Position numbers and translations under genes: made by a program
The notes under the pieces: generated by a model
The model's input: the letters and a program-made list of their open reading frames with translations, nothing else
Told to the model about the DNA's origin: nothing
The model's database searches: none
Virus record (IMG/VR): IMGVR_UViG_3300035703_000006
Coordinates: 62,001-126,000 of that record
Reading direction: 5' to 3' (one strand)
Length of the DNA stretch: 64,000 nucleotides
Part shown: piece after piece, positions 1 through 64,000 of the stretch
Layout of the letters: each line of letters opens with the position of its first letter
Position numbering within the stretch: position 1 is the stretch's first letter

Positions 1-1
1 G

Positions 2-481
2 AATTTTATTCAAAAAGGTCGTGCTCTTGGTGAGCTTGGTCACCCAGATGGGCCAACTTTAAATCTTGATAGAGTTTCTCATAAAATCACTATGCTTGAA
101 AAAAATGGTGATAATTTTATAGGAAAAGCAAAAATTCTTGACACTCCAATGGGAAAAATTGCATCTTCACTTCTTGGAGAAGGTGTAATGCTTGGTGTTT
201 CTTCTCGTGGTGTTGGTTCTCTAATTCCAACTAATGAAGGATATTCTTTAGTTGGCGAAGATTTTATGCTTGCCACTGCAGCAGATATTGTTGCAGATCC
301 CTCTGCCCCTGACGCATTTGTAAATGGAATTATGGAAGGAAAGGAGTGGATTTATGATTCAAATAAAAAATCTTGGGTTGCAGAATCAATTAAAAATATT
401 ATTGAAAAAGATGTAAGGCAAAGACAATTGACTGAACAGAGAAGGTTGCAACATTTTGAAAAGTTTTTAGGTATGCTGTAA
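2..481 (+). CDS. gp21: T4-like prohead core protease gp21 (5' truncated by window edge)
   Basis: Frame is open from base 2 (NFIQKGRALGELGHPDGPTLNLDRVSHKIT) and continues into the tracked ORF. It has the ALGELGHP and GVSSRG protease motifs and lies directly upstream of gp22/gp23. Confidence 0.95.
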   Translation, partial: NFIQKGRALGELGHPDGPTLNLDRVSHKITMLEKNGDNFIGKAKILDTPMGKIASSLLGEGVMLGVSSRGVGSLIPTNEGYSLVGEDFMLATAADIVADPSAPDAFVNGIMEGKEWIYDSNKKSWVAESIKNIIEKDVRQRQLTEQRRLQHFEKFLGML

Positions 482-505
482 TTTTATAGTATTAAAATTC
501 TAAAT

Positions 506-513
506 TATAAATA
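506..513 (+). promoter_or_regulatory. T4-type late promoter TATAAATA upstream of gp22
   Basis: Exact TATAAATA 40 nt before the gp22 start. Confidence 0.8.
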
Positions 514-552
514 AATATAGATTTAAGACATTAGTTAAATCGGAGAGTTCAA

Positions 553-1779
553 ATGTCCCGTGGTAAAAACTTACAAGAAATGGAATCAGACACAAAACAA
601 TCTAAAACTGCTGTAAATGCCGGTGCAAAGGCAGCAGAACCAATGCCAAAGTTAACCACAGGAATTCCTGATGGACAAACCGGCAGTTGGGAAGATCTTG
701 GTGGACCAACACCAGAGAATTATCGTTCCGATGACGATTCATCAAAATTAAAAGATCCTTCTACAACTCTAAAGCAAGTAAAAGATGTTGTAACCAAAGG
801 TGCCAAGGCAGCTGAAGGCATGAAGAAAATGGCTTCACCAGTCAAAGAATCTTCAGAGGAAGATGAAGATGAAGAATTAGTTGAAGATGAATATGAGACA
901 GAAGAAGGTGAAGAAGAACTAGAAGAAGCCCATAAAAAAGAATCTAAAAAGGGCGAAGAAGAAAACGAAGACGAAGAAGAAGACGAAGAAGAAGATGATG
1001 AGGAGGAGGAGGATGAAAAAGAAAAAGCAATGAAAGAAGCTTTTGCAGAAATTGAAGAAGAAATTGAAGAAGATGTTTCTGCACTTCTTTCCGGTGAAGA
1101 TCTTTCTGAAGATTTTAAAGTAAAAGCAAAAACTGTTTTTGAAGCAGCATTGAATGCTAGAACTCAGCAGATCGAAGAAGCAATTCAATATCACTATGAG
1201 CAAAGACTCGTAGAGGAAATTGAATTAGTCAAAGAAGAATTGACAGATAGACTTGATTCCTATCTTGAATATGTTTCAGATGAATGGATTCAAGAAAATG
1301 CTCTTGCTATTGAGCAAGGCATTAAAACTGAAATGACTGAGAGTTTTCTCTCAGGAATGAAAAATCTTTTTGAAGAACATTATGTATCAATCCCTGAAGA
1401 AAAATATAATGTAATTGAGAGTATGGTAGATAAACTTGATGAAATGGAGACTAAACTCAACGAGCAAATCGAAAGAAATGTTGCTCTAAATAAGAGATTA
1501 GCAGAATCAGTTACTGATGTAATTTTTGCTGATGTCACTGAGGGTCTTGCTCTTTCTCAGAAAGACAAACTCGCTTCTCTTGCCGAAAATGTTGAGTTTG
1601 ATAGTGAAGAAGACTATCGTGAGAAACTAGTAACTCTCAGGGAATCTTATTTCCCAAGATATGCTGGTACTCAACTAGATAACTCAGATTATATCGCAGA
1701 AGGTATGGAGTATCATCAAGAGGTTTCAGGGTCAATGGCCCATTATCTTGATGCACTTGGAAGAGTTTCTAAGAAGTGA
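553..1779 (+). CDS. gp22: Prohead core scaffold protein gp22
   Basis: Very acidic coiled-coil protein with motifs KAKTVFEAA and YLEYVSDEW; sits between gp21 and gp23. Confidence 0.93.
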   Translation: MSRGKNLQEMESDTKQSKTAVNAGAKAAEPMPKLTTGIPDGQTGSWEDLGGPTPENYRSDDDSSKLKDPSTTLKQVKDVVTKGAKAAEGMKKMASPVKESSEEDEDEELVEDEYETEEGEEELEEAHKKESKKGEEENEDEEEDEEEDDEEEEDEKEKAMKEAFAEIEEEIEEDVSALLSGEDLSEDFKVKAKTVFEAALNARTQQIEEAIQYHYEQRLVEEIELVKEELTDRLDSYLEYVSDEWIQENALAIEQGIKTEMTESFLSGMKNLFEEHYVSIPEEKYNVIESMVDKLDEMETKLNEQIERNVALNKRLAESVTDVIFADVTEGLALSQKDKLASLAENVEFDSEEDYREKLVTLRESYFPRYAGTQLDNSDYIAEGMEYHQEVSGSMAHYLDALGRVSKK

Positions 1780-1828
1780 TTTTTAAATTATAAACAATCA
1801 AACTAAAACTTTTAAAGAGGTAAAAAAA

Positions 1829-3262
1829 ATGCAAATGTTCAACGCAGAGCATCTGCAGGAGAAGTGGTCACCACTCCTTGATTATCAGGGTCTAGACCCA
1901 ATCAAAGATTCACATCGCAGAATGGTAACTGCAGTTCTCCTGGAGAATCAAGAAAAATTCCTTCGTGAAGAAAGATCATTTCTTTACGAAACTGGTGCTC
2001 CAACAAGCACAACAGGTTCAACATCCAATACTGCTGGTTTCTCCGGTGGTGCCGTAGCAGGTGGTCCAGTAGCAGGTTTCGACCCTGTTCTGATCTCTCT
2101 GATTCGTCGTTCAATGCCTAACCTGGTCGCATATGACCTCGCAGGTGTTCAACCAATGAATGGTCCTACAGGACTCATCTTCGCAATGCGTTCACGTTAT
2201 ACCAACCAGTCTGGTTCTGAAGCATTCTTTGATGAAGTTGATACTCAGTTCTCTGGTAGAAAGGGTAATCAATCTCAGTATGCAGTCAATCCCGTTGTTG
2301 AAGCTAACGTAGGTTTCGGTACTACTGCTGCTCAAACAGGAAACAATCCTGGTCTTCTAAGTGCTGGTGGTGGACAGCAAGATTATAACGTTGGTGGTGG
2401 TATGTCCACTGCTGATGCAGAAATTCTTGGATCTGATTCTGGTGCAGCATTTAACGAAATGGCATTCTCAATCGAGAAAGTCACCGTTACTGCAAAGTCA
2501 AGAGCACTGAAAGCCGAGTATTCACTTGAGCTTGCACAAGACCTTAAGGCAATTCACGGATTGAATGCTGAGGCAGAACTTGCTAACATTCTCTCAACTG
2601 AAATCCTCGCAGAAATCAATAGAGAAGTTATCAGAACTATCTACAAGACTGCAGAAACTGGTGCTCAGCATAACGTTGCTACCGCAGGTACTTTTGACCT
2701 CGACATCGACTCCAATGGTCGTTGGTCGGTTGAGAAGTTCAAGGGTCTGATCTTCCAGATCGAAAGAGATGCAAACGCAATTGCTCAGCGTACTCGTAGA
2801 GGAAAGGGCAACATCATTATGTGCTCATCTGATGTTGCTTCTGCACTTTCAATGGCTGGTCTCCTTGACTACACCCCTGCACTTAATGCAAATCTTAACG
2901 TAGATGATACTGGCAATACATTTGCTGGTGTTCTCAACGGTAAGTATCGTGTATATATTGACCCATATTCAGGTGGTTCAAACCCAAGTGCTTCTGGTGG
3001 TCAGTATTATGTTGTTGGTTATAAGGGTTCTTCCCCTTATGACGCAGGACTCTTCTACTGCCCATACGTTCCTCTCCAAATGGTTCGTGCCGTTGGTGAG
3101 AACACCTTCCAGCCTAAGATCGGATTCAAGACCCGTTATGGTCTTGTTGCTAATCCATTTGCTGAAGGTAAGTCATCTTCTGCACCTGAATCCACTCTGG
3201 GTCGTATTCAAACTAATAGCAACCGCTACTACAGAAGAGTATTGGTTAAGAATCTTATGTGA
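1829..3262 (+). CDS. gp23: Major capsid protein gp23
   Basis: LISLIRRSMPNLVAYDLAGVQPMNGPTGLIFAMRSRY, KSRALKAEYSLELAQDLKAIHGL and FQPKIGFKTRYG are hallmark gp23 motifs. Confidence 0.99.
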   Translation: MQMFNAEHLQEKWSPLLDYQGLDPIKDSHRRMVTAVLLENQEKFLREERSFLYETGAPTSTTGSTSNTAGFSGGAVAGGPVAGFDPVLISLIRRSMPNLVAYDLAGVQPMNGPTGLIFAMRSRYTNQSGSEAFFDEVDTQFSGRKGNQSQYAVNPVVEANVGFGTTAAQTGNNPGLLSAGGGQQDYNVGGGMSTADAEILGSDSGAAFNEMAFSIEKVTVTAKSRALKAEYSLELAQDLKAIHGLNAEAELANILSTEILAEINREVIRTIYKTAETGAQHNVATAGTFDLDIDSNGRWSVEKFKGLIFQIERDANAIAQRTRRGKGNIIMCSSDVASALSMAGLLDYTPALNANLNVDDTGNTFAGVLNGKYRVYIDPYSGGSNPSASGGQYYVVGYKGSSPYDAGLFYCPYVPLQMVRAVGENTFQPKIGFKTRYGLVANPFAEGKSSSAPESTLGRIQTNSNRYYRRVLVKNLM

Positions 3263-3282
3263 GTTTTATCACATTACATCAA

Positions 3283-3308
3283 GAGGTCCGAAAGGACCTC
3301 TTTTTTTA
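3283..3308 (+). terminator. Intrinsic terminator after gp23
   Basis: GAGGTCC-GAAA-GGACCTC followed by a T run. Confidence 0.9.
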
Positions 3309-3329
3309 TGCAAATAAATAAAAATAAAA

Positions 3330-3872
3330 ATGGCTCAGAGTCCTTGGTCAAAACAAATTGATAATAGAAATTTTTTATCCCCTGTAGGATTTAAATTTAC
3401 CTTATCCGAATATCCTAAAGTTGATTTTTTTTCTAATTCATCACAAATTCCAGGAATAAACTTAGGAGTTTCAATTCAATCAAATTATTTAAAAGATATT
3501 CCAATTCCTGGAGATAAAATTTCCTATGATGATTTTTCTTTTGAATTTTATGTAGATGAAAATTTACAAAATTATTTACAAATACATAACTGGATAAGAG
3601 GACTCGGATACCCAAATAGTGTTTCAGAATTTCAAAATTTATTAAATTCTGATGAATTTAATCCAGGAGTTCAAGATGCTAATTTCGGACAATCTGATGG
3701 AAGTTTAATCATCTATAATAGCAATTATAATCCCATAGGACAAGTAAATTTTAGAGGATTATTTCCAGTTTCCTTATCTACTTTAGATTTTACTGCAAAG
3801 GCACAAGATATAAATTTTTTGACTGCAAATGTAACATTCAAATATACTTTATACGATATAATCGTTTATTAA
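3330..3872 (+). CDS. gp3: Tail tube terminator / tail completion protein (gp3, gp19-like fold)
   Basis: NRNFLSPVGFKF, F.VDENLQNYLQIHNWIRGLG and TANVTFKYTLY motifs; usual position after gp23 in cyanomyoviruses. Confidence 0.85.
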   Translation: MAQSPWSKQIDNRNFLSPVGFKFTLSEYPKVDFFSNSSQIPGINLGVSIQSNYLKDIPIPGDKISYDDFSFEFYVDENLQNYLQIHNWIRGLGYPNSVSEFQNLLNSDEFNPGVQDANFGQSDGSLIIYNSNYNPIGQVNFRGLFPVSLSTLDFTAKAQDINFLTANVTFKYTLYDIIVY

Positions 3873-3876
3873 ACTT

Positions 3877-4305
3877 ATGGACATTGATGAAATTCAAACA
3901 TTATGGGAAGAGGATTCAAAAATAGATCCAGATAATCTACATCAAGAATCACTTAAAATTCCTTCTTTACATTCAAAATATTATAAAATATACAATAATA
4001 TTATTCTTCTTAAAAAAATGGAAGAAAATAAATACAAAATTCTTAGGAAGGAAAAATGGTTATATTATTCAGGAAAAGCAGAACCAGAAGTATATAAAAA
4101 TAATCCTTTTGATCATAAAGTATTAAAACCAGATTTAGATAAGTATATGGATGCTGATTCTGATTTACTCAAAATTGCATCTAAAATTGAATACTATCAA
4201 ACTATGATAAATTATTTGGATAGTATTTTAAAGACAATATTAAATAGAACTTATCAAATCAAAAATGCTATTGAATATATGAGATTTACTGCAGGATATG
4301 ACTAA
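3877..4305 (+). CDS. uvsY: Recombination mediator UvsY
   Basis: SLKIPSLHSKY, KWLYYSGKA and RTYQIKNAIE motifs; precedes uvsW. Confidence 0.9.
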   Translation: MDIDEIQTLWEEDSKIDPDNLHQESLKIPSLHSKYYKIYNNIILLKKMEENKYKILRKEKWLYYSGKAEPEVYKNNPFDHKVLKPDLDKYMDADSDLLKIASKIEYYQTMINYLDSILKTILNRTYQIKNAIEYMRFTAGYD

Positions 4306-5761
4306 CATTATTATACAAAAAAAGAACGAAATATACTTAAAGGTGGAAACTGAGCCACACATCCATCAAGAACTTTTTGATTATTTTACTTTTGAGGTTC
4401 CTGGTGCAAAATTTATGCCTCAATATAGGAGTAAATATTGGGATGGAAAAATTAGATTATACAGCAGTCATACTGGAGAGATTTATGTTGGTTTGCTTGA
4501 TAAATTAGTTGCTTGGGCAAAGAGATACGAATATTCAGTAGAATTTAAAGAAAATAAATTTTATGGATTGCCATTTGAAGAAAATGAAATGATTTCTTTA
4601 AATGGTATTTCTGATTATATGAATAAAATTTCAAAACATCAACCAAGAGATTATCAAATTGATGCTGTTTATGATGCTTTAAGATACAATCGTAAACTTT
4701 TAATATCCCCAACAGCATCTGGAAAATCACTAATGATTTATACGATTGTAAGATATTTTGTAGATAACAATAAAAATATTTTATTAATTGTTCCAACTAC
4801 ATCATTGGTTGAACAAATGGTAAAAGATTTTACAGATTATGGTTGGGATTCTGATAATTATTGTCATAAAATTTATTCTGGAAAAGAAAAAATTACAAAT
4901 AAACCAGTAGTAGTTACGACTTGGCAATCAATTTATAATCTTCCTAGATCTTTTTATGAAAACTTTGATGTTGTAATTGGAGATGAAGCACATCAATTTA
5001 AATCAAAGTCTCTTGTGGGCATTATGACCAAGATGGATAATGCAAAATATAGATTTGGGTTCACTGGAACTTTAGACGGGTCACAGACGCATAAGTGGGT
5101 ACTTGAGGGACTTTTTGGTCCATCATATAAAGTCACTCAAACAAAAGAACTAATTGAAAAAGGACATCTTTCAAAATTACAAATTAAAATATTATTATTA
5201 AAACACAATTCTCAACAATTCAATGAATATGAGGAAGAAGTTCAATATATCATTGGAAATGAAAAGAGAAACAATTTTATTAAAAATCTTGTATTAGATT
5301 TAAAAGGAAATAGTCTAGTTCTTTTTAATCGTGTCGAATCTCATGGACAAATTCTATATGAACTTATAAATAATTCAGCTTCAAAAAAAAGAAAAGTATT
5401 TTTTGTCCACGGCGGAGTTGACACTGAAACAAGAGAAAAAATAAGAGAAATCACAGAAAAAGAAAATGATGCAATTATTGTTGCATCTTATGGAACATTT
5501 AGCACTGGTATTAATATTAAAAATCTTCATAATGTAATTTTTGCTTCACCATCAAAATCAAGAATTCGCAATCTTCAATCAATAGGTAGAGTTTTAAGAA
5601 AAGGAGAAAACAAAAACAAAGCAATACTTTATGATATTGCAGATGATGCAACATACAAATCAAGAAAAAATTATACTCTTAATCATTTAATCGAAAGAAT
5701 TAAAATATACAATGAGGAAAAATTTAATTATGAAATTTTACAAATTAATTTTAAAAAATAA
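4298..5761 (+). CDS. uvsW: SF2 DNA helicase UvsW
   Basis: SPTASGKS Walker A, GDEAH, QSIGRVLR motif VI, and N-terminal FEVPGAKFMP..KYWDGKIRL. Confidence 0.96.
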   Translation: MTNIIIQKKNEIYLKVETEPHIHQELFDYFTFEVPGAKFMPQYRSKYWDGKIRLYSSHTGEIYVGLLDKLVAWAKRYEYSVEFKENKFYGLPFEENEMISLNGISDYMNKISKHQPRDYQIDAVYDALRYNRKLLISPTASGKSLMIYTIVRYFVDNNKNILLIVPTTSLVEQMVKDFTDYGWDSDNYCHKIYSGKEKITNKPVVVTTWQSIYNLPRSFYENFDVVIGDEAHQFKSKSLVGIMTKMDNAKYRFGFTGTLDGSQTHKWVLEGLFGPSYKVTQTKELIEKGHLSKLQIKILLLKHNSQQFNEYEEEVQYIIGNEKRNNFIKNLVLDLKGNSLVLFNRVESHGQILYELINNSASKKRKVFFVHGGVDTETREKIREITEKENDAIIVASYGTFSTGINIKNLHNVIFASPSKSRIRNLQSIGRVLRKGENKNKAILYDIADDATYKSRKNYTLNHLIERIKIYNEEKFNYEILQINFKK

Positions 5762-6154
5762 ATGGAAGAAGAGTTTTACGGAATTATAAAATTAACTTCT
5801 GGAGAAGAAGTTTTTTCAAAGATATGCCCTTGTGAAGATGATGATGAAACTTTTTTAATGTTAGATTGTCCGGTAACTATGGAAACGATTGTAGTTCGTC
5901 ATTTAGGAATGACTACAATTAAAGTAAGTCCTTGGATTAAAATGAGTGATGAAGATTTATTCATTGTAAAAATGGATAAAATTATAACAATTACAGAAGT
6001 CTCAGATAAAGACTTAATTAAAATGCATACAAAATATGTAAAAGATAAAAATAGAAAATCAAATAAAACAAAGTTATCAGAAAAAATGGGATATCTTTCT
6101 AACATTGCTGATGCCAGAATATCCTTAGAGAAGTTATATAAGTCTAATAACTAA
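5762..6154 (+). CDS. Conserved T4-like cyanophage hypothetical protein (Sm-like N-terminus IKLTSGEEV)
   Basis: 130-aa ORF abutting uvsW, in the usual slot before gp55. Confidence 0.75.
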   Translation: MEEEFYGIIKLTSGEEVFSKICPCEDDDETFLMLDCPVTMETIVVRHLGMTTIKVSPWIKMSDEDLFIVKMDKIITITEVSDKDLIKMHTKYVKDKNRKSNKTKLSEKMGYLSNIADARISLEKLYKSNN

Positions 6155-6187
6155 AAGATATAATTTATCTTCAACCCTAACAGAGTG

Positions 6188-6216
6188 ATTTTAATTGTAT
6201 TTTATTTGTTTGTCAA
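6188..6216 (-). promoter_or_regulatory. Antisense sigma70-like promoter (TTGACA-17 bp-TAAAAT on minus strand)
   Basis: Minus strand reads TTGACA (6216-6211), a 17-nt spacer, then TAAAAT (6193-6188). Confidence 0.5.
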
Positions 6217-6276
6217 GTTCTCATTGATGTGGTAAAATTGTAGTTATTATCGGTAGTCTTACTCTCTCCTTTACAA

Positions 6277-6747
6277 ATGAATAAAATCAAAAAGAATCCG
6301 CATTACGTAAACAATAAAGACTTTTATGATGCTTTATTGGTTTATAAGAATAAAGTTAAAGCAGCAAAAGAACAAGATTTGCCAGCTCCACCAATAACAA
6401 ATTATCTTGGAGATTGCTTTCTTAAAATAGCAACTCATTTATCTTATCGTCCCAATTTTGTAAATTACATTTTTCGGGAGGATATGATTAGTGATGGAGT
6501 TGAAAATTGTGTTCAATATATTAATAATTTTGATGTAAATAGATCAAATCCATTTGCATATTTTACACAAATTGTATATTATGCTTTCTTGCGTCGTATT
6601 CAAAAAGAGAAAAAGCAGATGGAAATCAAAGAGAAAATTATTGAAAGAAGTGGATATGAGCAGTTATTTTATGTGGATGATGACTCTCCAAATTCTTCTG
6701 ACTATAATACAATCAAAGAAAACATTCAAATGAAATCATATCAATGA
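6277..6747 (+). CDS. gp55: Late transcription sigma factor gp55
   Basis: HYVNNKDF, YLGDCFLKIATHLSYRPNFVNY, DMISDGVENC and NPFAYFTQI motifs. Confidence 0.97.
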   Translation: MNKIKKNPHYVNNKDFYDALLVYKNKVKAAKEQDLPAPPITNYLGDCFLKIATHLSYRPNFVNYIFREDMISDGVENCVQYINNFDVNRSNPFAYFTQIVYYAFLRRIQKEKKQMEIKEKIIERSGYEQLFYVDDDSPNSSDYNTIKENIQMKSYQ

Positions 6748-7784
6748 AAATCGGACTTATAACTGACACTCATTATAATTTTCGTAAAGCTAATAAAGCA
6801 TTTCACGAATATTTTGAAAAATTTTATAATGATATATTTTTTCCAACTTTAAAGAAAAATAAAATTAAAGTAGTTGTTCACCTTGGTGATGCCTTTGATA
6901 ATCGCAAGGGAGTTGATTACTGGGCATTGCAGTGGGCAAAGAAAAATGTATATGATAAGTTTGAAGAACTTGGAATTAAAGTTTATAGTATTGTTGGAAA
7001 TCACGATGCGTACTATAAAAATACGAATGAAGTAAATTCAATTGATGTTTTATTGAATGAGTATTCAAATATCGTAAAAATATCAGAACCAATTCAAACT
7101 CAAATTGGTGATACTGAATGTGTTTTCTTGCCTTGGATTTGTTCTGACAATGAGAAAGAAGTATTCTCTTTGCTGGAAAAGACAAGTGCAAAGGTTCTAT
7201 TTGGTCACTTGGAATTATCTGGGTTTTCTGTTTATCCAGGACACGTACAGGAAAATGGATTAAGTAAAAATATATTTCAAAAATTTGATAGAGTTTTTTC
7301 TGGTCACTATCATACTTCTAGTAATGATGGAAAAATCTTTTACTTAGGAAATCCATATCAAATGTTTTGGTCGGATGTAAATGATAAAAGAGGATTTCAT
7401 ATTTTAGATACTGATGATTATTCTTTACAAAGAATTGAAAATCCTTATACAATGTTTGAAAAAGTTTACTATAATGATGAATGCGAAGATATTGATTTTT
7501 CCTTATTAAAAAACAAAATGGTTAAACTTTTTGTTGAAAAAAAAGAAAATCATCTAAAGTTTGACAAATTTGTAAGTCAAATTATGAATGCAAATCCTAT
7601 AGAGTTTAAGATTGTTGAAAATTTTGATGTTTATGACGAAAATGTAAATAATGAACAATTTTCGGCAGAAGATACACTTAGCATTTTGGATAAATATGTT
7701 GAAGAAGCTGAATTTAGTTTGGATAAAACAATTATTAAAAATCTTCTAAGAGATGTTTATAAAGAAGCATTAGAAATAGAATAA
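6744..7784 (+). CDS. gp47: Recombination endonuclease subunit gp47 (Mre11/SbcD-like)
   Basis: Metallophosphoesterase motifs DTH, GDAFD, GNHD, GH and SGHYH. Confidence 0.95.
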   Translation: MKIGLITDTHYNFRKANKAFHEYFEKFYNDIFFPTLKKNKIKVVVHLGDAFDNRKGVDYWALQWAKKNVYDKFEELGIKVYSIVGNHDAYYKNTNEVNSIDVLLNEYSNIVKISEPIQTQIGDTECVFLPWICSDNEKEVFSLLEKTSAKVLFGHLELSGFSVYPGHVQENGLSKNIFQKFDRVFSGHYHTSSNDGKIFYLGNPYQMFWSDVNDKRGFHILDTDDYSLQRIENPYTMFEKVYYNDECEDIDFSLLKNKMVKLFVEKKENHLKFDKFVSQIMNANPIEFKIVENFDVYDENVNNEQFSAEDTLSILDKYVEEAEFSLDKTIIKNLLRDVYKEALEIE

Positions 7785-8071
7785 TGTATATACTATCAAT
7801 TAAAGAACAAGAAGATGAAGGTGCTTATGCAGTATTGAATGAAGACGGAGATAAGACTTTGTATATTTTTGAGGAAGAAGATGACGCTTATAGATACGCT
7901 GGACTTTTGGAAGCAGAAGATTATCCAGAAATGTCTGTAGTTGAAGTAGAAGATGAAGTAGCAATAAAAACCTGTGAAGTGTATGGATATAGTTATGCTA
8001 TAATTACCCCTAATGACTTTGTAATACCCCCACGAGATTATGATTCTGTTCAAAAAAATTTCATATCGTAA
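7784..8071 (+). CDS. DUF3110-like hypothetical protein
   Basis: FEEEDDAYRYAGLLEAEDYP resembles the cyanobacterial DUF3110 family; lies between gp47 and gp46. Confidence 0.6.
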   Translation: MYILSIKEQEDEGAYAVLNEDGDKTLYIFEEEDDAYRYAGLLEAEDYPEMSVVEVEDEVAIKTCEVYGYSYAIITPNDFVIPPRDYDSVQKNFIS

Positions 8072-9755
8072 TTTTTTATCATCTGGAAATCAACCAACAC
8101 AAATTAATTTGGTTGACAATCAAACAACATTGATTGTTGGTTCTAATGGTTCAGGAAAAAGTACCTTGCTGGATGCTTTATGTTTTGTTCTGTTCAACAA
8201 AGCATTCCGAAAAATTACAAAACCTCAACTTATAAATTCAACTAATTCTAAAGATTGTTTGGTTGAAATTGAATTTAGTATTGGTACTAAAGAATATAAA
8301 GTAGTAAGAGGAATCAAACCAAATATTTTTGAAATTTGGATTGATGGTGTATTACAAAATCAATCTTCTGCTACTACTGACCAACAAAAACAATTAGAGG
8401 AAAGTATTCTTAAATTGAATTATAAATCTTTTACTCAGATTGTGATTCTTGGTAGTGCCTCTTTTGTTCCTTTTATGCAACTCTCTGCTGCAACAAGAAG
8501 GGAAATTGTAGAAGATTTGTTGGATATAAAAATATTTTCTTCTATGAATTCTGTAATTAAAGATAAGATACGTAAATTCAATGAAGAAATAAAAGATTCA
8601 TCTTTTCTTGAAAAATCAACAGAAGAAAAGATTGAAATGCAAAAAAGTTTTATTGAAGAACTTGAGAATCGTGGTAATGCCAATATCAATACCAATAAAG
8701 AAAAGATTGCCAAGTTAGATGCCGAAGTTGCTGATTGCATGACACATATCTCTATAGTTGAGGCATGTCTTTTCAATAAAACTAAATTACAAGAAGAAGT
8801 TATTGGTGCAGGGGATAAGTTGCTGAAACTTAATAATTTAAAAGGCAAAATCTCTCAAAAAGTATCTACAATTACTAAAGAGCATAAGTTTTTTACTGAA
8901 AATTCGGTCTGCCCTACCTGCACTCAGACTATTGAAGAAGAGTTTCGGTTAAATAGAATTACGGACGCTCAAAATAAAGCAAAGGAACTCCAAAAAGGTT
9001 ATCAAGATCTTGAGGAGACTATAAAAGTAGAACAAGAGAGAGAGCGTCAATTCGTTGCTCTATCTACGGAGATTGCAAAACTTACAAATGAGATTTCTCA
9101 AAACAATACTCGGATTTCATTCAACCAAAAACAAATTAGAGATCTTGGAAATGAAATTCAAACTATTACCGAACAATTTAAAAACAGAAATTCTGAAAGA
9201 GATGAATTAAAAAAGTTAGAACAAAAACTTACAGAAATAGTAACAAATAAATCTAAACAAAAAGAAAATATTTCAAATTATGAATTTCTCCATTTGCTAA
9301 TGAAAGATGGAGGGATAAAGGCAAAAATTATACAAAATTATTTGCCTACAATGAATCAACTCATTAATAAGTATTTGCAGTTGATGGATTTTTACATTAA
9401 CTTTACTTTTGATGAAGAATTTAAAGAACTTATAAAATCTCCAATCTATGAAGATTTTAGTTACGAGTCTTTTAGTGAAGGAGAAAAAATGAGAATCAAT
9501 CTCTCAATTTTATTTACCTGGAGGGAAATTGCGAGACTTAAGAATTCTGTAAATACAAATCTCCTTATTTTGGATGAGGTTTTTGATAGTTCTTTGGATT
9601 TTGCTGGAACTGATTATTTTACACGTATCATTAAATTTATTATTAGTAATACTAATGTATTTGTTATATCACATAAGACAGATGAATTAATTGATAAATT
9701 TGATAAAGTAATTAAATTTGAAAAAGTAAAAGGATTTAGTAAAATGATTGACTGA
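8040..9755 (+). CDS. gp46: Recombination ATPase gp46 (Rad50/SbcC-like)
   Basis: GSNGSGKST Walker A, CPTC zinc hook, FSEGEK signature and LILDEVFD Walker B. Confidence 0.97.
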   Translation: MILFKKISYRNFLSSGNQPTQINLVDNQTTLIVGSNGSGKSTLLDALCFVLFNKAFRKITKPQLINSTNSKDCLVEIEFSIGTKEYKVVRGIKPNIFEIWIDGVLQNQSSATTDQQKQLEESILKLNYKSFTQIVILGSASFVPFMQLSAATRREIVEDLLDIKIFSSMNSVIKDKIRKFNEEIKDSSFLEKSTEEKIEMQKSFIEELENRGNANINTNKEKIAKLDAEVADCMTHISIVEACLFNKTKLQEEVIGAGDKLLKLNNLKGKISQKVSTITKEHKFFTENSVCPTCTQTIEEEFRLNRITDAQNKAKELQKGYQDLEETIKVEQERERQFVALSTEIAKLTNEISQNNTRISFNQKQIRDLGNEIQTITEQFKNRNSERDELKKLEQKLTEIVTNKSKQKENISNYEFLHLLMKDGGIKAKIIQNYLPTMNQLINKYLQLMDFYINFTFDEEFKELIKSPIYEDFSYESFSEGEKMRINLSILFTWREIARLKNSVNTNLLILDEVFDSSLDFAGTDYFTRIIKFIISNTNVFVISHKTDELIDKFDKVIKFEKVKGFSKMID

Positions 9756-9771
9756 CCTTTGATTCTTTGAT

Positions 9772-10152
9772 ATGATTGGTAAAGGTTGCTATGACTTCTT
9801 TACTATGTTTGGACCAGAAGATGAAAAAAATTTCAATGAATTTATACTTACTATGACTGACAATACAAATGCTAATGGTTTCTGGAAATATAATGAAGAT
9901 AAAATCCTGAAACAACTTGAGCAATATATTGCTGGTACTTATAGTCAGCATTATGTTGATCGTACTGGTGGAGGAACAGAGCAAACACTTGATAAGATTA
10001 AACATAATCGTCGTGAAGGGTTTTGTGCTGGTAACGTGACCAAGTATATTGATAGGTATGATACAAAAGGAACTCCTCGTGCTGATCTATTCAAAGTTTT
10101 GCATTACACAATTCTTTTGATTAATCATCTAAATCTTATTGAAAACAAATGA
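9772..10152 (+). CDS. Conserved phage hypothetical protein (DUF3310-like); true start may be a downstream ATG (MTDN...)
   Basis: YSQHY, GFCAGNVTKYIDRY..KG and DLFKVLHY pattern. Confidence 0.6.
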   Translation: MIGKGCYDFFTMFGPEDEKNFNEFILTMTDNTNANGFWKYNEDKILKQLEQYIAGTYSQHYVDRTGGGTEQTLDKIKHNRREGFCAGNVTKYIDRYDTKGTPRADLFKVLHYTILLINHLNLIENK

Positions 10153-10835
10153 AATTGAAACCCCAAACTATGAAACTTTCTGAATCTACTATTACTATCC
10201 TTAAGAACTTTGCTTCGATTAATCAATCAGTTTTGGTTAAGACTGGTTCTAGCCTTCGTACTATTTCTGTGATGAAAAACATTCTTGCGGAGGCAGAAAT
10301 TAAAGAAGAATTTCCAAAAGATTTTGCAATTTATGATCTTAATCAATTTTTGAATGGATTGAACTTGCATCAAGATCCAGATCTTGATTTTGCCAATGAT
10401 TCTCACGTAATTATTCGTGAAGGAAAAAGAAGAGTAAAATACTTTTTTGCCGATCCTGAAGTAATTGTTTCTCCGCCAGAAAAGCAAATTTCTCTTCCAT
10501 CTGAAGATGTTTGCTTTCAATTGGAACATTCTCAACTTGATAAACTCATTAAGGCATCTGCAGTTTATCAACTCCCAGATCTTTCTGCAGTTGGTGAAGC
10601 AGGTGTAATTCGTCTAGTTGTTCGTGATAAAAAGAATGACACTTCAAATGAATATTCTATTGTAGTTGGTGAAACTAATTCTACCTTTACTTTTAACTTT
10701 AAGGTAGAAAACATTAAGATCATTCCGGGTACTTATGATGTAGTTGTTTCACGTAAACTTTTGTCTCGTTTCACCAATGAAAAGTACAATTTAAATTACT
10801 ATATTGCTCTGGAACCTGATTCTTCTTTTGAGTAA
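10149..10835 (+). CDS. gp45: DNA polymerase sliding clamp gp45
   Basis: MKLSESTITILKNFASINQS, FAIYDLNQFL and YYIALE motifs. Confidence 0.96.
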   Translation: MKLKPQTMKLSESTITILKNFASINQSVLVKTGSSLRTISVMKNILAEAEIKEEFPKDFAIYDLNQFLNGLNLHQDPDLDFANDSHVIIREGKRRVKYFFADPEVIVSPPEKQISLPSEDVCFQLEHSQLDKLIKASAVYQLPDLSAVGEAGVIRLVVRDKKNDTSNEYSIVVGETNSTFTFNFKVENIKIIPGTYDVVVSRKLLSRFTNEKYNLNYYIALEPDSSFE

Positions 10836-10838
10836 TTT

Positions 10839-11366
10839 TTGATTTTTTATATTATGAATATTTTTGTCACTTCTCCTTGGCCTGCAGAAAGTGCTATTTG
10901 TCTTCCCGACAAACACATTGTGAAGATGCCTCTAGAGTGTTGCCAGATGCTTTCCATCGTGGCATCAGAAAAATGGGGGCATGGTTATGGTACTCTTCCT
11001 AAAATAGATGGAACCCCTTACAAAACCGAAAAAGGTGCGTTTCGTAATCACCCCTGCACTAAGTGGGCAATAGATAGCATTCATAATGCTTATTGGTTGA
11101 TTAAGTGGGGAATGAACTTGTGTGATGAGTACACGCTACGATACAATAAAGTTCATTCTTGCTACAAGACTCTTGTAGATGCTTACTATCTTTTTCCTAA
11201 AGGTAAGATTACTGAAGTAACACCATTTGCTCGTGCTATGCCAGATGAGTATAAACTTGACACAAGCATTGACACTTTTACTGCTTACAAGATGTATATC
11301 GCATCCAAACCTTGGGTTGCATCTAATTATCTTCGTATGCCAGAACGAAAACCTGAATGGATCTAA
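10839..11366 (+). CDS. Pyrimidine-dimer DNA glycosylase / DenV-like family protein
   Basis: MNIFV..., DKHIVKMPLECCQMLS, HPCTKW and PFARAMPDEYK pattern typical of this phage family. Confidence 0.65.
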   Translation: MIFYIMNIFVTSPWPAESAICLPDKHIVKMPLECCQMLSIVASEKWGHGYGTLPKIDGTPYKTEKGAFRNHPCTKWAIDSIHNAYWLIKWGMNLCDEYTLRYNKVHSCYKTLVDAYYLFPKGKITEVTPFARAMPDEYKLDTSIDTFTAYKMYIASKPWVASNYLRMPERKPEWI

Positions 11367-11369
11367 ATT

Positions 11370-12314
11370 ATGACAAGTGAATTTCTTTATGTGGAAAAGT
11401 ATCGTCCTCAAGTGATTGATGACTGTATTCTTCCTGATGATACTAAAAAAACATTTAAGGAGTTTGTGGAGAAAGGAGAAATTCCAAATCTTCTTCTTGC
11501 TGGACCTCCTGGTATTGGTAAAACTACAATCGCAAAAGCATTATGTAATGAATTGGGGGCAGACTATTATGTCATCAACGGATCCGACGAAGGACGTTTC
11601 TTGGATACTGTACGGAACCAGGCAAAAAACTTCGCTTCGACCGTCTCACTTACGGGATCTTCTAAACACAAAGTCATCATCATCGATGAGGCTGATAACA
11701 CAGGAAACGACGTACAACTCCTACTACGGGCGAATATTGAGGCATTTTATAACAACTGCCGATTCATCTTCACCTGTAACTATAAGAACAAAATCATTGA
11801 ACCTCTCCACTCCAGATGTGCCGTCATTGACTTTACAATTAAAGGAAAACAGCGAGTACAACTTGCAGGGAATTTCTTTCAAAGGTTACAATTTATCCTC
11901 AATCAAGAAAAGATTGAGTACGATCAAAAAGTCGTTGCGGAACTCGTATCCAAATATTTTCCCGATTTTCGACGTGTTTTAAACGAGATTCAAAGATACT
12001 CTACTGGAGGTAAAATTGATTCTGGTATTCTTGCATCTTTCTCTGACATTTCTGTAAATGAACTTATTAAAAATCTCAAGGATAAGAACTTTCCTGAAGT
12101 TCGAAAGTGGGTGGTCGGGAACTTGGATAACGACGCTAGTAGTCTACTTCGCAGGGTGTATGACGCCTGTTATGATTGCCTTTCGCCCCAGTCTATCCCT
12201 GCTGCCGTTCTTGTTATTGCTAAGTATCAATACCAATGTGCGTTTGTGGCTGATCAGGAAATTAACCTCCTAGCAGCATTGACAGAAATAATGTGTGAGT
12301 GCGAATTCAAATGA
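11370..12314 (+). CDS. gp44: Clamp loader large subunit gp44
   Basis: LYVEKYRP, GPPGIGKTT, IIDEAD, SRC and FPDFRR RFC-type AAA+ motifs. Confidence 0.97.
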   Translation: MTSEFLYVEKYRPQVIDDCILPDDTKKTFKEFVEKGEIPNLLLAGPPGIGKTTIAKALCNELGADYYVINGSDEGRFLDTVRNQAKNFASTVSLTGSSKHKVIIIDEADNTGNDVQLLLRANIEAFYNNCRFIFTCNYKNKIIEPLHSRCAVIDFTIKGKQRVQLAGNFFQRLQFILNQEKIEYDQKVVAELVSKYFPDFRRVLNEIQRYSTGGKIDSGILASFSDISVNELIKNLKDKNFPEVRKWVVGNLDNDASSLLRRVYDACYDCLSPQSIPAAVLVIAKYQYQCAFVADQEINLLAALTEIMCECEFK

Positions 12315-12517
12315 ATCCATATAAAATTAATAAAGCATCTCTCTATGAGATTCCAATAAAAACAAATCCTGAAAATGTAAAAGAAGCAAATGAAGGTTTG
12401 TTTCGTGCAAAAATGACTCTTCCTGCTGCTGCAAAACATTGTGGTATGACACAGAAAGAGATGAAACTTACTTTTTTTGAATACTTGAAGTATAATAAAC
12501 CTGATTATGAAAGTTGA
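12311..12517 (+). CDS. Small conserved hypothetical protein
   Basis: ORF coupled between gp44 and gp62 (LPAAAKHCGMT, HTH-like). Confidence 0.6.
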   Translation: MNPYKINKASLYEIPIKTNPENVKEANEGLFRAKMTLPAAAKHCGMTQKEMKLTFFEYLKYNKPDYES

Positions 12518-12893
12518 ACTTAAAGATTGGTTGAATTCAATCAATCAGACAAAGGTTAATTTAATTGATGAAAATCCTTCACTTGAAAGGGAATATCCTC
12601 CATATGTGATCAATCGGTGCTTTTCTGGTCATATTGATTGTATAATGTTTGCGAATGAAATGAATCAATATCATTTTCTTTCAAAGAAGATGCAATATGA
12701 TTTTTATATAAATAGTCTGAGGAAAAAGAAAAGATTTTCTCCTTGGATTCGTAAAGATACAATTAAAGATATCGATTGCATTAAACTTTATTATGGATAC
12801 AACGATGAAAAGGCAAAGCAAGCTTTGAAAATTTTAACAAAAGAGCAAATCAATTTTATAAAATCAAAATTTGAAACTGGAGGAATGAAATGA
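12507..12893 (+). CDS. gp62: Clamp loader small subunit gp62
   Basis: LKDWLNSIN, YPPYVINR, RKKKRFSPW and YYGYN motifs. Confidence 0.92.
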   Translation: MKVELKDWLNSINQTKVNLIDENPSLEREYPPYVINRCFSGHIDCIMFANEMNQYHFLSKKMQYDFYINSLRKKKRFSPWIRKDTIKDIDCIKLYYGYNDEKAKQALKILTKEQINFIKSKFETGGMK

Positions 12894-13330
12894 CTGCTAT
12901 TGTTGAACCTATTGTGAATTGGACTCCTGAACAAATGATTGAGGTGGTTTTAAACGAACCTGATGACTTTTTGAAAGTTCGTGAAACGTTAACTCGTATT
13001 GGAGTTGCCTCACGTAAAGAAAAAAAGATTTATCAGTCTTGTCATATCCTTCATAAGCAAGGTCGATATTATATTGTTCACTTTAAAGAACTTTTTGCAC
13101 TTGATGGTAAGTATGCAAACTTAACATTGAATGATGTTCAAAGAAGAAATAGAATTATTCAACTTTTGTCTGATTGGGGACTTATTACAGTTGTCAAGGC
13201 AGAAAAAATTGTAGATATTGCTCCTTTGAATCAGATTAAAGTTATTTCTTATAAGGAAAAGGGTGATTGGATTCTAGAAACCAAGTATAATATTGGTGCA
13301 AAGAAAAAAAAGGTAGAAGATACCGAATAA
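12890..13330 (+). CDS. regA: Translational repressor RegA
   Basis: PDDFLKVRETLTRIGVAS and YQSCHILHKQGRYYIVHFKELFALDG. Confidence 0.97.
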   Translation: MTAIVEPIVNWTPEQMIEVVLNEPDDFLKVRETLTRIGVASRKEKKIYQSCHILHKQGRYYIVHFKELFALDGKYANLTLNDVQRRNRIIQLLSDWGLITVVKAEKIVDIAPLNQIKVISYKEKGDWILETKYNIGAKKKKVEDTE

Positions 13331-13336
13331 AAAATG

Positions 13337-13362
13337 GACGGGTTTCCTGCCCGTCTTTTTTT
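13337..13362 (+). terminator. Intrinsic terminator after regA
   Basis: GACGGG/CCCGTC stem followed by a T run. Confidence 0.75.
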
Positions 13363-13437
13363 ATGATCTATTATAATTATATACGGATGCCGAAAGGATC
13401 CACACAAAACAAACTCGCTTTTAAAGGAGCTACTATA

Positions 13438-13872
13438 ATGACTAACCTCACAAGGTATACTGCTGCGGATCTTCCTACCTTAATGGATAGAATTACTCGC
13501 AATAGTATTGGGATGGACGAATACTTTGATCGTCTATTCAATCTTCACGAAACTACTTCTAATTATCCACCTTACAATCTTGTGCAAGTCAGCAGTGTTG
13601 AATCTCGTTTAGAAATTGCACTTGCAGGATTTAAGAAATCAGAAGTTAATGTTTTTACCGAATATGGAAAACTTTTTGTTGAGGGGCAAAAAGAAGATAA
13701 AGAAACTAATACTCAATATGTCCATAAAGGTCTGGCTCAAAGAAGTTTCAAAAGATCTTGGACAATTGCAGATGATACTGAGGTAAAAGATGTAATTTTT
13801 GAAGATGGACTTCTTTCAATCCAATTAAGAAAAATTGTCCCTCAGCACCATCAAAGAAAAGATTATCTATAA
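13438..13872 (+). CDS. hsp20: Small heat-shock protein Hsp20
   Basis: YPPYNL, EIALAGF, HKGLAQRSF and DGLLSI motifs; AAGGAG Shine-Dalgarno before ATG 13438 (the track start at 13363 is too far upstream). Confidence 0.95.
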   Translation: MTNLTRYTAADLPTLMDRITRNSIGMDEYFDRLFNLHETTSNYPPYNLVQVSSVESRLEIALAGFKKSEVNVFTEYGKLFVEGQKEDKETNTQYVHKGLAQRSFKRSWTIADDTEVKDVIFEDGLLSIQLRKIVPQHHQRKDYL

Positions 13873-13906
13873 ATAATAATTGAATATCGTCGGCGTTTTT
13901 GCCCAT

Positions 13907-13960
13907 TGGGGAGGTAACTGGCAAAATCCAGTTGACAACTCCCCTTTTTTGTTGTAAAAT
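13907..13960 (+). promoter_or_regulatory. Terminator hairpin (GGGGAG/CTCCCC + T run) enclosing TTGACA, with TAAAAT 17 bp downstream
   Basis: TTGACA at 13932-13937 and TAAAAT at 13955-13960. Confidence 0.7.
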
Positions 13961-13980
13961 GTTAAAAAAGTTATAATGAA

Positions 13981-14352
13981 ATGACTATAAAACTTGCAAT
14001 ATTAAAGTCTGGAGAAGATGTAATTGCTGACATCAAAGAACTTATTTCAGAGGATGAAAAAGTAATTTCTTATGTTTTTACTGATCCATTTTGTGTTAAA
14101 TTAGTTGAACCAGAAATTTTAACAGATGCTGATCCTCAAAAAATAAACAGGCAATATAGTTTATCTGTGTATCCTTGGATACCACTTACTGAGCAAAAGG
14201 ATATCGTAGTTAACCCTGACTGGGTTGTTTCTATCGTAGAACCTGCTACGACATTAAAAAAATCTTATGAGGAGAAAGTTTATGGAAGAAGCACAAACAA
14301 AACAATTGATTCAGATTCTAGTACTTCAGAACAACTTGAATCTGATAACTGA
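13981..14352 (+). CDS. Conserved cyanophage hypothetical protein upstream of gp43
   Basis: IKLAILKSGEDVIADIKE...YPWIPLT; usual position. Confidence 0.75.
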   Translation: MTIKLAILKSGEDVIADIKELISEDEKVISYVFTDPFCVKLVEPEILTDADPQKINRQYSLSVYPWIPLTEQKDIVVNPDWVVSIVEPATTLKKSYEEKVYGRSTNKTIDSDSSTSEQLESDN

Positions 14353-14554
14353 AATTGAAGAGATTCTTGTTGATTTTGGTGAACCAAATTGCAAATTGAC
14401 AAATCCTTATATTATAAATGAAGATAAAACCCTTTCTTCTTGGTTAAGTGAATATACAAATGATATTGAAATTATGATTAGTTCAGATAAAATTCTGACA
14501 ATCATTGAACCGAATGGTAAACTACTTGACGAATATTTAAAAATCACAAAATGA
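14282..14554 (+). CDS. Conserved cyanophage hypothetical protein
   Basis: EEILVDFGEPNCKLTNPY...MISSDKILTIIEP; overlaps the gp43 start. Confidence 0.7.
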   Translation: MEEAQTKQLIQILVLQNNLNLITEIEEILVDFGEPNCKLTNPYIINEDKTLSSWLSEYTNDIEIMISSDKILTIIEPNGKLLDEYLKITK

Positions 14555-17043
14555 AATTTTACACCAATGTCTATGAAAAATTTAATAAAATTATGGTTCG
14601 TGGATATGACAATGGTGAATATTTTCAAATAGAAGAGGATTATCAACCAACTTTTTTTGTTTCCTCAAATAAAAAAACAAAATATAAAACTCTTGATGGA
14701 TATTTTGTAGAATCAATTCAACCTGGAAAAATTTCTGATTGTAAAGAGTTTCTTGAAAAGTATTCAAATGTAGATGGTTTTAATGTTTATGGTAACGACA
14801 ACTACAAAGCACAATATATTTCCGATAAGTATCCTGAAGATGAAATTAAATTTGACATCACAAAAATTAGATTAGTCACTATTGACATTGAAGTTGCTGC
14901 TGAAAATGGATTTCCTAATGTATTTGATTGTGCAGAAGAAATTTTAACTATAACCCTTCAAAATTATGCAACAAAACAAATTATTTGTTTTGCTAATGGC
15001 AGAGAATATAAAAATACACGTAAAGATGTTGCTTATGTTGAATGTGTTGATGAAGTTGATCTAATTAATAGATTTCTCTCTTTTTGGCAACAACATACAC
15101 CAGATGCCATAACCGGATGGAATTGTGAGTTGTATGATATGCCATATATTGCAGGACGTATAGAAAGGATTCTTGGGGAAAAAGAGGCACGTCGTCTTTC
15201 TCCGTGGGGGAATATTCGCAGAAAGGAACTAGTGATTCAAGGAAGAGAGCAAATTTCTTATGAAATTGCTGGAGTATCTGTAATTGATTATCTTGATTTA
15301 TATAAGAAGTTTACTTATACAAATCAAGAATCTTATCGTCTTGATCATATTGCTTTTGTTGAATTGGGTCAAAAGAAATTAGATCACTCTGAGTTTGATA
15401 CATTTAGGGAATTTTATACAAAAGACTGGCAAAAGTTTGTTGATTATAATATCAAAGACGTTGAACTCGTTGATCAACTGGAAGACAAGATGAAACTTAT
15501 TGAATTGTGTCTTACTATGGCATATGATGCTAAAGTCAATTACAATGATGTTTTTTATCAAGTAAGGACTTGGGATGCAATTATTTACAATTACCTCAAA
15601 AAGCGTAACATTGTAATTCCACCAAAAGACAAATCATCTAAAGATGATAAATTTGCAGGAGCATATGTTAAAGAACCAAATCCTGGAATATACGATTGGG
15701 TAGTTAGTTTTGACCTCAATAGTCTTTATCCTCATCTTATTATGCAATATAATATTTCACCAGAAACTTTAGTTGAAACTAAACATCCATCAGCTTCAGT
15801 TGAAAGAATACTTTCAAAGCAAATAAGTATTGATGGAGAATATTGTGTTTGTGCAAATGGAGCACAATACAGAAAAGATATTAAAGGATTTCTTCCAGAG
15901 TTAATGGAGAAAATGTACAATGATAGAGTAATTTTCAAAAAGAAAATGCTTGCTGCAAAGCAGCAATATGAAAAAACTCCAACTAAAGAATTGGAAAAAG
16001 AAATTGCCCGTTGTAATAATATTCAGATGGCAAAGAAAATTTCTTTGAACTCTGCTTATGGTGCTATTGGTAATCAGTATTTTCGTTATTATAAACTTGC
16101 AAATGCTGAAGCAATTACTTTATCTGGACAAGTATCAATCCGTTGGATTGAAAGTAAAATGAATCAATATCTAAATAAAGTACTAAAATCTGAAAACGTT
16201 GATTATGTTATTGCTTCTGATACTGATTCTATCTATCTCAATATGGGTCCTTTGGTTCAAAGTGTATACCAGGGAAGAGAGAAAACTAGTAAGAAAGTTG
16301 TTGGGTTCCTTGACAAGATCTGTAAAATGGAACTTGAACCTTATATTGAAAGTTCTTACCAAGAATTGGCAGATTATGTAAATGCTTATGCACAAAAGAT
16401 GCAGATGAAACGAGAAAACATTGCTGATCGTGGAATCTGGACTGCCAAAAAAAGATATATTCTTAATGTGTGGGACTCCGAAGGTGTTAGGTATGAGCAA
16501 CCAAAACTTAAGATTATGGGTCTTGAAGCAGTTAAATCATCAACTCCTGCACCTTGTCGTCAAATGATTAAAGATGGTCTTAAACTTATCATGACAAAAA
16601 CCGAAGATGATTTGATTGAATATATTGATACATCAAGAAAAAAATTTAATAGTCTTTCTGTTGAAGAGATTTCTTTTCCAAGAACAGTTAATGATGTTGT
16701 AAAACATAAAGCACAATCTACAATTTATGGAAAAGGAACCCCAATTCATGTTAGAGGTGCTCTTCTTTATAATCATATAATCAAAGAAAAAAATCTTGAT
16801 AAAAAATATGCAACTATTCAAAATGGTGAAAAGATAAAATTTTGTTATCTTAAACTTCCAAATCCAATTCGTGAAAATGTCATATCATATATTCAAGAAT
16901 TTCCAAAAGAATTGGCACTGGACAAATACATTGATTATGAATTACAATTTAATAAAGCATTTTTAGAACCAATGAGGGTTATTCTTGATGCTATTGGTTG
17001 GAAAGTTGAAAAAACTATAAGTTTAGAATCATTTTTTGCCTAA
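14551..17043 (+). CDS. gp43: Family B DNA polymerase gp43
   Basis: DIE exonuclease motif, FDLNSLYP, KISLNSAYG and SDTDS; uninterrupted, no intein seen. Confidence 0.99.
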   Translation: MKFYTNVYEKFNKIMVRGYDNGEYFQIEEDYQPTFFVSSNKKTKYKTLDGYFVESIQPGKISDCKEFLEKYSNVDGFNVYGNDNYKAQYISDKYPEDEIKFDITKIRLVTIDIEVAAENGFPNVFDCAEEILTITLQNYATKQIICFANGREYKNTRKDVAYVECVDEVDLINRFLSFWQQHTPDAITGWNCELYDMPYIAGRIERILGEKEARRLSPWGNIRRKELVIQGREQISYEIAGVSVIDYLDLYKKFTYTNQESYRLDHIAFVELGQKKLDHSEFDTFREFYTKDWQKFVDYNIKDVELVDQLEDKMKLIELCLTMAYDAKVNYNDVFYQVRTWDAIIYNYLKKRNIVIPPKDKSSKDDKFAGAYVKEPNPGIYDWVVSFDLNSLYPHLIMQYNISPETLVETKHPSASVERILSKQISIDGEYCVCANGAQYRKDIKGFLPELMEKMYNDRVIFKKKMLAAKQQYEKTPTKELEKEIARCNNIQMAKKISLNSAYGAIGNQYFRYYKLANAEAITLSGQVSIRWIESKMNQYLNKVLKSENVDYVIASDTDSIYLNMGPLVQSVYQGREKTSKKVVGFLDKICKMELEPYIESSYQELADYVNAYAQKMQMKRENIADRGIWTAKKRYILNVWDSEGVRYEQPKLKIMGLEAVKSSTPAPCRQMIKDGLKLIMTKTEDDLIEYIDTSRKKFNSLSVEEISFPRTVNDVVKHKAQSTIYGKGTPIHVRGALLYNHIIKEKNLDKKYATIQNGEKIKFCYLKLPNPIRENVISYIQEFPKELALDKYIDYELQFNKAFLEPMRVILDAIGWKVEKTISLESFFA

Positions 17044-17180
17044 TGGAATTACCTATTACCGAGAAAGAGTTAGAAACAATTATTATGTCTTTAAAGGATA
17101 AACAATATTCTCTTTACTCTAAACTTTGGTCATATAAAATTAACAATTTAAACAAGGAGAAAAAGAATGGATTTTCTTAA
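17043..17180 (+). CDS. Small hypothetical protein (45 aa, [14 protein letters not shown]...)
   Basis: Read by eye; ATG overlaps the gp43 stop. Confidence 0.45.
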
Positions 17181-18171
17181 AGATATTGTAAAAGAAATTG
17201 GTGGGGAATATACACAACTCGCTGCTGATATTGATGAGACCGAGACTTATGTTGACACAGGTTCGTATATTTTTAATGCACTGGTTTCAGGTAGTATATT
17301 TGGTGGTGTATCTGGCAATAAGATTACTACTATTGCTGGAGAGTCTTCTACTGGAAAGACTTTCTTTTCTCTCGCTGTGGTTAAGAATTTTTTGGATAAC
17401 AACCCCGATGGGTATTGTCTCTATTTTGATACTGAAGCTGCTGTAACAAAATCTTTACTTCAAAGTCGTGGTCTTGATATTAATAGAATTGTTGTAGTTA
17501 ATGTTGTGACCATAGAAGAGTTTCGTTCAAAGGCACTTAAGGCAGTTGATTTGTACCTAAAGAAAAAAGAAACAGAACGAAAACCCTGTATGTTTGTTCT
17601 TGATTCTTTAGGGATGCTATCAACAGAAAAAGAAATTCAAGATGCTTTAGATGATAAACAAGTTCGTGATATGACAAAATCTCAATTAGTGAAGGGTGCA
17701 TTCAGAATGCTAACTCTTAAGTTGGGACAAGCAAAAATTCCTATGATTGTTACTAATCACACTTATGATGTTGTGGGGTCTTATGTTCCTATGAAAGAGA
17801 TGAGTGGTGGTTCGGGTCTTAAATATGCTGCATCCACAATTATCTATTTGTCTAAGAAAAAAGAAAAAGACGGCACAGAAGTCGTGGGTAATATTATTAA
17901 AGCAACTACACACAAGTCAAGACTAAGTAAAGAAAATAAAACGGTAGAAATCCGTCTTTATTATGATGAAAGAGGATTGGACAAGTATTATGGTCTTCTT
18001 GACCTTGCTGAAAAATATGAAATATTTAAAAAAGTGGGAACAAGATATGACATCGGTGATGGGACAACTCAATTTGGAAAAACTATAAACGAAAATCCAG
18101 AAAAATATTTTACTCCACAAATTATGCAAGCAATTGATGAAGCAGCTAAGAATGAATTCACTTATGGGTGA
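17167..18171 (+). CDS. uvsX: RecA-like recombinase UvsX
   Basis: [21 protein letters not shown] and [11 protein letters not shown] motifs. Confidence 0.96.
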
Positions 18172-18722
18172 TGAATAATATTAGAGTCATAAAAACTGGA
18201 ATTGATGTATCTAAAATTTTAGATCAATTAAAACAATATCCAGAAGATTGGGGTTCTCAAAAGAATATTAAAGATAAAAAAATAGAACAACTTGACCCAA
18301 CAAAATATGCTGTTACAGTTGATGTTCTTCAACTAATAATGGGTGGAATTGAAAAAGAAGGACAATACGTTGGAAATACCGAGATTTGTATACAAACACC
18401 AGCATATGAAAAGCACACAGAGATTCTTAAATTTTTAAAAACATATTTTAAGAAAATACGTCGATGTGCTTTTCTTGCTTTACCAGTTGGTGAAATTGTT
18501 GGAACACATATTGATGAAGGAACTTATTATCTTACAAAAGATAGATACCACCTTTCCATTCAGGGAAAATACAGGTATAGTGTAGGAGATGAAACTATGA
18601 TTGTAAAACCTGGAACTTTTTTTTGGTTCAATAATAAACTTCCCCATAGTGCTGAAAATATTGGTGATGAGGTTAGAATTACTTTTGTATTTGATGCACC
18701 TCATCACAAAAAAAATCCATAG
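18168..18722 (+). CDS. 2OG-Fe(II) oxygenase, aspartyl/asparaginyl beta-hydroxylase-like
   Basis: HxD (HIDEG), RYHLSI, and [12 protein letters not shown]...RITFVFD. Confidence 0.8.
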
Positions 18723-18733
18723 TTAGAGGAGAA

Positions 18734-20113
18734 ATGGAAAAAGTTGAAACTACGATTCTTAGAAATCTCTTATTTAATAATGATTATTGTAGAAAGGTGT
18801 TGCCTTTTATAAAAAATGAATATTTTGAGAATCTTCACGAGAAAGTAGTTTTTGAGGAGATTTGTAAATTTATTGTTGCATATGAGCAACTTGCAACTAA
18901 AGAAGTTCTTTTGATTGAAACAGAAAAAAGGACTGATATTACAGAGGATACTTACAAAGTTATTTGTGATTATATTTCTAAACTTGATGATGCTCCAGCA
19001 GATAATCAATGGCTGATAGATACTACTGAAAAATGGTGTAGGGACAGAGCAATTTATCTTGCACTGATGGAATCTATTAAGATTGCTGACGGACAAGATG
19101 AAAAGAAATCAAGAGATTCTATTCCAGCAATTTTACAAGAAGCACTTGCTGTAGGATTTGATAGTCACATTGGACACGATTACTTAAAGGATTACTTAGA
19201 AAGATATGAATCTTATCACCGAAAGGAAGATAAAATCCCATTTGATTTGGAGTATTTTAACAAAATTACCAAAGGGGGTCTCCCTAACAAAACTCTTAAT
19301 ATCGCACTTGCTGGTACAGGTGTCGGGAAATCTTTATTCATGTGCCATATGGCTAGCTCCGTCTTGCTCCAAGGACGGAACGTTCTGTACATTACGCTTG
19401 AAATGGCAGAAGAGAAAATTGCTGAACGAATTGACGCAAATCTCTTGAATGTAAATATTAAAGATATTGAAACATTACCAAAAATGATGTTTGATACCAA
19501 AGTAAATAATATTGCAAAGAAGACACAAGGAACTTTGATTATTAAAGAGTATCCAACTGCTTCAGCACACGCAGGTCATTTTAGGGCACTTTTAAATGAA
19601 CTATCTCTTAAGAAATCATTTAAACCTGATATTATTTTCATTGACTACCTTAATATTTGTGGTTCCTCAAGATATAAGAGTAATTTTTCAGTTAACTCTT
19701 ACTCTTATGTTAAAGCAATTGCAGAAGAACTTCGTGGTCTTGCGGTTGAATCAAATGTTCCTATCGTTTCAGCCACCCAGACTACTCGTAGTGGTTTTTC
19801 TAGCTCTGACCCTGACCTTACTGATACTAGTGAGTCCTTTGGTCTTCCTGCTACTGCTGATCTTATGTTTGCCCTTATTAGCACAGAAGAGTTAGAACAA
19901 CTTGGGCAGATTATGGTAAAGCAATTGAAGAACCGATATAATGATCCAACAATGAATAAAAGATTTGTTGTTGGGATTGATAGGGCAAAAATGCGTCTTT
20001 ATGATGTTGAACAAAGTGCTCAAAAAGATATACTTGACTCTGGACAAGATGAAGAGTATGATAATAATGAAAATAAAAAATCTAAAAAGTCGTTTGAAGG
20101 ATTTAAATTTTAA
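18734..20113 (+). CDS. gp41: Replicative DNA helicase gp41
   Basis: LAGTGVGKS, ITLEMAEEKIAERIDAN, IDYLNI, SATQTTR and SESFGLPATAD motifs. Confidence 0.97.
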   Translation: MEKVETTILRNLLFNNDYCRKVLPFIKNEYFENLHEKVVFEEICKFIVAYEQLATKEVLLIETEKRTDITEDTYKVICDYISKLDDAPADNQWLIDTTEKWCRDRAIYLALMESIKIADGQDEKKSRDSIPAILQEALAVGFDSHIGHDYLKDYLERYESYHRKEDKIPFDLEYFNKITKGGLPNKTLNIALAGTGVGKSLFMCHMASSVLLQGRNVLYITLEMAEEKIAERIDANLLNVNIKDIETLPKMMFDTKVNNIAKKTQGTLIIKEYPTASAHAGHFRALLNELSLKKSFKPDIIFIDYLNICGSSRYKSNFSVNSYSYVKAIAEELRGLAVESNVPIVSATQTTRSGFSSSDPDLTDTSESFGLPATADLMFALISTEELEQLGQIMVKQLKNRYNDPTMNKRFVVGIDRAKMRLYDVEQSAQKDILDSGQDEEYDNNENKKSKKSFEGFKF

Positions 20114-20529
20114 TGGAAACTGCTAAACACGTTAATTTTAATAAGTATGCTGAGTTTGTGGATGCTGTAACTTCTGATGCATCCAAAGATTTTCTTGCAC
20201 TCTCTGACCGATTGGTTGAACTTGATGAGAAGGGTGCTAATATTGAACGACTCCTTACTGCTGCTGTTGGTATTAATGCCGAAGGTGGTGAATTTATGGA
20301 AATTGTCAAAAAGATGGTCTTTCAAGGTAAACCATATAATGAAGACAACCGAGAACACCTGATTATTGAACTTGGGGATATTATGTGGTATGTTGCTCAG
20401 GCTTGTCTTGCACTCAATGTAAGTCTTGATGATGTAGTTGCTCGTAACGTGCAAAAACTTCTCAAGCGTTATCCTGAAGGTGCTTTTGATGTTTACTTCT
20501 CTGAAAATCGTGCTTCTGACGACCGATGA
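20113..20529 (+). CDS. mazG: MazG nucleotide pyrophosphohydrolase
   Basis: AEGGEFMEIVKK...ELGDIMWY...N..KL..RYP. Confidence 0.92.
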   Translation: METAKHVNFNKYAEFVDAVTSDASKDFLALSDRLVELDEKGANIERLLTAAVGINAEGGEFMEIVKKMVFQGKPYNEDNREHLIIELGDIMWYVAQACLALNVSLDDVVARNVQKLLKRYPEGAFDVYFSENRASDDR

Positions 20530-20681
20530 CTGAAACTTCTTGGCCTTATAACCATAGGCATTCTTCTGAACTTTGGAATATTACTGCTGAAATACTTACA
20601 GAACTTTCCCGAAGAGATGAAGTTAAGTATCGTGTAAAGGCAACAGAAGAATCTGTAAAGAAAAAATTGGAGGTACTATGA
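20526..20681 (+). CDS. Small hypothetical protein (51 aa)
   Basis: ATGA-coupled on both sides; MTETSWPYNHRHSSELW... Confidence 0.55.
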   Translation: MTETSWPYNHRHSSELWNITAEILTELSRRDEVKYRVKATEESVKKKLEVL

Positions 20682-20860
20682 CTAAAGAAAAACAAGTAAC
20701 AATTAAAATGGATGTTCGTTCTGCTGCCGCAGTTCGTCAAATTCTTTTTGAATCTCAAAAGGGATACACTTATGATGAAGTATGTGTACCTCCAAGAATT
20801 TCAGATATTCGTGTAGTTATTTCTAATCTTGATGATGCAATCGGTAAAGTAGTTGAATAA
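20678..20860 (+). CDS. Small conserved hypothetical protein
   Basis: GGAGG Shine-Dalgarno; VRSAAAVRQILF. Confidence 0.65.
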   Translation: MTKEKQVTIKMDVRSAAAVRQILFESQKGYTYDEVCVPPRISDIRVVISNLDDAIGKVVE

Positions 20861-20872
20861 TAAAAAAAATAT

Positions 20873-20910
20873 CCCCTAATTTTCTAAATAAGAAAAGTTA
20901 GGGGTTTTTT
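20873..20910 (+). promoter_or_regulatory. Terminator-like hairpin with late promoter TAAATA in its loop
   Basis: CCCCTAATTTTCT pairs with AGAAAAGTTAGGGG (one bulge); TAAATA at 20885-20890; T6 follows; ATG at 20912. Confidence 0.7.
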
Positions 20911-20911
20911 A

Positions 20912-21679
20912 ATGTCCGCACAAGCAGCTGCAGCAGGAAAGAATTATGAAACTGCACTTAGAAATAAATTGAATGCAGTATTCAAAAATATTCCAAGGAC
21001 TGCTGGATATTCATCTGGTCCTGATATAACCATACCTTCAGTGAATAATCCTGGCCAATCTTTGTTGGTAGAAGCAAAAACAACAACAGGTGCTGATTTT
21101 GGACAAAAAGCAATAACATTTAATGGAAGTTCTTGGGTTCCATCAAGTAAAAGAGATGAAGTCGCAGATATATCTGCTTTATATAATTATCTTTTTAACA
21201 CTTATTCTATCGGGAGTTTAATAGCAGATGCCTGGGACCTTCCGAATAAAAATATAACTGCAGAAGATTTACAAGAAGCAATCAATGTAAAACAACTTTC
21301 TAAACTTTTATATTATGAAAAAATACTTAAGCAGGCAACGGGGAGGGCAAACCCATTTCCTACAAAAACATTAGTTCAGGGTCCAAAAATTTCCGATAGT
21401 ATCATTAATTATTATAATTCTAAAGGAATTTATTATATTCAAATTAGAAATAGTGGATTTTATGTTATGGGTGAAGACGTAAAAAATTTGAGAGGTCTTT
21501 TGGGAATAAACATACCTTCCTTTAATCCCACTACTGCTGAATTAGTTTTGAGAGGAAAATCAAGTTTATCCCAACGTACATATAGTCCAACTTTAACCTT
21601 TAAGTCTTCTGGTCTTCCAGCAAGTCAATATAGTTTAGATAATGGCACTTTAATTAATTTACTACATAGTAAATTATAA
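20912..21679 (+). CDS. PD-(D/E)XK restriction-like nuclease
   Basis: YE..L...GPDITIP...LVEAKT pattern. Confidence 0.6.
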   Translation: MSAQAAAAGKNYETALRNKLNAVFKNIPRTAGYSSGPDITIPSVNNPGQSLLVEAKTTTGADFGQKAITFNGSSWVPSSKRDEVADISALYNYLFNTYSIGSLIADAWDLPNKNITAEDLQEAINVKQLSKLLYYEKILKQATGRANPFPTKTLVQGPKISDSIINYYNSKGIYYIQIRNSGFYVMGEDVKNLRGLLGINIPSFNPTTAELVLRGKSSLSQRTYSPTLTFKSSGLPASQYSLDNGTLINLLHSKL

Positions 21680-21701
21680 ATACTTAAAAACTATAGTAGT
21701 A

Positions 21702-22901
21702 ATGAAGAGTTTTGCTCAATTTGTAAAAGAAGCAGTAGAAACCCTTGCATCTACCGAAGCAAAAAATCGTGGTCTTGTTGGAAACGGGCACGGAGACTGG
21801 TATGATAAGCAAGGAAATTTTGTTGCGAAAACGGTTAAGGGAAAATTAAAGTTTTTTGGTCAGGGTGATACAAAATCACAAGATGGAGTTCCTGGAGAAG
21901 AAGTAAAGCAACAAAGTCGTTCTGCACAAACACAAACACAACCAACTACGACAGAACAACCACCAGCAGAACAAACTGGTAATGGAATTGTGATGGTTTT
22001 GGGAAGATTCAATCCTCCATCTAAAAATCACCAACAATTATTAAAGGCTGGATTTAATAATGCAAAAAGAATGGGATATGAGTATAGAATATATCCAAGT
22101 AGAATACAGGATGGACAAGCAAATCCATTAAGTCCAAAGACAAAGATTTCTCTTATGAGGATGATGTTTAAGGAATATTCTGATTATATTGTTGATAGTG
22201 AAGAAACAAGAACTATTTTTGATGCATTAGTTTCAATTTATAATGATGGGTATACTGACGTTACTATTGTAGTTGGTCAAGATAGATTGGGTGAGTTTCA
22301 AAGTTTAGTTCATAAGGGTGAGGGACAAGATTATCAATTTAATAATATTCAAGTAATATCTGCTGGTGTTAAGGATCCTGATGGTGAAGTTGAAGACCCA
22401 GGATCTTCTGCAAAGATGAGAACAGCAGCAGCAATAGGAGATTACGCAACTTTTGCTCAGGGAATTCCTTCTGGAGTCAAGCAAGTAGATAAAGAAAAGA
22501 TATTTAATATGGTATCAAAATCTATGAATGTTACTGAGGACACTGAAGTTTGGAGAATTGTTCCAGAACTTGATTATGATGGAATGAGATGGAATTATAA
22601 AAATAATGGTCTTTTTGAAGTTGGTACATTTGTTGAGAGTTTGAGTAGTGGTCTTGTTGGGAAAGTATTCCGTAGAGGTTCTAATTATTTGATTTGTGTA
22701 ACAGAAGACGGAAAAATGTTTAAGAATTGGTTGAAGGATGTTCGTGAAGTTTATGAGGTTGGGACTTGTAAATACAGAAAACACGCACAAGAAATAACAC
22801 CAGAAGAACCTGTAGTTTCTTTTACTGATGTTGAAATTAAGGAAACTATGCCAAAGAAAAAGATAAATATCAATAGGAAAAATTTATCTACAAAAAGATG
22901 A
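21702..22901 (+). CDS. Cytidylyltransferase-like (HIGH-superfamily) protein, probable virion protein
   Basis: GRFNPPSKNH, IVVGQDR and SSAKMR motifs; late promoter TATAAATA just upstream. Confidence 0.8.
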   Translation: MKSFAQFVKEAVETLASTEAKNRGLVGNGHGDWYDKQGNFVAKTVKGKLKFFGQGDTKSQDGVPGEEVKQQSRSAQTQTQPTTTEQPPAEQTGNGIVMVLGRFNPPSKNHQQLLKAGFNNAKRMGYEYRIYPSRIQDGQANPLSPKTKISLMRMMFKEYSDYIVDSEETRTIFDALVSIYNDGYTDVTIVVGQDRLGEFQSLVHKGEGQDYQFNNIQVISAGVKDPDGEVEDPGSSAKMRTAAAIGDYATFAQGIPSGVKQVDKEKIFNMVSKSMNVTEDTEVWRIVPELDYDGMRWNYKNNGLFEVGTFVESLSSGLVGKVFRRGSNYLICVTEDGKMFKNWLKDVREVYEVGTCKYRKHAQEITPEEPVVSFTDVEIKETMPKKKININRKNLSTKR

Positions 22902-24478
22902 AGGATTGGACAGAGATTATTTCTGAAGCAAGAGATAGAAACAAAGAAAAGGAAGAAAGAAAGAGAAGACTTAAAATTGCTAAAACAGCAATGAAAGGCT
23001 CTGCTGCTCTGGGTAAGAGTAAAACTGGAAAAAAAGAAGATAAAAAAGATTCCAGATATTTGGATTATCTTGAACGTCGTCAGGCAACAAGAGAGCAAGA
23101 AATTGCAAAACAAAGAGAACAGGAGGAGATAAATAAAAAACAAAAATTAATAAGATCAAAAGAAAAAAATTTAGAAAAATCAAAAGAAAGAATTAAATCA
23201 GCACTTGGTGGGGTAAATACCGATACTATTGGTGCCGAGGAAGGTGGAGCAACTGCCACAATGAAGGCACTTGGCAATTTAGGTTCTCTTGCTGGTGGAT
23301 TGGCAAAAGCAGCAATTCATACTCCTGGATATCTTAAAGCAAAACGAGATCTCAAAACGGCAAAAGAAACTGAAGTTACTTCAAATCAACCAGAAAAAGC
23401 AAGAGAAAGAAAAAAACCAGGAAGACCAAAAAGACCTGGAACACCTTCATCTTCTCAACAATCTCAATCCCCATCATCAAATACAAATCAAAAGAAACTC
23501 GTACCTGCAACTAAAAGACTTGTTCCTGCAACTAAAAGACTTCCACCATCTGGTGGTGTTCCTGAAGGTTTACGAGGACCAAAGGCAATGACTTTAGGGC
23601 AAAGAGCAAGACAAAATCCAAAAATTAGAGCAGGTTTGATTTCGCAAAGAATGAATACTGAAGAGTTTTCAAATTGGAGACAAGAATTTACAGAAGAATT
23701 TTTATTTGAGATTGACGAATTAAAAAACGATAAAAATAAAAAGACCGATAAAAAGTCTAAAGTTGTTGATGTGATGAAAGGAACTAATTCAAAAATTGTT
23801 GAGATCAATCCAAACATTTCTGAAGACCATAAAGAAATTGCAAGTGGTCAGAAAAAAGATGATGAGGGATATATGGCAAATGTTGAATTGGATCAAATGG
23901 AAAGAGCAATCAAAGCACTTCGTAAAAAAATAAAAAAAGCGGATATGCAGATGCCTGCTTGGGTACAATCAAAAATTACAAGAGCCGCAGATTATATTGA
24001 TACTGCTTCTGAATATTTGCAAAGTGATGAAAGTGTTGATGAGTCCTATGAGAGTGAAACTTTTCGTCAACATTCAAGATCTGAATTAAATTTGCCAAGT
24101 AGTTCTTCTTCATCTACTACAAAGTCTTTTTTGAAAAGAATGAAAGAATTGAATATGAATCCAGGTAAACCAAAAAAGAAAAAGAAAAAGAAAGATATGA
24201 GTGAAGCAGTTGATAAAAATGCAATGAAGTGCAACAAACCAAAAGCACAAGCACACGGATCTGGTGAGACTGGAAAATCTCACATTGTAAAGGCTTGTGA
24301 AGGTGGAACTGAAAAAATTATTCGTTTTGGTCAACTTGGTGTAAAAGGTTCACCAAAAAAGGAAGGTGAGTCTAAAGCATATGCAAGTCGTCGTCATAGA
24401 TTTCAAACAAGACACGCAAAGAATATATCAAAAGGTAAAATGTCCGCTGCTTATTGGGCAAATAAAGTTAAGTGGTGA
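22898..24478 (+). CDS. Large multi-module basic protein, probable head-internal protein
   Basis: Low-complexity basic N-half; conserved EGYMANVEL...PAWVQSKITRAADYI module; C-terminal KSHIVKACEGG.EKIIRFGQ...F..RH...SAAYWANKVKW module. Confidence 0.7.
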   Translation: MKDWTEIISEARDRNKEKEERKRRLKIAKTAMKGSAALGKSKTGKKEDKKDSRYLDYLERRQATREQEIAKQREQEEINKKQKLIRSKEKNLEKSKERIKSALGGVNTDTIGAEEGGATATMKALGNLGSLAGGLAKAAIHTPGYLKAKRDLKTAKETEVTSNQPEKARERKKPGRPKRPGTPSSSQQSQSPSSNTNQKKLVPATKRLVPATKRLPPSGGVPEGLRGPKAMTLGQRARQNPKIRAGLISQRMNTEEFSNWRQEFTEEFLFEIDELKNDKNKKTDKKSKVVDVMKGTNSKIVEINPNISEDHKEIASGQKKDDEGYMANVELDQMERAIKALRKKIKKADMQMPAWVQSKITRAADYIDTASEYLQSDESVDESYESETFRQHSRSELNLPSSSSSSTTKSFLKRMKELNMNPGKPKKKKKKKDMSEAVDKNAMKCNKPKAQAHGSGETGKSHIVKACEGGTEKIIRFGQLGVKGSPKKEGESKAYASRRHRFQTRHAKNISKGKMSAAYWANKVKW

Positions 24479-24527
24479 TTAACGACTAGTTTCAGATAAA
24501 TAAATTTGAATCTAATATGGAGGGATT

Positions 24528-24701
24528 ATGGGAGCAGTAGTTGCGGTGGTAAAACCACTAATTCTTCAAATTGCTACACATCCAGCAGTTAAAAATCTTG
24601 TTCTTGATTTACTTAAAAAGTATGTTGATAGCACAGATAATAGTATTGACAATGCTGTCTATGAAATGGTTAAAGATCTTCTCTTTAAACCGCAGAAATG
24701 A
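24528..24701 (+). CDS. Small conserved hypothetical protein (57 aa)
   Basis: MGAVVAVVKPL...DSTDNSIDN; GGAGG Shine-Dalgarno; not in the track. Confidence 0.65.
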   Translation: MGAVVAVVKPLILQIATHPAVKNLVLDLLKKYVDSTDNSIDNAVYEMVKDLLFKPQK

Positions 24702-24862
24702 TTACTTGTTTTGTGACTAATTGGGGAGTGACCATTATTCTTGGATTGTTGTTAACTGCATCTGAGTGGTTAGCAAAAACAAAAAGATTTGAAGAAAATG
24801 GTTTGCTCGATTTATTTTCAAAATTTTTAAAAATTGTTTTACATAAAGAAGACAAAAAGTAA
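24698..24862 (+). CDS. Small membrane protein (54 aa)
   Basis: Hydrophobic WGVTIILGLLLTASEWL; ATGA-coupled. Confidence 0.55.
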   Translation: MITCFVTNWGVTIILGLLLTASEWLAKTKRFEENGLLDLFSKFLKIVLHKEDKK

Positions 24863-24915
24863 AGGTCTTCTTTTTTTATAAATATCAATATAAGAAAAAC
24901 TTACGGAAAAAAAAA

Positions 24916-25806
24916 ATGGCACTTTGGGGTAAGGCAGACGGCATTTTTTCACCAGGAACAATCAGTGTAGATTATGCCAATAAAACAATTACTGGTTCTG
25001 GTACTTCATTTAGAGCAGTAGGTGTTACAACTGGTGCAACAATCACCATTGGTGCTGGAGGTACTTTTGGAAATGCAGTAATTTCTGGTATTACTTCTGA
25101 GACCCAAATTTCAATTGCAACTACTCAATATTTGAGTGGTGCTGCTATTGCAGGAATTGCATATTCAATTTCACAAAAACCAGTTTATACTTTAGAGGAT
25201 TCGAACTTTGCTACAATAACTGGTGCTGGAAATTCATCATCAACAAACCGAGTTTATGGTGTTGATGAGTTTGAGCAAACTGCTGCTACTGAGTCTGGTT
25301 CTAAGTATGCTGCAGCACACGCAGGGTGGGTAGGAGTTCACACTTATATTGATTGCGATAATCAACTGAGAGTTAAAACAGAAGTTCTAGTTGCAATGTC
25401 TGGTATTAGTACCAGTGCTCTTCCAACATATTCAGCAACTGGTGATGCTGATGATGATTTAGTATATGCAGATAATTACATTACCATTAGTGTTCAACCA
25501 ACTGCTTTGGTTGGAGTTGCTACAACAGCAGCTCAATCATTCGCAGTTACTGCTGCAGCAAACGATTCTGCGGCACTTTCTTATCAGTGGCAGTTCTCAA
25601 CTGCTGCTGTTGGAGCAGCATTTACCAATGTTACAACTGGATTGCTTGGTGGTCTTATTTACACCAACCCAACTACAGCAACTCTTGGAATTGCAGCAAC
25701 AACTACAACTGCTAACAGACCTAATGGTTACTACTTCAGAGTTAATATTACCACTGCTGCTGGTGCTGCGAAGACATCCGATACAGCAAGACTCACTTAT
25801 GCATAA
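24916..25806 (+). CDS. Virion structural protein with C-terminal Ig-like domain
   Basis: MALWG start; Ala/Thr/Gly-rich; ISVQP...LSYQWQ...GYYFRV Ig pattern; TATAAATA upstream. Confidence 0.7.
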   Translation: MALWGKADGIFSPGTISVDYANKTITGSGTSFRAVGVTTGATITIGAGGTFGNAVISGITSETQISIATTQYLSGAAIAGIAYSISQKPVYTLEDSNFATITGAGNSSSTNRVYGVDEFEQTAATESGSKYAAAHAGWVGVHTYIDCDNQLRVKTEVLVAMSGISTSALPTYSATGDADDDLVYADNYITISVQPTALVGVATTAAQSFAVTAAANDSAALSYQWQFSTAAVGAAFTNVTTGLLGGLIYTNPTTATLGIAATTTTANRPNGYYFRVNITTAAGAAKTSDTARLTYA

Positions 25807-25813
25807 TTGATAT

Positions 25814-26185
25814 ATGAGATTTAATGAATTGAATGAAGATAATTATTTAATGTTTGCAATTAAGCATTATGATAATCCACAATCTTTGACTCAAGATGAT
25901 TTTTATGAAGATCTAAAAAGATTTAATTGGATTAATAGATTACTGAAAAAATATAAATCATCCGGAACATTAAATATTCATCTTTTAATTAATCACTTTA
26001 TAATTCTTTATAATGTATTTGGTGATGCTACAACACCTTTGTTATTTTATAAAGTTGATAGTCAATTTTGGAGTATTCTTAAAACTTTTATTGTTTATTT
26101 GGGAAGACTTCCAGAATATCCAAAAACTGATGTTCATAGCATACCAGTAGATATAGATTTTCTAAAGCAATTAAATGTAGTCTAA
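25814..26185 (+). CDS. Conserved T4-like hypothetical protein
   Basis: FAIKHYDNP...EDLKRF..I.RL...LINH.IILYNVFG. Confidence 0.8.
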   Translation: MRFNELNEDNYLMFAIKHYDNPQSLTQDDFYEDLKRFNWINRLLKKYKSSGTLNIHLLINHFIILYNVFGDATTPLLFYKVDSQFWSILKTFIVYLGRLPEYPKTDVHSIPVDIDFLKQLNVV

Positions 26186-26406
26186 TGGATAAAGTAGATA
26201 GATTAATTAAAATTATTCGGAATATTAAAGAGGAAATGGGATCTCCTGTGATTGCTAATTCTACAAACAATCCAAATGGACCAATTAATATCGCAGGGTT
26301 GCCACCAGACCAACCACCAGTTGATTTGAGAAGAGGAAAAAGAAGAAACTGGAATCCATTTTTTAAAGATCTTGCAAAAATGCAAAGAAGAAAACCATTG
26401 CGATAA
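26185..26406 (+). CDS. Hypothetical protein
   Basis: Coupled ORF; GLPPDQPPV motif. Confidence 0.6.
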   Translation: MDKVDRLIKIIRNIKEEMGSPVIANSTNNPNGPINIAGLPPDQPPVDLRRGKRRNWNPFFKDLAKMQRRKPLR

Positions 26407-26410
26407 AAAA

Positions 26411-26833
26411 ATGTTTCAATCATCATCTACCGAAACAAAGATAGCATTACTAGAAGAACGCATTAATGTTTACGAACAGATGATGGAAAGAATTGATACA
26501 GCAATTCAAAAAATTGGTGAGACGAGTCAAAATATTAGTCAAATGCTTGCTATTCATAATGAAAAGATTGAACAATGTAACCGAACTGATAATATTATTG
26601 TCACTATGATTGAAGATATTAAAAGATCTTCAAAAGAACAGCACGATCAGATAAGTAAAGAATTGGGAGAAAGGATAGATAAAGTAGAGGAAAAGGTAGA
26701 AGGTATATCAAAATTTAGATGGCAAGTATTGGGTGGATTGGCAGTTGTTGCCATTATTATTAGATTTGTTCCACCAGTTTTCTCTTTCTTGACACCACAA
26801 CAAGAACCAAGTAGAATAGAAAGAACGAAGTGA
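26411..26833 (+). CDS. Coiled-coil protein with C-terminal transmembrane helix
   Basis: KIALLEER coiled coil; WQVLGGLAVVAIII transmembrane segment. Confidence 0.7.
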   Translation: MFQSSSTETKIALLEERINVYEQMMERIDTAIQKIGETSQNISQMLAIHNEKIEQCNRTDNIIVTMIEDIKRSSKEQHDQISKELGERIDKVEEKVEGISKFRWQVLGGLAVVAIIIRFVPPVFSFLTPQQEPSRIERTK

Positions 26834-26845
26834 TATTCTATTACA

Positions 26846-27850
26846 ATGAGTTTAGTTGATTCCAAATATATTGGACTTGTATCTTCACGTCTTCAAAAAT
26901 TTAAACAAGTAAAGAATGGTCTTTATAATTTTAGATGTCCTTATTGTGGAGATTCTCAACGACACAAGAATAAAGCAAGGGGATATATCTACAAGTTAAA
27001 AAATGATCACAATTATAAATGTCATAATTGTGGTGTATCAAGAACATTTACAAATTTTTTAAAGGATTTGGATTCATCACTTTATGATCAATATGTGATG
27101 GAAAGATATAAAAGTGGAATTACTGGAAAAAATTCTAATACCCCAACTCCAAAATTTGAATTTGAAAAACCTATTTTTGAAAAAAAATACAAGATAGATC
27201 TGCCGACAATAGCAGAGCTAAATACTGAGCATCCAGCAAAGTTGTATTTACAAAATAGAAAAATTCCAGAAAAATTTTTAGAACAATTGTATTATTGTGA
27301 AAATTTTAAACAATGGACAAATGAACAAAAATACACCTTTAAAACTACTGATCAAGATGAACCAAGAATTATAATTCCTCTCATTAATAATGGAGAAGTA
27401 TTTGGTTTTCAGGGTCGTAGTTTAAAGAAAAATTCTAAAGTTAAATACATTACAATTATTTTAAATGATGCTCATCCAAAAATTTATGGACTTGATTCCG
27501 CAGATTGGGAAAAGACATTATATATTACAGAGGGTCCATTTGATAGTATGTTCATAAACAATTCTATTGCTATGGTCGGTGCTGATATTGATAAAATGTT
27601 TTTATTACACCATTTTGATGTAGATTTTGTGATGGTCTATGATAATGAAAAAAGGAATAAACAAATTGTAGAAAGAATGGAAAAGGCAATTGATCTTAAA
27701 TTGCCTATTGTAATTTGGCCATCAGAAATTAGGGAAAAGGATATTAATGAAATGGTATTAGCTGGACTTGATGTTAATCCTGTGTTAAAATCAAACACAT
27801 ATTCTGGTTTAGAAGCAAAAGCAAAACTTATTGGTTGGAAACGAGTATGA
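26846..27850 (+). CDS. gp61: DNA primase gp61
   Basis: RCPYCGDS...CHNCG zinc finger, FQGRS, TEGPFDS and DNE TOPRIM motifs. Confidence 0.96.
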   Translation: MSLVDSKYIGLVSSRLQKFKQVKNGLYNFRCPYCGDSQRHKNKARGYIYKLKNDHNYKCHNCGVSRTFTNFLKDLDSSLYDQYVMERYKSGITGKNSNTPTPKFEFEKPIFEKKYKIDLPTIAELNTEHPAKLYLQNRKIPEKFLEQLYYCENFKQWTNEQKYTFKTTDQDEPRIIIPLINNGEVFGFQGRSLKKNSKVKYITIILNDAHPKIYGLDSADWEKTLYITEGPFDSMFINNSIAMVGADIDKMFLLHHFDVDFVMVYDNEKRNKQIVERMEKAIDLKLPIVIWPSEIREKDINEMVLAGLDVNPVLKSNTYSGLEAKAKLIGWKRV

Positions 27851-30147
27851 GCAACGGACTAAAGGTTAAAAAAAGAAATGGTTCAATTGAATCTCTTGAT
27901 CTTGATAAAATGCATTTGATGGTGGAAGAATCTTGCAGAAATCTTGCAGGAGTTTCTGCGTCTCAAGTAGAAATGCAGTCTGGTATTCAGTTTTATGATG
28001 GAATTACCACAGCAGAAATTCAAGAAATTCTTATTCGTAGTGCTAGTGATCTTATTGATTTAGATCATCCAAACTATCAGTTTGTTGCAGCAAGATTGCT
28101 TTTATTTTCTTTGAGAAAGAGTCTTTATGGTGGAATTGATTACAATCCCCATCTTTATGAACATATTTTGACTTGTGTAAATAAAGAAATTTATGATGAG
28201 CAAATTTTAGTTAAATACTCTAAAGAAGATATTGACAGAGCAAATTCTTTTATTGATCACGAAAGAGATATGCTTTTTACTTATGCAGGTCTTAGACAAG
28301 TCATTGATAAATATTTGGTGCAGGACAGGAGTTCTGGAAAAGTATATGAAACTCCTCAGTTTATGTACATTATGATTGCTTTGACTATCTTTGCAGAGTA
28401 TCCAAAAGAGACTCGGTTGGAATATGTTCGTAGGTATTATAATGCAATTTCAAAACACAAAATCAACATTCCTACACCAATCATGGCAGGGGTTAGAACC
28501 CCACTTCGTCAATTTGCAAGTTGCGTTCTTGTTGATGTTGATGATACCCTTGACAGCATCTTCAGTTCTGATATGGCAATTGGTCGCTATGTTGCACAAA
28601 GAGCAGGAATTGGTATTAACGCAGGCAGAATCCGTGGCATCAACAGCAAAATCAGAGGTGGAGAAGTACAGCATACAGGCGTTGTACCATTTCTCAAGAA
28701 GTTTGAAGCAACTGTCCGATGCTGTACACAAAATGGCATTAGAGGTGGAAGTGCGACAGTGCACTTCCCAATCTGGCACCAAGAAATAGAGGATATTCTT
28801 GTATTAAAGAATAATAAAGGAACTGAAGATAATCGTGTTCGTAAGTTAGACTACAGTATCCAAATTTCTAAACTTTTCTATGAACGATTCATCCGCAACG
28901 AACAAATCTCACTCTTCTCTCCACACGACGTTCCTGGTCTGTATGATGCTTTTGGTACTGATGGATTTGATGAGTTATACAATGTTTATGAACGAGATGA
29001 GTCTATTCCAAGAAAAACTATTGGCGGTCAAGAACTCTTTTTGGAACTCTTAAAAGAAAGAGCAGAGACAGGTCGTATTTATATTATGAATATTGATCAT
29101 TGTAACTTTCATAGTTCTTTTAAAGATAAAGTTGAAATGAGCAATTTGTGTCAGGAAATTACACTTCCAACAATTCCACTTCAACATATTGATGACCCTA
29201 ACGGAGAAATTGCTCTTTGTATTCTTTCTGCTATTAATGTTGGTAAAGTAAAGTCTGATGAAGAATTTGAAGAACTTTGTGATCTTTCAGTAAGAGGTCT
29301 TGAAGAACTAATTGATTACCAAAATTATCCAGTAAAAGCAGCAGAAATTTCTACAAAGGCACGTCGTTCATTGGGTGTTGGGTTCATTGGGCTAGCACAT
29401 TATCTTGCAAAACTTGGATTTAGATATGATTCTCAAGAGGCATGGGATGCAGTTCATGGACTCTCAGAATCTTTTCAATACTATCTTTTAAAATCTTCTA
29501 ATCAAATTGCTAAAGAAAAAGGTTCTTGTGAATACTTTTCTAGAACAAAGTATTCTGATGGAATTTTACCCATTGATACATATAAAAGGGACGTAGATGA
29601 AATTACATCTGTAAAATATCAGCATGATTGGGAAAGTTTACGAACCGACATTCAGGCATATGGTCTACGACATTCAACATTGTCCGCACAGATGCCATCG
29701 GAGAGCAGTTCCGTTGTGTCAAATGCAACAAATGGAATTGAACCACCTAGAGGATTCTTGTCCATTAAAAAGAGCAAGAAAGGACCCCTTAAGCAAATTG
29801 TTCCCCAATACGGAACTCTTAAAAACAACTATACGTTGCTTTGGGATATGCCTAGCAATACTGGGTATATTAATATTGTTGCAGTTATGCAAAAATTCTT
29901 TGATCAAGCAATTTCTGGAAACTGGTCCTATAATCCAGAGAATTATGAAAACAATGAAGTTCCTGTGTCAGTAATGGCACAAGATCTTCTTAATACATAT
30001 AAGTATGGATGGAAAACTTCTTATTATCAAAATACTTATGATAATAAGACTGATGAAATTAAGGAACCATCACAAAATATCAATGATTTAATTGACGAAA
30101 TCTTAAGTTCAAAAGGAGAGGACGATTGTGACAGTTGTAAAATTTAG
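27847..30147 (+). CDS. nrdA: Class Ia ribonucleotide reductase alpha subunit
   Basis: ATP cone (VKKRNG), PTPIMAG, SCVL, SNLCQEI, MPSESSS and C-terminal CDSC; uninterrupted. Confidence 0.98.
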   Translation: MSNGLKVKKRNGSIESLDLDKMHLMVEESCRNLAGVSASQVEMQSGIQFYDGITTAEIQEILIRSASDLIDLDHPNYQFVAARLLLFSLRKSLYGGIDYNPHLYEHILTCVNKEIYDEQILVKYSKEDIDRANSFIDHERDMLFTYAGLRQVIDKYLVQDRSSGKVYETPQFMYIMIALTIFAEYPKETRLEYVRRYYNAISKHKINIPTPIMAGVRTPLRQFASCVLVDVDDTLDSIFSSDMAIGRYVAQRAGIGINAGRIRGINSKIRGGEVQHTGVVPFLKKFEATVRCCTQNGIRGGSATVHFPIWHQEIEDILVLKNNKGTEDNRVRKLDYSIQISKLFYERFIRNEQISLFSPHDVPGLYDAFGTDGFDELYNVYERDESIPRKTIGGQELFLELLKERAETGRIYIMNIDHCNFHSSFKDKVEMSNLCQEITLPTIPLQHIDDPNGEIALCILSAINVGKVKSDEEFEELCDLSVRGLEELIDYQNYPVKAAEISTKARRSLGVGFIGLAHYLAKLGFRYDSQEAWDAVHGLSESFQYYLLKSSNQIAKEKGSCEYFSRTKYSDGILPIDTYKRDVDEITSVKYQHDWESLRTDIQAYGLRHSTLSAQMPSESSSVVSNATNGIEPPRGFLSIKKSKKGPLKQIVPQYGTLKNNYTLLWDMPSNTGYINIVAVMQKFFDQAISGNWSYNPENYENNEVPVSVMAQDLLNTYKYGWKTSYYQNTYDNKTDEIKEPSQNINDLIDEILSSKGEDDCDSCKI

Positions 30148-31306
30148 AGTCAATTCAGAAGAGGGAATTAAGGGTATGACTGTATTTAATACAACCTCTG
30201 TAGATTTTAAAAAACAACCAATGTTTTTTGGTAATCCTCTTGGCGTACAAAGATATGATCAATACAAGTATCCCGTCTTTGACAAATTGACCCAACAGCA
30301 ATTAGGTTACTTTTGGAGACCTGAGGAGGTCTCCCTCCAAAAAGATCGTGCAGATTATCAGACACTGAGACCTGAACAAAAACACATTTTTACATCTAAT
30401 CTTAAATATCAAATTCTTCTTGATTCGGTTCAAGGAAGAGGTCCTGGTATGGCATTTATTCCATATTGCTCTCTTCCTGAATTGGAAGCTTGTATGACTG
30501 TGTGGGAGTTTATGGAGATGATTCATTCTAGATCTTATACGTATATTATCAAAAATGTGTATGCAGATCCTACAGAAGTATTTGATACTATCTTAAATAA
30601 TGAAAGGATTCTTGAGAGAGCATCTTCAGTTACTGAAGCATATGATGATTTTATTAATGCTGCACAGAGATATGGTACATCTAATGAGTGGATTTTTGCA
30701 CAAGAAAATGCTGGTTATGCAAGAGAAGATCGTATTGAATTAAAAAGAAAACTTTATCGTGCTATTGCAAATGTCAACATTCTCGAAGGTATCAGGTTTT
30801 ATGTTTCGTTCGCTTGCAGCTTTGCATTTGGTGAACTCAAACTTATGGAAGGATCAGCTAAAATTATCTCTCTCATCGCAAGAGACGAAAATCAGCACCT
30901 TGTCATTACTCAAAACATCCTCAATAAGTGGAGTGAAGGGGATGATCCAGAGATGCAGCAAATTGCTAAAGAGGAACAAGATTGGGTAATCAATCAATTT
31001 AAAAATTGTGTAAATCAAGAAAAGTCTTGGGCACAATACTTATTTAAAGATGGATCCATGATTGGTTTAAATGATAAACTTCTTAACAATTATGTTGAGT
31101 GGATTGCAAATCGTCGTATGAAATCTATTGGCATTAAACCAATTTATGATATTTCTGCAAAGAATAATCCTCTTCCTTGGACTGAGCATTGGATTAGTTC
31201 TAAGGGACTCCAAGTTGCTCCGCAAGAAACAGAAGTTGAATCTTATGTTGTTGGTGGCATTAAACAGGATGTCACAAAAGATTCTTTTAGTGGATTTAAA
31301 CTTTAA
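30128..31306 (+). CDS. nrdB: Ribonucleotide reductase beta subunit
   Basis: FWRPEEV, DSVQGR, EMIHSRSY, EGIRFYVSF, RDENQH and VAPQETE motifs. Confidence 0.97.
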   Translation: MTVVKFRVNSEEGIKGMTVFNTTSVDFKKQPMFFGNPLGVQRYDQYKYPVFDKLTQQQLGYFWRPEEVSLQKDRADYQTLRPEQKHIFTSNLKYQILLDSVQGRGPGMAFIPYCSLPELEACMTVWEFMEMIHSRSYTYIIKNVYADPTEVFDTILNNERILERASSVTEAYDDFINAAQRYGTSNEWIFAQENAGYAREDRIELKRKLYRAIANVNILEGIRFYVSFACSFAFGELKLMEGSAKIISLIARDENQHLVITQNILNKWSEGDDPEMQQIAKEEQDWVINQFKNCVNQEKSWAQYLFKDGSMIGLNDKLLNNYVEWIANRRMKSIGIKPIYDISAKNNPLPWTEHWISSKGLQVAPQETEVESYVVGGIKQDVTKDSFSGFKL

Positions 31307-31332
31307 ATTTGTAACAAAAAATACAAAAAAAC

Positions 31333-31362
31333 TTGACTATATAACTGCAGAAGAGGTATAGT
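31333..31362 (+). promoter_or_regulatory. Host-RNAP (early) promoter TTGACT-18 bp-TATAGT
   Basis: Would start transcription near 31369-31371, at the first riboswitch-like element. Confidence 0.6.
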
Positions 31363-31370
31363 ACCTCTAA

Positions 31371-31421
31371 CGTTCATTTGCTATTTGCAAATAGCAAACG
31401 GAAGTAAGCCGACTCGGAACG
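31371..31421 (+). ncRNA. glnA-type glutamine riboswitch-like aptamer 1
   Basis: P1 CGTTC/GAACG; P2 is a perfect 22-nt palindrome (31377-31398); junction CGGAAGTAAG matches the glnA E-loop motif; P3 is short and atypical. Confidence 0.65.
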
Positions 31422-31441
31422 GATCAAAACCTACTATAGGT

Positions 31442-31610
31442 CGTTCATCTATGGAAGCACTCATTCTAACTTGCTTGCAGGCACAATTAATTGTTGGGAG
31501 AATTCATAAACAGGAAATTCCCAAACAAGTAAAGAATGATTTAATTTGGGAGATTAAACAAATTTCTCCCAAAGAGTGCAAAATAGACGCAAAAGCCGAC
31601 TGAAGGAACG
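31442..31610 (+). ncRNA. glnA-type glutamine riboswitch-like aptamer 2 with ORF-containing P2 loop
   Basis: 5' CGTTCA-TCTAT; 3' ATAGA-CGCAAAAGCCGACTGAAGGAACG; shares GCCGACT..GGAACG with aptamer 1. Confidence 0.6.
31451..31603 (+). CDS. 50-aa peptide nested inside aptamer 2 (MEALILTCLQAQ...ECKIDAKAD)
   Basis: Open frame from ATG 31451 to TGA 31603; two Cys; the last codons are also the aptamer 3' strand. Confidence 0.6.
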   Translation: MEALILTCLQAQLIVGRIHKQEIPKQVKNDLIWEIKQISPKECKIDAKAD

Positions 31611-31641
31611 CTCTTTAACCTCAAAATTAAGGAGAACCCTA

Positions 31642-31800
31642 ATGTCTAAAGTCGTTTATAGAGGTTGTCAGTATGACACCGAAGATGCAAAAAAAGAGTA
31701 TATATCCTGGTATAACCAAACTCATGCCCCTGCACATCCACAAAATACATATCGTGGAGTAGCATATCGTCCATGCAAAAACATGGAGGTGCAAAAATGA
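31642..31800 (+). CDS. DUF4278-like small protein
   Basis: Two YRG motifs (VVYRGCQY, TYRGVAY); AAGGAG Shine-Dalgarno. Confidence 0.8.
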   Translation: MSKVVYRGCQYDTEDAKKEYISWYNQTHAPAHPQNTYRGVAYRPCKNMEVQK

Positions 31801-31898
31801 ATACTTACTTCGTTCTTTATCTTAAGAGAAAAGCAAAAAAAGAAAAACTTCTTAAACTTGCACAATTAAATATGGCAAAGCAACCACAAGTTGCTTGA
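31797..31898 (+). CDS. 33-aa basic peptide (MNTYFVLYLKRKAKKEKLLKLAQLNMAKQPQVA)
   Basis: ATGA-coupled to the DUF4278-like gene; GGAGG upstream; followed by a terminator. Confidence 0.55.
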   Translation: MNTYFVLYLKRKAKKEKLLKLAQLNMAKQPQVA

Positions 31899-31902
31899 AT
31901 TT

Positions 31903-31935
31903 AGAGGGGCATTTGTCCCTCTTTTTTTATAAATA
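31903..31935 (+). terminator. Terminator (AGAGGG/CCCTCT + T run) abutting late promoter TATAAATA (31928-31935)
   Basis: Seen directly in the sequence. Confidence 0.8.
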
Positions 31936-31955
31936 ACTAAAAATAGTCTAAAAAG

Positions 31956-33173
31956 ATGTCCCTAAGAAATTCATATAAAAGTTTTTATAGTGAAGGTATT
32001 GCTGCAGAGCATCCAGACGTTGCTGGACAAAAAGAATTTGCCAAGAAAGCAGATGCTGAAGTTGCTCGCAGAAAAGCAGCAAGAGCAAAAAAAGCAGGAC
32101 CACAACTTCCAAGTTTTGTTGCGTCAGTAAGAAAAGAAGAAACTGAACTTGATGAAAAGATTGATGTAGGTGCTAATGTTAGTAAAACAATCAGTGATTT
32201 TGTTCATTCAAAAAGCAAAACATTCAAAGGTGACACTAAAAAACAAAGAATTAAAAGAGCACTTGGTGCTTATTATGCAGCACAAAAAGAAGAAACAGAA
32301 AACATGTATAATTACATCATTGAAACGTTAGTTGCTGCTGATTACGCAGAGAATTATGAGGCAGCAAAAGTAATGTTTGAGCACATTAGTGATGAGTTTG
32401 CTTCTACTATCCTCGAAGAATATATTGAAGAAAAGGCAAGAGGAACTAGAAAGAAATCATCTGTTCACGCATATGATGTCGATGAGACTCTTTTTGGCCA
32501 CGGAAAAAAAGGAAAACCAAACGTTCAGGTTCACGTAAAAGATGAGTCTGGAAAGAGAGTTCAAAGTTTAAGTAACCAGGAGTTTAACACTCATAAACTT
32601 CAGAAAGGTCATTCTTATGACTTTAGTGAATTCCAAAGTGCTAAGAAGTTTAGAGAAACTTCAACACCAAATAAAAGAGTGATTAAAGATATTAAGAGAA
32701 AGCAAGCAAGAGGTCAAAACGTTCATTTGATTACTGCTCGTTCTAAGTTTGATGATCCTAAAGAGTTTCACTCACATCTACAAAAACACGGAGTTAATGT
32801 TCCTTTGAAAAACATTCATTACACTGGTGGAATGAGAGGTGGTGATATTGGTAAGAAAAAAGTTGATGTTGCAAATGCAGTAGCAAAGCAAAGTGGTGCC
32901 AAGACTACACATATGTACGATGATGCTGCCAAAGTTCACAAAGCATTTGAGAAAGAAAGGGAAGAAAATCCTACATCAAAGACAATCAAAACTCATATGG
33001 TTGCACCAGGGGCAGATGGTGAGTCAAGAGTTCGTTCTTTCCAAGCAACTAAAGGTGGAACCACTGGTGGTCCGAAAAAGACCACTAAACAAAAGCAACG
33101 TGCAAGAAAGAAAGCAAGAAAGAATATGGGTGAAGAGATGACCTCTTATGAATACTGGAAGCAATTTATTTGA
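31956..33173 (+). CDS. Probable head-internal protein carrying a HAD-superfamily phosphatase domain
   Basis: HAD motifs YDVDETL, LITARS, K and YDD; acidic [IL]xE linkers; late promoter upstream. Confidence 0.7.
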   Translation: MSLRNSYKSFYSEGIAAEHPDVAGQKEFAKKADAEVARRKAARAKKAGPQLPSFVASVRKEETELDEKIDVGANVSKTISDFVHSKSKTFKGDTKKQRIKRALGAYYAAQKEETENMYNYIIETLVAADYAENYEAAKVMFEHISDEFASTILEEYIEEKARGTRKKSSVHAYDVDETLFGHGKKGKPNVQVHVKDESGKRVQSLSNQEFNTHKLQKGHSYDFSEFQSAKKFRETSTPNKRVIKDIKRKQARGQNVHLITARSKFDDPKEFHSHLQKHGVNVPLKNIHYTGGMRGGDIGKKKVDVANAVAKQSGAKTTHMYDDAAKVHKAFEKEREENPTSKTIKTHMVAPGADGESRVRSFQATKGGTTGGPKKTTKQKQRARKKARKNMGEEMTSYEYWKQFI

Positions 33174-33206
33174 TAAATAAGTATATAAAAGTACTTTTTG
33201 TGTAGA

Positions 33207-34862
33207 ATGAAAAAGCAAGACTTGGATGCTTTAGCAAGTTTATATGAGAGTGTTTATTCATCTATAGAGAGTGGTGAATATTTAGTTGAAGGTCCTTATG
33301 ATGCTGCTAATGTGAGGAGAGCACAACAATCGCAGCAAGGAAGAGATTCATTAAGAAACATAGGTGGATTTGCTGGATTAGCACAAGCAGCAAGAGCAGC
33401 TGGTGATACTGCTGGTGCTAAAAGATACATGCAAAAATCTCAACAAATTGGAGATCAAAGAAGAGCATCTGTTGCAAGAGCAAATGCTGAACAGAGAGCA
33501 TCTTCTGCTGCAAGAAGACAACAGGATATTGCTGCTTATCAACAAGCATTTGGGAGAAAACCAAATTCAAAACCAATTCAACCATCTGCATTAGCAGGTA
33601 GAGTTAGTAGCACCAGCGATATTGCAGCATTAAGAAGAGGACAAGAACAAGCAAGACAAAATCAACTGGCAGCAGCATCAAGAAAGACAGGATCGGGGGG
33701 TAATACAATACCAGTAGCAGCACCAGGATCAGCAACTTTTGCATCAACATCACAAAAACCAGTGGTTAGAAGTGTTATTGAAAAACCTCCATCAAAACCA
33801 CCAAAATCACCAACACCAGCAATTGGAAAACTTGGGAGCACCACATTTGAAAGAAGAACTCCAACTTCTGCTGAATTAAAAGCAGCACAAGCAGAACGTG
33901 CAAAACAAGAAGCATCAGGGCAAGATACTAGTTCTGTAAAGAATGCAGAAAAGGCACTTCAAGCAGCACAGAGGACAAATCTTCCTACAACTGGACCATC
34001 TCCTGCAATACCTGATTTGAAGAGTGTAAATGCAGATTTAGCAAAATTCACTCCAAGAGATATGAATAAATATCCAATAAAAACACCAAATCCTATAAAT
34101 AATACAAAACCTTCACAAACAATGAAAAGTTCTTACGAATGGCCTTCTGCAAAAACAATTAGAGATATTGCAGATGCTTATTCTTCAATCTATGAAGCAA
34201 AGAAAAAAGTAGACCAGGACCAAGATGGTGATAAGGATAAAGACTTTGCGGATGTAATGATTGCAAGAATGATGGCATCTGGAATGTCAAGAGCAGAAGC
34301 AATCGCAGCAGTTAGAAATAAAGAATATAATGAAGAGTATGAATTAGATGAAGCAACCAGAATGAGAAAGGAACTTGGTAAAGAAGGTGAAACCAGAGTT
34401 CGTGGAGAACTTGCTGCACGTTCAAGAGCATATCAACGTTCTGGTAGTATAGATAGAACCATTGCTGGAGCAGAAGCAGCAGCAGATAGAATTACTCCAA
34501 GAGGACGTAATGAAAGTCCAGGTGAGTATAAACAGAGAATGCAAAAACGTTCTAGAACTTTAAGAGGACTTGCAGCATCGAGAAGAGGTTCGGTAAGAGA
34601 TAAACCTAGAGCAGGCATGAGAGGGTATGCTGCTAAGGTAGAAGGTCCAGATAAGGAGTTACAGACAGCAAGACAAAGAGCAATGTCAGCAGGAACTCTA
34701 ACTCCAAAAGAGAAGAAACAATTAGGTGAAGAGTATCAAATTTATGAAATTGTAGCATCATATCTTTTAGAAAACAACTTTGCAGAAACAATTAATGATG
34801 CAAATGTAATCATTGAAAATATGAGTGAAGTTTGGTTAGAAGAAATCTTAAATAATAATTGA
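33207..34862 (+). CDS. Large low-complexity probable head-internal protein
   Basis: Ala/Gln/Arg-rich; LASLYESVY and IADAYSSIYE motifs; EF-hand-like DQDQDGDKDKDFAD; C-terminal YEIVASYLLENNFAE...MSEVW module. Confidence 0.7.
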   Translation: MKKQDLDALASLYESVYSSIESGEYLVEGPYDAANVRRAQQSQQGRDSLRNIGGFAGLAQAARAAGDTAGAKRYMQKSQQIGDQRRASVARANAEQRASSAARRQQDIAAYQQAFGRKPNSKPIQPSALAGRVSSTSDIAALRRGQEQARQNQLAAASRKTGSGGNTIPVAAPGSATFASTSQKPVVRSVIEKPPSKPPKSPTPAIGKLGSTTFERRTPTSAELKAAQAERAKQEASGQDTSSVKNAEKALQAAQRTNLPTTGPSPAIPDLKSVNADLAKFTPRDMNKYPIKTPNPINNTKPSQTMKSSYEWPSAKTIRDIADAYSSIYEAKKKVDQDQDGDKDKDFADVMIARMMASGMSRAEAIAAVRNKEYNEEYELDEATRMRKELGKEGETRVRGELAARSRAYQRSGSIDRTIAGAEAAADRITPRGRNESPGEYKQRMQKRSRTLRGLAASRRGSVRDKPRAGMRGYAAKVEGPDKELQTARQRAMSAGTLTPKEKKQLGEEYQIYEIVASYLLENNFAETINDANVIIENMSEVWLEEILNNN

Positions 34863-34880
34863 TAAAACTTATATATACCT

Positions 34881-34915
34881 CACCCCTTGACAGGGGTGTT
34901 TTTTATGTCTATAAT
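34881..34915 (+). promoter_or_regulatory. Terminator hairpin CACCCC-TTGACA-GGGGTG whose loop is a perfect -35, with TATAAT 17 bp downstream
   Basis: TTGACA at 34887-34892; TATAAT at 34910-34915. Confidence 0.85.
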
Positions 34916-34979
34916 GACTCTGTGGAGTTTCAAGATTATTTGTATCTATAAATATCTTGAATATTCTTAAGACCCCATA

Positions 34980-35429
34980 ATGAGTTATGAAAACCCTTGG
35001 ATGTACCAAGGAAATGTATTTGATACCGATAATATTCAAGATAACTTTGGTTTTGTATATCTTATATCTTGTAATAAGAATGGTCGAAAATATTGGGGAA
35101 GAAAGTATTTTTGGTCTTTTAGAACTCCTCCAGGAAAAAAGAGAAAAGTAAAACAGGAATCTGATTGGAAAAAGTATTATGGTTCTTGTCCTGAATTAAA
35201 AGAAGATATAAAGAAATACGGAAAGGAATTTTTTAGTAGAGAGATTATAAGTCTTCATAAGACAAAAGGAAAATGTAATTATGAAGAGACTAAACAATTA
35301 TTTTTAAATAATGTCTTAACTGAGTCTCTTGACAATGGAGTCCCTGCGTACTATAATTCAAATATACTTTCAAGATACTTCAGGAAGGATTACTTTAATG
35401 AAACTTCAAATCAAGAAAATATGCAATGA
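34980..35429 (+). CDS. GIY-YIG (Seg-like) endonuclease
   Basis: GFVYLI...RKYWGRK, WKKYYGS, F.REII and YNSNI motifs; TATAAATA at 34947-34954. Confidence 0.8.
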   Translation: MSYENPWMYQGNVFDTDNIQDNFGFVYLISCNKNGRKYWGRKYFWSFRTPPGKKRKVKQESDWKKYYGSCPELKEDIKKYGKEFFSREIISLHKTKGKCNYEETKQLFLNNVLTESLDNGVPAYYNSNILSRYFRKDYFNETSNQENMQ

Positions 35430-35595
35430 TATAATCAGTGATAGGATTGATCGTATGCATGTTTTGTGTGATGAGGGTAACTTTATAGATGCTCAAAGTG
35501 TTTATAGTGAGATTCGTGATTGGGTAATTCAAAAAGAAAATCTTGAAGTTCTATCTCTAGATTATATCAAAGATTATTTTATTGATTTTGAGTGA
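35398..35595 (+). CDS. Hypothetical protein
   Basis: C-terminal part of track ORF 35329-35595; start uncertain. Confidence 0.5.
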   Translation: MKLQIKKICNDIISDRIDRMHVLCDEGNFIDAQSVYSEIRDWVIQKENLEVLSLDYIKDYFIDFE

Positions 35596-35760
35596 AATCT
35601 AAATAATCTGATATAATGCAAAAATCCTTTTTGGATTCCTATTATGAGTAGGTTTTAATATTATTAGATTTTGATCGTGACAATCAGAGCCGTGGAGATT
35701 GCCTTCTGAGAAGAAGGTATACCCCTTTCTCTATACGGATGTAGAGTTCAATTAAATTTA

Positions 35761-36423
35761 ATGCAATCAATCTTTACAGTAGCCTTGCCCCTTTTGGCAA
35801 CGGTTACAACCAGCACGGCATCACTGCCATTCGTCAACTACAAGATGCAAGGACCTCCTCCTCCAGTTGATGTTAAACCATTTTCTGTTATTAAAGAGTT
35901 TGATCTTGTAGATGAAAAGAAGACAGCAATCCGAGAGGTTGCTCCCGAAAAACCAAAAGAGAAAAGGTTAATTTGTAAAGGGTGTTCAGAACATGAAAAC
36001 CTTGCTTTGGATTACTTCCAAGAACAAGGAATTAAAGACAGAAACGCCCTTGCTACCATTATGGGCAATATTAAGCAAGAATCTATGTTTGTGCCTAATA
36101 TTTGTGAAGGTGGTAGCAGAACCAGTTGGAGTAACTGCGGTCGTGGTTACGGACTGATTCAATGGACATCTGCCAACCGATATTATGGATTGGGTGACTT
36201 TGCTAGAAAGTTTGGTGGTTCTCCATCAAGCATTCACACGCAACTTCGTTATCTTACGAATGAAGTCCAATGGAAAGACATTGAGAGTCGTATGAAGACT
36301 CCTGGTAAGTCTATCAATCGTTACATGGACTATGCGTATAGTTGGATTGGTTGGGGGCATCATGGTGCTCGTACATCTTATGCACATGATTATGCTTCTA
36401 AACTGATTACGGTAGAAGTTTGA
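35761..36423 (+). CDS. Phage-tail-lysozyme-like muramidase with N-terminal signal/hydrophobic segment
   Basis: ALATIMGNIKQES, GYGLIQWT and TQLRYL lysozyme-like motifs. Confidence 0.7.
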   Translation: MQSIFTVALPLLATVTTSTASLPFVNYKMQGPPPPVDVKPFSVIKEFDLVDEKKTAIREVAPEKPKEKRLICKGCSEHENLALDYFQEQGIKDRNALATIMGNIKQESMFVPNICEGGSRTSWSNCGRGYGLIQWTSANRYYGLGDFARKFGGSPSSIHTQLRYLTNEVQWKDIESRMKTPGKSINRYMDYAYSWIGWGHHGARTSYAHDYASKLITVEV

Positions 36424-36464
36424 TACAATAGAATAAAAGGGAGGATTAATATCCTCCTGTAAGT

Positions 36465-36535
36465 GCGGATATGGTGTAGTGGTAACATACCATCCTTCCA
36501 AGTTGTAGTCACGGGTTCGAATCCCGTTATCCGCT
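36465..36535 (+). tRNA. tRNA-Gly (anticodon TCC), no encoded CCA
   Basis: Acceptor GCGGATA/TATCCGC, D-loop AGTGGTA, loop CTTCCAA, T-arm ACGGG-TTCGAAT-CCCGT, discriminator U; two mismatches in the anticodon stem. Confidence 0.88.
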
Positions 36536-36676
36536 TCGGGAATTCAATTCCCGATAAATTCTAAATAGAACAAGTGATGAAACCTCAAATACTCGTTGAG
36601 TCACTGAATTACGGAGTTAGTCGAAACTCCTTACATCCGCAGGTATTATTCTGCGAGAAACTATAGAGGTACTATT

Positions 36677-37045
36677 ATGTTTAAATCCGCATTCGCAGCT
36701 GTTGCTGCTACTCCTTTCCTTGCTTCGGCTGCATTTGCTGGCCCTTATGTTGAGAGCAAGACCACCGCTGCTGCTGTTGATGGTGATTACAAGGGTGCTC
36801 AAACCGAACTTCGTGTTGGTTATGAGCAAAAGACCGCTGGGGGCACAACCATCTTCGGTGAAATTGGACCTGGTTATGAATTTGTGAATGGTGGTGATGG
36901 GCAAGGTGTTGCTGTTGGTGAAGTTGGTGTAAATTTCCCGATTGCTAAGCAACTCTCTGGTAAAGTAAAAGTTGCTGGTGAGTATGGATTCAATTCTGAG
37001 GTCTTTGCTCTTGGTGGTGAAGTAAAAGTTCGTTACGCTTTTTGA
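36677..37045 (+). CDS. Small outer-membrane beta-barrel-like protein with signal peptide
   Basis: Signal peptide ending in AFA; alternating hydrophobic strands; C-terminal VRYAF. Confidence 0.7.
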   Translation: MFKSAFAAVAATPFLASAAFAGPYVESKTTAAAVDGDYKGAQTELRVGYEQKTAGGTTIFGEIGPGYEFVNGGDGQGVAVGEVGVNFPIAKQLSGKVKVAGEYGFNSEVFALGGEVKVRYAF

Positions 37046-37068
37046 TAAAAAACTCATAAGTTGAGTAG

Positions 37069-37096
37069 AAGCACCTCTTCGTGAGGTGCTTTTTTA
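37069..37096 (+). terminator. Intrinsic terminator
   Basis: AAGCACCTC/GAGGTGCTT stem followed by a T run. Confidence 0.85.
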
Positions 37097-37137
37097 TTGT
37101 ATAATAAATAAGTAAAATATTTGAAAAATTATAGAAT

Positions 37138-37395
37138 ATGGAAAATATAAAAATTAGATGTCGTTCTTGTGGAAAAGAATTAGAGGGACATCCGACTAAA
37201 ACTATAACTTGTGGTTGTTCAAATATGGCAACTATTCGTGGTGGAGTCATATCTGCATTGGATTTAAGTAATGTTATAATGTTAAATTCTATTAATAAAA
37301 AAGAAAAAACAGGTGTCCTTACATCTGAAGATATTGCTTGGCAAGAAGCACGTCGGCAAAGAAAAGTAAAAAAATTAGATTTTGATGTCCGTTAA
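37138..37395 (+). CDS. Zinc-ribbon hypothetical protein
   Basis: CRSC...CGCSN. Confidence 0.7.
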   Translation: MENIKIRCRSCGKELEGHPTKTITCGCSNMATIRGGVISALDLSNVIMLNSINKKEKTGVLTSEDIAWQEARRQRKVKKLDFDVR

Positions 37396-37473
37396 TTGTG
37401 TCTTTATATCAACACAAACTTGACATCCGTAAGGTGCTCACTAGTATAACTAGTAGTATTCATCTCAAAACTT

Positions 37474-37623
37474 ATGGATCAACATACATACGATAATTGG
37501 GTGAAGATTAAAGAAACTTTTGAAGCTTCTGGAAATCTGGATAATATGTTTTATAAAAGAGCAGTTGAAATTGTGAAAACCAGAAGAGACCCTTTGGCAA
37601 AGTTTCTTGGAGATGAAACGTGA
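37474..37623 (+). CDS. Small conserved cyanophage protein (MDQHTYDNWVKIKETFEASGN...)
   Basis: 49-aa ORF downstream of TTGACA...TATAAC. Confidence 0.65.
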   Translation: MDQHTYDNWVKIKETFEASGNLDNMFYKRAVEIVKTRRDPLAKFLGDET

Positions 37624-37826
37624 TGGAACCTTTTGATGATGATTATATGACTCGTACAGAAGTTCAGGAGATGATCGATGCTGCTATACGAAGGCACAAT
37701 CGAAATGCTTCCATTATTTCTATGTGCGTTGGTTGGGTGGTTCTTGCTTTATTTGCTGAGGGACTTTTGAGACTTGTAGGAGTGATTCCCCCACTACTTC
37801 CTTTTCTTAAAATTACATTGAACTAA
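37623..37826 (+). CDS. Small membrane protein
   Basis: EMIDAAIRRHNRNASIISM followed by a transmembrane helix. Confidence 0.7.
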   Translation: MEPFDDDYMTRTEVQEMIDAAIRRHNRNASIISMCVGWVVLALFAEGLLRLVGVIPPLLPFLKITLN

Positions 37827-37939
37827 TGGTATCAATTACAGAAGAAGATTTAAAAGAATTACAAAGAATAGTTTTACAACAGAAGATAGACGAATTATTT
37901 GAAGAACCATCTACTTACGAGGATGAAGAAGATGAGTAG
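37826..37939 (+). CDS. Small acidic hypothetical protein (37 aa)
   Basis: Coupled ORF read by eye. Confidence 0.5.
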   Translation: MVSITEEDLKELQRIVLQQKIDELFEEPSTYEDEEDE

Positions 37940-38021
37940 CACTATTTTCAACGCAATCTGTATTTTTAGTCTCATAGCAATTTTTATAAATTGGGGACTT
38001 CACAATGCCTATCCACAATAA
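37932..38021 (+). CDS. Small membrane peptide (29 aa)
   Basis: Hydrophobic; ends WGLHNAYPQ. Confidence 0.45.
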   Translation: MSSTIFNAICIFSLIAIFINWGLHNAYPQ

Positions 38022-38202
38022 GAAGTATCAGTTTGCAATGTCGGCATTTGTAAGAATGTACGGGCATGGTGTGACTTATAATCATGATATCAGGCAGTTT
38101 TGTATAGAATGGTCTGAGTGGGGTGTAAATGCTCCTCTATCAGGTCTTGATGAGGTAGACCAATATTTTTACTATGAATATAAAAACTGGAGAGGTAGAT
38201 GA
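38005..38202 (+). CDS. Hypothetical protein
   Basis: Track ORF within a coupled array of small genes. Confidence 0.55.
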   Translation: MPIHNKKYQFAMSAFVRMYGHGVTYNHDIRQFCIEWSEWGVNAPLSGLDEVDQYFYYEYKNWRGR

Positions 38203-38321
38203 TTTTTCATATTGTAGAGGCACTTGCAGCAAGTCCGATCTGGTTAGGTCTTTGTGGAGGGGGATTGATTATTCCTCCAGTTATTGGTATAATTTTGATT
38301 CATAACTCATTTAAATCTTAG
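38199..38321 (+). CDS. Small membrane protein (40 aa)
   Basis: SPIWLGLCGGGLIIPPVIGIILIH; ATGA-coupled. Confidence 0.5.
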   Translation: MIFHIVEALAASPIWLGLCGGGLIIPPVIGIILIHNSFKS

Positions 38322-38332
38322 TAATTAATTTT

Positions 38333-39352
38333 ATGAAAAAAGTATTGGTCACTGGTGGTGCAGGATTTATTGCACATCATTTGATTTCTCAAATTATTAA
38401 AAACACTGATTGGGAAATTATTAGTTTAGATCGTCTTGATTTTAGTGGAAATTTAAATCGTCTTCATGATGTTCTTAAAGACTTTTCTGTTGAAGAAAAA
38501 TCAAGAGTGAAAGTTGTATTTCATGATTTAAAAGCAGCAATTAATCCACTCATTGCTGCTGATATTGGTAAAGTTGATTATATTTTGCATCTTGCTGCAG
38601 GTTCTCATGTAGATAGAAGTATAGAATATCCACTTGAATTTGTGATGGATAATGTTGTGGCAACATGCAATATTCTTGATTTTGCTAGAAGTCTTGATAA
38701 TCTTGAAAGATTTGTTTATTTTAGTACGGATGAAGTTTTTGGACCTGCTCCAAAAGGAATTAATTATCAAGAAAATGATAGATACAATTCAACAAATCCT
38801 TATAGTGCAACAAAAGCAGGTGGGGAAGAACTTGCAGTAGCATTTGAAAACACATATGGATTGCCTGTGTATATTACTCATACGATGAATGTCTTTGGGC
38901 AAAGACAGCATCCAGAAAAATACATTCCGATGTGCATTAAAAAAATTCGTGATGGAGAAACTATTACAATTCATAGTGATCCAAGTAAAACTATTCCTGG
39001 ATCAAGGCATTATATTCATGCAGAAGATGTCGCTGATGCTCTTTTGTTCCTTTTAAATCGACCTACAATTACTGAAAAAAATTGGGGAGATGCTAAATGC
39101 CCTAAATTTAATATTGTTGGAGCAGAGGAATTAAATAATCTTCAACTTGCACAAATAATTGCTGATGTTCAAGGAAGGGAATTGAAATACGAAATGATCG
39201 ATTTTCATTCTGCACGTCCTGGACACGATCTTCGTTATGCTTTGTCTGGTGAAAAAATGAAGCAAATAGGGTGGGTTCCTAAAGATATACGTGATAGAAT
39301 CCGTGAGGTTGTTGAATGGACTCTTGCAAATGAACGTTGGATTAAACTATGA
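38333..39352 (+). CDS. NDP-sugar 4,6-dehydratase (RmlB/RfbB-like SDR)
   Basis: [32 protein letters not shown] and [10 protein letters not shown] motifs. Confidence 0.88.
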
Positions 39353-40350
39353 AAATCGCACTCATCACTGGAATTACTGGGCAAGATGGTTCCTATCTTG
39401 CGGAATTACTTTTGGAAAAAAGATATGAAGTTCATGGTATTATTCGGAGGTCTTCTCTTATTAATACTCATAGAATTGATCATATTTACAACCGCATTAA
39501 ATTACATTATGGTGACCTCACCGACTCTACTAACTTAGTAAGAGTAATTCAGCAGGTACAACCTGATGAAATTTATAATCTTGGTGCCCAAAGTCATGTG
39601 AAAGTGTCTTTTGAGATGCCTGAATATACAGGTATGGTTGATGGTTTAGGGACTTTACGTGTTCTTGAGGCAGTGCGTCTCTTGGGTATGGAGAATAAAG
39701 TTCGCATCTATCAAGCATCAACTTCTGAAATGTTTGGTTTGGTTCAAGAAATACCCCAAAAGGAAACTACTCCATTTTACCCTCGTAGTCCTTACGGATG
39801 TGCAAAGGTTTATGGTTACTGGGTGACTAAAAACTATCGTGAGGCATATGGAATGTATGCTTGTACTGGAATTCTTTTTAATCACGAATCCCCTCGTCGT
39901 GGTGAAACCTTTGTCACTAGGAAAATAACTCGTGGACTCTCTCGTATTTCAGTTGGTATGCAAGATTGTTTGTATCTTGGAAATCTAAATGCAAAAAGAG
40001 ATTGGGGTCATGCTAAAGATTTTGTGAGGGCAATGTGGATGATGCTTCAGCAAGATAATCCAGAAGATTATGTAATTGCTACTGGAAAACAATATTCTGT
40101 AAAAGAATTTGTAAATGCTGCTGGACCTTATTTTGGACTTCATATAAATTGGGAAGGTGAAGGATTGGATGAAGTTGGAATTGAAAAATTTAGTGGAAGA
40201 CCAATCATTAAAGTTGATTCAAAATACTTTAGACCAACAGAAGTAGAAACTTTACTTGGTGATGCATCAAAAGCAAAAAACGAATTAGGTTGGGAACCAG
40301 AGATTTCTTTTGATCAATTAGTTGAGGATATGTGTATTCATGGACAATAA
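39349..40350 (+). CDS. gmd: GDP-mannose 4,6-dehydratase
   Basis: [48 protein letters not shown] and RDWGHAKD motifs. Confidence 0.97.
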
Positions 40351-41260
40351 TTCTAAAGTATTGGTTGCTGGTGCCAATGGAATGGTTGGATCAGCAATCG
40401 TGAGAAACCTTGAAAGTAAAGGGTACACCAATATCATTAAAGGAACCCGTGATGATGTTGACTTCACGAATCAAGATGAAACGGAAAGATATTTCTATTC
40501 AGAAGAACCTGAGTATGTCTTTGTTGCTGCTGCTAAGGTTGGTGGCATTATGGCAAACAATAACTATAAGGCAGATTTTTTGACTGAGAATCTTCAAATT
40601 CAAACTAATTTGATTCAACAATCTTATAATTATGGAGTAAAGAAACTTTTGTTCCTAGGTTCTTCCTGCATCTATCCTAAGTTTGCAACTCAACCAATCA
40701 TGGAAGATCAATTGATGACTGGTTCTTTAGAACCAACTAATGATGCTTATGCGATTGCTAAGATTGCTGGTATTATGATGTGCCAAGCATATCGTCAGCA
40801 GCACGGGTTTAATGCCATCTCACTGATGCCTACGAATCTTTATGGTCCTAATGATAACTTTGATTTAGAGACCTCACACGTCCTTCCTGCAATGATTGCG
40901 AAGTTTCATAATGCCAAAGAATCTGTAACCCTTTGGGGTGATGGTTCTGCGATGCGTGAGTTTCTTCACGTCGATGATTTAGCAGAAGCATGTTATGTTT
41001 GTATGCAGAACTATGATGGACCAGGGCATATTAATGTTGGTACAGGTGAAGATGTTAGAATTTGGGAACTTGCAAATATTATTGCCGATGTCGTTGGTTA
41101 TGATCGTGATATTAACTGGGATTTTACTAAACCAAATGGAACTCCTAGAAAAGTTCTTAATGTAGATAAAATTAAGTCTTTTGGATGGGAACCAAAAATA
41201 ACTCTTAAAGAAGGAATTAAAAGTACTTATCAATGGTATGTTGAAAATGTTGTCTCATAA
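40340..41260 (+). CDS. fcl: GDP-L-fucose synthase
   Basis: [49 protein letters not shown] and REFLHVDD motifs. Confidence 0.96.
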
Positions 41261-42047
41261 TTTTCCAAACATTTATTGTGCGAGTTTAAAAGAAAGCACT
41301 GAAAGACAAGAAAACATAAGAAAACAATTTTTAGAAAATAATATTGAGTCATTTCAATTTCTTTTATCGGAAAGATTTGAAAATACTAATGATATAATTG
41401 AAGGTGAAAAGACTTTTTATCTTGATGATGGAACAAAGGGAGCAGTAACCTCACATCTAAGAATGATTAAGCATTGGTACTACAATACTAATGAACCTTA
41501 TGGATTTTTCTGTGAAGATGATTTAAGTTTAGAAACAATTAAATGTTGGAATTTTACTTGGGATGAATTTGTTAAAAATTTACCAAAAGATTGGGATTGT
41601 ATTCAATTAATGTGTGCAAGTGAAAATGCTGGTGACATAAGACTTAGAAAAAGAAACTGGGATGATTTTTCTGTTGGTGCTTATATCTTGACAAGAAAAT
41701 TTGCAAAAGTGTTAATTGACACTTTTATTAAAGATAATAAATTTTTACTTGAGTTTCCAGATAATCCAGATTGGGTTCCTTTGGCAGAACATTTGATTTA
41801 TTATACTCCTAAAAGTGTTATAGATAGTGTAGAATTGCAATATAATGTTTTTGTACTTCCTTTATTTGTAGAAGAAATAAAATTTAATACTACATTTTTT
41901 GATAGAAAATCAAAATATTGGGGAGAAGATACTGGAGTATATCAAGAAACTCACAAAGGACATCATATTGATTCTTACCATAAAGTTTTAAATTGGTGGA
42001 AAACAACTGGTAAAAATTTAACCATTCAAGAAATTATGAATTTATGA
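41238..42047 (+). CDS. Glycosyltransferase family 25-like
   Basis: GAVTSHLRMIK, CEDD, WDCIQL and GAYILTR motifs. Confidence 0.75.
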   Translation: MLKMLSHNFPNIYCASLKESTERQENIRKQFLENNIESFQFLLSERFENTNDIIEGEKTFYLDDGTKGAVTSHLRMIKHWYYNTNEPYGFFCEDDLSLETIKCWNFTWDEFVKNLPKDWDCIQLMCASENAGDIRLRKRNWDDFSVGAYILTRKFAKVLIDTFIKDNKFLLEFPDNPDWVPLAEHLIYYTPKSVIDSVELQYNVFVLPLFVEEIKFNTTFFDRKSKYWGEDTGVYQETHKGHHIDSYHKVLNWWKTTGKNLTIQEIMNL

Positions 42048-42709
42048 AATTTTTAACATTTTTAAATAGTGGGTGTATTGAAATATGTAAAAATATGTTG
42101 AAGTCTGCTGAAAATGTAGACATTAATATGGACGATTTTTATATTGCTTGTTTGGATGAGAATTCTTATCAACATTTTAAGCAATATAAAAATTCTTTTT
42201 TGCATATTGATCAACCCATTCTGGAATATCAAGATTGGACCTTTGATGAAAATAGTGGTTTTCGTCAAATTGTAAAAAATAAATGGAAAATTATTCAAAA
42301 AATTTATCAAGAACACAAACAATTATGTTGGGTTGACACTGACATTGTTTTTGTTCAAAACCCTGTAGAATCTATATCTGGACACCAAGAAGTTTTGTTT
42401 CAAGGTGATTCCCCTGGATCTACTTTGTGTTCTGGGTTTATGGTTTTTAATGACACAAAAGAGTGTGAAGATATCGTAAATGAATGTGCTTTGATTTCAA
42501 ATGCTGATGATCAATTAGTTATTAATGAGATAGCATTAAAAAAATATTCAACTTCTATTGCAATTTTAAATCGTGACTTGTTTCCAAATGGATATGCATA
42601 TTATACTGAGGGTAAGAAAGAAAATGCTTTAATTGTTCATAATAATTGGATGGTTGGTGTTGATACTAAAATTCAAAAATTTAAGGAGGAAAACTTATGG
42701 TACTTATGA
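42044..42709 (+). CDS. Nucleotide-diphospho-sugar transferase (GT77-like)
   Basis: DTD, CSGF, DDQ, LFPNG and HNNW motifs. Confidence 0.75.
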   Translation: MKFLTFLNSGCIEICKNMLKSAENVDINMDDFYIACLDENSYQHFKQYKNSFLHIDQPILEYQDWTFDENSGFRQIVKNKWKIIQKIYQEHKQLCWVDTDIVFVQNPVESISGHQEVLFQGDSPGSTLCSGFMVFNDTKECEDIVNECALISNADDQLVINEIALKKYSTSIAILNRDLFPNGYAYYTEGKKENALIVHNNWMVGVDTKIQKFKEENLWYL

Positions 42710-43566
42710 AGAATGATGCATTGAGACCTGCATCAATATCTCCAACTTATCCTCCATATCATACTGGAGAGTATCTAGAAGAATATTTTTTTAGAAGATG
42801 GAATGAAGAAAATATTCAAACAAATAGAGAATATATTGATGTTTTTTGGACAAATAATTTTTGCAATGCAACTTTTGCTGGACAAACATATCAAAATATT
42901 CAAGAAGAATTAAACAATACACTTTTGCCCAATGGAAAATATTTTACAGTTTCCCAATTTGATGATGGACCTTTTGAAAAATTTCCAGAAGATACTTTGA
43001 TTTTTTCTGCAGGTGGCAATCGGGAAGGGAAAAATATTATTCCGATTCCTTTAATTTGTAGTCCAATTCCAAAAGATTTAATTGAACAAAAAGAAAAAAC
43101 TATTTTTTGTTCATTTGTTGGGTCTAGAAATACTCATCACATTCGTATGGATATGTGTAAGTATCTTTCAGATAAAGAAGGATATGAAATATCTGCAGGA
43201 AACTGGTCTACTGAAGTCCCTATGGATAATCTTAAAAGATTTGTTGACATAACTTGCTCAAGTAAATTTGCACTTGCTCCAAGGGGATATGGAAAGCAAA
43301 GTTTTAGAATGTATGAAATTCTTCAACTTGGGGCAGTTCCTGTTTATGTTTCTGATGAACATTATCTTCCTTGGATGGATGAATTGGATTGGAATGAGTT
43401 TTGTGTTCCTATCAATGAAGATGAAATTGAAGAAATTGATATTATATTAAAATCTATTTCTGATGTAGAATATAATAAATTGTTGGAGAATGGAAAAAAA
43501 GTTTATCAAGAGTACTTTACTCTTGAAGGTATGTTTGAAAACATTGTGAAGAGGATTTTAAAATGA
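42697..43566 (+). CDS. Exostosin-like (GT47) glycosyltransferase
   Basis: SKFALAPRGYG..SFRMYE....GAVPV..SDEHYLP. Confidence 0.8.
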   Translation: MVLMKNDALRPASISPTYPPYHTGEYLEEYFFRRWNEENIQTNREYIDVFWTNNFCNATFAGQTYQNIQEELNNTLLPNGKYFTVSQFDDGPFEKFPEDTLIFSAGGNREGKNIIPIPLICSPIPKDLIEQKEKTIFCSFVGSRNTHHIRMDMCKYLSDKEGYEISAGNWSTEVPMDNLKRFVDITCSSKFALAPRGYGKQSFRMYEILQLGAVPVYVSDEHYLPWMDELDWNEFCVPINEDEIEEIDIILKSISDVEYNKLLENGKKVYQEYFTLEGMFENIVKRILK

Positions 43567-44336
43567 AATATTTTATGGTAATAGCTTCTTATCCGGATTG
43601 GAGGCAAGATTTTTTCAATGAAAATATGTCTCCAAGAAATAAAGAGTATTGTAAACTTCATGATTTTGAATACATAGAAATTACAGAAAAACTTGAACCA
43701 ATAAGAGGTAGAGTTGGTTGGATTAAAGCATTTAAAGTACAAGAATTGTTAAAAACAACTTTAAAAGATGGTGATGTTTTAACGTGTCTTGATGCCGATA
43801 TGGCAATTGTAAAAAAAGAAATTTTATATGCTCCTGATGAAAATAAATCTTTTGCTTATGCAATTGATTCTGGAAATACTCATTGTATGGGTTCTTATTC
43901 TCTCCGTGCAAATGATTGGAGTAGAAAATTATTTGATCTAATTGTTGATGAAAACAGATATAATTTTCTCAATGATCAAATGACAATTCATGAAAGATTT
44001 GGAACATATAGTAGTTTTTGGAAAGAATTTTATGATCAAGCATCTTGGTATTCTTTGGCTGGAATTAAAAGACATTCTGACAAATCTTTTTGGGAATATT
44101 CTGATTATGGATGGCATTCGGATAAAACAGCAACCGGTAAAGTCAATGAATGGTGCGAATATACATTAGAAGAATTACATGAGAATGTTCAAATTTTTCC
44201 AACGTCTTGGAACGTCACAGAACTTGAAGGGGAATCCTCTTGTGAATTCCTAATAAATAAAACACCAAGAGAAGATGTGATTATTCGTCATTTTGCTGGT
44301 GGACAACAATGGAGAAAGGAGTGGTTTAACCAATGA
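43563..44336 (+). CDS. Glycosyltransferase (GT34/MNN10-like GT-A)
   Basis: GWIKA, LDADMAI DxD, DQ and RHFAGG motifs. Confidence 0.6.
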   Translation: MKYFMVIASYPDWRQDFFNENMSPRNKEYCKLHDFEYIEITEKLEPIRGRVGWIKAFKVQELLKTTLKDGDVLTCLDADMAIVKKEILYAPDENKSFAYAIDSGNTHCMGSYSLRANDWSRKLFDLIVDENRYNFLNDQMTIHERFGTYSSFWKEFYDQASWYSLAGIKRHSDKSFWEYSDYGWHSDKTATGKVNEWCEYTLEELHENVQIFPTSWNVTELEGESSCEFLINKTPREDVIIRHFAGGQQWRKEWFNQ

Positions 44337-44956
44337 AAAAAGTTTTTTTGGATTGTGGTACTAATCTTGGACAAGGATTTTTGCAATTTTTAGATAAAAA
44401 GATAATAGATGAGACTTTTGAAATTCATTGTTTTGAACCAAATCCTCATGCCTTAGAATTTTCAAAAAAAAGATTTTCTGAAAAAGAATACGAAAAATAT
44501 AAAATAAATTATCATGAAGTTGCTTTATGGATTGAAGAATGTACTAAAGTATTGACTTTGGAATCATTTGATGGTGAATATTATGATCAACATACCGGTC
44601 AATATCTTGGAAGTGATTTAAAATCTGGTGGAGCTACAAATATTATGGGAGATCTTTGGGAAAAACCACAATGGATAAAGGACGAATGGTTATTCAAAGA
44701 TATTGAAGTTAATTGTATTAATTTTTCTAATTTTTTGAAAAAAAATATTAGTGAAAATGATTATGTAATTTGTAAAATGGATATTGAAGGATCTGAGTAT
44801 GAAGTTCTTGGAAAAATGATAGACGATGGTACGATTGATTTAATCAATGAAATTTATATTGAGTGGCATAATCATATGTTAAAGGAAAACTATAATGATC
44901 AAATTTTTATTGATGAAATGAAAAAAAGAAATATTAAGGTTGGTGATTGGATTTGA
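44333..44956 (+). CDS. FkbM-family methyltransferase
   Basis: LDCGTNLG, FEPNP, KMDIEGSEY and EWH motifs. Confidence 0.85.
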   Translation: MKKVFLDCGTNLGQGFLQFLDKKIIDETFEIHCFEPNPHALEFSKKRFSEKEYEKYKINYHEVALWIEECTKVLTLESFDGEYYDQHTGQYLGSDLKSGGATNIMGDLWEKPQWIKDEWLFKDIEVNCINFSNFLKKNISENDYVICKMDIEGSEYEVLGKMIDDGTIDLINEIYIEWHNHMLKENYNDQIFIDEMKKRNIKVGDWI

Positions 44957-45579
44957 TTATGAAAACGTTTATATGTCATTGGAAAAAGTTAAAAGAAAGA
45001 AAAAAATATATTTTAGAAGTTTTAGAAGAAGAAAAAATTTTTGATTATGAGTTTGTAACAGATTTTGACACTAATGATTGGGATATTGATGCTATTAAAT
45101 TAGAATATCCAAATATATTTGGGAATAATCCTTGTGGAAGAAAATTAAAATATTCCGAAATCTCATTATCCCTTAAGCACATTAAAATTATAAAAGATAT
45201 ATTTTTAAATTATGATTATGCTCTAATATTGGAAGATGATGTTATTCTTTGTGATGATTTTAAGGAAGAATTTGAAAAATCTTTTTCTCAGTTACCAAAT
45301 GATTGGGATTTAGCTTGGGTTGGTACATGTTGCAATTTACATGCTCCAATTGTTGGGCAACAAAGGGTATATAAAATGAATGGATCAAGATGTACTCATG
45401 CTTATATTATGAGCAAGAAATGTGCTTCCAAAATATTAGAAGAATTGAAATATTGTAATGATGGAGCAGATTTTTATTATAATTATTTAATAGAAAAATT
45501 TAATTTAAATAACTATTGGTTTGAACCTTCACTAGCAATTCAAAATCCTAATTACAAGACTACAATTCAAAATAATTAA
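44947..45579 (+). CDS. Glycosyltransferase family 25-like
   Basis: SLSLKH, ALILEDDV and CTHAYIMSK motifs. Confidence 0.8.
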   Translation: MDLIMKTFICHWKKLKERKKYILEVLEEEKIFDYEFVTDFDTNDWDIDAIKLEYPNIFGNNPCGRKLKYSEISLSLKHIKIIKDIFLNYDYALILEDDVILCDDFKEEFEKSFSQLPNDWDLAWVGTCCNLHAPIVGQQRVYKMNGSRCTHAYIMSKKCASKILEELKYCNDGADFYYNYLIEKFNLNNYWFEPSLAIQNPNYKTTIQNN

Positions 45580-45580
45580 T

Positions 45581-46435
45581 ATGAAAATTTCTTTTGTTGA
45601 TTTTTGGCAGTACCCAAAACAATTTGATCCAAATAATAATTTTTTTATCCATAGCATTAAAAAACTTTTTGAAAATGTTGAAGTTGTTGACCCAGAAGAT
45701 GCTGATGTAATGTTTTTTAGCGTTTTTGGTAATGAAAATTTAATGTATAAAAATTGTAAAAAAATATTTTTTACAGGAGAAAATTTAAAACCAGATTTTA
45801 AAAAATGTGATTACTCTTTAAGTTTTGAGTTTGATAATTACGATGGTAAAAATTTTAGATTACCTTTATGGTATCTTTATATTGATTGGTTTGGTGTTGG
45901 TAGTTATGGAAATCCTGATTGGTTAATACCAGAAAATTACCTTTATCAAGAGAATGAGTTCACGAAAAAGAAGAAAAATAATTTTTGTACAATAGTTTAT
46001 GGTTCTCCCGTCGAATCTAGAATTAATGCCATTCAAAAAATATCAAAGTATAAAAAAGTAGATGTATTTGGAAAAGCAAATCGAAATCACTATCTTCCAG
46101 ATGGGGAAAAATACAAATTAAATTTGTTATCTGATTATAAATTTTCTTTATGTTATGAGAATTCTGTTTCTCCTGGTTATCATACAGAAAAATTATTGCA
46201 CGGAAAAGTTGCGGGAAATGTTCCAATATACTATGGAAGTGAGACCGTCAATAATGATTTTAACTCTAAGTGTTTTATTAATACAATAAATATGACAGAT
46301 GAGCAATTTGTTGATATAATTGAACAAATTGATAAAGATTCAGGATATTATTGTTCAATAAGTAAAGAACCTTTATTTAAAAATAAAATCAATATTAATT
46401 CTGTGATCGAAAATTTCTATAAAATTTTAAATTAA
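45581..46435 (+). CDS. Alpha-1,3-fucosyltransferase (GT10)
   Basis: FFTGEN, YKFSLCYENS...GYHTEK and PIYYG motifs. Confidence 0.88.
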   Translation: MKISFVDFWQYPKQFDPNNNFFIHSIKKLFENVEVVDPEDADVMFFSVFGNENLMYKNCKKIFFTGENLKPDFKKCDYSLSFEFDNYDGKNFRLPLWYLYIDWFGVGSYGNPDWLIPENYLYQENEFTKKKKNNFCTIVYGSPVESRINAIQKISKYKKVDVFGKANRNHYLPDGEKYKLNLLSDYKFSLCYENSVSPGYHTEKLLHGKVAGNVPIYYGSETVNNDFNSKCFINTINMTDEQFVDIIEQIDKDSGYYCSISKEPLFKNKININSVIENFYKILN

Positions 46436-46446
46436 GGAGAATTGAA

Positions 46447-46989
46447 ATGCCATTAAATCCTGATGGAAATTTATTAAATGAATATGTTAAAAATAGAAAA
46501 ATAAAAGTTTTTATTGAGACTGGGACAGCAGATGGTGATGGAGTACAATGTGCTTTAGATGCTGGATTTGAAAAAATTTATAGTATTGAATTAAATTCAA
46601 GTCTTTTTGAAAAATGCAAAAAAAGATTTGAAAATAATGAAAACGTTAATTTAATATGTGGAAGTTCTGAAATTGAATTGCCAAAAATATTGGAAAATAT
46701 TGATGAATCTTTTGTTCTATGGTTGGATGCACATTTTTCTGGAGGTGATTATATTGGTGAATTGATGGATATATATTTACCTAAAGAAATAACATCTATA
46801 ATAAAATTTTCAAAAAAGTTTGAAAATAGTGTTGTTATGATAGACGATATGAATCATTTTAAAAATAATAATGGTTTTTATAATCAAATTGAAAATCTTA
46901 TAAATCAACTTAAAGGTACAGGAGAAATTAGATACTATGATTATTTGTGTCCAACACATTTAGTGTCTACTTATTTGATTAAAGATTAA
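46447..46989 (+). CDS. Class I SAM-dependent methyltransferase-like protein
   Basis: FIETGT..GDG, SIEL, GSS, WLDAH and IDD motifs. Confidence 0.7.
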   Translation: MPLNPDGNLLNEYVKNRKIKVFIETGTADGDGVQCALDAGFEKIYSIELNSSLFEKCKKRFENNENVNLICGSSEIELPKILENIDESFVLWLDAHFSGGDYIGELMDIYLPKEITSIIKFSKKFENSVVMIDDMNHFKNNNGFYNQIENLINQLKGTGEIRYYDYLCPTHLVSTYLIKD

Positions 46990-46999
46990 ATTTAAAATT

Positions 47000-47824
47000 A
47001 TGGAAAATATTACTATAGTGACAGCATTTTATGATATTGGAAGAGAAGATTGGAGTTCTTATAGTAGAAAAAATGAAGAATACTTTCGTTGTTTTAAATT
47101 ATTATGCCAATTGAAAAATAAAATTATAGTATTCAGTCAAAGTAAATTCAAAAAACAATTTGATGATATTATAGACAATATCAAATCTGATTTAATAGTT
47201 TTTTATGATGATAAAATTATTGACAATGAATTATATATTAAAAAAATAAATAAAATTCAAAAAAGTTCAGAATATTTGGATGGTATTTTGACACCAAATT
47301 GTCCAGAGTATTGGAATCCTTATTATGTTTATGTAAATTTTTTAAAAAGCGATTTTTGTTTGGAGGCAATAAAAAGAGTTCCTGAAATTGGTGATTTTGT
47401 ATCTTGGATAGATTTTGGATATGTAAAAAAACAAGAACAAATTCCAAATTCTAAACTATGGAGTTATGACTTTGACGATAAAATACACTTTTGGTGTATA
47501 AAAGATATACCTCAAGAAATAAATTTAGTTCATACAATTAAAACTAATACTGTTTATATTCAGGGATGCCATATTGTAGCGACAAAAAATAAATGGATTA
47601 TTTTAAATGAATTAATGAATAATCAAATTGAATATTTATTTTTAAATAACTTAATTGATGACGATCAAACACTAATGTTGATGTCTTATATTTCTGATAT
47701 AAAAAACTTTAAAATACATAGTGAGAATATAAATTATCAAGATTTGGATTGGTTTTTTATATTTCAATATTATAATAAAAATTGTGATTTGGATAGAAAA
47801 CAAGAAATGGAGTTTCGTAAATGA
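47000..47824 (+). CDS. HtrL/YibB (WlaTC)-like glycan protein
   Basis: TIVTAFYDIGR, WIDFG and DDDQ motifs. Confidence 0.75.
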   Translation: MENITIVTAFYDIGREDWSSYSRKNEEYFRCFKLLCQLKNKIIVFSQSKFKKQFDDIIDNIKSDLIVFYDDKIIDNELYIKKINKIQKSSEYLDGILTPNCPEYWNPYYVYVNFLKSDFCLEAIKRVPEIGDFVSWIDFGYVKKQEQIPNSKLWSYDFDDKIHFWCIKDIPQEINLVHTIKTNTVYIQGCHIVATKNKWIILNELMNNQIEYLFLNNLIDDDQTLMLMSYISDIKNFKIHSENINYQDLDWFFIFQYYNKNCDLDRKQEMEFRK

Positions 47825-48714
47825 AATTTTTAATGTTAACCAAACCAGATCATGGTGAATATCTCTCTGACATGGTTTTGCACGCTTTTAGATTTTCGGA
47901 GCATGAAATAATTGACTATCCTAGATCTTGGTATATGTATAAAGAGGATCTAAATAAAGATAATTTTGATCCTGTTGGTAAAGTTTCTGGAAATGGATTT
48001 ACATTATTTGGTACTTTACCTAAAGACAATTCGGTGGATCGAGATGATATTGAAAATAAAATTATAAATTCTTATTTTGATTATATTATTTTCCAGAGAT
48101 GTGATTTTAGTTATGATTTGGAAGAACTAGTTTTTGAATATTATTCAAATGATAAAATAATTTTACTAGATGGTCATGATGTTGATTATTTGTTTACTAA
48201 TAGAATAAATAAAGGAATTTATTTTAAAAGAGAATATACTTCATATTCCGATAAAGTATATCCAATTTCTTTTGCTTTTCCTAAGGAAAAAATAAATTTA
48301 TATTCCGAGGAAAAAACAAAGAATATTTCGGATATCATTCCAGGGCAAACTACTTTAGGCACTTACAAATATTTGACTGAAGAAAGTTATTATAGAGAAT
48401 ATTTACAAAGTAATTTTGCCTTAACTATGAAAAAATCTGGTTGGGATTGTATGAGGCATTATGAAATTATAGCTAATAAATGTATTCCTATTTTTCAAAA
48501 TATTGAGTATTGTCCAACTGAAACAATGAAAACACTTCCAAAAGATTTATTTTTCAAAGTTAATTGTTATATCAATGAAAAAGGAGTGGAATGGTTTTCT
48601 GAAAATCAGATTTATGAAGAAATGAATAATCAAATATTTAATCATTTTGTTGATAAATGCACAACCGAAAAACTATCTGAGTATATTTTAAATGTTATTG
48701 GAGAAATAAAATGA
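47821..48714 (+). CDS. Putative glycosyltransferase (GT-B-like)
   Basis: Y...SNFALT.KKSGWDCMRHYEI.A..CIP C-terminal motif. Confidence 0.55.
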   Translation: MKFLMLTKPDHGEYLSDMVLHAFRFSEHEIIDYPRSWYMYKEDLNKDNFDPVGKVSGNGFTLFGTLPKDNSVDRDDIENKIINSYFDYIIFQRCDFSYDLEELVFEYYSNDKIILLDGHDVDYLFTNRINKGIYFKREYTSYSDKVYPISFAFPKEKINLYSEEKTKNISDIIPGQTTLGTYKYLTEESYYREYLQSNFALTMKKSGWDCMRHYEIIANKCIPIFQNIEYCPTETMKTLPKDLFFKVNCYINEKGVEWFSENQIYEEMNNQIFNHFVDKCTTEKLSEYILNVIGEIK

Positions 48715-49562
48715 TTAGTGTTTCACTTTATGGAAGATTGGGAAATCATTTATTTCAATATGCCGTTTGTAGGACAATAGCAGAAACTAATTCATATGAG
48801 TATCATATACCTAGAAATTTTCTTGGAATTTTTTTTGGATGTAATTTGGGTGTTGAAAACGATAATACTAATAAAGTATATCCAAAATTAAATAATCATG
48901 ATGCAATTCAGAGATATGATGAAAAAATGATGAGTATTGCAGATGGAACTAAACTTGAAGGATATTTTCAAACGGAAAAATACTTTTTGCACAATAGAGA
49001 AAATATTTTAAAGTGGTTTTATGTTCCTGATAATCCTTCATTGATGCAAGAACTTGAAATTGATGACAATACTTGTGTGTTGAATATTAGGGGAAATGAA
49101 TATAAGAATATAAAAGATGTTTTTCTAAACATTGATTTTTGGAAACATTCTATGGATTATATGAAAAAAATAAATCCAAATATAAAGTTTTTAATTGTTA
49201 CTGATGATTTAGAATTATCTAGAAATTGGTTCCCAGATATTAAAGTTTATCATGGTGGAACAGTAAATGATTTTACTTTAATTAATAAAGCAAAATATTT
49301 AATCATTGCAAACTCTACTTTTTCTTGGTGGGCTGCATGGTTAAATGAAAATGCAAATCTTATAATAGCACCAAAATACTGGTTTAGATATAATGTTAGT
49401 GAATCTTTTTGGTCACCAGGGGATGCAATAACAAAAAAATTTAGTTACATGGATAGAAGTGGAAGTCTTCAAACTAGTGAAGAATGCGAAAAAGAAATTA
49501 CAGAAAAAAATTATGAAGATCTTGCTGAATATTTAATTAGTATTGGATGTGAAGTAGCATGA
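48711..49562 (+). CDS. Alpha-1,2-fucosyltransferase (GT11)
   Basis: GRLGNHLFQYA, GYFQ, (H/N)IRG and IIANSTFSWWAAWL motifs. Confidence 0.88.
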   Translation: MISVSLYGRLGNHLFQYAVCRTIAETNSYEYHIPRNFLGIFFGCNLGVENDNTNKVYPKLNNHDAIQRYDEKMMSIADGTKLEGYFQTEKYFLHNRENILKWFYVPDNPSLMQELEIDDNTCVLNIRGNEYKNIKDVFLNIDFWKHSMDYMKKINPNIKFLIVTDDLELSRNWFPDIKVYHGGTVNDFTLINKAKYLIIANSTFSWWAAWLNENANLIIAPKYWFRYNVSESFWSPGDAITKKFSYMDRSGSLQTSEECEKEITEKNYEDLAEYLISIGCEVA

Positions 49563-50179
49563 ATTTAGTATTAGTGACATCATGCGTACATCAATATTCA
49601 GGATATTCTTTTTACGATTCGGAAACAAGAATTAAACAGTTGATAGAATTGACAATTGATTCAGTTAGAAAAAAAATTCCAAATTCTTATATTGTCATTT
49701 TAGAAGGAAGTGAGGTTTCTCCAGAAGAGATTAAAATTTTAAAAAATAATTCTGATCAATTATTTTTACACAATGTGAAGGGGCTTGATAAAAGTTCTGG
49801 AGAAGTATCTTTAATTTTTAATTTCTTAAATTCTTTAGATTTTAAAAAAATTTATAAAAAAATTGATAATTTGATCAAAATATCTGGCAGATATTATCTA
49901 CTTGAAAATTATAATTTTGATATGTATGCCGGTTGTGTTATAAAAAATAATAAAAAAGAGTGGTCAAATGAATATGCGTCAGAGACTAGATACTATAAAG
50001 TAAGTAAAAATAAAATAGATGATTACATTAATAATTTACATAATTTAATTGTTAATGGAATGCACCGAGATATTGAGCATAGTTTTTATTTTTATAATGT
50101 TGTTACTCCAACAAATACAATTGATAAAATAGGTATTGGTGGACTTTGTGGGGTTGATGGAGTTTATGTTGAGGATTAA
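49559..50179 (+). CDS. Hypothetical glycan-island protein
   Basis: LVTS...R..Q...TIDSVR...KISGRY pattern. Confidence 0.6.
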   Translation: MNLVLVTSCVHQYSGYSFYDSETRIKQLIELTIDSVRKKIPNSYIVILEGSEVSPEEIKILKNNSDQLFLHNVKGLDKSSGEVSLIFNFLNSLDFKKIYKKIDNLIKISGRYYLLENYNFDMYAGCVIKNNKKEWSNEYASETRYYKVSKNKIDDYINNLHNLIVNGMHRDIEHSFYFYNVVTPTNTIDKIGIGGLCGVDGVYVED

Positions 50180-50182
50180 TTT

Positions 50183-50713
50183 ATGAAAGTTGGTAAAGGT
50201 ACGTATGGACATGAAAATATTTCAATTAACAAAAGTCCAGAAACAAATTATGATTTATATATTGGTAATTTTTGTTCCATTGGTACTAATTTGAGTGTTT
50301 ATCTTGGGGGTCATCATAATTATAAATGGATGACTACATATCCATTTGGATTAAAATATGATCATTTAAAATCTGTAAATGGTGTAGGTTGTGTTTATCA
50401 TAATGGTGATGTTATAATTGAAAATGATGTTTGGATTGGGATTAATTGTACTGTAATGTCGGGAGTAACAATATCAAATGGTGCAGTTGTTGCTGCAAAT
50501 TCTCATGTAGTAAAGGATGTTGAACCATATTCTATTGTTGGTGGAAATCCAGCAAAACATATTAAATATAGATTTAATAAAAATATTATCAATAAATTGT
50601 TAGAAATAAAGTGGTGGAATCTTGATGATGAGAATTTAAATAAACTTTTGCCAATACTTTGTTCTGACAATTATGACGAACTTTTAAAAATAGATTCAAA
50701 TTATTTGATATAA
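50183..50713 (+). CDS. Hexapeptide-repeat O-acetyltransferase (Vat/CatB-like)
   Basis: IGNFCSIG, IENDVWIG, GAVVAANS.V.KDV.PYSIVGGNPA and WW motifs. Confidence 0.88.
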   Translation: MKVGKGTYGHENISINKSPETNYDLYIGNFCSIGTNLSVYLGGHHNYKWMTTYPFGLKYDHLKSVNGVGCVYHNGDVIIENDVWIGINCTVMSGVTISNGAVVAANSHVVKDVEPYSIVGGNPAKHIKYRFNKNIINKLLEIKWWNLDDENLNKLLPILCSDNYDELLKIDSNYLI

Positions 50714-50724
50714 AGGAGATTAAA

Positions 50725-51261
50725 ATGATTGATGAAAAATGCTCTGGTTATGGTATAGTCGATTTAGTTAAAAAACTAAATCAACAAAATATAATTGGAC
50801 TTGAAATAGGATGTGCTGAAGGAAATACAACAAAACATCTATTGTCAAATATTTCAAATTTAAAGTTATATGGAATTGATCCGTATACTGAATATATTGA
50901 TTGGAATGGTTATGATTTAAATAGTGATCATATGGATAGAACTACTAAAAAATTTGAAGAAAATATTAAAGATTACAAAAATAGACACCATCTATATAAA
51001 AATTTTTCCGATGATGTAGTTGACAAATTTGAAAATAATAGTTTGGACTTTATTTTTATTGATGGTCTTCATACTTATGAACAAGTATTAAAAGATTGTA
51101 GAAATTATTATTCTAAAGTTAAAAGTGGGGGAATATTCTCTGGACATGATTATACTGCAATTGAAGCAGTTAATAGAGCAGTAGTTGAATTTGCTACTGA
51201 GGTTGAAATTCCAGAAATTTTTGATGTAGAAGTTGATGTTTGGTATTGGATTAAACCGTGA
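50725..51261 (+). CDS. Class I SAM methyltransferase (Methyltransf_24-like)
   Basis: LEIG, GIDP, FIFIDGLHTYE and GGIFSGHDY motifs. Confidence 0.85.
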   Translation: MIDEKCSGYGIVDLVKKLNQQNIIGLEIGCAEGNTTKHLLSNISNLKLYGIDPYTEYIDWNGYDLNSDHMDRTTKKFEENIKDYKNRHHLYKNFSDDVVDKFENNSLDFIFIDGLHTYEQVLKDCRNYYSKVKSGGIFSGHDYTAIEAVNRAVVEFATEVEIPEIFDVEVDVWYWIKP

Positions 51262-52205
51262 AAATAGCATTTCATGATAATTGTCTTTCAATAAGAGGAA
51301 CTACTGTTGCAATTTTTGATTACGCATATTGGACTAGAAAATATTTAAATATTGAACCTATTATTGTTTATAATAAGAATCTTTCTACTAATGATTTACA
51401 TGGATTCAATAAATGTTCTTCTGAATTTTCTGTTTTTAATTACGAAAGTTTTGATGAAGTTGACACTATTTTATTAAATCAAAAATGTGATGCTTTTTTT
51501 GCAATAAAAGGAGGAAAGTATGATGGAGTTATATCAAATGAAGTGAAAAATTTTATTTGCGCTGTTTCAAGTAATTGCACAAAAAACGACATTCATGGTA
51601 ATGTTTTTGCTATGGGATCAGATTGGTTGTCCAAAATTACTGGGATACCTTCTGTTCCTCATGTAGTTTACCTTCCTAATCATGATTTTGATATGAGAGA
51701 TGAACTTGGAATACCAAGAGAATCGTTAGTTTTTGGAAGAAACGGTGGATGGGAAACATTTGATATACCTTTTGTGAAACAATCAATCATGGAAGTTTTA
51801 GATAAAAGAAAAGATATATGGTTTCTTTTTCAATACACTGAACCATTTTATTATCATGAAAGAATAATATACCTTGATCCAAATTATGATTTAAATGAAA
51901 AGGTAAAATTTATAAACACTTGTGATGCAATGATACACGCAAGATACATTGGAGAATCATTTGGTTTATCGTGTGCGGAATTTTCTATCAAAAACAAACC
52001 AGTAATAACTTGGTATAATTCTCCAGAAAGAAATCATATAGATACTTTAGGAGAAAAGGGAATTTATTACAAAGATAAAGCAGATATTGATCATATACTT
52101 TACAATATTGATAAATTTGAAATAAATCAATTGGAATGGAATTGCTATCAAAATTATTCTCCAGAAAAAGTAGTTCAAAAATTTAAAGAAGTTTATTTAG
52201 ATTGA
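51258..52205 (+). CDS. GT-B (GT4-like) glycosyltransferase
   Basis: RGTTVAIFDYA and CDAMIHAR..GESFGLSCAEF...KPVI motifs. Confidence 0.78.
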   Translation: MKIAFHDNCLSIRGTTVAIFDYAYWTRKYLNIEPIIVYNKNLSTNDLHGFNKCSSEFSVFNYESFDEVDTILLNQKCDAFFAIKGGKYDGVISNEVKNFICAVSSNCTKNDIHGNVFAMGSDWLSKITGIPSVPHVVYLPNHDFDMRDELGIPRESLVFGRNGGWETFDIPFVKQSIMEVLDKRKDIWFLFQYTEPFYYHERIIYLDPNYDLNEKVKFINTCDAMIHARYIGESFGLSCAEFSIKNKPVITWYNSPERNHIDTLGEKGIYYKDKADIDHILYNIDKFEINQLEWNCYQNYSPEKVVQKFKEVYLD

Positions 52206-52206
52206 T

Positions 52207-53100
52207 ATGAAATCATTAGTAACTGGTGGTGCCGGATTTATTGGATCGCACATTGTAGATAAATTATTAGAATTAGGTCATGAAGTCATTGTGGTTGACA
52301 ATGAATTTTCTGACGTTCATGAACAATTCTATTGGAATCAAAAAGCAAAAAATTATAAATATGATATTCGTGATTATGAAAATACAAGACCTCTTTATGA
52401 GGGGGTTGATTATGTTTTCCATACTGCAGCAGAAGCAAGGATACAACCAGCAATTTTGAATCCTATTGAAGCAGTTAGCATTAATTGTGTTGGCACTGCT
52501 ACGGTTCTTCAATGTGCTCGTGAAGCGGGAGTTAAAAAAGTTATGTATTCATCAACTTCTTCTGGATATGGATTAAACGAACCACCTAATCATGAGAATC
52601 AACCAGACGATTGCTTAAACCCTTATTCTGTATCTAAAGTTGCAGGGGAAAAACTTTGTAAAATGTATACAAAGTTGTTTGGATTAAAAACAGTAGTTTT
52701 TAGGTACTTTAATGTTTATGGTGAAAGACAGCCACTTAGAGGTCAATATGCTCCAGTAGTCGGTATTTTTCTTCGTCAACGTGCCTCTGATGAACCTCTA
52801 ACCATTGTTGGTGATGGTGAACAAAGAAGAGATTTCACTCACGTATCTGATATTGTTCAAGCAAATATTCTTGCCGCAACTAAAGATGTTGAAGATAAGT
52901 TCTATGGTGGTACTTATAATGTCGGATGTGGTGTAAATTATTCTATTAATGAAATTGCTGATATTATTTCTGATAATCAAATACATATACCACCTAGAAT
53001 CGGGGAATCTAGAATTACTCTTGCTAATAATGGAAAATTAAGAACTATTTTTGGGTGGAGGTCACAAGTTAATTTAATGGATTGGATTAAAACGCAATGA
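52207..53100 (+). CDS. NAD-dependent nucleotide-sugar epimerase/dehydratase
   Basis: TGGAGFIGSH, SSTSS.YG, YSVSK, RYFNVYG and GDGEQRRDF motifs. Confidence 0.9.
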   Translation: MKSLVTGGAGFIGSHIVDKLLELGHEVIVVDNEFSDVHEQFYWNQKAKNYKYDIRDYENTRPLYEGVDYVFHTAAEARIQPAILNPIEAVSINCVGTATVLQCAREAGVKKVMYSSTSSGYGLNEPPNHENQPDDCLNPYSVSKVAGEKLCKMYTKLFGLKTVVFRYFNVYGERQPLRGQYAPVVGIFLRQRASDEPLTIVGDGEQRRDFTHVSDIVQANILAATKDVEDKFYGGTYNVGCGVNYSINEIADIISDNQIHIPPRIGESRITLANNGKLRTIFGWRSQVNLMDWIKTQ

Positions 53101-53798
53101 ATTTATTAATAGAATATTTCAGATCTGATGATTATCAAAGACATAGTGAATATTTAACTTGCATTCACGAAAATTTAGAAAATCAATATATTAAAAAAAT
53201 ATATGTTTTTATTTCTGATGACTCTAAATTAAATTTTGAATCGGAAAAAATAGAAATAATTAAAAGAGAAGAGAGACCAACATATAAAGATCTTTTTCAA
53301 TTTTGTAATGAAAATTTAAAAGACGAAATTTGTATTATTTCAAATGCAGATATTATTCTTGATGAAACACTCTATCATGTTCAAAATGCAAATTTAGATA
53401 ATGTTTTTGTTGCATTAACTAGATGGGAAGTATTTTGTGAAAATCGTGAATGGTGTATTGCACCATTTAATAATTCATCTTCTCAAGATGTTTGGATGTT
53501 CAAAACACCAATCATTACAAATGATGAAATGAAATTTACTTTAGGGAAACCAGGTTGCGATAATAAAATTGCTAAAATTATGGCAGATATTAATTATGAG
53601 GTTAGAAATCCTGCAAATCAAATTGTAGCATCACATTTTCATATTTCTGGGCATCGAACTTATGATTGGAAAGATGATAGAGTCCCTGGTCCTTATCTTT
53701 GTTTAGTTCCAAATGATGACATAAATCAAAAAACAGAGTATATTGAAATTGATGGATTTGATGCACAAGGAAGAGCATATAGGATAGAAAAACAATGA
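53097..53798 (+). CDS. Hypothetical GT-A-like glycan-island protein
   Basis: ISNADI (DxD-like), ALTRWE, SQDVW and GKPGCDN motifs. Confidence 0.6.
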   Translation: MNLLIEYFRSDDYQRHSEYLTCIHENLENQYIKKIYVFISDDSKLNFESEKIEIIKREERPTYKDLFQFCNENLKDEICIISNADIILDETLYHVQNANLDNVFVALTRWEVFCENREWCIAPFNNSSSQDVWMFKTPIITNDEMKFTLGKPGCDNKIAKIMADINYEVRNPANQIVASHFHISGHRTYDWKDDRVPGPYLCLVPNDDINQKTEYIEIDGFDAQGRAYRIEKQ

Positions 53799-54595
53799 AA
53801 GTAGGAATTATTGGAAATGGATTTGTTGGTAATGCAATTTATCAAAACATAAAAGATAAAATTGAAAACTTGTTTGTATTTGATGTTGATGAAAACAAAA
53901 GTATTAGTTCATATGATGATACAATCAGATCAGATATAGTTTTTGTATGTCTCCCTACACCAATGAAAGATAAAATGGGGGGAGAATGTAATTTGGCTTA
54001 TATTGATAATTTTTTTAATTCTCTTCCAGAAAATCTTGATGGTATTTTTGTTATTAAATCTACTATTCCGATTGGCACAACAAAAAAACTCTCAGATAAA
54101 AGAAAAGACTTAAAAATAATTCATAATCCAGAATTTTTAACTGCACGAAATTCTGTTGAAGATTTTAATAATGCTGATAGAAATATTATTGGTGGAGAGA
54201 AAGAATCATCTAAAAAATTAGAATTTTTTTATTCTCAATATTTTCCGCACATCTCTACTTTTTTAGTTTCTTCTGATGAATCTGAAGCAATAAAATATTT
54301 TTCCAATACATATCTTTCTGTTAAGGTTGCTTATTTTAATTTAATGTATGATCTTTGCGAGAAAATCGGAATCAATTTTGAGAATGTTAGAAATTGTGTT
54401 TCTTTAGATAAACGAATAGGTGAATCTCATACTTTTGTTCCTGGTATAGATGGTGATCGTGGGTTTGGTGGAACTTGTTTTCCTAAAGATTTAAATGCAC
54501 TTAATGATACTTTTAAACAGCATAATTTAAATAAATCTATTTTAGAAGAAATTTGGAAATATAATATGCAAATACGAAATGTTATTGATTGGTGA
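53795..54595 (+). CDS. UDP-glucose/GDP-mannose dehydrogenase family protein (short form)
   Basis: GNGFVG, KST.P.GT, NPEFL, K...N, and GFGGTCFPKD catalytic motif. Confidence 0.85.
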   Translation: MKVGIIGNGFVGNAIYQNIKDKIENLFVFDVDENKSISSYDDTIRSDIVFVCLPTPMKDKMGGECNLAYIDNFFNSLPENLDGIFVIKSTIPIGTTKKLSDKRKDLKIIHNPEFLTARNSVEDFNNADRNIIGGEKESSKKLEFFYSQYFPHISTFLVSSDESEAIKYFSNTYLSVKVAYFNLMYDLCEKIGINFENVRNCVSLDKRIGESHTFVPGIDGDRGFGGTCFPKDLNALNDTFKQHNLNKSILEEIWKYNMQIRNVIDW

Positions 54596-54619
54596 CATAA
54601 TAAGCATAAATACTTACTT

Positions 54620-54656
54620 GGGGTGCTTGACACCCCTTTCTTTTTGCTATATAGTT
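54620..54656 (+). promoter_or_regulatory. Hairpin GGGGTG/CACCCC overlapping TTGACA, with a -10-like TATAGT
   Basis: TTGACA at 54627-54632; TATAGT at 54651-54656; T run after the stem. Confidence 0.65.
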
Positions 54657-54681
54657 TTGTTGTAAATCTTTACAAAAGATA

Positions 54682-54891
54682 ATGTCTGTAACAAAAAATG
54701 AATTTGGGCAAATGAATATGTGGGCAAAGGAACCTGCAATGTATATGACGAAAGAAGATCTCGAACGTTATGGTATTGAACCCTATGCTGAAAAAGCGGA
54801 GAAAATGAATGGACGTTGGGCAATGCTCGGTTTTATTGCTGCTATTGTTTCTTATGCTAGCACTGGGAAACTCTTTTTCGGAGTCTTCTGA
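54682..54891 (+). CDS. hli: High-light-inducible protein
   Basis: AEKMNGRWAMLGF chlorophyll-binding motif. Confidence 0.93.
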   Translation: MSVTKNEFGQMNMWAKEPAMYMTKEDLERYGIEPYAEKAEKMNGRWAMLGFIAAIVSYASTGKLFFGVF

Positions 54892-54977
54892 TGACTGAAA
54901 CAATCTTCACAATCACTGGGGTTGCGTTCCTAGTGCTTCTGTGCTATTCTGTTGAGAAAGTTTGCGAAACTTACTGA
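54891..54977 (+). CDS. Small membrane peptide (28 aa)
   Basis: MTETIFTITGVAFLVLLCYSVEKVCETY; coupled to hli. Confidence 0.5.
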   Translation: MTETIFTITGVAFLVLLCYSVEKVCETY

Positions 54978-54983
54978 AACTTT

Positions 54984-55274
54984 ATGACTTTCAACGTTAC
55001 TCTCCGTTCCGCTGATGGAACCGAAACCACTATTCAATGCCCCGAAGATCAATACATTCTTGAAGCTGCTGAGGAAGCAGGTGTTGACCTTCCTTATTCT
55101 TGTAAGGCAGGTGCTTGTTCTTCCTGCGCTGGTAAAGTAATCTCTGGTGAGATTGATAACGAAGAACAATCTTTCCTAGATGACGATCAGATGGCAGAAG
55201 GATTTGCTCTTCTTTGTGTAGCATATCCAAAATCTGATTGTGTGATCCTCACCGAACAGGAAGAAAATCTGTGA
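54984..55274 (+). CDS. petF: Plant-type [2Fe-2S] ferredoxin
   Basis: [15 protein letters not shown]...LLCVAYP.SD. Confidence 0.97.
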
Positions 55275-55435
55275 GTGCTGGAATGCTTGGGCAACTGAGT
55301 CTTGCCCTTCAAGAACTTGTAGAATCTGGTGTCTGGTCTAATGATGACGAACTCAAAGTTTGTGTAGCAGGCACTCTACCTAAAGACAAATTTATTGTAA
55401 TTCAAAACACTACTAAAAGGGAGAAAATCAAATGA
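55271..55435 (+). CDS. Hypothetical protein
   Basis: GTG start; [13 protein letters not shown]; coupled on both sides. Confidence 0.5.
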
Positions 55436-55551
55436 AATTTGGATGGACTGAACAAAACGAACGACTGAATGGACGACTTGCAATGGTGGGATTTGTAATT
55501 GCCGTTGGGACATATCTCACCACTGGGCAAGTAATTCCAGGTGTATTTTGA
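55432..55551 (+). CDS. hli: High-light-inducible protein (39 aa; not in track)
   Basis: ERLNGRLAMVGF...TTGQVIPGVF. Confidence 0.9.
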   Translation: MKFGWTEQNERLNGRLAMVGFVIAVGTYLTTGQVIPGVF

Positions 55552-55562
55552 TGGAGGTCAAG

Positions 55563-56093
55563 ATGCGTAAGGAAGATTATCAAATTCCTCATGAAGTTGA
55601 ATTTGTATTTCGTGAAAATGGTGAGTTTGTAAATAGAACTGCTGCTGAACTTTTCGATGGGAAGCGTGTGGTCTTGTTTAGCTTGCCTGGTGCTTTCACT
55701 CCTACTTGCAGTGCCTATCAGTTACCTGGATTCGAAGAGAAATATGACGACTTTCGTAGTCTTGGCATCGACGATATTTACTGCATCTCTGTTAATGATG
55801 GGTTTGTGATGAATGCCTGGGGGCAGGATCAGAACATTGAGAAAGTAAAACTCATTCCAGATGGCAATGCATATTTCACACGTTCTATGGGTATGCTCGT
55901 CAATAAGTCTAACCTTGGTTTCGGCAGTCGCTCTTGGCGTTATGCTGCGGTCGTGGATAACGGAATCATCGAAAAACTATTCGTTGAGGAGGGTATGCGT
56001 GACAATGCCGATTCGGATCCGTATGAAGAAACTACGCCAGAGAATGTTCTGAATTATATTCGTTCTTCTGTGTTGGAATTAGAACTAGTTTGA
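55563..56093 (+). CDS. Peroxiredoxin (Prx5/redoxin type)
   Basis: FSLPGAFTPTCS, SVNDGFVM.AW and RSWRYA motifs. Confidence 0.92.
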   Translation: MRKEDYQIPHEVEFVFRENGEFVNRTAAELFDGKRVVLFSLPGAFTPTCSAYQLPGFEEKYDDFRSLGIDDIYCISVNDGFVMNAWGQDQNIEKVKLIPDGNAYFTRSMGMLVNKSNLGFGSRSWRYAAVVDNGIIEKLFVEEGMRDNADSDPYEETTPENVLNYIRSSVLELELV

Positions 56094-56115
56094 AACAATA
56101 AGAAATAATATTAAG

Positions 56116-56147
56116 ACTCTGCTCTAAATATTGAGCAGAGTTTTTTT
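56116..56147 (+). promoter_or_regulatory. Terminator hairpin with late promoter TAAATA in its loop
   Basis: ACTCTGCTC/GAGCAGAGT stem; TAAATA at 56125-56130; T7 follows. Confidence 0.8.
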
Positions 56148-56152
56148 ATGCC

Positions 56153-56317
56153 ATGCCAAGAGGACAATTGACCAAAGATATTGTAAAGTGTGAAATTCTA
56201 AAAATAAAAAATAATTTGGATAAAGAGTGGATGAATAAAAATGGATATGATCCAAAATGGTTAGCACATCAATACCTAAATAAAGTCTTAGATAAAATTG
56301 AAGAGTATAGATATTAA
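56153..56317 (+). CDS. Small conserved cyanophage protein (54 aa)
   Basis: MPRGQLTK...LAHQYLNKVLDKIEEYRY. Confidence 0.6.
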   Translation: MPRGQLTKDIVKCEILKIKNNLDKEWMNKNGYDPKWLAHQYLNKVLDKIEEYRY

Positions 56318-56347
56318 TAAATATTTCAGGCGAGTTTTGGGAAAAAA

Positions 56348-57019
56348 ATGACCTTAGATCTTCATAACTTTTTTAAGTATTATGATGATGGTAATTCAAA
56401 CCATGTGGCAGCAGTTCAGTGGTTGGAAGATAATCTTCCTGCTAACTTCATGGATGACTCTGAGACTGAATGGATTGGAATCTTTAGAACTAAACCACCC
56501 ACACCTGCAGTTCTAGCAGTTCCATATTTTAATCAAGTAGATAACTACAGAGATGCACATAGAACATGCAACTCTTCATCATGTGCCATGTGTCTTGCTT
56601 TCCTTAAGCCAGGAAGCATTAAAGGCGACGATGAGTATGTCAAGAAAGTATTTGCGATTGGCGATACTACAGACCATGCAGTACAGACGAAAGTTCTCGC
56701 AGGTTATGGAGTTAAGTCACACTTTAGCTACAATCTTTCTTTTGCTGATGTTGATAAAAGTCTTGACGCTGGGAAACCTGTCGTTATTGGTATTCTCCAC
56801 AGGGGTTCTCTTTCTGCACCTACTGGTGGGCACATGTGTGTTGTAATTGGTAAAACACCAGATGGTAAGGGATATTATGTAAACGATCCTTATGGTTCTC
56901 TGAACGATAACTATACTGGTCCTGTGACTAATGGTAAGAAGACCATTTACACCAAAGCAGTTCTTAAGCACCGCTGGTGTCCAGGAGGCAACGATGGATG
57001 GGGCAGAATCTTCGATTAA
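56348..57019 (+). CDS. Peptidase C39-like protein
   Basis: VPYFNQ, CNSSSCAM, GH and NDPYG catalytic pattern. Confidence 0.85.
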   Translation: MTLDLHNFFKYYDDGNSNHVAAVQWLEDNLPANFMDDSETEWIGIFRTKPPTPAVLAVPYFNQVDNYRDAHRTCNSSSCAMCLAFLKPGSIKGDDEYVKKVFAIGDTTDHAVQTKVLAGYGVKSHFSYNLSFADVDKSLDAGKPVVIGILHRGSLSAPTGGHMCVVIGKTPDGKGYYVNDPYGSLNDNYTGPVTNGKKTIYTKAVLKHRWCPGGNDGWGRIFD

Positions 57020-57117
57020 TTTTAAAAGAAAAATACTTAAGATCATTAAAGATCTTACGAACAATGGAAAGCATTTAGAAGCAAATCAACTTTATCAAAA
57101 ATATTTTGGAGGCAAAA

Positions 57118-57786
57118 ATGGCAAGAATTGATTTACATAACTTTTTTAAATTTTATGATGAAAAGAATCCCAATCATGTCAAGGCAGTTCAGTGGTTAGA
57201 AGACAATTTACCAGTTAAGTTTCTTGAGGATAATGTAGATTGGGCTGAGATTTATAGAGGAAAAAAGACTAGTGCTGCACCAGCATCTACTCCTGCTGCA
57301 GCATCGGTAGTTGGTGGTGATGATGTACCTCAAATGGGTATTAAATTAGTTAAAGAATTTGAAGGATGCAGATTGAATGCATACCCTGATCCTCTTTCTG
57401 GTGGTCTCCCGATTACAATCGGTTGGGGATCCACCCGAAACAAGAATGGTCAACCATTTAAAATGGGTGATACAATCACTCAAGCGGAAGCAGATGAACT
57501 TTTAATTGAGGAAGCAAAGCATCATTTTCTTCCTGCATTGCGTAAAATCCCACATTGGAGTGAAATGTCAGATGGAAAAAGAGGAGCTCTGCTCAGCTTT
57601 GCTTATAATCTTGGTGCCGGTTTTTACGGTGGTGATAACTTTAATACTATTACTCGGGTCTTGAAGAATAAAGAATGGGACAAAGTTCCAGACGCTTTAT
57701 ACCTCTACAGAAATCCTGGTTCTAACGTAGAAGCAGGACTTGCTCGTAGAAGAAAAGCAGAAGGTGAATCTTGGAAAAAAGGTTAA
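57118..57786 (+). CDS. Lysozyme/endolysin (GH24)
   Basis: KEFEGCRLNAY.D.....TIGWGST, ALLSFAYNLG and GLARRRKAE motifs. Confidence 0.92.
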   Translation: MARIDLHNFFKFYDEKNPNHVKAVQWLEDNLPVKFLEDNVDWAEIYRGKKTSAAPASTPAAASVVGGDDVPQMGIKLVKEFEGCRLNAYPDPLSGGLPITIGWGSTRNKNGQPFKMGDTITQAEADELLIEEAKHHFLPALRKIPHWSEMSDGKRGALLSFAYNLGAGFYGGDNFNTITRVLKNKEWDKVPDALYLYRNPGSNVEAGLARRRKAEGESWKKG

Positions 57787-57804
57787 ACCTCACACTTAAG
57801 GACA

Positions 57805-58164
57805 ATGGCAGAACAACAAAAAAAGGCACAATGTATGAGCACTATCGTTAGAATTACAGTTTTGAGTTGGAGTGCTGCTCTACTCACAGCATCTTATGCT
57901 GGACTATTATCTAAAATGGATCCAACTTTTATTGCTACGGTATTTACTGCCGCAGCAGCAACCTTTGGAGTTGATACTCTGAAGAAAGGAGATGATAAAG
58001 ATGGAGATCAACCAAATAGACAACCTGAGATCACCTCAGTTGAACCAACTCCAGAACCAGAACCTCCAGCAGATATCGCAGTCGCAAGTACCTCAACTGA
58101 GGGTTGCCCAAACTGTGATCCAGGAGATACCCCAGACTATAGTAGATCGTCTAGGGCAGTCTAA
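57805..58164 (+). CDS. Membrane protein (holin candidate) with acidic Pro-rich tail
   Basis: Two hydrophobic segments; directly after the lysozyme gene. Confidence 0.55.
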   Translation: MAEQQKKAQCMSTIVRITVLSWSAALLTASYAGLLSKMDPTFIATVFTAAAATFGVDTLKKGDDKDGDQPNRQPEITSVEPTPEPEPPADIAVASTSTEGCPNCDPGDTPDYSRSSRAV

Positions 58165-58894
58165 TTCACTTAGACCTCCAGTTACAAAGAGTTTGGCACT
58201 TCCTATTTTTGAAGTGCCAAACTTTACTTTAGATTATCCTGTGATTGATGTTCCAACACAGGAAGAGTTTGATGCTGCAGTAAAAGCAGATAAAGAAAAA
58301 CAACAACAGGAAATTGATAAACCAAGAGGATTGCCTGATACCTCCCCTCCTCAATTGCCTCAAGCACTTCAAACTCCCCCTTCTCAAACGCCCATTGCTG
58401 AAATACCAGCAGATAAACCTCAACTAACATTTGCCATCGGTGGAGTCGATATTAATCTACCTGATCCTTCTCTTGTTGCTACGGCAGGTGCTGTCGCAGT
58501 AGTTACGACTGCTGCAACTATGACTGCAACAACTGCACTTAATGCCCTTAAGAATGCAGCAGAACCATTAATTAAAGAGGCGACTAAGAATAAGTTTAAA
58601 ATCAAAATTAAACAAGTTAAACCAGTTCTGCATTATGTTTTAGCAGAAGGGGGTCATATTGATATTTTTGAGTATTCTTCTGAAGGAACTAAAATGATTG
58701 GTCAAACGGATAACGTAGAGCAATACATCCGTGACCAGGTTGAAATTAATGCCTTGTATGAGATTGATAATAAGATCATTATTGATGATGTAATCTCAAA
58801 TAAATTTACAAAAGAAGGGCAGAAGAGATTTAAACCTCTCTTTGCCCCTGCAAAAAAAATTGCTAAAAAACTTTCAGCAAGATTATCTTTTTAA
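57992..58894 (+). CDS. Hypothetical Pro/Gln-rich protein with an internal hydrophobic helix
   Basis: 300-aa ORF; ATAGAVAVVTTAATMTA segment. Confidence 0.65.
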   Translation: MIKMEINQIDNLRSPQLNQLQNQNLQQISQSQVPQLRVAQTVIQEIPQTIVDRLGQSNSLRPPVTKSLALPIFEVPNFTLDYPVIDVPTQEEFDAAVKADKEKQQQEIDKPRGLPDTSPPQLPQALQTPPSQTPIAEIPADKPQLTFAIGGVDINLPDPSLVATAGAVAVVTTAATMTATTALNALKNAAEPLIKEATKNKFKIKIKQVKPVLHYVLAEGGHIDIFEYSSEGTKMIGQTDNVEQYIRDQVEINALYEIDNKIIIDDVISNKFTKEGQKRFKPLFAPAKKIAKKLSARLSF

Positions 58895-59017
58895 AAATCT
58901 ATATTTGAAACGACCCAGGAAATAATTGCTGCTGGTATATAAGCAATTATGTTATATAAGGAATCAAGGAGAAAATTATTAAATCTTGATTCCTTTTTTT
59001 CTTCTTTCTTTTTTTCT

Positions 59018-59239
59018 TCAGACTTTTGTATTGTTTGAGTCATTTTTCTTTTTTAATTTGAATGCAGCATCACCAAGAAATGATCCCACAGCAAGAGTAA
59101 GAACCTTGGCATATGCATCTCTGTTTGTGGATTCCAATTCCACCATTCCTTCACTACGAATGGCAACGGATTCTACTGCAGAAATCATACAGGCACTCCA
59201 AACAATAAGAAATAATCTAACGATATTGAAGTAAATCAT
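59018..59239 (-). CDS. Small membrane protein
   Basis: Track ORF coupled to the nuclease gene; two hydrophobic stretches. Confidence 0.5.
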   Translation of the reverse strand: MIYFNIVRLFLIVWSACMISAVESVAIRSEGMVELESTNRDAYAKVLTLAVGSFLGDAAFKLKKKNDSNNTKV

Positions 59240-59649
59240 TTTTTTCTAATTTGCTTAAGAACATCAAAATTCTTGTTTTTTGTCCCACCATCATAGGCAA
59301 GGGCATAACCTTCAGTAATCATTTGTTCATTCAATGATGTTGCTTCTCCGTTAATAAACAAATGCCCTATAATACGACCATACTTTTCTGTAGAATCTGG
59401 AAGTTCTGTTTTGATAATAATATCTTTAGCACCTTCTACTCGATGCTTCAACCATTCTTTTGATTCTAAACCAAGTGCCTTTTCTTTGAGGTCTGTTGTT
59501 CTACTTTCTGGAGTATCTACACCAGCAAGACGAATGCGTTTTGTGAGGGAGATATCAAACCCCAAATCAATATCTGCGTCAATCGTATCACCATCGACGA
59601 CTTTGTGAATTTCACGAATTCTGTAAATATAAGGATCTTTGTTTTCCAT
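59236..59649 (-). CDS. Thermonuclease (SNase-like) family protein
   Basis: VVDGDT, RIRLAGVDTPE and KYGR motifs. Confidence 0.9.
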   Translation of the reverse strand: MENKDPYIYRIREIHKVVDGDTIDADIDLGFDISLTKRIRLAGVDTPESRTTDLKEKALGLESKEWLKHRVEGAKDIIIKTELPDSTEKYGRIIGHLFINGEATSLNEQMITEGYALAYDGGTKNKNFDVLKQIRKK

Positions 59650-59861
59650 CAGAAGGGTAAACCGAACTTCTGAGTATTTAGTTTGGGAATAGGTAATTTT
59701 TCAAATGCCTTATTGACTTGATTCTCTACAACTTTACCAACGAACTGCTCTGGGTTGTTGAGAATTGCTTCTGCTTTTTTATAAGTCACATAAGCACCAT
59801 AACAAAGTGCTCCACTAATCACTAAACTCGTTGTGGATAAAATAAGTGCTAGGTGTTTCAT
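59649..59861 (-). CDS. Small membrane-anchored protein
   Basis: N-terminal transmembrane helix; coupled stop/start. Confidence 0.6.
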   Translation of the reverse strand: MKHLALILSTTSLVISGALCYGAYVTYKKAEAILNNPEQFVGKVVENQVNKAFEKLPIPKLNTQKFGLPF

Positions 59862-59879
59862 TTTTTCTTTCCTCCTTTT

Positions 59880-60041
59880 TTAATCGTTCTTTTGTCGGGA
59901 CGAGAGTGTCCGTTCTTGTGAATCCATTTTGCCATCCTTCATTTCCTCATGTGCTAGTTTTAATATGTAGTAGATTACATATGCTGTAAAAATAAGACCA
60001 CAACTTAATATAATTACTACTCCCCAAGGAAATACGTTCAT
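59880..60041 (-). CDS. Small membrane protein (53 aa)
   Basis: FPWGVVIILSCGLIFTAYVIYYIL; read by eye. Confidence 0.55.
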   Translation of the reverse strand: MNVFPWGVVIILSCGLIFTAYVIYYILKLAHEEMKDGKMDSQERTLSSRQKND

Positions 60042-60235
60042 TCTCTTCCCTCTTCTTTATGAATCCAAACTTTCAAATTCTTTACATATTTTCTTAATAT
60101 TTCTGCTTGTGATAAGTGCCAGTCATCTCCAGTCTTGATATAGTTCTTAATGTGCTCATCAACAGCATCAAGACATTTTTTAATTACTGGATTCCAGGGT
60201 TCTCTAATTGGAGTATTCCATTCTCTTTTGGACAT
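60038..60235 (-). CDS. Conserved cyanophage hypothetical protein
   Basis: WNTPIREPWNPVIKKCLDAVD...W. Confidence 0.7.
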   Translation of the reverse strand: MSKREWNTPIREPWNPVIKKCLDAVDEHIKNYIKTGDDWHLSQAEILRKYVKNLKVWIHKEEGRE

Positions 60236-60335
60236 AAGTATTCAATAGTATAAAGTTGTCCTTTGTGTATAAAATCAATCTTACATAAATTCGGACCAAT
60301 CATAACATTACCAGCAATTAAAATTTCTAATAACA

Positions 60336-60449
60336 TTATTTCTTTTTGCCTCCATTTTTTGCTTTCTTGGCAGTTGCATTACCTTGATTTTGTTTAGGTT
60401 GCTTTCCACCACCAGATCCTTTCTTACCTTTATTTGCGGACTTGGACAT
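60336..60449 (-). CDS. 37-aa Lys/Gly-rich basic peptide
   Basis: MSKSANKGKKGSGGGKQPKQNQGNATAKKAKNGGKKK. Confidence 0.55.
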   Translation of the reverse strand: MSKSANKGKKGSGGGKQPKQNQGNATAKKAKNGGKKK

Positions 60450-61053
60450 TTTCTTGCATTTTTGGAGACTTAATATTTATTGAATTTGCGGGATCTATTG
60501 TAACAATTTTTGGTGGTTGTATGATGACATCGGAACATACTTTTGCATATGGACTTGTGGGGTGAAAGTCAATTCCACCTTTTTTTGCTTCTCCACATTT
60601 CAATAGTCTTACTAATTCAAAGTCAAGTCTTGCTTTTGCTGCTTCTGCGTCTTGTCTTGCAATCTCTGTACGAACTCTTTGCTTGCATAGTTCTTGTAAT
60701 GAACCATCTATGGGAATTGAGATTCCAGCAGATATTCCCGTATTCAGAGAGTTTTGTTGATATGATGTTGGATCTGTGTTATTGGAAAGGCTGTTGTATC
60801 CAAAAGTTTGAATATTAAATGTTGAACCTTGGCATGATACTCCTCCACCATAAGTATTCACAGCAAAAGGACCTTGTAGTACCTGAACGGCCTGGTTTGT
60901 GACATTACCAGTTGCAGATGCTGAAGGTCCTGCTATATTTGTATTTGAAGGTGCCTGTTGTGCATAGGCAGAGGAACACAATAATAAAGTTATTGTGTAA
61001 ATACTGAGATGCTGTTTGTAACCGATTCTTCTACGGTTTTGCGATCTATCCAT
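60430..61053 (-). CDS. Exported hypothetical protein (start uncertain)
   Basis: Signal-like LLLCSSAYA; VSCQG and four further Cys. Confidence 0.65.
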   Translation of the reverse strand: MDRSQNRRRIGYKQHLSIYTITLLLCSSAYAQQAPSNTNIAGPSASATGNVTNQAVQVLQGPFAVNTYGGGVSCQGSTFNIQTFGYNSLSNNTDPTSYQQNSLNTGISAGISIPIDGSLQELCKQRVRTEIARQDAEAAKARLDFELVRLLKCGEAKKGGIDFHPTSPYAKVCSDVIIQPPKIVTIDPANSINIKSPKMQENVQVRK

Positions 61054-61352
61054 GTTTCTTTAGAAATTCCAGGAGTCAATTGAGTCTCACTAAACTGGAA
61101 CGGAGCACCTTGATTAATGATTGTATAGTTCGCACCTGGACCTGGACGATCTGGGATATTGATATTAGTACCAGTGACTGTATAAGATGTCCCAGTAGAA
61201 TATTCTATTTGTTTAATAACTTCAATCACTTCAGTGCGAGTTTTAGTCTCGGAAGTAATTGTTCCACTTGTAAAGTTAGGAGTGACTGAACCAGCATACG
61301 AAGGAGCAATAACTCCCAAGACTGCAACCAGTCCGAGAGTTATATGTTTCAT
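60990..61352 (-). CDS. Exported beta-rich hypothetical protein
   Basis: Signal peptide; SYTVTGTNI and FQFSE motifs. Confidence 0.7.
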   Translation of the reverse strand: MKHITLGLVAVLGVIAPSYAGSVTPNFTSGTITSETKTRTEVIEVIKQIEYSTGTSYTVTGTNINIPDRPGPGANYTIINQGAPFQFSETQLTPGISKETWIDRKTVEESVTNSISVFTQ

Positions 61353-61810
61353 TTGAATACACTTAATTCAATACTACGTTGTGCTGTAGCAGTTGTACCA
61401 GAACCACCAGCAGTAATAGTAGGAACACCTGTACCTGATAATGTACCAGCGAGAGTACCTTTTTCTCCACCGATCTGAGTAACACTATCACCATAAAGAT
61501 TTGGTGAAGCAATCTGTCCTGAGGTAACTGTCTGAGAAGTTACATCAACATCAGCAGCATTGAAACTTTCTGAGAAAGTAAATGCTTGACCTGCTGTATT
61601 GATTGAGTATGTTCCTGCACCAGCAACACCGCCAAATGCAGATGATTGAATGTTGGTTCCTGAAACAGAATATGATGCTCCAATTCTCGTGGATTGAACC
61701 GCAGCACCCTGTACACCCAATTGAACAGAATCAGTGATTTTGGATGTAATTTCAGCAGCACTTACAGGAGTAACAAAGAATAACGAAAAGGCTAAAAAGA
61801 GTCTTTTCAT
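61349..61810 (-). CDS. Exported beta-rich hypothetical protein
   Basis: Signal peptide; SYSVSGTNI and FTFSE motifs; minus-strand TAAATA at 61834-61839. Confidence 0.75.
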   Translation of the reverse strand: MKRLFLAFSLFFVTPVSAAEITSKITDSVQLGVQGAAVQSTRIGASYSVSGTNIQSSAFGGVAGAGTYSINTAGQAFTFSESFNAADVDVTSQTVTSGQIASPNLYGDSVTQIGGEKGTLAGTLSGTGVPTITAGGSGTTATAQRSIELSVFK

Positions 61811-61851
61811 TTTTTTGTGACGAACACTACTTTTATTTAGTTCTTAGAGGC

Positions 61852-61885
61852 TTGACAGGAAGGATGGTGCGTAGTATGATAAATA
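61852..61885 (+). promoter_or_regulatory. Dual psbA promoter: TTGACA-17 bp-TATGAT overlapping late TAAATA
   Basis: TTGACA at 61852-61857, TATGAT at 61875-61880, TAAATA at 61880-61885. Confidence 0.8.
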
Positions 61886-61959
61886 GGTAAACAAATGTTA
61901 CGAAATCAAAACAATTCTTAACATTGTTAAACACCCGATTAACCGAGACCTATGGGTGT

Positions 61960-62050
61960 ATAAATTACGTCTCTCATGCCCACACTGGAGGGTGGTGTGG
62001 GAAATAACGTACTATCCAGTTCCCCCTGGACTTTTACTTACCCTTTAACG
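61960..62050 (+). ncRNA. Structured psbA leader, PhotoRC-II-like
   Basis: ACGTCTCTCAT, then CCCACAC/GTGTGGG and TCCAG/CTGGA hairpins directly 5' of psbA; family identity from recollection only. Confidence 0.5.
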
Positions 62051-62053
62051 AAA

Positions 62054-63064
62054 ATGACTGCTTCTATTGCACAACGCAATTCTACTACTAATCTCTGGGA
62101 ATCTTTTTGCCAGTGGGTTACTTCAACCGATAACCGCCTTTATGTGGGTTGGTTCGGTGTTCTTATGATTCCAACGTTGCTTGCTGCAACGACTTGCTTC
62201 ATCATCGCATTCATCGGTGCTCCCCCTGTGGACATTGATGGAATTCGTGAACCCGTTGCTGGTTCACTCATGTACGGAAACAACATCATCTCTGGTGCTG
62301 TGATTCCTTCGTCCAACGCAATTGGACTGCACTTTTACCCCATCTGGGAAGCTGCTTCTCTAGATGAATGGCTTTACAATGGTGGACCTTTCCAACTGGT
62401 AGTGTTCCACTTCCTCATTGGTATTTACTGCTATATGGGTCGTGAGTGGGAACTTTCATATCGTCTAGGTATGCGTCCTTGGATCATGGTTGCTTACTCT
62501 GCACCTGTTGCTGCTGCAAGCGCAGTGTTCCTGGTCTATCCTTTTGGTCAAGGTTCTTTCTCTGATGCAATGCCTCTAGGTATCTCTGGCACCTTTAACT
62601 ACATGCTTGTGTTCCAGGCAGAGCACAACATCCTGATGCACCCCTTCCATATGCTTGGAGTTGCTGGTGTGTTTGGTGGTTCTCTGTTCTCTGCTATGCA
62701 TGGATCTCTTGTTACCTCCTCACTGGTTCGTGAAACCACTGAGAATGAGTCACAGAACTATGGTTACAAGTTCGGTCAAGAAGAAGAGACTTACAATATT
62801 GTTGCTGCTCATGGTTATTTCGGACGCCTTATTTTCCAATACGCTTCCTTCAATAACTCCCGTTCGCTGCACTTCTTCCTCGCTGCCTGGCCTGTTGTCG
62901 GTATCTGGTTTACTGCTCTTGGTGTAAGCACTATGGCTTTTAACCTTAATGGATTTAATTTCAACCAGTCTATCGTTGATGGTCAGGGTAAGGTTATTAA
63001 CACTTGGGCTGACGTTCTGAACCGTGCAGGTCTGGGCATGGAAGTGATGCACGAGCGCAACGCT
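62054..63064 (+). CDS. psbA: Photosystem II D1 protein, exon 1 (337 codons)
   Basis: [15 protein letters not shown]...MHERNA; true start at 62054 (MTASIAQR). Confidence 0.98.
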
Positions 63065-63322
63065 AGATTTGTTGGTGTTGTTGCCTAGTAATAGGCATTA
63101 GAAAAATCGGGTTAAACGGGGAAACTCTCAAGTAGACAATCCCGTACCAAGTCAGAAAGGGTTTAAGTTTTCTGAAAGGTCTAACGACTAGGTAGTGAGT
63201 CCCAACAATAATCTACCCACGAATGCCCGACTCCTTAATAAACATAAGGATGAAGAGATAGTCTGAACTTACTGGCGACAGTAAGAAGTAAAGAATAAAG
63301 AGTCTTTACGATAACACAATTG
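63065..63322 (+). ncRNA. Group I intron (258 nt, IA-like, ORF-less) in psbA
   Basis: Exon ends in U and intron ends in G. P1: CAACGCU pairs with GGUGUUG. P3 TCGGG/CCCGA; P4 ACGGGGA/TCCCGT; P7 GACTA/TAGTC; extra P7.1 GGTAG/CTACC; P9 TTACTG-GCGA-CAGTAA. Removal restores HERNA|HNFPLDL. Confidence 0.95.
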
Positions 63323-63394
63323 CACAATTTCCCTCTTGACCTCGCAGCAGCAGAAGCAACACCAGTTGCTCTTACTGCTCCAACCATCGGTTGA
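63323..63394 (+). CDS. psbA: Photosystem II D1 protein, exon 2 (HNFPLDLAAAEATPVALTAPTIG)
   Basis: Canonical D1 C-terminus, in frame after intron removal; spliced product is 360 aa. Confidence 0.97.
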   Translation, partial: HNFPLDLAAAEATPVALTAPTIG

Positions 63395-63419
63395 GTTTCT
63401 TAAAAACTGAATAATAATC

Positions 63420-63447
63420 AGAGAGACCTTTACGGGTCTCTTTTTTT
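63420..63447 (+). terminator. Terminator after psbA
   Basis: AGAGACC/GGTCTCT stem followed by a T run. Confidence 0.85.
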
Positions 63448-63458
63448 GTGGTATAATA

Positions 63459-63466
63459 TATAAATA
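63459..63466 (+). promoter_or_regulatory. Late promoter TATAAATA
   Basis: Exact match 27 nt before ATG 63493. Confidence 0.75.
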
Positions 63467-63492
63467 GTTATGGAAAGTTATGAGCAACCTTT

Positions 63493-64000
63493 ATGGATTT
63501 GCACCAACTAGTAATATCTGAATGTGATAGAAGAGGATTGGAACTAATTCATCTTCCTGAAAAACTTGTTCGTCGTTCTACTGATGTGATTGTAAGTTGC
63601 CCTTGCACAGGTCAACGAAATATGAGCATAAGAAACTTTATTGTGACCTATGAAAAAGGTGGTGAAGCATTCTGTTGTAAAAGAAAAGCAAAAATTGGAA
63701 AGAATAATCCAGCATTTGGGAAACCAACTTGGAATGCAGGAACTGTTGGTGTATCAAAGAGTTATGGATTTTTCGGTTTTAAAGAAGAATGGTCTGATAG
63801 AGAAGATTACTTGTATTTTATTGAAACCATTTATGGAACATACAAGATAGGAAGGTCTTTTCATGGAATAAAATATCGTTTTACTGAAACTATAAAAGAA
63901 CTTGGTGAATGGAAAGCAACTCATAAAGAAGTGTTTGATTGTGAGAGATACATTTTGGATGCATATAAGCAGTATCAAAAGAAGATTAGTGGTATAATTG
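63493..64000 (+). CDS. Free-standing GIY-YIG/T5orf172-like putative homing endonuclease (3' truncated; not in track)
   Basis: Frame is open to the window end: Cys-rich N-terminus (CPC...CC), NUMOD3-like GKNNPAFGK, then YLYFIETIYGTYKIGRS...R...E. Confidence 0.65.
   Translation, partial: MDLHQLVISECDRRGLELIHLPEKLVRRSTDVIVSCPCTGQRNMSIRNFIVTYEKGGEAFCCKRKAKIGKNNPAFGKPTWNAGTVGVSKSYGFFGFKEEWSDREDYLYFIETIYGTYKIGRSFHGIKYRFTETIKELGEWKATHKEVFDCERYILDAYKQYQKKISGII

What the first reader, a model, noticed from the sequence alone, without database searches (positions are those of the whole stretch)
31333..31610. Tandem glutamine-riboswitch-like elements, the second with a whole protein-coding gene nested in its P2 loop
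Seen directly: an early promoter fires into element 1 (CGTTC, 22-nt palindromic P2, CGGAAGTAAG, GCCGACT, GGAACG). After a short hairpin linker comes element 2, whose 5' half (CGTTCA-TCTAT) and 3' half (ATAGA-CGCAAAAGCCGACTGAAGGAACG) are about 130 nt apart, with a 50-codon ORF spanning the gap. The start codon lies in the P2 5' strand (TCT-ATG). The last codons (I-D-A-K-A-D-stop) are the aptamer 3' strand, and the stop lies in the junction. Established: glnA-class riboswitches bind glutamine, occur in tandem, and control DUF4278/gifB genes in cyanobacteria. Inference: translation of the nested ORF and aptamer folding are mutually exclusive, giving a ribosome-coupled nitrogen sensor in a phage. 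I do not know this architecture as described.
Basis: partly seen in the sequence, partly recalled or inferred. Interest (0 to 1): 0.88.

Follow-up and report, generated by a model that had tools for sequence, protein, structure and literature searches.

The report
Interlocked glutamine riboswitch pair hosting a gene
A cyanophage mRNA leader carries two glutamine-sensing RNA modules that appear to be built from each other's halves, one nested inside the other, with a real 50-codon gene in a loop of the inner module; neither feature appears in the riboswitch papers I could read.

Summary
Element 1 (31371-31421) scores 34.3 bits against Rfam Glutamine RF01739 (cut-off 35). The two halves of element 2 lie 130 nt apart around a 50-codon ORF (31451-31603). 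The ORF is under purifying selection and occurs in more than 400 viral contigs.

The "tandem" reading is only partly right. In 123 distinct relatives, including many without the ORF, each element is mismatched with its own partner. Element 1 lacks the GAA loop-E strand and the closing C. Element 2 lacks AGUA and reads ACGC. Covariation instead links the elements crosswise:
- the "linchpin" pair joins element 1 position 23 to the base after element 2's GGAACG (G:C 84, C:G 39, no exceptions);
- a reciprocal inner pair is C:G in 111 and G:C in 2;
- a shared P3 helix forms between the two AGCCGACU copies, with many compensatory changes.

The best model is an outer, complete type-I aptamer with a circularly permuted inner aptamer inserted in its P3. 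The gene sits in the inner P2 loop. Relatives carry other small genes in either P2 loop, nearly always with the AUG inside the P2 stem.

Reciprocal control of the nested and downstream (DUF4278-like) genes by glutamine is inferred, not shown. I rate this a new variant of a known riboswitch class.

The parts
31333..31362 (+). Sigma-70-like promoter (TTGACT, 18 nt, TATAGT). The -10 box sits in the loop of a 7-bp hairpin at 31352-31368.
   Evidence: 10 of 12 matches. TTGACT and TATAAT are conserved in relatives, and the hairpin arms covary. The transcription start was not measured.
31371..31375 (+). Outer P1, 5' strand (CGUUC). In the nested model it pairs with 31606-31610.
   Evidence: The MFE fold of the window and RNAalifold on 48 relatives both choose this long-range pairing. 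The strands never vary, so there is no covariation in P1 itself.
31377..31398 (+). Outer P2 hairpin (22 nt).
   Evidence: Strong covariation in relatives: columns 8-10 with 25-27. In some relatives this loop holds a 60-70-codon ORF.
31399..31406 (+). Outer J2/3, CGGAAGUA. It holds the G22 equivalent (31400), linchpin G23 (31401) and the loop-E 5' strand AGUA.
   Evidence: Matches the Rfam consensus. G31401 covaries with C31611: G:C 84, C:G 39, of 123.
31407..31414 (+). Shared P3, 5' strand (AGCCGACU). It pairs with 31594-31601.
   Evidence: Cross-element covariation: column pair 37-104 is AU 35, GC 7, GU 3, CG 2; pair 45-95 is GC 15, UA 14, AU 4; pair 42-99 is GC 42, GU 3, AU 2. Wholly different but complementary P3 sequences occur in L130, L136, L113, L217 and L266.
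31416..31422 (+). Inner P1 first strand (G + GAACG, 31417-31421), followed by inner linchpin G31422.
   Evidence: Pairs with CGUUC 31442-31446 in the MFE fold and in RNAalifold. G31422 pairs with C31590: C:G 111, G:C 2, of 123.
31423..31441 (+). Loop of inner P1, here holding a 5-bp mini-hairpin (31429-31441).
   Evidence: Most relatives have only 2-4 nt here.
31442..31446 (+). Inner P1 second strand (CGUUC).
31448..31462 (+). Inner P2, 5' strand. UCUAU (31448-31452) contains the A and U of the start codon. A possible extension is GCACUC (31457-31462).
   Evidence: The basal 5 pairs hold in 60 of 60 distinct ORF sequences. The extension is mostly paired and synonymous change is suppressed there. 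The MFE fold forms both.
31451..31603 (+). Nested gene: 50 codons plus TGA. It is predicted to be a small two-helix protein with conserved Cys8 and Cys43.
   Evidence: 199 clusters of relatives, mostly exactly 50 aa. 442 viral loci encode a relative. The nonsynonymous/synonymous ratio of single-base codon differences is 0.33. AlphaFold2 mean pLDDT is 88, with helices 2-20 and 25-38 and lower confidence over the last ten residues. PHROG 504, unknown function.
31574..31587 (+). Inner P2, 3' strand: GAGUGC (31574-31579) and AUAGA (31583-31587), inside codons 42-46.
   Evidence: Codons 45-47 show no synonymous variation in 60 distinct sequences.
31588..31593 (+). Inner J2/3, CGCAAA, holding the G22 equivalent (31589) and linchpin C31590. 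It resembles the CGCA strand of glutamine-II.
   Evidence: Conserved in ORF-less relatives too. For comparison with the glutamine-II sequence and structure see PMC6698751.
31594..31601 (+). Shared P3, 3' strand (AGCCGACU). Its last U is the first base of the stop codon.
31602..31611 (+). Outer J3/1, GAAG (loop-E 3' strand); outer P1 3' strand GAACG (31606-31610); linchpin C31611.
   Evidence: Perfect match to the Rfam 3' consensus GAAGGAACGC.
31611..31634 (+). Expression platform: anti-SD CUCUUUAA (31611-31618) pairs with UUAAGGAG (31627-31634).
   Evidence: An 8-bp hairpin appears in every ViennaRNA fold. It is conserved in most relatives. Linchpin C31611 is its first base.
31642..31800 (+). 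Regulated gene: a 52-aa DUF4278/IF17-like peptide with two YRG motifs.
   Evidence: Pfam DUF4278, E 3e-4, 21.5 bits, just under the cut-off. PHROG 5049, E 7e-12. Association of glutamine riboswitches with DUF4278 genes: PMC6212724.
31797..31898 (+). A third small ORF (33 aa). Its ATG overlaps the preceding stop (ATGA). It is followed by a terminator.
   Evidence: The homologous ORF is annotated in S-SRM01. It has no family match.
31903..31922 (+). Intrinsic-terminator-like hairpin plus a T run; the likely end of the transcription unit.

Best explanation
The region is the leader of a small early operon of a T4-like cyanophage. It holds two glutamine-aptamer modules that are interlocked rather than side by side.

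The outer module is a complete type-I (glnA) aptamer assembled from distant pieces:
- P1 5' strand, P2 and CGGAAGUA from "element 1";
- GAAG-GAACG-C from the 3' end of "element 2";
- a P3 helix formed by the two AGCCGACU copies.

The inner module is a circularly permuted aptamer lying inside P3. Element 1's GGAACG-G pairs with element 2's CGUUC as a hairpin. It is followed by the inner P2 and by CGCAAA, whose C pairs with the G after GGAACG.

The 50-codon gene lies in the loop of the inner P2. Its AUG is in the P2 5' strand. Its last six codons and its stop are the P2 3' strand, the inner junction and the P3 3' strand.

Inferred working:
- When glutamine is bound, the outer linchpin C31611 is captured. 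The anti-SD hairpin (31611-31618 with 31627-31634) opens and the DUF4278/IF17-like gene is translated, as shown for the gifB type-I switch.
- The same folded state buries the AUG of the nested gene, so the two genes should respond in opposite directions.
- Conversely, ribosomes on the nested gene unzip inner P2 and P3 and prevent the outer aptamer from forming.

Shown here: the anatomy, the cross-element pairing, that the ORF codes for protein, and that the design recurs.
Inferred: ligand binding by both sites, the direction of control, and the coupling to translation.
For: Each element is incomplete on its own.
- Element 1 has AGUA but its own 3' half is CUC-GGAACG-G, with no GAA and no closing C (alignment).
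- Element 2 has GAA and the closing C, but ACGCAAA in place of ACGGAAGUA.

Cross-element covariation in 123 distinct tandems:
- Outer linchpin: G:C 84 and C:G 39, so 100% Watson-Crick.
- The element's own partner would give G.G, G.A or G.U in 82, and C.C in 82.
- Inner linchpin: C:G 111, G:C 2, and C.A or C.U 10.

On 48 ORF-less relatives (alignment A2):
- The nested structure has 94.6% of cells paired, 14 pairs with double changes and a covariation score of 0.281, against 0.086 in shuffles and no more than 0.069 when the partners are slid.
- The tandem structure pairs its own linchpins in only 52% and 50% of sequences. Its local 2-bp P3 hairpins fail in 27 of 40 and 22 of 34 sequences.

The P3 cross helix keeps pairing through quite different sequences: AGUCGC/CGACU, AGUCAC/UGACU, AAACGAC/GUUGUUU, GGACGG/CCGCCC, GGCUAACG/CGUUGAGCU. 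The changes are complementary, not identical, so copy homogenisation does not explain them.

Two structure predictions made without this model choose the nested P1 pairing:
- ViennaRNA MFE of the window is -67.9 kcal/mol, against -64.9 when the tandem fold is forced.
- RNAalifold on A2 gives the same nested P1s.

A published Rfam scan of phage S-CREM1 reports one glnA hit of 99 nt at 44.0 bits spanning both elements (PMC9964418 Table 4). Here the single elements of that locus score 33.5 and 20.4 bits.

The ORF is a real gene.
- The nonsynonymous/synonymous ratio is 0.33, and relatives are mostly exactly 50 aa.
- Synonymous sites are frozen where the RNA model needs them: relative entropy is 0.15 in codons 44-50 and 0.24 in codons 2-5, against 0.58 in the core.
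- The same RNA sequence is conserved in relatives that have no ORF.

The design recurs.
- In 110 distinct ORF-bearing P2 loops the closing stem averages 5.7 contiguous pairs, against 2.7 in mismatched controls.
- The AUG lies 3-4 nt after CGUUCA in nearly all of them.
- ORFs occupy the outer P2, the inner P2, both or neither: 20, 52, 21 and 52 of 145.

P2 and P3 tips are peripheral in the solved type-I aptamer; the crystallised construct carries a foreign loop on P3 (sequence in PMC5393176).
Against: - P1 strands never vary, so the swapped P1 pairing rests on thermodynamic prediction and on consistency with the solved structure, not on covariation.
- P3 carries two conserved mismatches (C.A and A.C) in the commonest sequence. 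ViennaRNA and RNAalifold do not predict P3.
- The inner module lacks a loop-E motif. In 10 of 123 sequences its linchpin is not Watson-Crick, so it may not bind glutamine.
- Two loci (the L066 type) carry element 2 and the ORF without element 1. They cannot form the nested fold.
- Sequences in the sample are related, and the searches were biased by the patterns used.
- Nothing here measures ligand binding, translation or the direction of regulation.
- I could not read Ames & Breaker 2011 or Ren et al. 2015, so an earlier description cannot be excluded.
Confidence: 0.65

Rival explanations
1. Two independent aptamers in tandem. Each folds with its own P1, and the second merely has a long P2 loop containing the ORF. 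Together they give the 'pseudo-cooperative' response described for glutamine doublets.
For: - The motif order CGUUC...GGAACG, CGUUC...GGAACG reads naturally as two units.
- Rfam aligns each element separately.
- True independent doublets exist in other viral contigs. Both units there are complete, and each has its own P3 hairpin (L100, L119, L173, L193, L199).
- A review counts 157 glutamine doublets as pseudo-cooperative (PMC9481103).
- The element's own P1 of element 1 would form first during transcription.
Against: - Own-element linchpins are mismatched in about two thirds of sequences.
- Local P3 hairpins are broken by the common variants. Some relatives leave only 6 nt where P3 should be.
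- Element 1 lacks the GAA strand and element 2 lacks the AGUA strand of loop E.
- There is a single expression platform.
- MFE and RNAalifold prefer the nested pairing.
Confidence: 0.08
2. The nested fold is real, but the ORFs are passengers. They are small phage genes that entered the tolerant P2 loops as cassettes, by recombination at the conserved aptamer cores. They keep P2 closure only so as not to break the switch, and their translation is not regulated by glutamine.
For: - All four states (no ORF, ORF in outer P2, ORF in inner P2, ORF in both) occur among close relatives with near-identical flanks.
- Distant relatives of the protein are ordinary free-standing genes without aptamer halves.
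- ORF families move between the two P2 positions: family Y is in the outer P2 in most loci and in the inner P2 in L287.
- When the downstream gene is lost, the 3' half decays while the ORF stays (L017).
Against: - The AUG sits within the P2 5' strand at a nearly fixed offset across families that have otherwise diverged beyond easy recognition. A passive passenger does not need this.
- Common descent of the ORF-plus-stem unit could also explain the fixed offset.
Confidence: 0.25
3. Translational coupling. Ribosomes finishing the nested ORF at UGA 31601-31603 cover the outer P1 3' strand and the anti-SD (31611-18). This frees the SD and switches the downstream gene on, so the ORF acts as a leader peptide that overrides or supplements glutamine sensing.
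For: - The stop codon lies 8 nt before the anti-SD and 38 nt before the next start.
- In this ORF family the reading frame always runs to the end of P3.
- In S-SRM01 a compensatory P3 change removes the stop, and the ORF then ends inside the anti-SD.
Against: - ORF-less relatives keep the same platform, so the platform works without a leader ORF.
- In the L114 group and in outer-P2 ORFs, the stop lies in or before the P2 3' strand, far from the platform.
Confidence: 0.15
4. Element 2 is a decayed copy kept only because it now encodes the C-terminus of the protein. It has no RNA function.
For: - ACGCAAA departs from the type-I consensus.
- Rfam gives no hit in place.
Against: - The same nucleotides are conserved where there is no ORF.
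- Synonymous positions of codons 45-50 never vary.
- These nucleotides covary with element 1.
- The protein tail has lower predicted confidence than the rest. Distant homologues end soon after the second Cys, without this tail.
Confidence: 0.02

Closest known systems
Glutamine-I (glnA RNA, RF01739) riboswitch, e.g. the Synechocystis gifB leader
   Same: - The outer module has every consensus element: CGUUC/GAACG P1, a variable P2, ACGGAAGUA, P3, GAAG and the closing C.
- It sits before a DUF4278/IF17-like gene.
- The nucleotides after the linchpin can pair with the SD, as proposed for gifB (PMC6212724).
   Different: - Its two halves are 185 nt apart in the window.
- P3 is not a hairpin. It is a helix between two distant strands that encloses a second aptamer-like module and a gene.
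- The default Rfam scan misses it.
Glutamine-II (Downstream-peptide, RF01704) riboswitch
   Same: - The inner module has the CGCA strand after its hairpin.
- Its linchpin has the C:G orientation.
- It has no loop E, as in glutamine-II (PMC6698751).
   Different: - The strand order is circularly permuted: GGAACG-G comes before CGUUCA, joined by a 3-5-nt loop.
- There is no glutamine-II P2 flanking GGAACG.
- The Rfam score is only 15-17 bits against a cut-off of 33.
Independent tandem glutamine doublets ('pseudo-cooperative', PMC9481103)
   Same: - Two aptamer-like units for one ligand lie in one leader.
- True examples occur in related viral contigs.
   Different: Here the units exchange halves, share P3 and have a single expression platform. 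If both sites bind, coupling would be structural rather than statistical.
Tandem glycine riboswitch
   Same: Two homologous aptamers lie on one RNA with one expression platform and are physically coupled (general knowledge; PMC5066625 title and abstract).
   Different: The glycine aptamers are complete units that touch through tertiary contacts. They are not nested, not permuted, and do not share a helix built from both.
Phage group I introns with an ORF looped out of a peripheral stem (e.g. T4 td / I-TevI)
   Same: A structured functional RNA carries a protein gene in a peripheral loop, so translation and RNA folding can interfere. This comparison is from my own knowledge and was not checked here.
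   Different: That RNA is a ribozyme, not a ligand sensor. Here the start codon lies in the aptamer stem itself, and part of the protein is encoded by the aptamer core.

Membership tests
Glutamine-I riboswitch (RF01739): outer composite module | P1 CGUUC/GAACG plus a variable P2 hairpin | tested here: met
   31371-75 with 31606-10 in the MFE fold and in RNAalifold. P2 covaries.
Glutamine-I riboswitch (RF01739): outer composite module | Loop-E motif: AGUA in J2/3 facing GAA in J3/1, next to P3 | tested here: met
   AGUA is at 31403-06 and GAA at 31602-04. They flank the two strands of the cross P3. The motif definition is from PMC5393176.
Glutamine-I riboswitch (RF01739): outer composite module | Long-range linchpin pair between G23 and the C after P1 | tested here: met
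   G31401:C31611. In relatives the pair is G:C 84 and C:G 39, of 123.
Glutamine-I riboswitch (RF01739): outer composite module | Reaches the Rfam gathering score | tested here: inconclusive
   The tools cannot score the composite with the insert removed. Element 1 alone scores 34.3. The compact element 2 of L202 scores 35.4. A published scan gives 44.0 bits over both elements in S-CREM1, which Rfam 15 did not reproduce here.
Glutamine-I riboswitch (RF01739): outer composite module | Selective binding of L-glutamine | not testable with these tools
   Needs in-line probing or calorimetry.
Glutamine-I riboswitch: element 1 taken alone | Own GAA strand and own closing C | tested here: not met
   Its own 3' half reads CUC-GGAACG-G. 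The Rfam alignment shows deletions at GAA. Own linchpin is G.G, G.A or G.U in 82 of 123.
Glutamine-I riboswitch: element 2 taken alone | ACGGAAGUA junction, with G23 pairing to its own closing C | tested here: not met
   It reads ACGCAAA. The own pair would be C.C in 82 of 123.
Glutamine-II riboswitch (RF01704): inner module | CGCA strand with a C:G long-range pair | tested here: met
   C31590:G31422. In relatives the pair is C:G 111 and G:C 2, of 123.
Glutamine-II riboswitch (RF01704): inner module | H-type pseudoknot connectivity (5' CGUUC, hairpin, CGCA, then P2 flanking GGAACG) and the Rfam score | tested here: not met
   The strand order is permuted. The score is 15-17 bits against a cut-off of 33.
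Pseudo-cooperative tandem riboswitch | Two complete aptamers, each with its own expression platform | tested here: not met
   One SD-sequestering platform follows the second element. The halves are exchanged between elements.
DUF4278 / IF17-like peptide (downstream gene) | Pfam DUF4278 match and YRG motifs | tested here: inconclusive
   21.5 bits against a cut-off of 25.3, E 3e-4. Two YRG motifs are present.

The most novel reading that the evidence does not exclude
One RNA device builds two glutamine sites from exchanged halves: an outer type-I aptamer and a circularly permuted inner aptamer sharing P3. Binding would then be truly cooperative. The device also uses its own P2 stems as expression platforms for genes lodged in the aptamer loops. 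A single sensor would switch embedded genes off and the downstream IF17-like gene on, while ribosomes feed back on sensing.
Probability: 0.3. Interest if true: 0.92.

Novelty: new variant of a known kind. Interest (0 to 1): 0.85.

Why it matters
- Glutamine riboswitch doublets are currently treated as independent units (PMC9481103). Here a large group of them, in marine and freshwater cyanophages including the laboratory phage S-PM2, appears to be one interlocked structure containing a circularly permuted aptamer. That would be a new way to build a two-site RNA sensor and a natural case of aptamer permutation and domain swapping.
- Protein genes lodged in aptamer loops, with start codons in aptamer stems and protein tails dictated by the aptamer core, would be a new kind of overlap between coding and sensing RNA.
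- They would also give a direct handle on how ribosomes and riboswitch folding compete.
- Practically, default Rfam scans miss or mis-segment these elements, so riboswitch use by phages is probably under-counted.
- The device controls an IF17-like peptide, so it bears on how phages read and manipulate host nitrogen status.

Tried and rejected
- The Rfam scan of the window at gathering thresholds finds nothing here. The E-value scan finds element 1 only.
- A covariance model of the nested structure (R1, from A2) was searched over the window with filters off. It aligned only element 1, by a local end, and could not span the 130-nt ORF. This reflects a limit of the model's hit length, not evidence against the nested fold.
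- The pattern GAACG..CGTTCA..ACGCAA was too loose for the 596-Gb genome collection. The 120 rows returned were chance matches and none had the full signature.
- Ames & Breaker 2011 and Ren et al. 2015 could not be read. Their content is taken second-hand from PMC6698751 and PMC5393176.
It was repeated with A3.
- Gene conversion between the two AGCCGACU copies was considered as the source of their co-variation. I rejected it because the changes are complementary and at opposite ends, not identical.
- The possibility that the ORF is spurious was rejected on the substitution pattern and length conservation.
- No fold search was run on the 50-aa two-helix model, since matches to so small a fold would say little.
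Full report
**Setting.** The window is from a T4-like cyanophage. nrdB ends at 31306. A PhotoRC-II RNA, a tRNA and a group I intron lie elsewhere in the window. The closest cultured relatives of this stretch are the freshwater Synechococcus phages DSL-LC03, DSL-LC02 and S-SRM01. The window matches IMG/VR contig 3300035703_000006 at 100% over the nested ORF.

- A sigma-70-like promoter (31333-31362) and an intrinsic-terminator-like hairpin (31903-31922) bracket a short unit.
- The unit holds the leader RNA, a 50-codon ORF (31451-31603), a 52-aa DUF4278/IF17-like gene (31642-31800) and a 33-aa ORF (31797-31898).
- Element 1 (31369-31425) matches Rfam Glutamine RF01739 at 34.3 bits, E 7.8e-6, just below the cut-off of 35. 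A default scan is therefore silent.
- Element 2 is not detected in place.

**The ORF is a gene.**
- It has 199 clusters of relatives, mostly exactly 50 aa, and 442 viral loci encode a relative.
- In 60 distinct nucleotide versions, single-base codon differences are synonymous three times as often as not. The N/S ratio is 0.33, where no selection would give about 3.
- AlphaFold2 predicts two helices (2-20, 25-38) with mean pLDDT 88 and lower confidence over the last ten residues.
- A profile search of 1.8 billion representatives finds only 48 clusters.
- Distant members end soon after the second conserved Cys. Two that I looked up are ordinary free-standing genes with no aptamer sequence around them. 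The protein family therefore exists independently of the riboswitch, and one branch of it lives inside the riboswitch.
- Synonymous change is almost absent in codons 45-50 and in the stop codon. It is also low in codons 2-5 and 42-43. These are exactly the positions the RNA model needs.

**ORF-less versions of element 2 exist.** A pattern scan of viral contigs returned many tandems before the same kind of gene. In these, the second element has an ordinary short P2 hairpin followed by the same CGCAAA(A/C)GCCGACUGAAGGAACGC. One of them (L202) scores 35.4 bits for element 2 and 25 bits for element 1. The window's element 2 is this element with a gene in its P2 loop.

**The two elements are not self-contained.** The type-I aptamer needs three things (PMC5393176; PMC6698751):
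- a loop-E motif, AGUA facing GAA next to P3;
- a G that forms a base triple in P1;
- a long-range linchpin pair between the next G and the C just after P1.

Element 1 has ACGGAAGUA, but its own 3' half is CUC-GGAACG-G. Element 2 has GAAG-GAACG-C, but its 5' half reads ACGCAAA. Taken crosswise, the pieces make one perfect type-I aptamer (element 1's 5' half with element 2's 3' half). The remainder has the C:G linchpin orientation of glutamine-II.

**Covariation supports the crosswise pairing.** In 123 distinct tandems of this kind:
- The outer cross pair is G:C in 84 and C:G in 39, never anything else.
- The own-element alternatives are mismatches in 82 sequences for each element.
- The inner cross pair is C:G in 111, G:C in 2 and not Watson-Crick in 10.

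The two AGCCGACU copies form an antiparallel helix of six Watson-Crick pairs with two conserved C.A/A.C mismatches.
- Its terminal pair varies U:A, G:C, A:U, and its other end varies A:U, C:G, G:C, G.U.
- Whole-helix replacements stay complementary: AGUCGC/CGACU, AGUCAC/UGACU, AAACGAC/GUUGUUU, GGACGG/CCGCCC.
- In some relatives only six nucleotides separate AAGUA from GGAACG, too few for a local P3 hairpin.

On an alignment of 48 ORF-less representatives (A2):
- The nested structure gives 94.6% paired cells, 14 pairs with double changes and a covariation score of 0.281. Shuffles give 0.086 and slid partners at most 0.069.
- The tandem structure pairs its own linchpins in only about half the sequences, and its local P3 pairs fail in most.

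**P1 is invariant, so its partner choice rests on other grounds.**
- The MFE fold of the window picks the nested P1s: -67.9 kcal/mol, against -64.9 with tandem P1s forced.
- RNAalifold on A2 does the same.
- The solved structure requires the strand followed by the linchpin C to pair with the strand attached to the P2 that leads into the linchpin G.
- A published Rfam scan of S-CREM1 lists one glnA hit of 99 nt at 44.0 bits covering both elements. That is more than either element scores here.

**The model in window coordinates.**
- Outer P1: 31371-75 with 31606-10.
- Outer P2: 31377-98.
- Outer J2/3: 31399-406.
- Shared P3: 31407-14 with 31594-601.
- Inner P1: 31417-21 with 31442-46, closed by a loop that begins with linchpin G31422.
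- Inner P2: 31448-52 with 31583-87, probably extended by 31457-62 with 31574-79, enclosing the ORF.
- Inner J2/3: 31588-93.
- Outer J3/1: 31602-05.
- Outer linchpin: G31401 with C31611.

Apart from the two linchpins, this is a fully nested secondary structure. P2 and P3 tips are the peripheral parts of the known aptamer; the crystallised construct itself carries a foreign loop on P3.

**Genes in aptamer loops recur.** Among 145 distinct tandems in my sample, which is biased by the search patterns, 52 have no ORF, 52 have one in the inner P2, 20 in the outer P2 and 21 in both.
- At least three protein families are involved. Two of them are probably remotely related to the window's ORF: hhalign gives 97% and 86% for two inner-P2 ORFs and 60% for an outer-P2 family.
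- The stems that close these 140-240-nt loops average 5.7 contiguous pairs, against 2.7 in mismatched controls. They covary: UCUAU/AUAGA, UCCUAU/AUAGGA, UCUUAUGG/CCAUAAGA, UCCAAU/AUUGGA, and a 13-bp stem in L427.
- The AUG is 3-4 nt after CGUUCA in nearly all cases, that is, inside the stem.
- A small group (L114, L427-L430) has loop-E strands on both sides of the cross P3, giving an almost symmetrical version.
- Fully independent doublets with their own P3 hairpins also exist.
- Cultured phages with the interlocked form include S-PM2 (compact, before S-PM2p190), S-CREM1 (compact), and P-RSM6, S-SRM01, DSL-LC02 and DSL-LC03 (gene in the inner P2; annotated as a hypothetical protein in four of the five records examined).

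**How it probably works (inferred).**
- The nucleotides from the outer linchpin C31611 onward form an 8-bp hairpin with the SD of the IF17-like gene.
- For the gifB type-I switch, glutamine raises translation, and capture of the linchpin C was proposed to free the ribosome-binding site (PMC6212724). The same logic fits here.
- The outer aptamer can close only when P3 forms, and P3 needs the far side of the inner module. The two modules should therefore fold together. If both bind glutamine, the response should be cooperative.
- The folded state buries the nested gene's AUG. Ribosomes on that gene unzip inner P2 and P3. I therefore expect opposite regulation of the nested and downstream genes, and a dependence of sensing on translation.
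- Alternatives are that the nested genes are unregulated passengers, or that termination at 31601-03 opens the anti-SD by coupling.
- Two natural variants bear on this. In L017 the downstream gene is gone and the 3' half has decayed, while the ORF remains. In the L066 type, element 1 is missing while element 2 and the ORF remain.

**Novelty.** The riboswitch class, its tandem occurrence, its presence in cyanophages and its link to DUF4278 genes are all known. In the papers I could search and read, I found no description of an interlocked or permuted arrangement, or of genes inside the aptamer. The 2022 review of tandem riboswitches lists glutamine doublets as pseudo-cooperative and never uses the word "nested". 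Two key papers were not available to me. I rate this a new variant of a known kind, with high interest.

Noticed in passing
L019, L039, L047, L007, L010 and others (about 270 nt upstream of the element-2 ORF start); also L203, L205, L211, L221, L228, L231, L240: In many relatives the first element's P2 loop also holds a gene of 59-73 codons, from at least two families. These proteins have a hydrophobic N-terminus and two conserved Cys. The AUG again lies in the P2 5' strand. In one family the last codons (I/L-G-R-K) and the stop are the P2 3' strand and the CGCAAGUAA junction.
   Followed up: partly
window 31352-31368: The -10 box TATAGT lies in the loop of a 7-bp hairpin. Relatives keep the hairpin with different arms (AGGTC/GACCT, GGGG/CCCC, AGAGG/CCTCT). 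It resembles the promoter stem-loops described for early genes of T4-type phages; that comparison is from memory.
   Followed up: no
L002 (S-SRM01) 1500-1720: A compensatory change of the outer end pair of P3 (A:U to C:G) turns the ORF's UGA into GGA. The protein gains five residues and stops at a UAA inside the anti-SD sequence.
   Followed up: partly
L066 (2 loci) and L017: L066 has element 2 plus the ORF with no element 1, a GAGA-looped local P3 and a different downstream gene. L017 has lost the downstream gene and its 3' half has decayed to GACTAAAGAAACA, but the ORF is intact.
   Followed up: partly
alignment A2, columns 40-101 and 43-98 (window 31409/31599 and 31412/31596): Two mismatches (C.A and A.C) inside the shared P3 are conserved in most sequences. 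They become U:A or A:U pairs in a minority. A similar pair of mismatches recurs in the L114 group. No explanation is offered.
   Followed up: no
L431 601-741, L434 95-241: Distant relatives of the nested protein (46-48 aa) are free-standing genes with no aptamer motifs. One follows a staphylococcal-nuclease-like gene.
   Followed up: partly
L437 (S-CREM1) 301-399: The GenBank record and PMC9964418 annotate a single 99-nt glnA riboswitch at 44.0 bits, spanning both elements. Rfam 15 here splits it into hits of 33.5 and 20.4 bits.
   Followed up: partly
window 61919-62015, 63055-63285, 36465-36535: Elsewhere in the window there are a PhotoRC-II RNA (84.6 bits), a group I intron (61.5 bits) and a tRNA (64.9 bits).
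   Followed up: no
window 31797-31898: A 33-aa ORF starts at an ATGA overlap with the stop of the DUF4278-like gene. It is conserved and annotated in S-SRM01 and has no family match.
   Followed up: no

What the first reader, a model, noticed from the sequence alone, without database searches (positions are those of the whole stretch)
31642..31898. DUF4278-like protein plus a 33-aa basic peptide as the riboswitch output: candidate phage control of host nitrogen assimilation
The short operon downstream of the aptamers ends at a clear terminator. It encodes a double-YRG DUF4278-like protein and a very basic peptide. In cyanobacteria the glutamine-synthetase inactivating factors are small basic proteins, and IF17 carries a DUF4278-type N-terminus under glnA-riboswitch control. 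The phage products may tune host glutamine synthetase, or lysis timing, to nitrogen status (inference). The location next to nrdAB fits a link to nucleotide supply.
Basis: partly seen in the sequence, partly recalled or inferred. Interest (0 to 1): 0.62.

Follow-up and report, generated by a model that had tools for sequence, protein, structure and literature searches.

The report
Glutamine-switched small-protein pair in cyanophage
A freshwater cyanophage carries, behind glutamine-sensing RNA switches, its own copy (split into two tiny coupled genes) of a small protein that its cyanobacterial hosts also place behind glutamine switches, so the virus can probably read the nitrogen state of the infected cell, but what the pair acts on is still unknown.

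Summary
ORF1 (31642-31800, 52 aa, two YRG motifs) and ORF2 (31797-31898, 33 aa, pI 10.3) overlap by ATGA, follow two glutamine aptamers and end at a terminator. Both are real genes: relatives lie in more than 150 viral contigs and dN/dS is 0.27 for ORF1 and 0.08-0.17 for ORF2.

ORF1 is DUF4278-like, but below Pfam's cut-off for the window's copy. ORF2 shows no detectable homology to the IF7-like glutamine-synthetase-binding part of IF17. It matches the N-terminal helix of 59-62 aa picocyanobacterial proteins (helix plus two YRG repeats) that sit behind glutamine-II riboswitches. The phage pair is therefore a permuted, split copy of that host protein. At least 27 other viral contigs carry the fused form.

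An NtcA box (GTAN8TAC) lies upstream in 81 of 97 distinct relatives. An 8-bp hairpin sequesters ORF1's ribosome-binding site.

Control by nitrogen status is well supported by sequence. The target, glutamine synthetase or another, is untested. Adjacency to nrdAB is not conserved, and nothing points to lysis.

In passing: the second aptamer encloses a conserved 50-aa ORF in its P1a loop, with the start codon inside the stem. I found no description of this arrangement in the papers searched.

The parts
31311..31324 (+). NtcA-box consensus GTA-N8-TAC, 13 nt upstream of a TATATA -10-like hexamer (31338-31343)
   Evidence: Read. A box at a fixed offset from the first aptamer occurs in 81 of 97 distinct upstream regions of relatives, against 2-7% of background 110-nt windows. 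The N8 varies while GTA and TAC are kept. NtcA binding itself was not tested.
31333..31362 (+). Promoter-like region. The scan reads TTGACT-18-TATAGT. An alternative reading uses TATATA at 31338-31343 as the -10 element, followed by a leader hairpin at 31352-31368.
   Evidence: 10 of 12 matches. In relatives the box-to-TATATA spacing is constant, and a hairpin of about 20 nt of varying sequence is present or absent. The transcription start is unknown.
31369..31425 (+). Glutamine aptamer 1 (glnA type, compact)
   Evidence: RF01739, 34.3 bits (gathering score 35), E 1.4e-5, full model length. The minimum-free-energy fold gives P1 and P1a. The core is invariant in the four-phage alignment.
31441..31611 (+). 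Glutamine aptamer 2, split. The 5' half (P1 and P1a strands, about 31441-31454) and the 3' half (about 31585-31611) enclose a 50-aa ORF in the P1a loop.
   Evidence: The halves are identical to compact aptamers 2 of relatives, which score 33.5-38.9 bits for RF01739. Both halves are invariant in 26 sequences. The closing helix 31457-31462 with 31575-31580 has three pairs changed on both sides; covariation score 0.170 against 0.120 shuffled, 0 of 500 as high, slid registers 0.086 or less.
31451..31603 (+). Nested 50-aa ORF. Its ATG lies in the 5' strand of P1a and its TGA stop lies inside the aptamer core.
   Evidence: phrog_504, E 1.5e-4. dN/dS about 0.36. 260 viral stretches encode relatives. 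In all 80 loci fetched the aptamer's 5' half overlaps the ATG, and 76 are followed by a YRG ORF.
31611..31634 (+). Hairpin that sequesters the SD: CUCUUUAA pairs with UUAAGGAG. The SD AAGGAG is at 31629-31634. The hairpin starts directly after the 3' strand of P1 of aptamer 2.
   Evidence: Minimum free energy -8.6 kcal/mol, 73% of the ensemble, z -1.9. It also forms in the 285-nt leader fold. The sequence is conserved in relatives.
31642..31800 (+). ORF1, 52 aa, double-YRG DUF4278-like protein
   Evidence: AF2 model: hairpin 3-12, helix 14-28, hairpin 35-42, mean pLDDT 65. dN/dS 0.27.
31797..31898 (+). ORF2, 33 aa, basic helix peptide, translationally coupled to ORF1 by an ATGA overlap
   Evidence: It is homologous to the C-terminal helix of fused 48-49 aa phage proteins and to the N-terminal helix of host glutamine-II-riboswitch DUF4278 proteins. 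The helix part of the fused protein is modelled at pLDDT 85-95.
31903..31929 (+). Intrinsic terminator (8-bp stem, 5 G-C pairs, 4-nt loop, T7)
   Evidence: Relatives have G+C-rich hairpins of different sequence followed by a T run at the same place.

Best explanation
The locus is a self-contained cyanophage cassette that reads nitrogen status. Its order is: NtcA-box promoter, two tandem glnA-type glutamine aptamers, a hairpin that hides the ribosome-binding site, two translationally coupled small ORFs, and a terminator.

ORF1 (YRG hairpins, DUF4278-like) and ORF2 (basic helix) together carry the two modules of a 59-62 aa picocyanobacterial protein: an N-terminal helix followed by two YRG repeats. 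The hosts place that protein behind glutamine-II riboswitches. In the phage the module order is permuted. The protein is split in two in this window and fused in other phages.

Inferred mechanism, by analogy with gifB (PMC6212724): when glutamine is high, the aptamers fold around the ligand, the SD hairpin opens, and ORF1 and then ORF2 are translated. The phage thus makes its own copy of a host glutamine-controlled small regulator, independent of host transcription.

Shown here: the anatomy, that both ORFs are coding, their homology to the host modules, and the association with the riboswitches and the NtcA box. Inferred: that the switch turns expression ON, the role of NtcA, that the two products act together, and the target. 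I rate glutamine synthetase as the most likely single target (about 0.25) and another nitrogen-regulatory partner about equally likely.
For: Anatomy and coupling.

Real genes: relatives of ORF1 in 94 viral stretches and of the fused form in 125. ORF2-type ORFs start at the stop overlap in most loci. dN/dS is 0.08-0.27.

The modules belong together: fused single-chain forms of 48-49 aa occur in at least 27 contigs and in isolate S-CREM1, in 13 distinct variants, with dN/dS 0.16.

Host counterpart: the fused profile hits 39 of 201 Cyanobiaceae genomes. The host proteins are helix plus two YRG repeats and score 28.8-29.5 bits against PF14105, above the cut-off. Eight of nine sit directly behind RF01704 at 44-57 bits. 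An HMM built only from phage ORF2s finds the host helices at E 2e-9 to 1e-5.

Regulation: the aptamer cores are conserved. The NtcA box occurs in 81 of 97 relatives against 2-7% background. gifB has both a glutamine ON-switch and NtcA repression (PMC6212724; PMC5714215). Cyanophages carry many NtcA sites (PMC3037559).
Against: The window's aptamer 1 is 0.7 bit below Rfam's gathering score. Aptamer 2 departs from the consensus core (ACGCAAAAG where the consensus has ACGGAAGUAG). Ligand binding is therefore not assured.

The window's ORF1 is below Pfam's cut-off.

Only 6 of 121 Cyanobiaceae genomes match the phage ORF1 profile, so the YRG part has diverged and is not a recent capture.

No expression data exist: no RNA run holds the locus.

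The NtcA box is 13 nt from the -10-like hexamer, not about 22 nt as in canonical activated promoters. Its effect cannot be read from sequence, and the transcription start is unknown.

The helix shows no significant similarity to the part of IF7/IF17 that binds glutamine synthetase. The function of the host counterpart has itself never been tested (PMC6316151).
Confidence: 0.65

Rival explanations
1. ORF2, alone or with ORF1, is a phage glutamine-synthetase inactivating factor that works like IF7/IF17: a basic peptide binds host GS type I and shuts it off when glutamine is high.
For: It has the same regulatory logic as gifB, with a glutamine aptamer plus an NtcA box. It has the same module order as IF17, YRG repeats followed by a basic helix. 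The host short DUF4278 proteins have been proposed, without a test, as IF-like (PMC6212724, PMC6316151).
Against: The helix has no significant profile similarity to the IF7-like region (P 0.09 and 0.22), and the spacing of the three essential arginines is not reproduced. In IF17 the DUF4278 part is dispensable for inactivation. The review states that earlier work ruled out IF-mediated GS control in marine picocyanobacteria, the clade that holds the closest host counterparts.
Confidence: 0.25
2. The pair acts on another node of the host nitrogen network, such as PII, PipX/NtcA, GOGAT or a transporter, as other small cyanobacterial regulators do (for example PirA, PMC8092223; CP12, PMC7760959).
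For: One host DUF4278 gene lies directly upstream of glnB (PII) (L207). Weinberg et al. list PII among the genes associated with glnA RNA (PMC2864571). The helix is not IF7-like.
Against: There is no direct evidence for any partner. The glnB adjacency was seen in one genome and was not surveyed.
Confidence: 0.25
3. The small basic products bind nucleic acid or the ribosome, for example feeding back on their own leader RNA, rather than a metabolic enzyme.
For: Both products are basic (pI 9.0 and 10.3). Gene and structured leader are tightly linked across host and phage.
Against: No known RNA-binding fold or family matches. The fused form is modelled as one long helix.
Confidence: 0.1
4. The cassette times lysis (a holin or antiholin-like peptide), or ORF2 is a chance ORF whose translation alone matters.
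For: In a few related phages, and in a Prochlorococcus genome, a hydrophobic peptide of about 29-30 aa occupies ORF2's position.
Against: The window's ORF2 has no hydrophobic segment (GRAVY -0.38). It is under strong purifying selection at the protein level (dN/dS 0.08-0.17). It has host and fused homologues. The neighbouring genes are not lysis genes.
Confidence: 0.04

Closest known systems
gifB (IF17) of Synechocystis sp. PCC 6803 with its glnA-type glutamine riboswitch and NtcA-repressed promoter (PMC6212724, PMC5714215)
   Same: A glnA-type aptamer lies in the leader, and an SD-blocking helix is proposed to open on glutamine binding. There is an NtcA box at the promoter. The product begins with YRG repeats (DUF4278) followed by a basic helical segment.
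   Different: IF17 is one chain of about 149 aa (PMC7760959). Its C-terminal part is IF7-like and carries three essential arginines. The phage has two chains of 52 and 33 aa, and its helix shows no significant similarity to that part. The phage has two aptamers in tandem, and the second holds an ORF.
Picocyanobacterial small DUF4278 proteins behind glutamine-II (Downstream-peptide, RF01704) riboswitches, called 'IF17-like' in PMC6212724 and PMC6316151
   Same: Both modules are homologous: the helix at E 2e-9 to 1e-5, and the YRG repeats through PF14105. The size class is the same, and a glutamine aptamer lies upstream in both.
   Different: The host has one chain with the helix first. The phage has the YRG repeats first, with the helix as a separate coupled ORF or fused at the C-terminus. 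The aptamer class differs: glnA type in the phage, type II in these host loci. The function of the host protein is also unknown.
Synechococcus phage S-CREM1 glnA RNA and the 48-aa ORF SCREM1_206 (PMC9964418)
   Same: It has the same cassette: tandem aptamers, the same SD region and a terminator.
   Different: S-CREM1 has compact aptamers and a single fused ORF (one YRG motif plus the helix). The paper annotates only the RNA and does not discuss the gene.
Cyanophage auxiliary metabolic genes that copy small host regulators, for example CP12 (PMC7760959)
   Same: A phage-borne copy of a small host regulatory protein, presumably expressed during infection.
   Different: Here the phage keeps metabolite-sensing control of the gene. 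No expression or function has been shown.

Membership tests
DUF4278 (Pfam PF14105) | Match to the family HMM at or above the curated cut-off (25.3 bits) | tested here: not met
   The window's ORF1 scores 21.5 bits, E 3e-4. All 31 aligned relatives match at E<=0.01, the best at 8e-7. The nearest Atlas clusters are viral, with PF14105 in 12-13% of members. I call it DUF4278-like, a divergent viral branch.
DUF4278 (Pfam PF14105) | Repeated YRG motif in a protein of tens of residues | tested here: met
   Y6-R7-G8 and Y37-R38-G39 are invariant in 31 sequences. They are modelled as two beta-hairpins.
IF17 (GifB) glutamine synthetase inactivating factor | C-terminal IF7-like region with the conserved arginines needed for GS inactivation | tested here: not met
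   hhalign of the ORF2 profile, and of an enriched helix profile, against the C-terminal 72 aa of 22 IF17 proteins gave P 0.09 and 0.22 over 8-9 columns. The ORF2 HMM finds nothing in the IF17 loci.
IF17 (GifB) glutamine synthetase inactivating factor | glnA-type glutamine aptamer in the 5' UTR and an NtcA site at the promoter | tested here: met
   Aptamers. GTAN8TAC at 31311-31324, conserved in 81 of 97 relatives. This is sequence evidence only; binding and regulation were not tested.
IF17 (GifB) glutamine synthetase inactivating factor | Binds and inactivates glutamine synthetase type I | not testable with these tools
   This needs a biochemical assay. The one co-fold job gave no answer and counts neither way (see Tried and rejected).
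Glutamine riboswitch, glnA type (Rfam RF01739) | Covariance-model score at or above the gathering score (35 bits) | tested here: not met
   Aptamer 1 scores 34.3 bits, E 1.4e-5, over the full model. Homologous aptamers in relatives score 33.3-53.7 bits. The window's aptamer 2 is not scored because the nested ORF splits it. I treat both as glnA-type by homology. Ligand binding is untested.
Picocyanobacterial glutamine-II-riboswitch small proteins (helix plus YRG repeats) | Sequence homology of both modules | tested here: met
   Helix: the phage-only HMM hits nine host proteins at E 2e-9 to 1e-5. YRG: the ORF1 HMM hits host short DUF4278 proteins at E 2e-9 or weaker. The host proteins reach the PF14105 cut-off.
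Picocyanobacterial glutamine-II-riboswitch small proteins (helix plus YRG repeats) | Single chain with the helix N-terminal to the repeats, behind RF01704 | tested here: not met
   The phage order is repeats then helix, in two ORFs or fused. The aptamers are glnA type, not RF01704.
Holin or other lysis peptide | At least one transmembrane segment | tested here: not met
   The window's ORF2 has GRAVY -0.38, 8 K+R, and no hydrophobic run.

The most novel reading that the evidence does not exclude
The tandem glutamine aptamers of these phages are dual-use RNAs. Translated ORFs (50 aa in aptamer 2 here; 68 aa with a signal-peptide-like start in aptamer 1 of relatives such as L014) lie inside the P1a loops, with their start codons in the P1a stem. 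Glutamine-driven closure of the aptamer would then hide the nested ORF's start while freeing the SD of the downstream DUF4278/helix pair. That would make one RNA a reciprocal, ligand-operated switch between two protein outputs. Alternatively, ribosomes translating the nested ORF could veto aptamer folding.
Probability: 0.3. Interest if true: 0.85.

Novelty: new variant of a known kind. Interest (0 to 1): 0.62.

Why it matters
Glutamine riboswitches in front of DUF4278 genes are among the most common regulatory RNAs of cyanobacteria. Only IF17 has an assigned function. The short 'IF17-like' proteins of Prochlorococcus and Synechococcus are a recognised open question (PMC6316151).

Phages have kept both modules of that protein, with glutamine and probably NtcA control, across more than a hundred contigs and in several arrangements: split, fused and duplicated. 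This shows that the helix-plus-YRG unit is under selection and useful during infection.

It also offers cultured systems in which to test the function: S-SRM01, DSL-LC02/03, S-CREM1 and S-PM2. If the target is glutamine synthetase or PII, this would be a phage lever on host nitrogen assimilation that is itself gated by the cell's glutamine level.

The ORFs nested in aptamer loops would, if functional, add a new way of wiring a riboswitch.

Tried and rejected
(1) Co-fold of a Cyanobium-like host GS (L212:1492-2910:-) with the fused 48-aa phage protein (alignment A5). Verdict: no answer, score 0.00. This is not evidence either way. GS was folded as a monomer without an alignment.

(2) ORF2 profile against PDB sequences: only chance ribosomal-protein hits at E>3.

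(3) NCBIfam: nothing for ORF1, ORF2 or the fused form.

(4) Pfam and PHROGs for ORF2: nothing.

(5) ESM Atlas for ORF2: no usable hit.

(6) Word-based protein search with ORF1: only 17 close, unnamed relatives.

(7) AF2 model of ORF1: mean pLDDT 65. I judged this too weak for a fold search, so none was run.

(8) RNAalifold on 26 split aptamers: P1 and P1a are invariant, so no covariation can be read there.

(9) Expression. No RNA run holds the locus. The two 'RNA-Seq' runs hold only small pieces at depth about 2 and are probably DNA. Read laying was given 3,101 letters.

(10) Genome-contig scan with the ORF1 profile: 6 loci. By their cassette sequences, two (L087, L088, filed under Acetobacteraceae and Bacteroidota MAGs) look like phage contigs binned into MAGs.

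(11) The alternative upstream ATG at 31773 for ORF2 and the GTG at 31576 for ORF1 were rejected. Neither is conserved in relatives, whereas the SD-preceded starts are.

No genetic code other than table 11 was used.

Full report
**Setting.** The window belongs to a 247-kb virus record. It is a T4-like cyanomyovirus: it carries PhotoRC-II RNA, a group I intron and a tRNA, and nrdA and nrdB lie just upstream of the finding. Its nearest isolates are the Synechococcus phages S-SRM01, DSL-LC03 and DSL-LC02. Near-identical DNA occurs in metagenomes of 13 studies, mostly freshwater.

**Observation.**
- ORF1 runs from 31642 to 31800 (52 aa). It has an AAGGAG Shine-Dalgarno 7 nt upstream and two YRG motifs.
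- ORF2 runs from 31797 to 31898 (33 aa). It starts in the ATGA that ends ORF1 and has a GGAGG 8-9 nt upstream.
- A terminator with an 8-bp stem and a T7 run follows at 31903-31929.
- ORF2 is strongly basic: 8 K+R against 1 D+E, pI 10.3.

**Are they genes?** Yes.
- ORF1 relatives were found in 94 viral stretches.
- In 77 of 85 loci an ORF of at least 20 codons starts at the stop overlap (ATGA or GTGA). Of the 47 distinct products, 44 are ORF2-type peptides in three subtypes that align with each other. K15 and A22 are invariant.
- dN/dS by the Nei-Gojobori method is 0.08-0.17 for the ORF2 subtypes and 0.27 for ORF1. dS is near saturation, so these values are rough.

**What ORF1 is.** The window's copy scores 21.5 bits against PF14105, below the 25.3 cut-off. 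Every one of 31 aligned relatives matches that family, the best at E 8e-7. PHROG 5049 matches at E 7e-12. The nearest ESM Atlas clusters are viral and partly annotated as DUF4278. AF2 gives hairpin, helix, hairpin with the YRG motifs in the hairpins, at moderate confidence (pLDDT 65). PF14105 is present over the cut-off in 128 of 151 sampled cyanobacterial genomes. Many of the best hits lie in open frames of about 130-210 residues, and those I translated are IF17-like chains.

**What ORF2 is.** This is the main new result, and it rests on two steps.
- First, S-CREM1 and at least 27 viral contigs encode a single 48-49 aa protein: one YRG motif followed by an ORF2-type helix. It occurs in 13 variants, with dN/dS 0.16. 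The two window products are therefore parts of one functional unit. AF2 models the fused form as one long helix, with the ORF2-like part at pLDDT 85-95.
- Second, the fused profile matches 39 of 201 genomes of the host family Cyanobiaceae. The host proteins are 59-62 aa, with an ORF2-like helix at the N-terminus followed by two YRG repeats. They reach the PF14105 cut-off. Eight of nine lie directly behind a glutamine-II riboswitch (RF01704, 44-57 bits). An HMM built from phage ORF2s alone finds these host helices at E 2e-9 to 1e-5.

The phage pair is thus a permuted and split version of the host's small DUF4278 protein that sits behind a glutamine riboswitch. Klähn et al. called this group 'IF17-like' and showed glutamine-dependent reporter expression for a Prochlorococcus MED4 example. 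Its function is unknown.

**What ORF2 is not.** I extracted 22 IF17 proteins from cyanobacterial genomes. I then compared their IF7-like C-terminal 72 residues with the ORF2 profile, and with a profile enriched with fused and host helices. hhalign gave P 0.09 and 0.22 over 8-9 columns. The ORF2 HMM finds nothing in the IF17 loci. The resemblance is one of kind, a basic helix after YRG repeats. It is not demonstrable homology.

**Regulatory input.** Four elements lie upstream of ORF1.
- Aptamer 1 (31369-31425) is a full-length RF01739 match 0.7 bit under the gathering score.
- Aptamer 2 is the same unit as the compact second aptamers of S-CREM1, S-PM2 and many contigs, which score 33-39 bits. 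In the window its P1a loop holds an ORF (see below).
- Directly after the 3' strand of P1 of aptamer 2, an 8-bp hairpin pairs CUCUUUAA with UUAAGGAG and so hides ORF1's SD. Its free energy is -8.6 kcal/mol, 73% of the ensemble. It also appears in the fold of the whole leader (z -3.5). This is the arrangement proposed for gifB, where glutamine binding opens the inhibitory helix and turns translation on. For the phage, that direction of switching is inferred.
- A GTAN8TAC NtcA box lies at 31311-31324. In 81 of 97 distinct upstream regions of relatives such a box sits at one of two fixed offsets from the first aptamer. Background is 2-7% of 110-nt windows. The half-sites are kept while the N8 varies. 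The two offsets differ by a leader hairpin of about 20 nt.

The box lies 13 nt from a TATATA hexamer. This is closer than in canonical NtcA-activated promoters, where the site is centred at -41.5 (PMC3898017 abstract). The gifA and gifB sites are at positions considered repressive. Without a mapped transcription start I cannot say which applies here. Many NtcA sites in cyanomyoviruses were reported before.

**Context.** The cassette has its own promoter and terminator and sits in different neighbourhoods. nrdB is upstream in only 7 of 93 distinct contexts. Others are speD-like, a tRNA, a conserved hypothetical gene or unclassified. In isolates it lies near td/phoH, speD, or DNA polymerase/regA. 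The proposed link to nucleotide supply therefore has no support from conserved position. Among 50,697 isolate phage records, tblastn finds ORF1 relatives only in DSL-LC03, S-PM2 and S-CRM01. S-SRM01, DSL-LC02 and S-CREM1 carry more distant or fused forms.

**Mechanism and probabilities.**
- Shown by sequence: a cassette whose two coding modules and whose sensors are all shared with host genes placed behind glutamine riboswitches.
- Inferred: at high glutamine the SD opens and ORF1 is translated, followed by ORF2 through coupling. The products act together. The phage thereby supplies a host-type small regulator that the infected cell may no longer make.
- Target: glutamine synthetase about 0.25, another nitrogen-network protein about 0.25, nucleic acid or ribosome about 0.1, lysis under 0.05.

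The one co-fold job gave no answer and is listed only under things tried.

**Nested ORFs.** This was noticed in passing and only partly followed.
- Aptamer 2 spans 31441-31611. Its two halves are invariant in 26 distinct sequences.
- They enclose a 50-aa ORF (31451-31603). Its ATG lies in the 5' strand of P1a, and its TGA stop lies in the conserved aptamer core.
- The ORF is coding. Its dN/dS is about 0.36, and two diverged protein subtypes keep frame and length.
- It was found only in this setting. In all 80 fetched loci the aptamer's 5' half lies over the ATG, and 76 are followed by a YRG gene. These 80 are the closest of 260 matches.
- A helix closing the loop shows changes on both sides in 3 of 6 pairs. 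The covariation score is 0.170 against 0.120 when shuffled, with 0 of 500 shuffles as high, and slid registers score 0.086 or less. By the tool's own caveats this is moderate support.
- Metagenome contigs from two studies hold variants that join 31425 to 31588 through a short compact P1a. Forms with and without the ORF therefore coexist.
- In L014 and others, aptamer 1 is split in the same way by a 68-aa ORF with a signal-peptide-like start, whose ATG again lies in the P1a strand.

None of the papers I searched or read (Weinberg 2010, Klähn 2018, the S-CREM1 and Melnitz papers) describes ORFs inside these aptamers.

**Novelty.** Glutamine riboswitches in cyanophages and their tandem arrangement are known, as is the association of these aptamers with DUF4278 genes in cyanobacteria. 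The following appear new, as far as the searched literature goes:
- the phage output gene is identified as a permuted, split copy of the host helix-YRG protein;
- ORF2 is a conserved module with a host homologue;
- the NtcA box is conserved;
- ORFs are nested in the aptamer loops.

I rate the finding a new variant of a known kind.

Noticed in passing
window 31441-31611 (ORF 31451-31603): The second glutamine aptamer encloses a conserved 50-aa ORF in its P1a loop. The start codon lies in the P1a stem and the stop codon lies in the aptamer core. Relatives of the ORF were found only in this context: all 80 loci fetched.
   Followed up: partly
L014 1176-1427 (also L006, L011, L019, L024, L027, L029, L059, L066, L073, L084): In these relatives the first aptamer is split in the same way, by a different ORF. 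In L014 it is 68 aa with a signal-peptide-like N-terminus, and its ATG again lies in the 5' strand of P1a.
   Followed up: partly
window 31425/31588: Metagenome contigs from two studies (X1, X3) join 31425 to 31588. In X1 there are 20 other letters between the two sides, forming a compact P1a. This is a natural presence/absence polymorphism of the nested ORF.
   Followed up: no
window 31311-31324: NtcA-box consensus GTAN8TAC upstream of the cassette, conserved at fixed offsets in 81 of 97 relatives. Its spacing to the -10-like hexamer is 13 nt, which is not the canonical activating geometry.
   Followed up: partly
window 31369-31425 and 31585-31611: The two tandem aptamers depart from the single-aptamer consensus in complementary ways. 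Unit 1 keeps ACGGAAGUA but shortens the 3' GAAGGAACG to CGGAACG. Unit 2 keeps GAAGGAACGC but has ACGCAAAAG. Loci with a single aptamer, such as L039, are fully canonical (53.7 bits). In the minimum-free-energy fold the 3' P1 strand of unit 1 pairs with the 5' P1 strand of unit 2. I have no explanation for this.
   Followed up: no
L063, L065, L070 (about 1653-1739); L092 808-900: In some phages, and in a Prochlorococcus genome, a hydrophobic peptide of about 29-30 aa takes ORF2's place, overlapping the stop of the DUF4278 gene.
   Followed up: no
L056-L079 (for example L059 1358-1653): Many relatives carry two different double-YRG ORFs in tandem, a Q-rich type and the HAPxHP type of the window, each overlapping the next by ATGA, before the ORF2-type peptide.
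   Followed up: no
L207 1501-2425: In a high-G+C Cyanobium-like genome a 73-aa protein with three YRG repeats lies directly upstream of glnB (PII).
   Followed up: no
L087, L088: Two contigs filed under Acetobacteraceae and Bacteroidota MAGs carry the complete phage cassette. They are probably cyanophage contigs binned by mistake.
   Followed up: no
window 61919-62015, 63055-63285, 36465-36535: PhotoRC-II RNA (84.6 bits), a group I intron (61.5 bits, probably in psbA) and a tRNA (64.9 bits) elsewhere in the window.
   Followed up: no

What the first reader, a model, noticed from the sequence alone, without database searches (positions are those of the whole stretch)
38333..54595. 16-kb self-contained glycan factory: GDP-fucose synthesis, both fucosyltransferase families, and tailoring enzymes
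About 19 tightly coupled genes: gmd and fcl (GDP-L-fucose), an RmlB-like dehydratase, an epimerase, a UDP-sugar dehydrogenase, GT10 and GT11 fucosyltransferases, two GT25, GT47, GT77-like, GT34-like, GT4-like, HtrL-like, three methyltransferases and an O-acetyltransferase. Donor synthesis, chain assembly and methyl/acetyl decoration together resemble the autonomous glycosylation of chloroviruses and giant viruses more than scattered AMGs. No flippase, polymerase or base-modifying enzyme is visible, which favours a cytoplasmic acceptor such as virion proteins (inference).
Basis: partly seen in the sequence, partly recalled or inferred. Interest (0 to 1): 0.7.

Follow-up and report, generated by a model that had tools for sequence, protein, structure and literature searches.

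The report
Cyanophage fucose-glycan gene island
This is a real 16-kb operon of 21 sugar-building genes in a T4-like virus of picocyanobacteria, a large mosaic example of the "LPS gene clusters" known in such phages since 2005, and what it glycosylates has still never been tested.

Summary
Window 38333-54595 carries 21 head-to-tail + strand genes:
- five nucleotide-sugar enzymes (Gmd, Fcl, an RmlB-like dehydratase, a UDP-hexose 4-epimerase-like SDR, a short UGDH-like protein);
- up to twelve glycosyltransferase-like proteins (GT10, GT11-like, 2x GT25, GT47, GT77-like, GT34-like, WlaTC/HtrL, GT4-like, three unclassified);
- three methyltransferases and one hexapeptide acetyltransferase.

The window comes from a 247-kb T4-like cyanomyovirus.

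- The island is not self-contained. The whole genome lacks a sugar nucleotidyltransferase, a priming transferase, a flippase, a polymerase or ligase, and an ABC exporter.
- A missing flippase does not point to virion proteins, because LOS-type glycans are also built by soluble enzymes and exported by housekeeping host machinery.
- Syntenic clusters are already described in P-SSM2, S-SKS1, S-SCSM1 and S-SCSM2R.

Across related viral contigs a conserved scaffold (gmd-fcl ... GT25-GT10 ... GT4-like, epimerase, g20) flanks a variable slot. Here that slot holds six genes and overlaps the lowest-GC stretch of the genome.

My best reading is early-expressed remodelling of the infected cell's surface glycan (about 0.45). 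Virion glycosylation is the main rival (about 0.27). I class it as a new member of a known kind, of moderate interest.

The parts
37420..37447 (+). Sigma-70-like promoter candidate (TTGACA, 16 nt, TAGTAT) in the only intergenic gap upstream of the island
   Evidence: 10 of 12 matches. It follows the terminator at 37067-37093. In 12 of 14 related loci a strong site, mostly TTGACT-17-TATAAT, lies 0.2-1.5 kb (mostly 0.3-1.0 kb) upstream of gmd, against a background of 0.62 such sites per 1.5 kb. Function is inferred.
37474..38321 (+). Six small overlapping ORFs (29-67 aa) linking the promoter to the first enzyme gene; three have one hydrophobic segment each
   Evidence: Translations and hydropathy (ORFs 37623-37826, 37932-38021 and 38199-38321 reach KD 2.1-2.3). 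No family assigned. P-SSM2 and S-SKS1 also have small ORFs in front of gmd.
38333..39352 (+). g01, RmlB-like NDP-glucose 4,6-dehydratase (SDR)
   Evidence: TIGR01181 at 241 bits, below the cut-off of 365. PDB dTDP-glucose 4,6-dehydratases at 1e-50. Among the fetched related loci it is found only in the identical fragment L004.
39349..40350 (+). g02, GDP-mannose 4,6-dehydratase (Gmd)
   Evidence: TIGR01472 at 566 bits, above the cut-off of 415. 80% identical to S-SKS1 and 73% to P-SSM2.
40322..41260 (+). g03, GDP-L-fucose synthase (Fcl/GMER)
   Evidence: NF047922 at 455 bits, against a cut-off of 500. 64-68% identical to the S-SKS1 and P-SSM2 homologues.
41238..42047 (+). g04, GT25-like glycosyltransferase (marginal)
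   Evidence: PF01755 at 26.2 bits against a cut-off of 24, N-terminal part only. 26% identical to the last gene of the P-SSM2 island.
42044..42709 (+). g05, nucleotide-diphospho-sugar transferase (PF03407, GT77-type)
   Evidence: PF03407 at 48 bits. DxD motif at residue 98. Present in 9 related loci, always next to g06.
42697..43566 (+). g06, exostosin-type GT47 glycosyltransferase
   Evidence: PF03016 at 71.8 bits and RXYLT1_C at 31.8 bits.
43563..44336 (+). g07, GT34-like GT-A protein (a lead, not a family hit)
   Evidence: No Pfam match. Atlas feature score 0.97 to Glyco_transf_34 clusters. DxD motif at residue 77. Present in 12 related loci.
44333..44956 (+). g08, FkbM-family methyltransferase
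   Evidence: PF05050 at 49.5 bits and TIGR01444 at 50.6 bits.
44947..45579 (+). g09, GT25 glycosyltransferase (LOS beta-1,4-galactosyltransferase family)
   Evidence: PF01755 at 54.2 bits. Lies directly upstream of the GT10 gene here and in seven other related loci.
45581..46435 (+). g10, GT10 alpha-1,3/4-fucosyltransferase
   Evidence: FucT_N at 87 bits and Glyco_transf_10 at 56 bits. H. pylori FucT structures at 1e-21, with the TGEN and ENS..GY.TEK motifs kept and no C-terminal heptads or anchor. 67% identical to S-SKS1.
46447..46989 (+). g11, class I SAM-dependent O-methyltransferase fold with no Pfam family
   Evidence: AlphaFold2 pLDDT 90. Foldseek matches COMT- and CCoAOMT-type methyltransferases at TM 0.6-0.69, probability 1.0.
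47000..47824 (+). g12, WlaTC/HtrL (YibB) family glycosyltransferase-like protein
   Evidence: PF09612 at 115 bits. NCBI names homologues 'WlaTC/HtrL family glycosyltransferase'. Found in only one of the fetched related loci (L027); in GenBank phages only two Campylobacter phages match.
47821..48714 (+). g13, unclassified GT-B-like protein
   Evidence: No Pfam match. Its Atlas model (pTM 0.89) matches a Glyco_trans_1_2 cluster at TM 0.80, and RXYLT1_C/GT47-like clusters.
48711..49562 (+). g14, GT11-like transferase with a variant donor motif
   Evidence: PF01531 at 46 bits. The canonical H-x-R-R-x-D motif reads N-I-R-G-N-E, as in picocyanobacterial genomic homologues (30-37% identity) and unlike other phage GT11s.
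49559..50179 (+). g15, GT-A-fold protein of an undescribed family
   Evidence: No Pfam match. 446 cluster representatives, some fused to GT2, GT4, Methyltransf_24 or RmlD-like domains. pLDDT 96; nearest folds are GT8 glycogenin and GT6 ABO transferases at TM about 0.5.
50183..50713 (+). g16, hexapeptide-repeat acetyltransferase (xenobiotic-acetyltransferase class)
   Evidence: Hexapep at 28 bits. CatB/Vat-type models at 1e-41, below their cut-offs. Whether it O- or N-acetylates was not determined.
50725..51261 (+). g17, Methyltransf_24 (TylF/CmcI-like sugar O-methyltransferase type)
   Evidence: PF13578 at 69 bits.
51258..52205 (+). g18, GT4-like GT-B protein
   Evidence: Glycos_transf_1 at 19 bits, below the cut-off. 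An invariant E-x7-E motif (E233, E241) across 12 homologues, and a weak profile hit to the chlorovirus GT4 protein B736L at E 0.04. Present in 18 related loci.
52207..53100 (+). g19, UDP-hexose 4-epimerase-like SDR, the anchor gene of the island
   Evidence: PF01370 at 194 bits. Nearest PDB entries are GalE, WbgU and WbpP. 525 loci in IMG/VR.
53097..53798 (+). g20, phage-specific putative GT-A glycosyltransferase
   Evidence: No Pfam match. Atlas places it in virus-only 'putative glycosyltransferase' clusters whose models resemble GT2 at TM about 0.6. It follows g19 in 25 loci.
53795..54595 (+). g21, short two-domain UDP-glucose-dehydrogenase-like protein
   Evidence: PF03721 plus PF00984 but no PF03720. 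The catalytic-Cys motif is kept. The same 266-aa form recurs at 80% identity in L010 and L011, and the 120 best database hits are all 261-280 aa.
54620..54636 (+). Terminator-like hairpin followed by a T-run, closing the unit
   Evidence: It overlaps the next sigma-70-like promoter at 54627-54655, which precedes the hli and ferredoxin genes.

Best explanation
The island is one long, probably early, transcription unit of a T4-like cyanomyovirus. It makes a complex, probably non-repeating, fucose-containing oligosaccharide capped with methyl and acetyl groups.

Donor supply: Gmd and Fcl turn host GDP-mannose into GDP-L-fucose. The RmlB-like, epimerase-like and UGDH-like enzymes diversify host UDP/dTDP-hexoses.

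Assembly: about a dozen soluble glycosyltransferases each add one sugar. They include a conserved GT25-GT10 pair, by inference a beta-galactosyl step followed by alpha-1,3/4-fucosylation, as in Lewis-type LPS. Three methyltransferases and an acetyltransferase finish the glycan.

Acceptor: the phage encodes no priming enzyme and no export machinery. The most likely acceptor is therefore a host lipid-linked envelope glycan (LPS/LOS core or another outer-membrane glycoconjugate), extended at the cytoplasmic face and carried out by the host's own housekeeping systems. This would change the surface of the infected cell during the hours-long latent period. The likely benefit is blocking further phage adsorption, either superinfection by competitors or loss of progeny.

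Shown: gene content, operon layout, synteny and mosaicism. Inferred: timing, sugar order, acceptor and benefit.
For: - Enzyme identities.
- Transcription unit: tight or overlapping junctions, a single upstream sigma-70-like promoter, flanking terminators, and no T4-late motif in front of the island. A comparable promoter lies upstream of gmd in 12 of 14 related loci.
- Missing machinery: no Wzx, Wzy/WaaL, Bac_transf, WecA-type, ABC2 or NTP_transferase family in the 247-kb genome, although controls matched in 10-14 of 14 reference genomes.
- Family context: GT25 and WlaTC/HtrL are LOS/LPS-core families, and GT25 + GT10 + GT11 is the enzyme set H. pylori uses for Lewis antigens on LPS (own knowledge of CAZy and the LPS literature).
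- Host accessory genomes hold the same families: GT10 in 15 and GT11 in 21 of 301 sampled Cyanobiaceae genomes, sometimes a few kb apart. g14 shares its variant motif with host genes rather than with phage GT11s.
- Neighbourhood: a signal-peptide 'cyanophage outer membrane protein' (PF24653) lies directly upstream. pstS sits in the same neighbourhood in P-SSM2 and S-SKS1.
- O-antigen-like locus design: conserved flanks with a variable slot.
- Time available: the latent period of a related cyanomyovirus is about 8 h (PMC5082946).
- The same hypothesis was proposed for P-SSM2 (PMC1079782).
Against: - There is no experimental datum for any cyanophage cluster of this kind.
- Marine picocyanobacterial LPS is reported to be simple and rough (own knowledge), so the actual acceptor is unclear.
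- Soluble GTs, virus-made GDP-fucose, several methyltransferases and early expression fit chlorovirus-type capsid glycosylation equally well (PMC5408694).
- A second glycan-related gene group elsewhere in the genome is interleaved with RCC1-repeat and tail-fibre-like genes. That hints at modification of virion proteins.
- The benefit of altering the surface of a cell that will lyse is only argued, not shown.
- The window's own promoter match is modest (10 of 12), and such sites are common in AT-rich DNA.
Confidence: 0.45

Rival explanations
1. Autonomous virion glycosylation. The soluble enzymes build the glycan directly on phage structural proteins (capsid, decoration, tail or fibre proteins) in the cytoplasm, as chloroviruses do on Vp54 and some mycobacteriophages do on capsid and tail-tube proteins. 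The result is a variable glycan coat on the particle.
For: - All 21 proteins lack hydrophobic segments.
- No priming or export genes exist in the genome.
- The repertoire overlaps the chlorovirus set (GMD, GMER, UGDH, a 4,6-dehydratase, an acetyltransferase, soluble early GTs; PMC5408694).
- The GT34-like, GT47/RXYLT1-like and GT-plus-Methyltransf_24 families are shared between phage and giant-virus clusters in the Atlas.
- The weak best PDB hit of g18 is a chlorovirus GT4 protein.
- A second glycan-related group sits among RCC1-repeat and tail-fibre-like genes.
- A hypervariable cassette is what a surface coat under selection would show.
Against: - The island lies about 35 kb from the major head gene. 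It sits behind replication and nucleotide-metabolism genes, among host-like metabolic genes (hli, ferredoxin, peroxiredoxin, psbA), not in the structural module.
- It has a sigma-70-like rather than a late promoter.
- No report of glycosylated cyanophage virions was found.
- No oligosaccharyl- or protein-O-glycosyltransferase signature was identified.
- The GT25 and WlaTC/HtrL families are typical of lipid-linked LOS.
Confidence: 0.27
2. The product is neither envelope LPS nor virion protein. It would be another glycoconjugate: a free or secreted oligo- or polysaccharide, a glycolipid, or glycosylation of host proteins (for example S-layer or motility glycoproteins). Its role would be to alter cell aggregation, grazing or sinking.
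For: The acceptor is unidentified. The enzymes are soluble. Methylated deoxyhexose glycans occur on glycolipids and S-layer glycoproteins (own knowledge). Published discussions list grazer recognition and cell-cell interaction as possibilities (PMC9602691).
Against: There is no synthase-type processive GT, exporter or lipid-handling enzyme in the island. Twelve different single-step GTs argue for a defined oligosaccharide on a specific acceptor rather than a bulk polymer.
Confidence: 0.13
3. DNA hypermodification: the transferases glycosylate modified bases of the phage genome to evade restriction, as T-even phages do. One paper suggests this for cyanophage GTs (PMC12801897).
For: It is a T4-like phage. 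The genes would be expressed early. The GTs are soluble.
Against: No thymidylate-synthase/dCMP-hydroxymethylase-family enzyme exists in the genome. No member of the DNA glucosyltransferase families was detected. The families present (GT10, GT11, GT25, GT47, GT77, WlaTC) elongate glycans. GDP-fucose is not a known DNA-modification donor (own knowledge).
Confidence: 0.03
4. Inert cargo or an assembly chimera: a recently captured low-GC block that is not functional in the phage.
For: The island overlaps the lowest-GC 5-kb stretch of the genome (25.0% against 34.1% overall). Four of its genes had no match of 40% identity or more in the 84 fetched loci.
Against: All 21 frames are intact with coupled junctions. 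Independent runs from another study reproduce the order with identical contigs. Catalytic motifs are kept. Homologues at 60-94% identity keep the same lengths.
Confidence: 0.02

Closest known systems
Synechococcus phage S-SKS1 (Llyrvirus) island SWZG_00055 to SWZG_00036
   Same: It has the same position, after the tRNA block and small ORFs and before hli and ferredoxin. It has the same scaffold in the same order: gmd, fcl, g05, g06, a GT25-like gene, GT10, then GT4-like g18, the epimerase and g20, at 53-80% amino-acid identity. It is the only GenBank phage that carries g18 and a close GT10.
   Different: S-SKS1 fills the variable slot with other genes, annotated as phosphoheptose isomerase, transaldolase and a DHBP-synthase-like protein. 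Its GT10 gene is split into two ORFs. It lacks g01, g04, g07, g08, g11-g17 and g21.
Prochlorococcus phage P-SSM2 'LPS gene' cluster PSSM2_257-271 (Sullivan et al. 2005, PMC1079782)
   Same: It is a T4-like cyanomyovirus with the same neighbourhood (pstS, small ORFs, then hli and ferredoxin). The island starts with gmd-fcl and ends with the same epimerase, and it includes GT11, a methyltransferase and a GT25-like gene. A TTGACT-17-TATAAT promoter lies upstream.
   Different: The P-SSM2 island has 15 genes with GT2, GT1 and 2OG-Fe(II) oxygenase members. It has no GT10, GT47, GT77, HtrL, g18 or g20. Its GT11 has the canonical HxRRxD motif.
'Cell wall synthesis and modification' gene sets of S-SCSM1 and S-SCSM2R (PMC9602691, PMC12801897)
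   Same: These are large cyanomyoviruses with GDP-fucose synthesis plus many GTs. S-SCSM2R is reported with 13 GTs, including GT10, GT11 and GT25. The same untested host-surface hypothesis applies.
   Different: Those sets are partly dispersed and include Kds, PgaA, RmlC or NodZ-type genes that were not seen here.
Helicobacter pylori Lewis-antigen O-chain synthesis (GT25 galactosyltransferase, GT10 FutA/B, GT11 FutC)
   Same: It uses the same three enzyme families. The GT10 catalytic motifs are conserved. The GT25-GT10 adjacency is conserved across phage loci. The enzymes work at the cytoplasmic face with no dedicated flippase in the locus (own knowledge).
   Different: The phage GT10 lacks the heptad repeats and C-terminal anchor. 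The GT11-like g14 has a variant donor motif. The acceptor and linkages are unknown. There is no evidence that a LacNAc unit is made.
Chlorovirus PBCV-1 autonomous capsid glycosylation (PMC5408694, PMC9614988)
   Same: The virus encodes GMD, GMER, UGDH, a 4,6-dehydratase and an acetyltransferase. Its GTs are soluble, early and include an exostosin-like enzyme. Its glycans are methylated, fucose-containing and non-repeating.
   Different: The host is eukaryotic. The chlorovirus GT genes are scattered rather than in one operon, and the glycan on Vp54 has been shown experimentally. Here nothing shows a protein acceptor.
Mycobacteriophage virion glycosylation cassettes
   Same: The phage encodes GTs that act in the cytoplasm on its own structural proteins (own knowledge; the title 'virion glycosylation' is cited in 24 papers).
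   Different: Those cassettes hold 2-4 genes placed within or next to the structural module (own knowledge). This island has 21 genes and sits far from the head and tail genes.
Temperate-phage O-antigen conversion modules (gtrABC, oac, P22, SfV and D3 types)
   Same: The phage changes the host surface glycan to block adsorption. This is the model invoked for P-SSM2 (PMC1079782).
   Different: Those modules have 1-3 genes with membrane proteins that act on the periplasmic side in lysogens (own knowledge). This island is a lytic-type phage operon of soluble cytoplasmic enzymes.

Membership tests
T4-like cyanomyovirus 'LPS / cell-wall glycan' island (P-SSM2 / S-SKS1 type) | Encoded by a T4-like cyanomyovirus | tested here: met
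   The major head protein is 74-75% identical to S-B05, S-SCSM1, S-SKS1 and P-SSM2. T4-type scaffold, polymerase, helicase and RNR genes are present, and psbA, hli and petF lie in the window.
T4-like cyanomyovirus 'LPS / cell-wall glycan' island (P-SSM2 / S-SKS1 type) | Same genomic position and frame: small ORFs, then gmd-fcl at the 5' end, the epimerase at the 3' end, and hli plus ferredoxin downstream | tested here: met
T4-like cyanomyovirus 'LPS / cell-wall glycan' island (P-SSM2 / S-SKS1 type) | Demonstrated effect on host LPS or cell wall | not testable with these tools
   No experiment exists for any member. The name is a hypothesis (PMC1079782).
Complete bacterial O-antigen / capsule locus (Wzx/Wzy- or ABC-dependent) | Priming phosphoglycosyl transferase (Bac_transf or WecA type) | tested here: not met
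   PF02397 and PF00953 are absent from the 247-kb genome, while the controls matched.
Complete bacterial O-antigen / capsule locus (Wzx/Wzy- or ABC-dependent) | Flippase, polymerase or ligase, or an ABC exporter | tested here: not met
   PF01943, PF04932 and PF01061 are absent.
Complete bacterial O-antigen / capsule locus (Wzx/Wzy- or ABC-dependent) | Sugar-1-phosphate nucleotidyltransferase for donor activation | tested here: not met
   PF00483 is absent. The 'cytidyltransferase' PHROG hit at 21702-22898 has no Pfam support.
GT10 alpha-1,3/4-fucosyltransferase | FucT N-terminal and GT10 catalytic domains, with the conserved acidic base motif and the ENS..GY.TEK donor motif | tested here: met
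   Pfam scores of 87 and 56 bits. The alignment to H. pylori FucT shows both motifs.
GT11 alpha-1,2-fucosyltransferase | Family profile match | tested here: met
   PF01531 at 46 bits against a cut-off of 23.9.
GT11 alpha-1,2-fucosyltransferase | Canonical H-x-R-R-x-D GDP-fucose motif | tested here: not met
   g14 reads N-I-R-G-N-E. Three picocyanobacterial homologues share the variant, whereas five phage GT11s keep HxRRxD. Donor specificity is therefore open.
UDP-glucose 6-dehydrogenase | Three-domain architecture including the C-terminal UDP-binding domain | tested here: not met
   Only PF03721 and PF00984 are present. PF03720 occurs nowhere in the genome. All PDB relatives are 393 aa or longer.
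UDP-glucose 6-dehydrogenase | Catalytic cysteine motif (GG.C.PKD) | tested here: met
   Alignment to 4A7P. The motif is also conserved in L010 and L011.
Chlorovirus-type autonomous protein glycosylation | Virus-encoded nucleotide-sugar enzymes plus soluble GTs without signal peptide or TM segment | tested here: met
   Compared with PMC5408694.
Chlorovirus-type autonomous protein glycosylation | Virus-specified glycan attached to the capsid protein | not testable with these tools
   This needs virion glycoproteomics.
Mycobacteriophage virion glycosylation cassette | GT genes embedded in or adjacent to the virion structural module | tested here: not met
   The major head gene is at 1829-3262 and the island begins at 38333. 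Replication, RNR and lysozyme genes lie in between.
T-even DNA glucosylation | Hydroxymethyl-pyrimidine synthesis (thymidylate-synthase-family hydroxymethylase) | tested here: not met
   PF00303 is absent from the genome.

The most novel reading that the evidence does not exclude
The island is a phage-autonomous, cytoplasmic protein-glycosylation system that coats the cyanophage particle with a strain-variable, fucosylated, methylated glycan. The swappable central cassette would then define virion 'glycotypes'. This would be a bacterial-virus counterpart of chlorovirus capsid glycosylation, carried by some of the most abundant viruses in lakes and oceans.
Probability: 0.25. Interest if true: 0.75.

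Novelty: new member of a known kind. Interest (0 to 1): 0.4.

Why it matters
T4-like cyanophages kill a large share of the planet's picocyanobacteria, and surface glycans are what phages and grazers recognise. Some of these phages devote 6-7% of their genome to a glycan factory whose target has been guessed at since 2005 and never measured.

This window adds a clear picture of the locus design. There is a conserved scaffold (GDP-fucose genes, a GT25-GT10 pair, a GT4-like/epimerase/GT-A end) around a swappable slot, much like a bacterial O-antigen locus. The scaffold genes recur in tens of related viral contigs, and the epimerase anchor gene alone in 525 IMG/VR loci. That pattern implies diversifying selection on an exposed glycan.

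It also points to S-SKS1 as the culturable model with the same scaffold. Finally, it flags three uncharacterised enzyme families: a short UGDH-like protein, the g15 GT-A fold family and the g20 family.

Tried and rejected
- A search for RNA runs holding the island listed none, so expression and timing could not be observed.
- The T4-late motif TATAAATA is not enriched in the window (12 found, 7.7 expected). Near the island it occurs only inside g19.
- A single-protein IMG/VR scan with GT10 returned only an identical fragment and one distant hit. The alignment-based scan with the epimerase was needed.
No donor lineage can be named.
- The HtrL-like g12 was not found in the 301 Cyanobiaceae genomes searched with this query.
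- Sequence searches of the PDB gave nothing for g11, g12 and g15. The fold route was used for g11 and g15.
- I first read g21 as a truncated pseudogene and then rejected that. The same length recurs at 56-94% identity in the 120 best database hits.
- The PHROG 'cytidyltransferase' at 21702-22898 was checked as a possible sugar-activating enzyme. It has no Pfam support.
- DNA glycosylation was rejected. An assembly chimera was rejected.
- One genome search failed on a parameter and was repeated correctly.

Full report
WHAT IS THERE

The window is bases 62001-126000 of a 247,112-bp IMG/VR virus record that CheckV rates complete. It is a T4-like cyanomyovirus:
- The head scaffold, major head protein, polymerase, helicases, SbcC-like nuclease and class I RNR genes match T4-type PHROGs.
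- The major head protein is 74-75% identical to those of Synechococcus phages S-B05, S-SCSM1 and S-SKS1 and of Prochlorococcus phage P-SSM2.
- The window also carries hli, ferredoxin, a peroxiredoxin and psbA.
- Near-identical DNA occurs in subsurface, aquatic and freshwater metagenomes, so the host is probably a freshwater or estuarine picocyanobacterium. This is an inference.

Between 38333 and 54595 lie 21 + strand ORFs with junctions from -29 to +11 nt.

GENE BY GENE

- g01 is an RmlB-like NDP-glucose 4,6-dehydratase.
- g02 is Gmd, above the equivalog cut-off. g03 is Fcl.
- g04 and g09 match GT25; g04 is marginal.
- g05 matches Nucleotid_trans (GT77 type). g06 matches GT47. g08 is an FkbM methyltransferase.
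- g10 is GT10 with its FucT N-domain. It aligns to the H. pylori alpha-1,3-fucosyltransferase structures with both catalytic motifs kept, but without the heptad and anchor tail.
- g12 is a WlaTC/HtrL family protein.
- g14 matches GT11, g16 is a xenobiotic-class hexapeptide acetyltransferase and g17 is a Methyltransf_24 protein.
- g19 is an SDR closest to UDP-hexose 4-epimerases.

Five ORFs had no Pfam hit:
- g07 resembles GT34 clusters, by language-model features only.
- g13 has a GT-B model close to Glyco_trans_1_2 proteins.
- g20 belongs to virus-only 'putative glycosyltransferase' clusters with GT2-like models.
- g11 folds as a COMT-like class I methyltransferase, with pLDDT 90 and TM 0.6-0.69.
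- g15 folds as a GT-A domain nearest GT8 and GT6 enzymes, with pLDDT 96. Its family has 446 cluster representatives, some fused to GT2, GT4, methyltransferase or RmlD-like domains.

g18 is below the Pfam cut-off for GT1/GT4 but has an invariant E-x7-E motif.

The tally is five nucleotide-sugar enzymes, up to twelve GT-like proteins, three methyltransferases and one acetyltransferase. None has a hydrophobic segment in a Kyte-Doolittle scan.

TWO CORRECTIONS TO THE FAMILY LIST

First, g21 is not a standard UDP-sugar dehydrogenase.
- It has the NAD-binding and central domains and the catalytic cysteine motif.
- It ends where the UDP-binding domain should begin. No such domain exists anywhere in the genome.
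- It is not a broken gene. The same 266-aa form recurs at 80% identity in two other viral contigs, and the 120 best database hits are all 261-280 aa.

Second, g14 passes the GT11 profile but lacks the H-x-R-R-x-D motif. It reads N-I-R-G-N-E. It shares this variant and a C-terminal extension with genomic homologues from picocyanobacteria, whereas other cyanophage GT11s keep the canonical motif. Its donor is therefore uncertain, and it looks host-derived.

OPERON LAYOUT

- A strong terminator (37067-37093) ends the preceding gene. That gene is a signal-peptide 'cyanophage outer membrane protein' (PF24653).
- A sigma-70-like site (37420-37447) sits in the only intergenic gap.
- Six small coupled ORFs follow; three of them are hydrophobic. 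Then come the 21 genes.
- A hairpin plus T-run at 54620-54636 closes the unit, and the next promoter overlaps it.
- No T4-late motif precedes the island.
- P-SSM2 has TTGACT-17-TATAAT and S-SKS1 has TTGCAT-16-TATAAT in the equivalent place.
- In 12 of 14 related loci a strong site lies within 1.5 kb upstream of gmd. Such sites are common in this AT-rich DNA, at 0.62 per 1.5 kb.

Early or middle transcription by host polymerase is therefore a reasonable inference, not a demonstration.

NOT SELF-CONTAINED

Searches of the whole genome found none of the following, while the controls matched in 10-14 of 14 reference genomes:
- Wzx
- Wzy/WaaL
- Bac_transf or WecA-type priming enzymes
- ABC-2 permease
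- sugar nucleotidyltransferase

The phage must therefore take GDP-mannose and UDP/dTDP-hexoses from the host. If the target is a surface glycan, it must also use a host primer and host export. There is no thymidylate-synthase-family hydroxymethylase, which together with the GT families present makes DNA glycosylation very unlikely.

ALREADY KNOWN AS A KIND

- Sullivan et al. (2005, PMC1079782) described 24 'LPS genes' in two clusters in P-SSM2. They proposed that these genes alter the host surface to prevent attachment of other phages.
[quoted passage not shown] They share the same ends: gmd-fcl at the start and the g19 epimerase at the end.
- S-SKS1 shares nine genes in the same order at 53-80% identity. 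It is the only GenBank phage with g18 and a close GT10.

LOCUS DESIGN

The epimerase g19 has 525 loci in IMG/VR. I screened 84 loci in all: the best 80 of these, S-SKS1, P-SSM2 and two loci from the GT10 scan. At 40% identity or more:
- g19 is present in 82 loci, g20 in 25, fcl in 21, g18 in 18 and gmd in 16.
- GT10 is present in 13, g07 in 12, and g05, g06 and g09 in 9 each.
- g08 is present in 6, g11 in 3 and g21 in 2.
- g12 and g15 are each present in one locus.
- g13, g14, g16 and g17 are present in none.

The order is always colinear. The GT25-GT10 pair stays adjacent in seven other loci. The island is thus a conserved scaffold around a variable slot between GT10/g11 and g18. In this virus the slot holds g12-g17. 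The lowest-GC 5-kb stretch of the whole genome (25.0% against 34.1% overall) lies at window 45,001-50,000, across g09-g15, so it overlaps the slot.

The arrangement is real. A 100% identical 9-kb contig covers g01-g11. Identical contigs from another study tile 46200-52067.

The host family's accessory genomes hold the same enzyme families sporadically: GT10 in 15 and GT11 in 21 of 301 sampled Cyanobiaceae genomes, twice only a few kb apart.

HOW IT MOST LIKELY WORKS

Shown: the pathway logic.
- Gmd and Fcl supply GDP-L-fucose for GT10, and possibly for g14.
- Many different single-domain GTs imply a defined, non-repeating oligosaccharide of roughly ten sugars.
- Methyl and acetyl transferases cap it.

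Inferred from family knowledge:
- GT25 followed by GT10 suggests a galactose then fucose step, as in Lewis-type LPS.
- g21 with g19 might give a uronic acid.
- g01 yields a 6-deoxyhexose precursor whose finishing enzyme is not identified.

The acceptor is the open point. I favour the host envelope (0.45) for four reasons:
- GT25 and WlaTC/HtrL are LOS-core families.
- The missing primer and exporter are exactly what a host supplies.
- The neighbouring genes encode envelope or periplasm proteins.
- The locus looks like an O-antigen locus.

Soluble GTs, early expression and the GMD, GMER, UGDH, dehydratase and acetyltransferase set match chloroviruses (PMC5408694). A second glycan-related group in this genome lies among RCC1-repeat and tail-fibre-like genes. 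It comprises a g15 paralogue, a sulfotransferase, a GT2-methyltransferase fusion and a 2OG oxygenase. No report of glycosylated cyanophage virions was found.

VERDICT

This is a new, large, mosaic member of a known kind. Interest is moderate (0.4). The island itself is not surprising to cyanophage genomicists. However, the twenty-year-old question of what these islands glycosylate is experimentally approachable in S-SKS1, and a virion answer would be notable.

Noticed in passing
window 53795-54595 (g21); also L010 and L011 at 11595-12392: A family of short (261-280 aa) UDP-glucose-dehydrogenase-like proteins. They keep the NAD-binding and central domains and the catalytic Cys but have no UDP-binding C-terminal domain. 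The 120 best database hits (56-94% identity) are all this length. Whether they are active, and on what substrate, is unknown.
   Followed up: partly
own genome G000:C1 about 193,500-203,300 (locus L173 7495-17286), outside the window: A second glycan-related gene group interleaved with three RCC1-repeat proteins (one of 1159 aa) and a weak tail-fibre hit. It holds a TPR protein, a 2OG-Fe(II) oxygenase, a g15 paralogue, a sulfotransferase and a 510-aa GT2 plus Methyltransf_24 fusion. This could bear on modification of virion proteins.
   Followed up: partly
window 36677-37045: A 122-aa protein with a signal-peptide-like N-terminus matches PF24653 'Cyanophage outer membrane protein-like beta barrel' over its full length (95 bits). 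It lies between tRNA-Gly (36465-36535) and a strong terminator, just upstream of the island. P-SSM2 has two DUF680 genes in the equivalent neighbourhood.
   Followed up: partly
window 37474-38321: Six small translationally coupled ORFs (29-67 aa) lie between the promoter candidate and g01. Three have a single hydrophobic segment and none has a family match. They may be membrane partners of the soluble enzymes or unrelated early genes.
   Followed up: partly
window 49559-50179 (g15): A confidently modelled GT-A-fold protein with no Pfam family and no DxD motif. Its family has 446 representatives at 50% clustering and conserved K-x-S-G-R-Y and E-G-S motifs. Elsewhere it is fused to GT2, GT4, Gly_transf_sug, Methyltransf_24, RmlD-like and DUF6492 domains. 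It is a candidate for an undescribed glycosyltransferase family.
   Followed up: partly
L002 15001-15857 (S-SKS1, NC_020851): The GT10 fucosyltransferase of the cultured phage S-SKS1 matches in two pieces and is annotated as two ORFs (SWZG_00050 and SWZG_00049). The gene is probably frameshifted there, while it is intact in this window.
   Followed up: no
window 48711-49562 (g14), compared with L170-L172: The GT11-like gene groups with picocyanobacterial chromosomal homologues (variant N-x-R-G-x-E motif and a shared C-terminal extension) rather than with other cyanophage GT11s. This suggests a separate, host-derived acquisition into the variable slot.
   Followed up: partly
window 44000-52000: Near-identical sequence is held by runs labelled subsurface, aquatic and freshwater metagenome, not marine. 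This relative of the marine phage S-SKS1 therefore appears to be a freshwater or groundwater-connected lineage.
   Followed up: no
window 35761-36423, 56348-57019, 57106-57786: Three envelope-active genes flank the island: a phage tail lysozyme domain protein, a Peptidase_C39-like cysteine protease and a phage lysozyme. A peroxiredoxin lies at 55548-56093.
   Followed up: no
window 21702-22898: A 399-aa protein matches the PHROG 'cytidyltransferase' families strongly (1e-77) but has no Pfam hit at E 0.001. Its function is unclear, and it is not evidence for sugar activation.
   Followed up: partly
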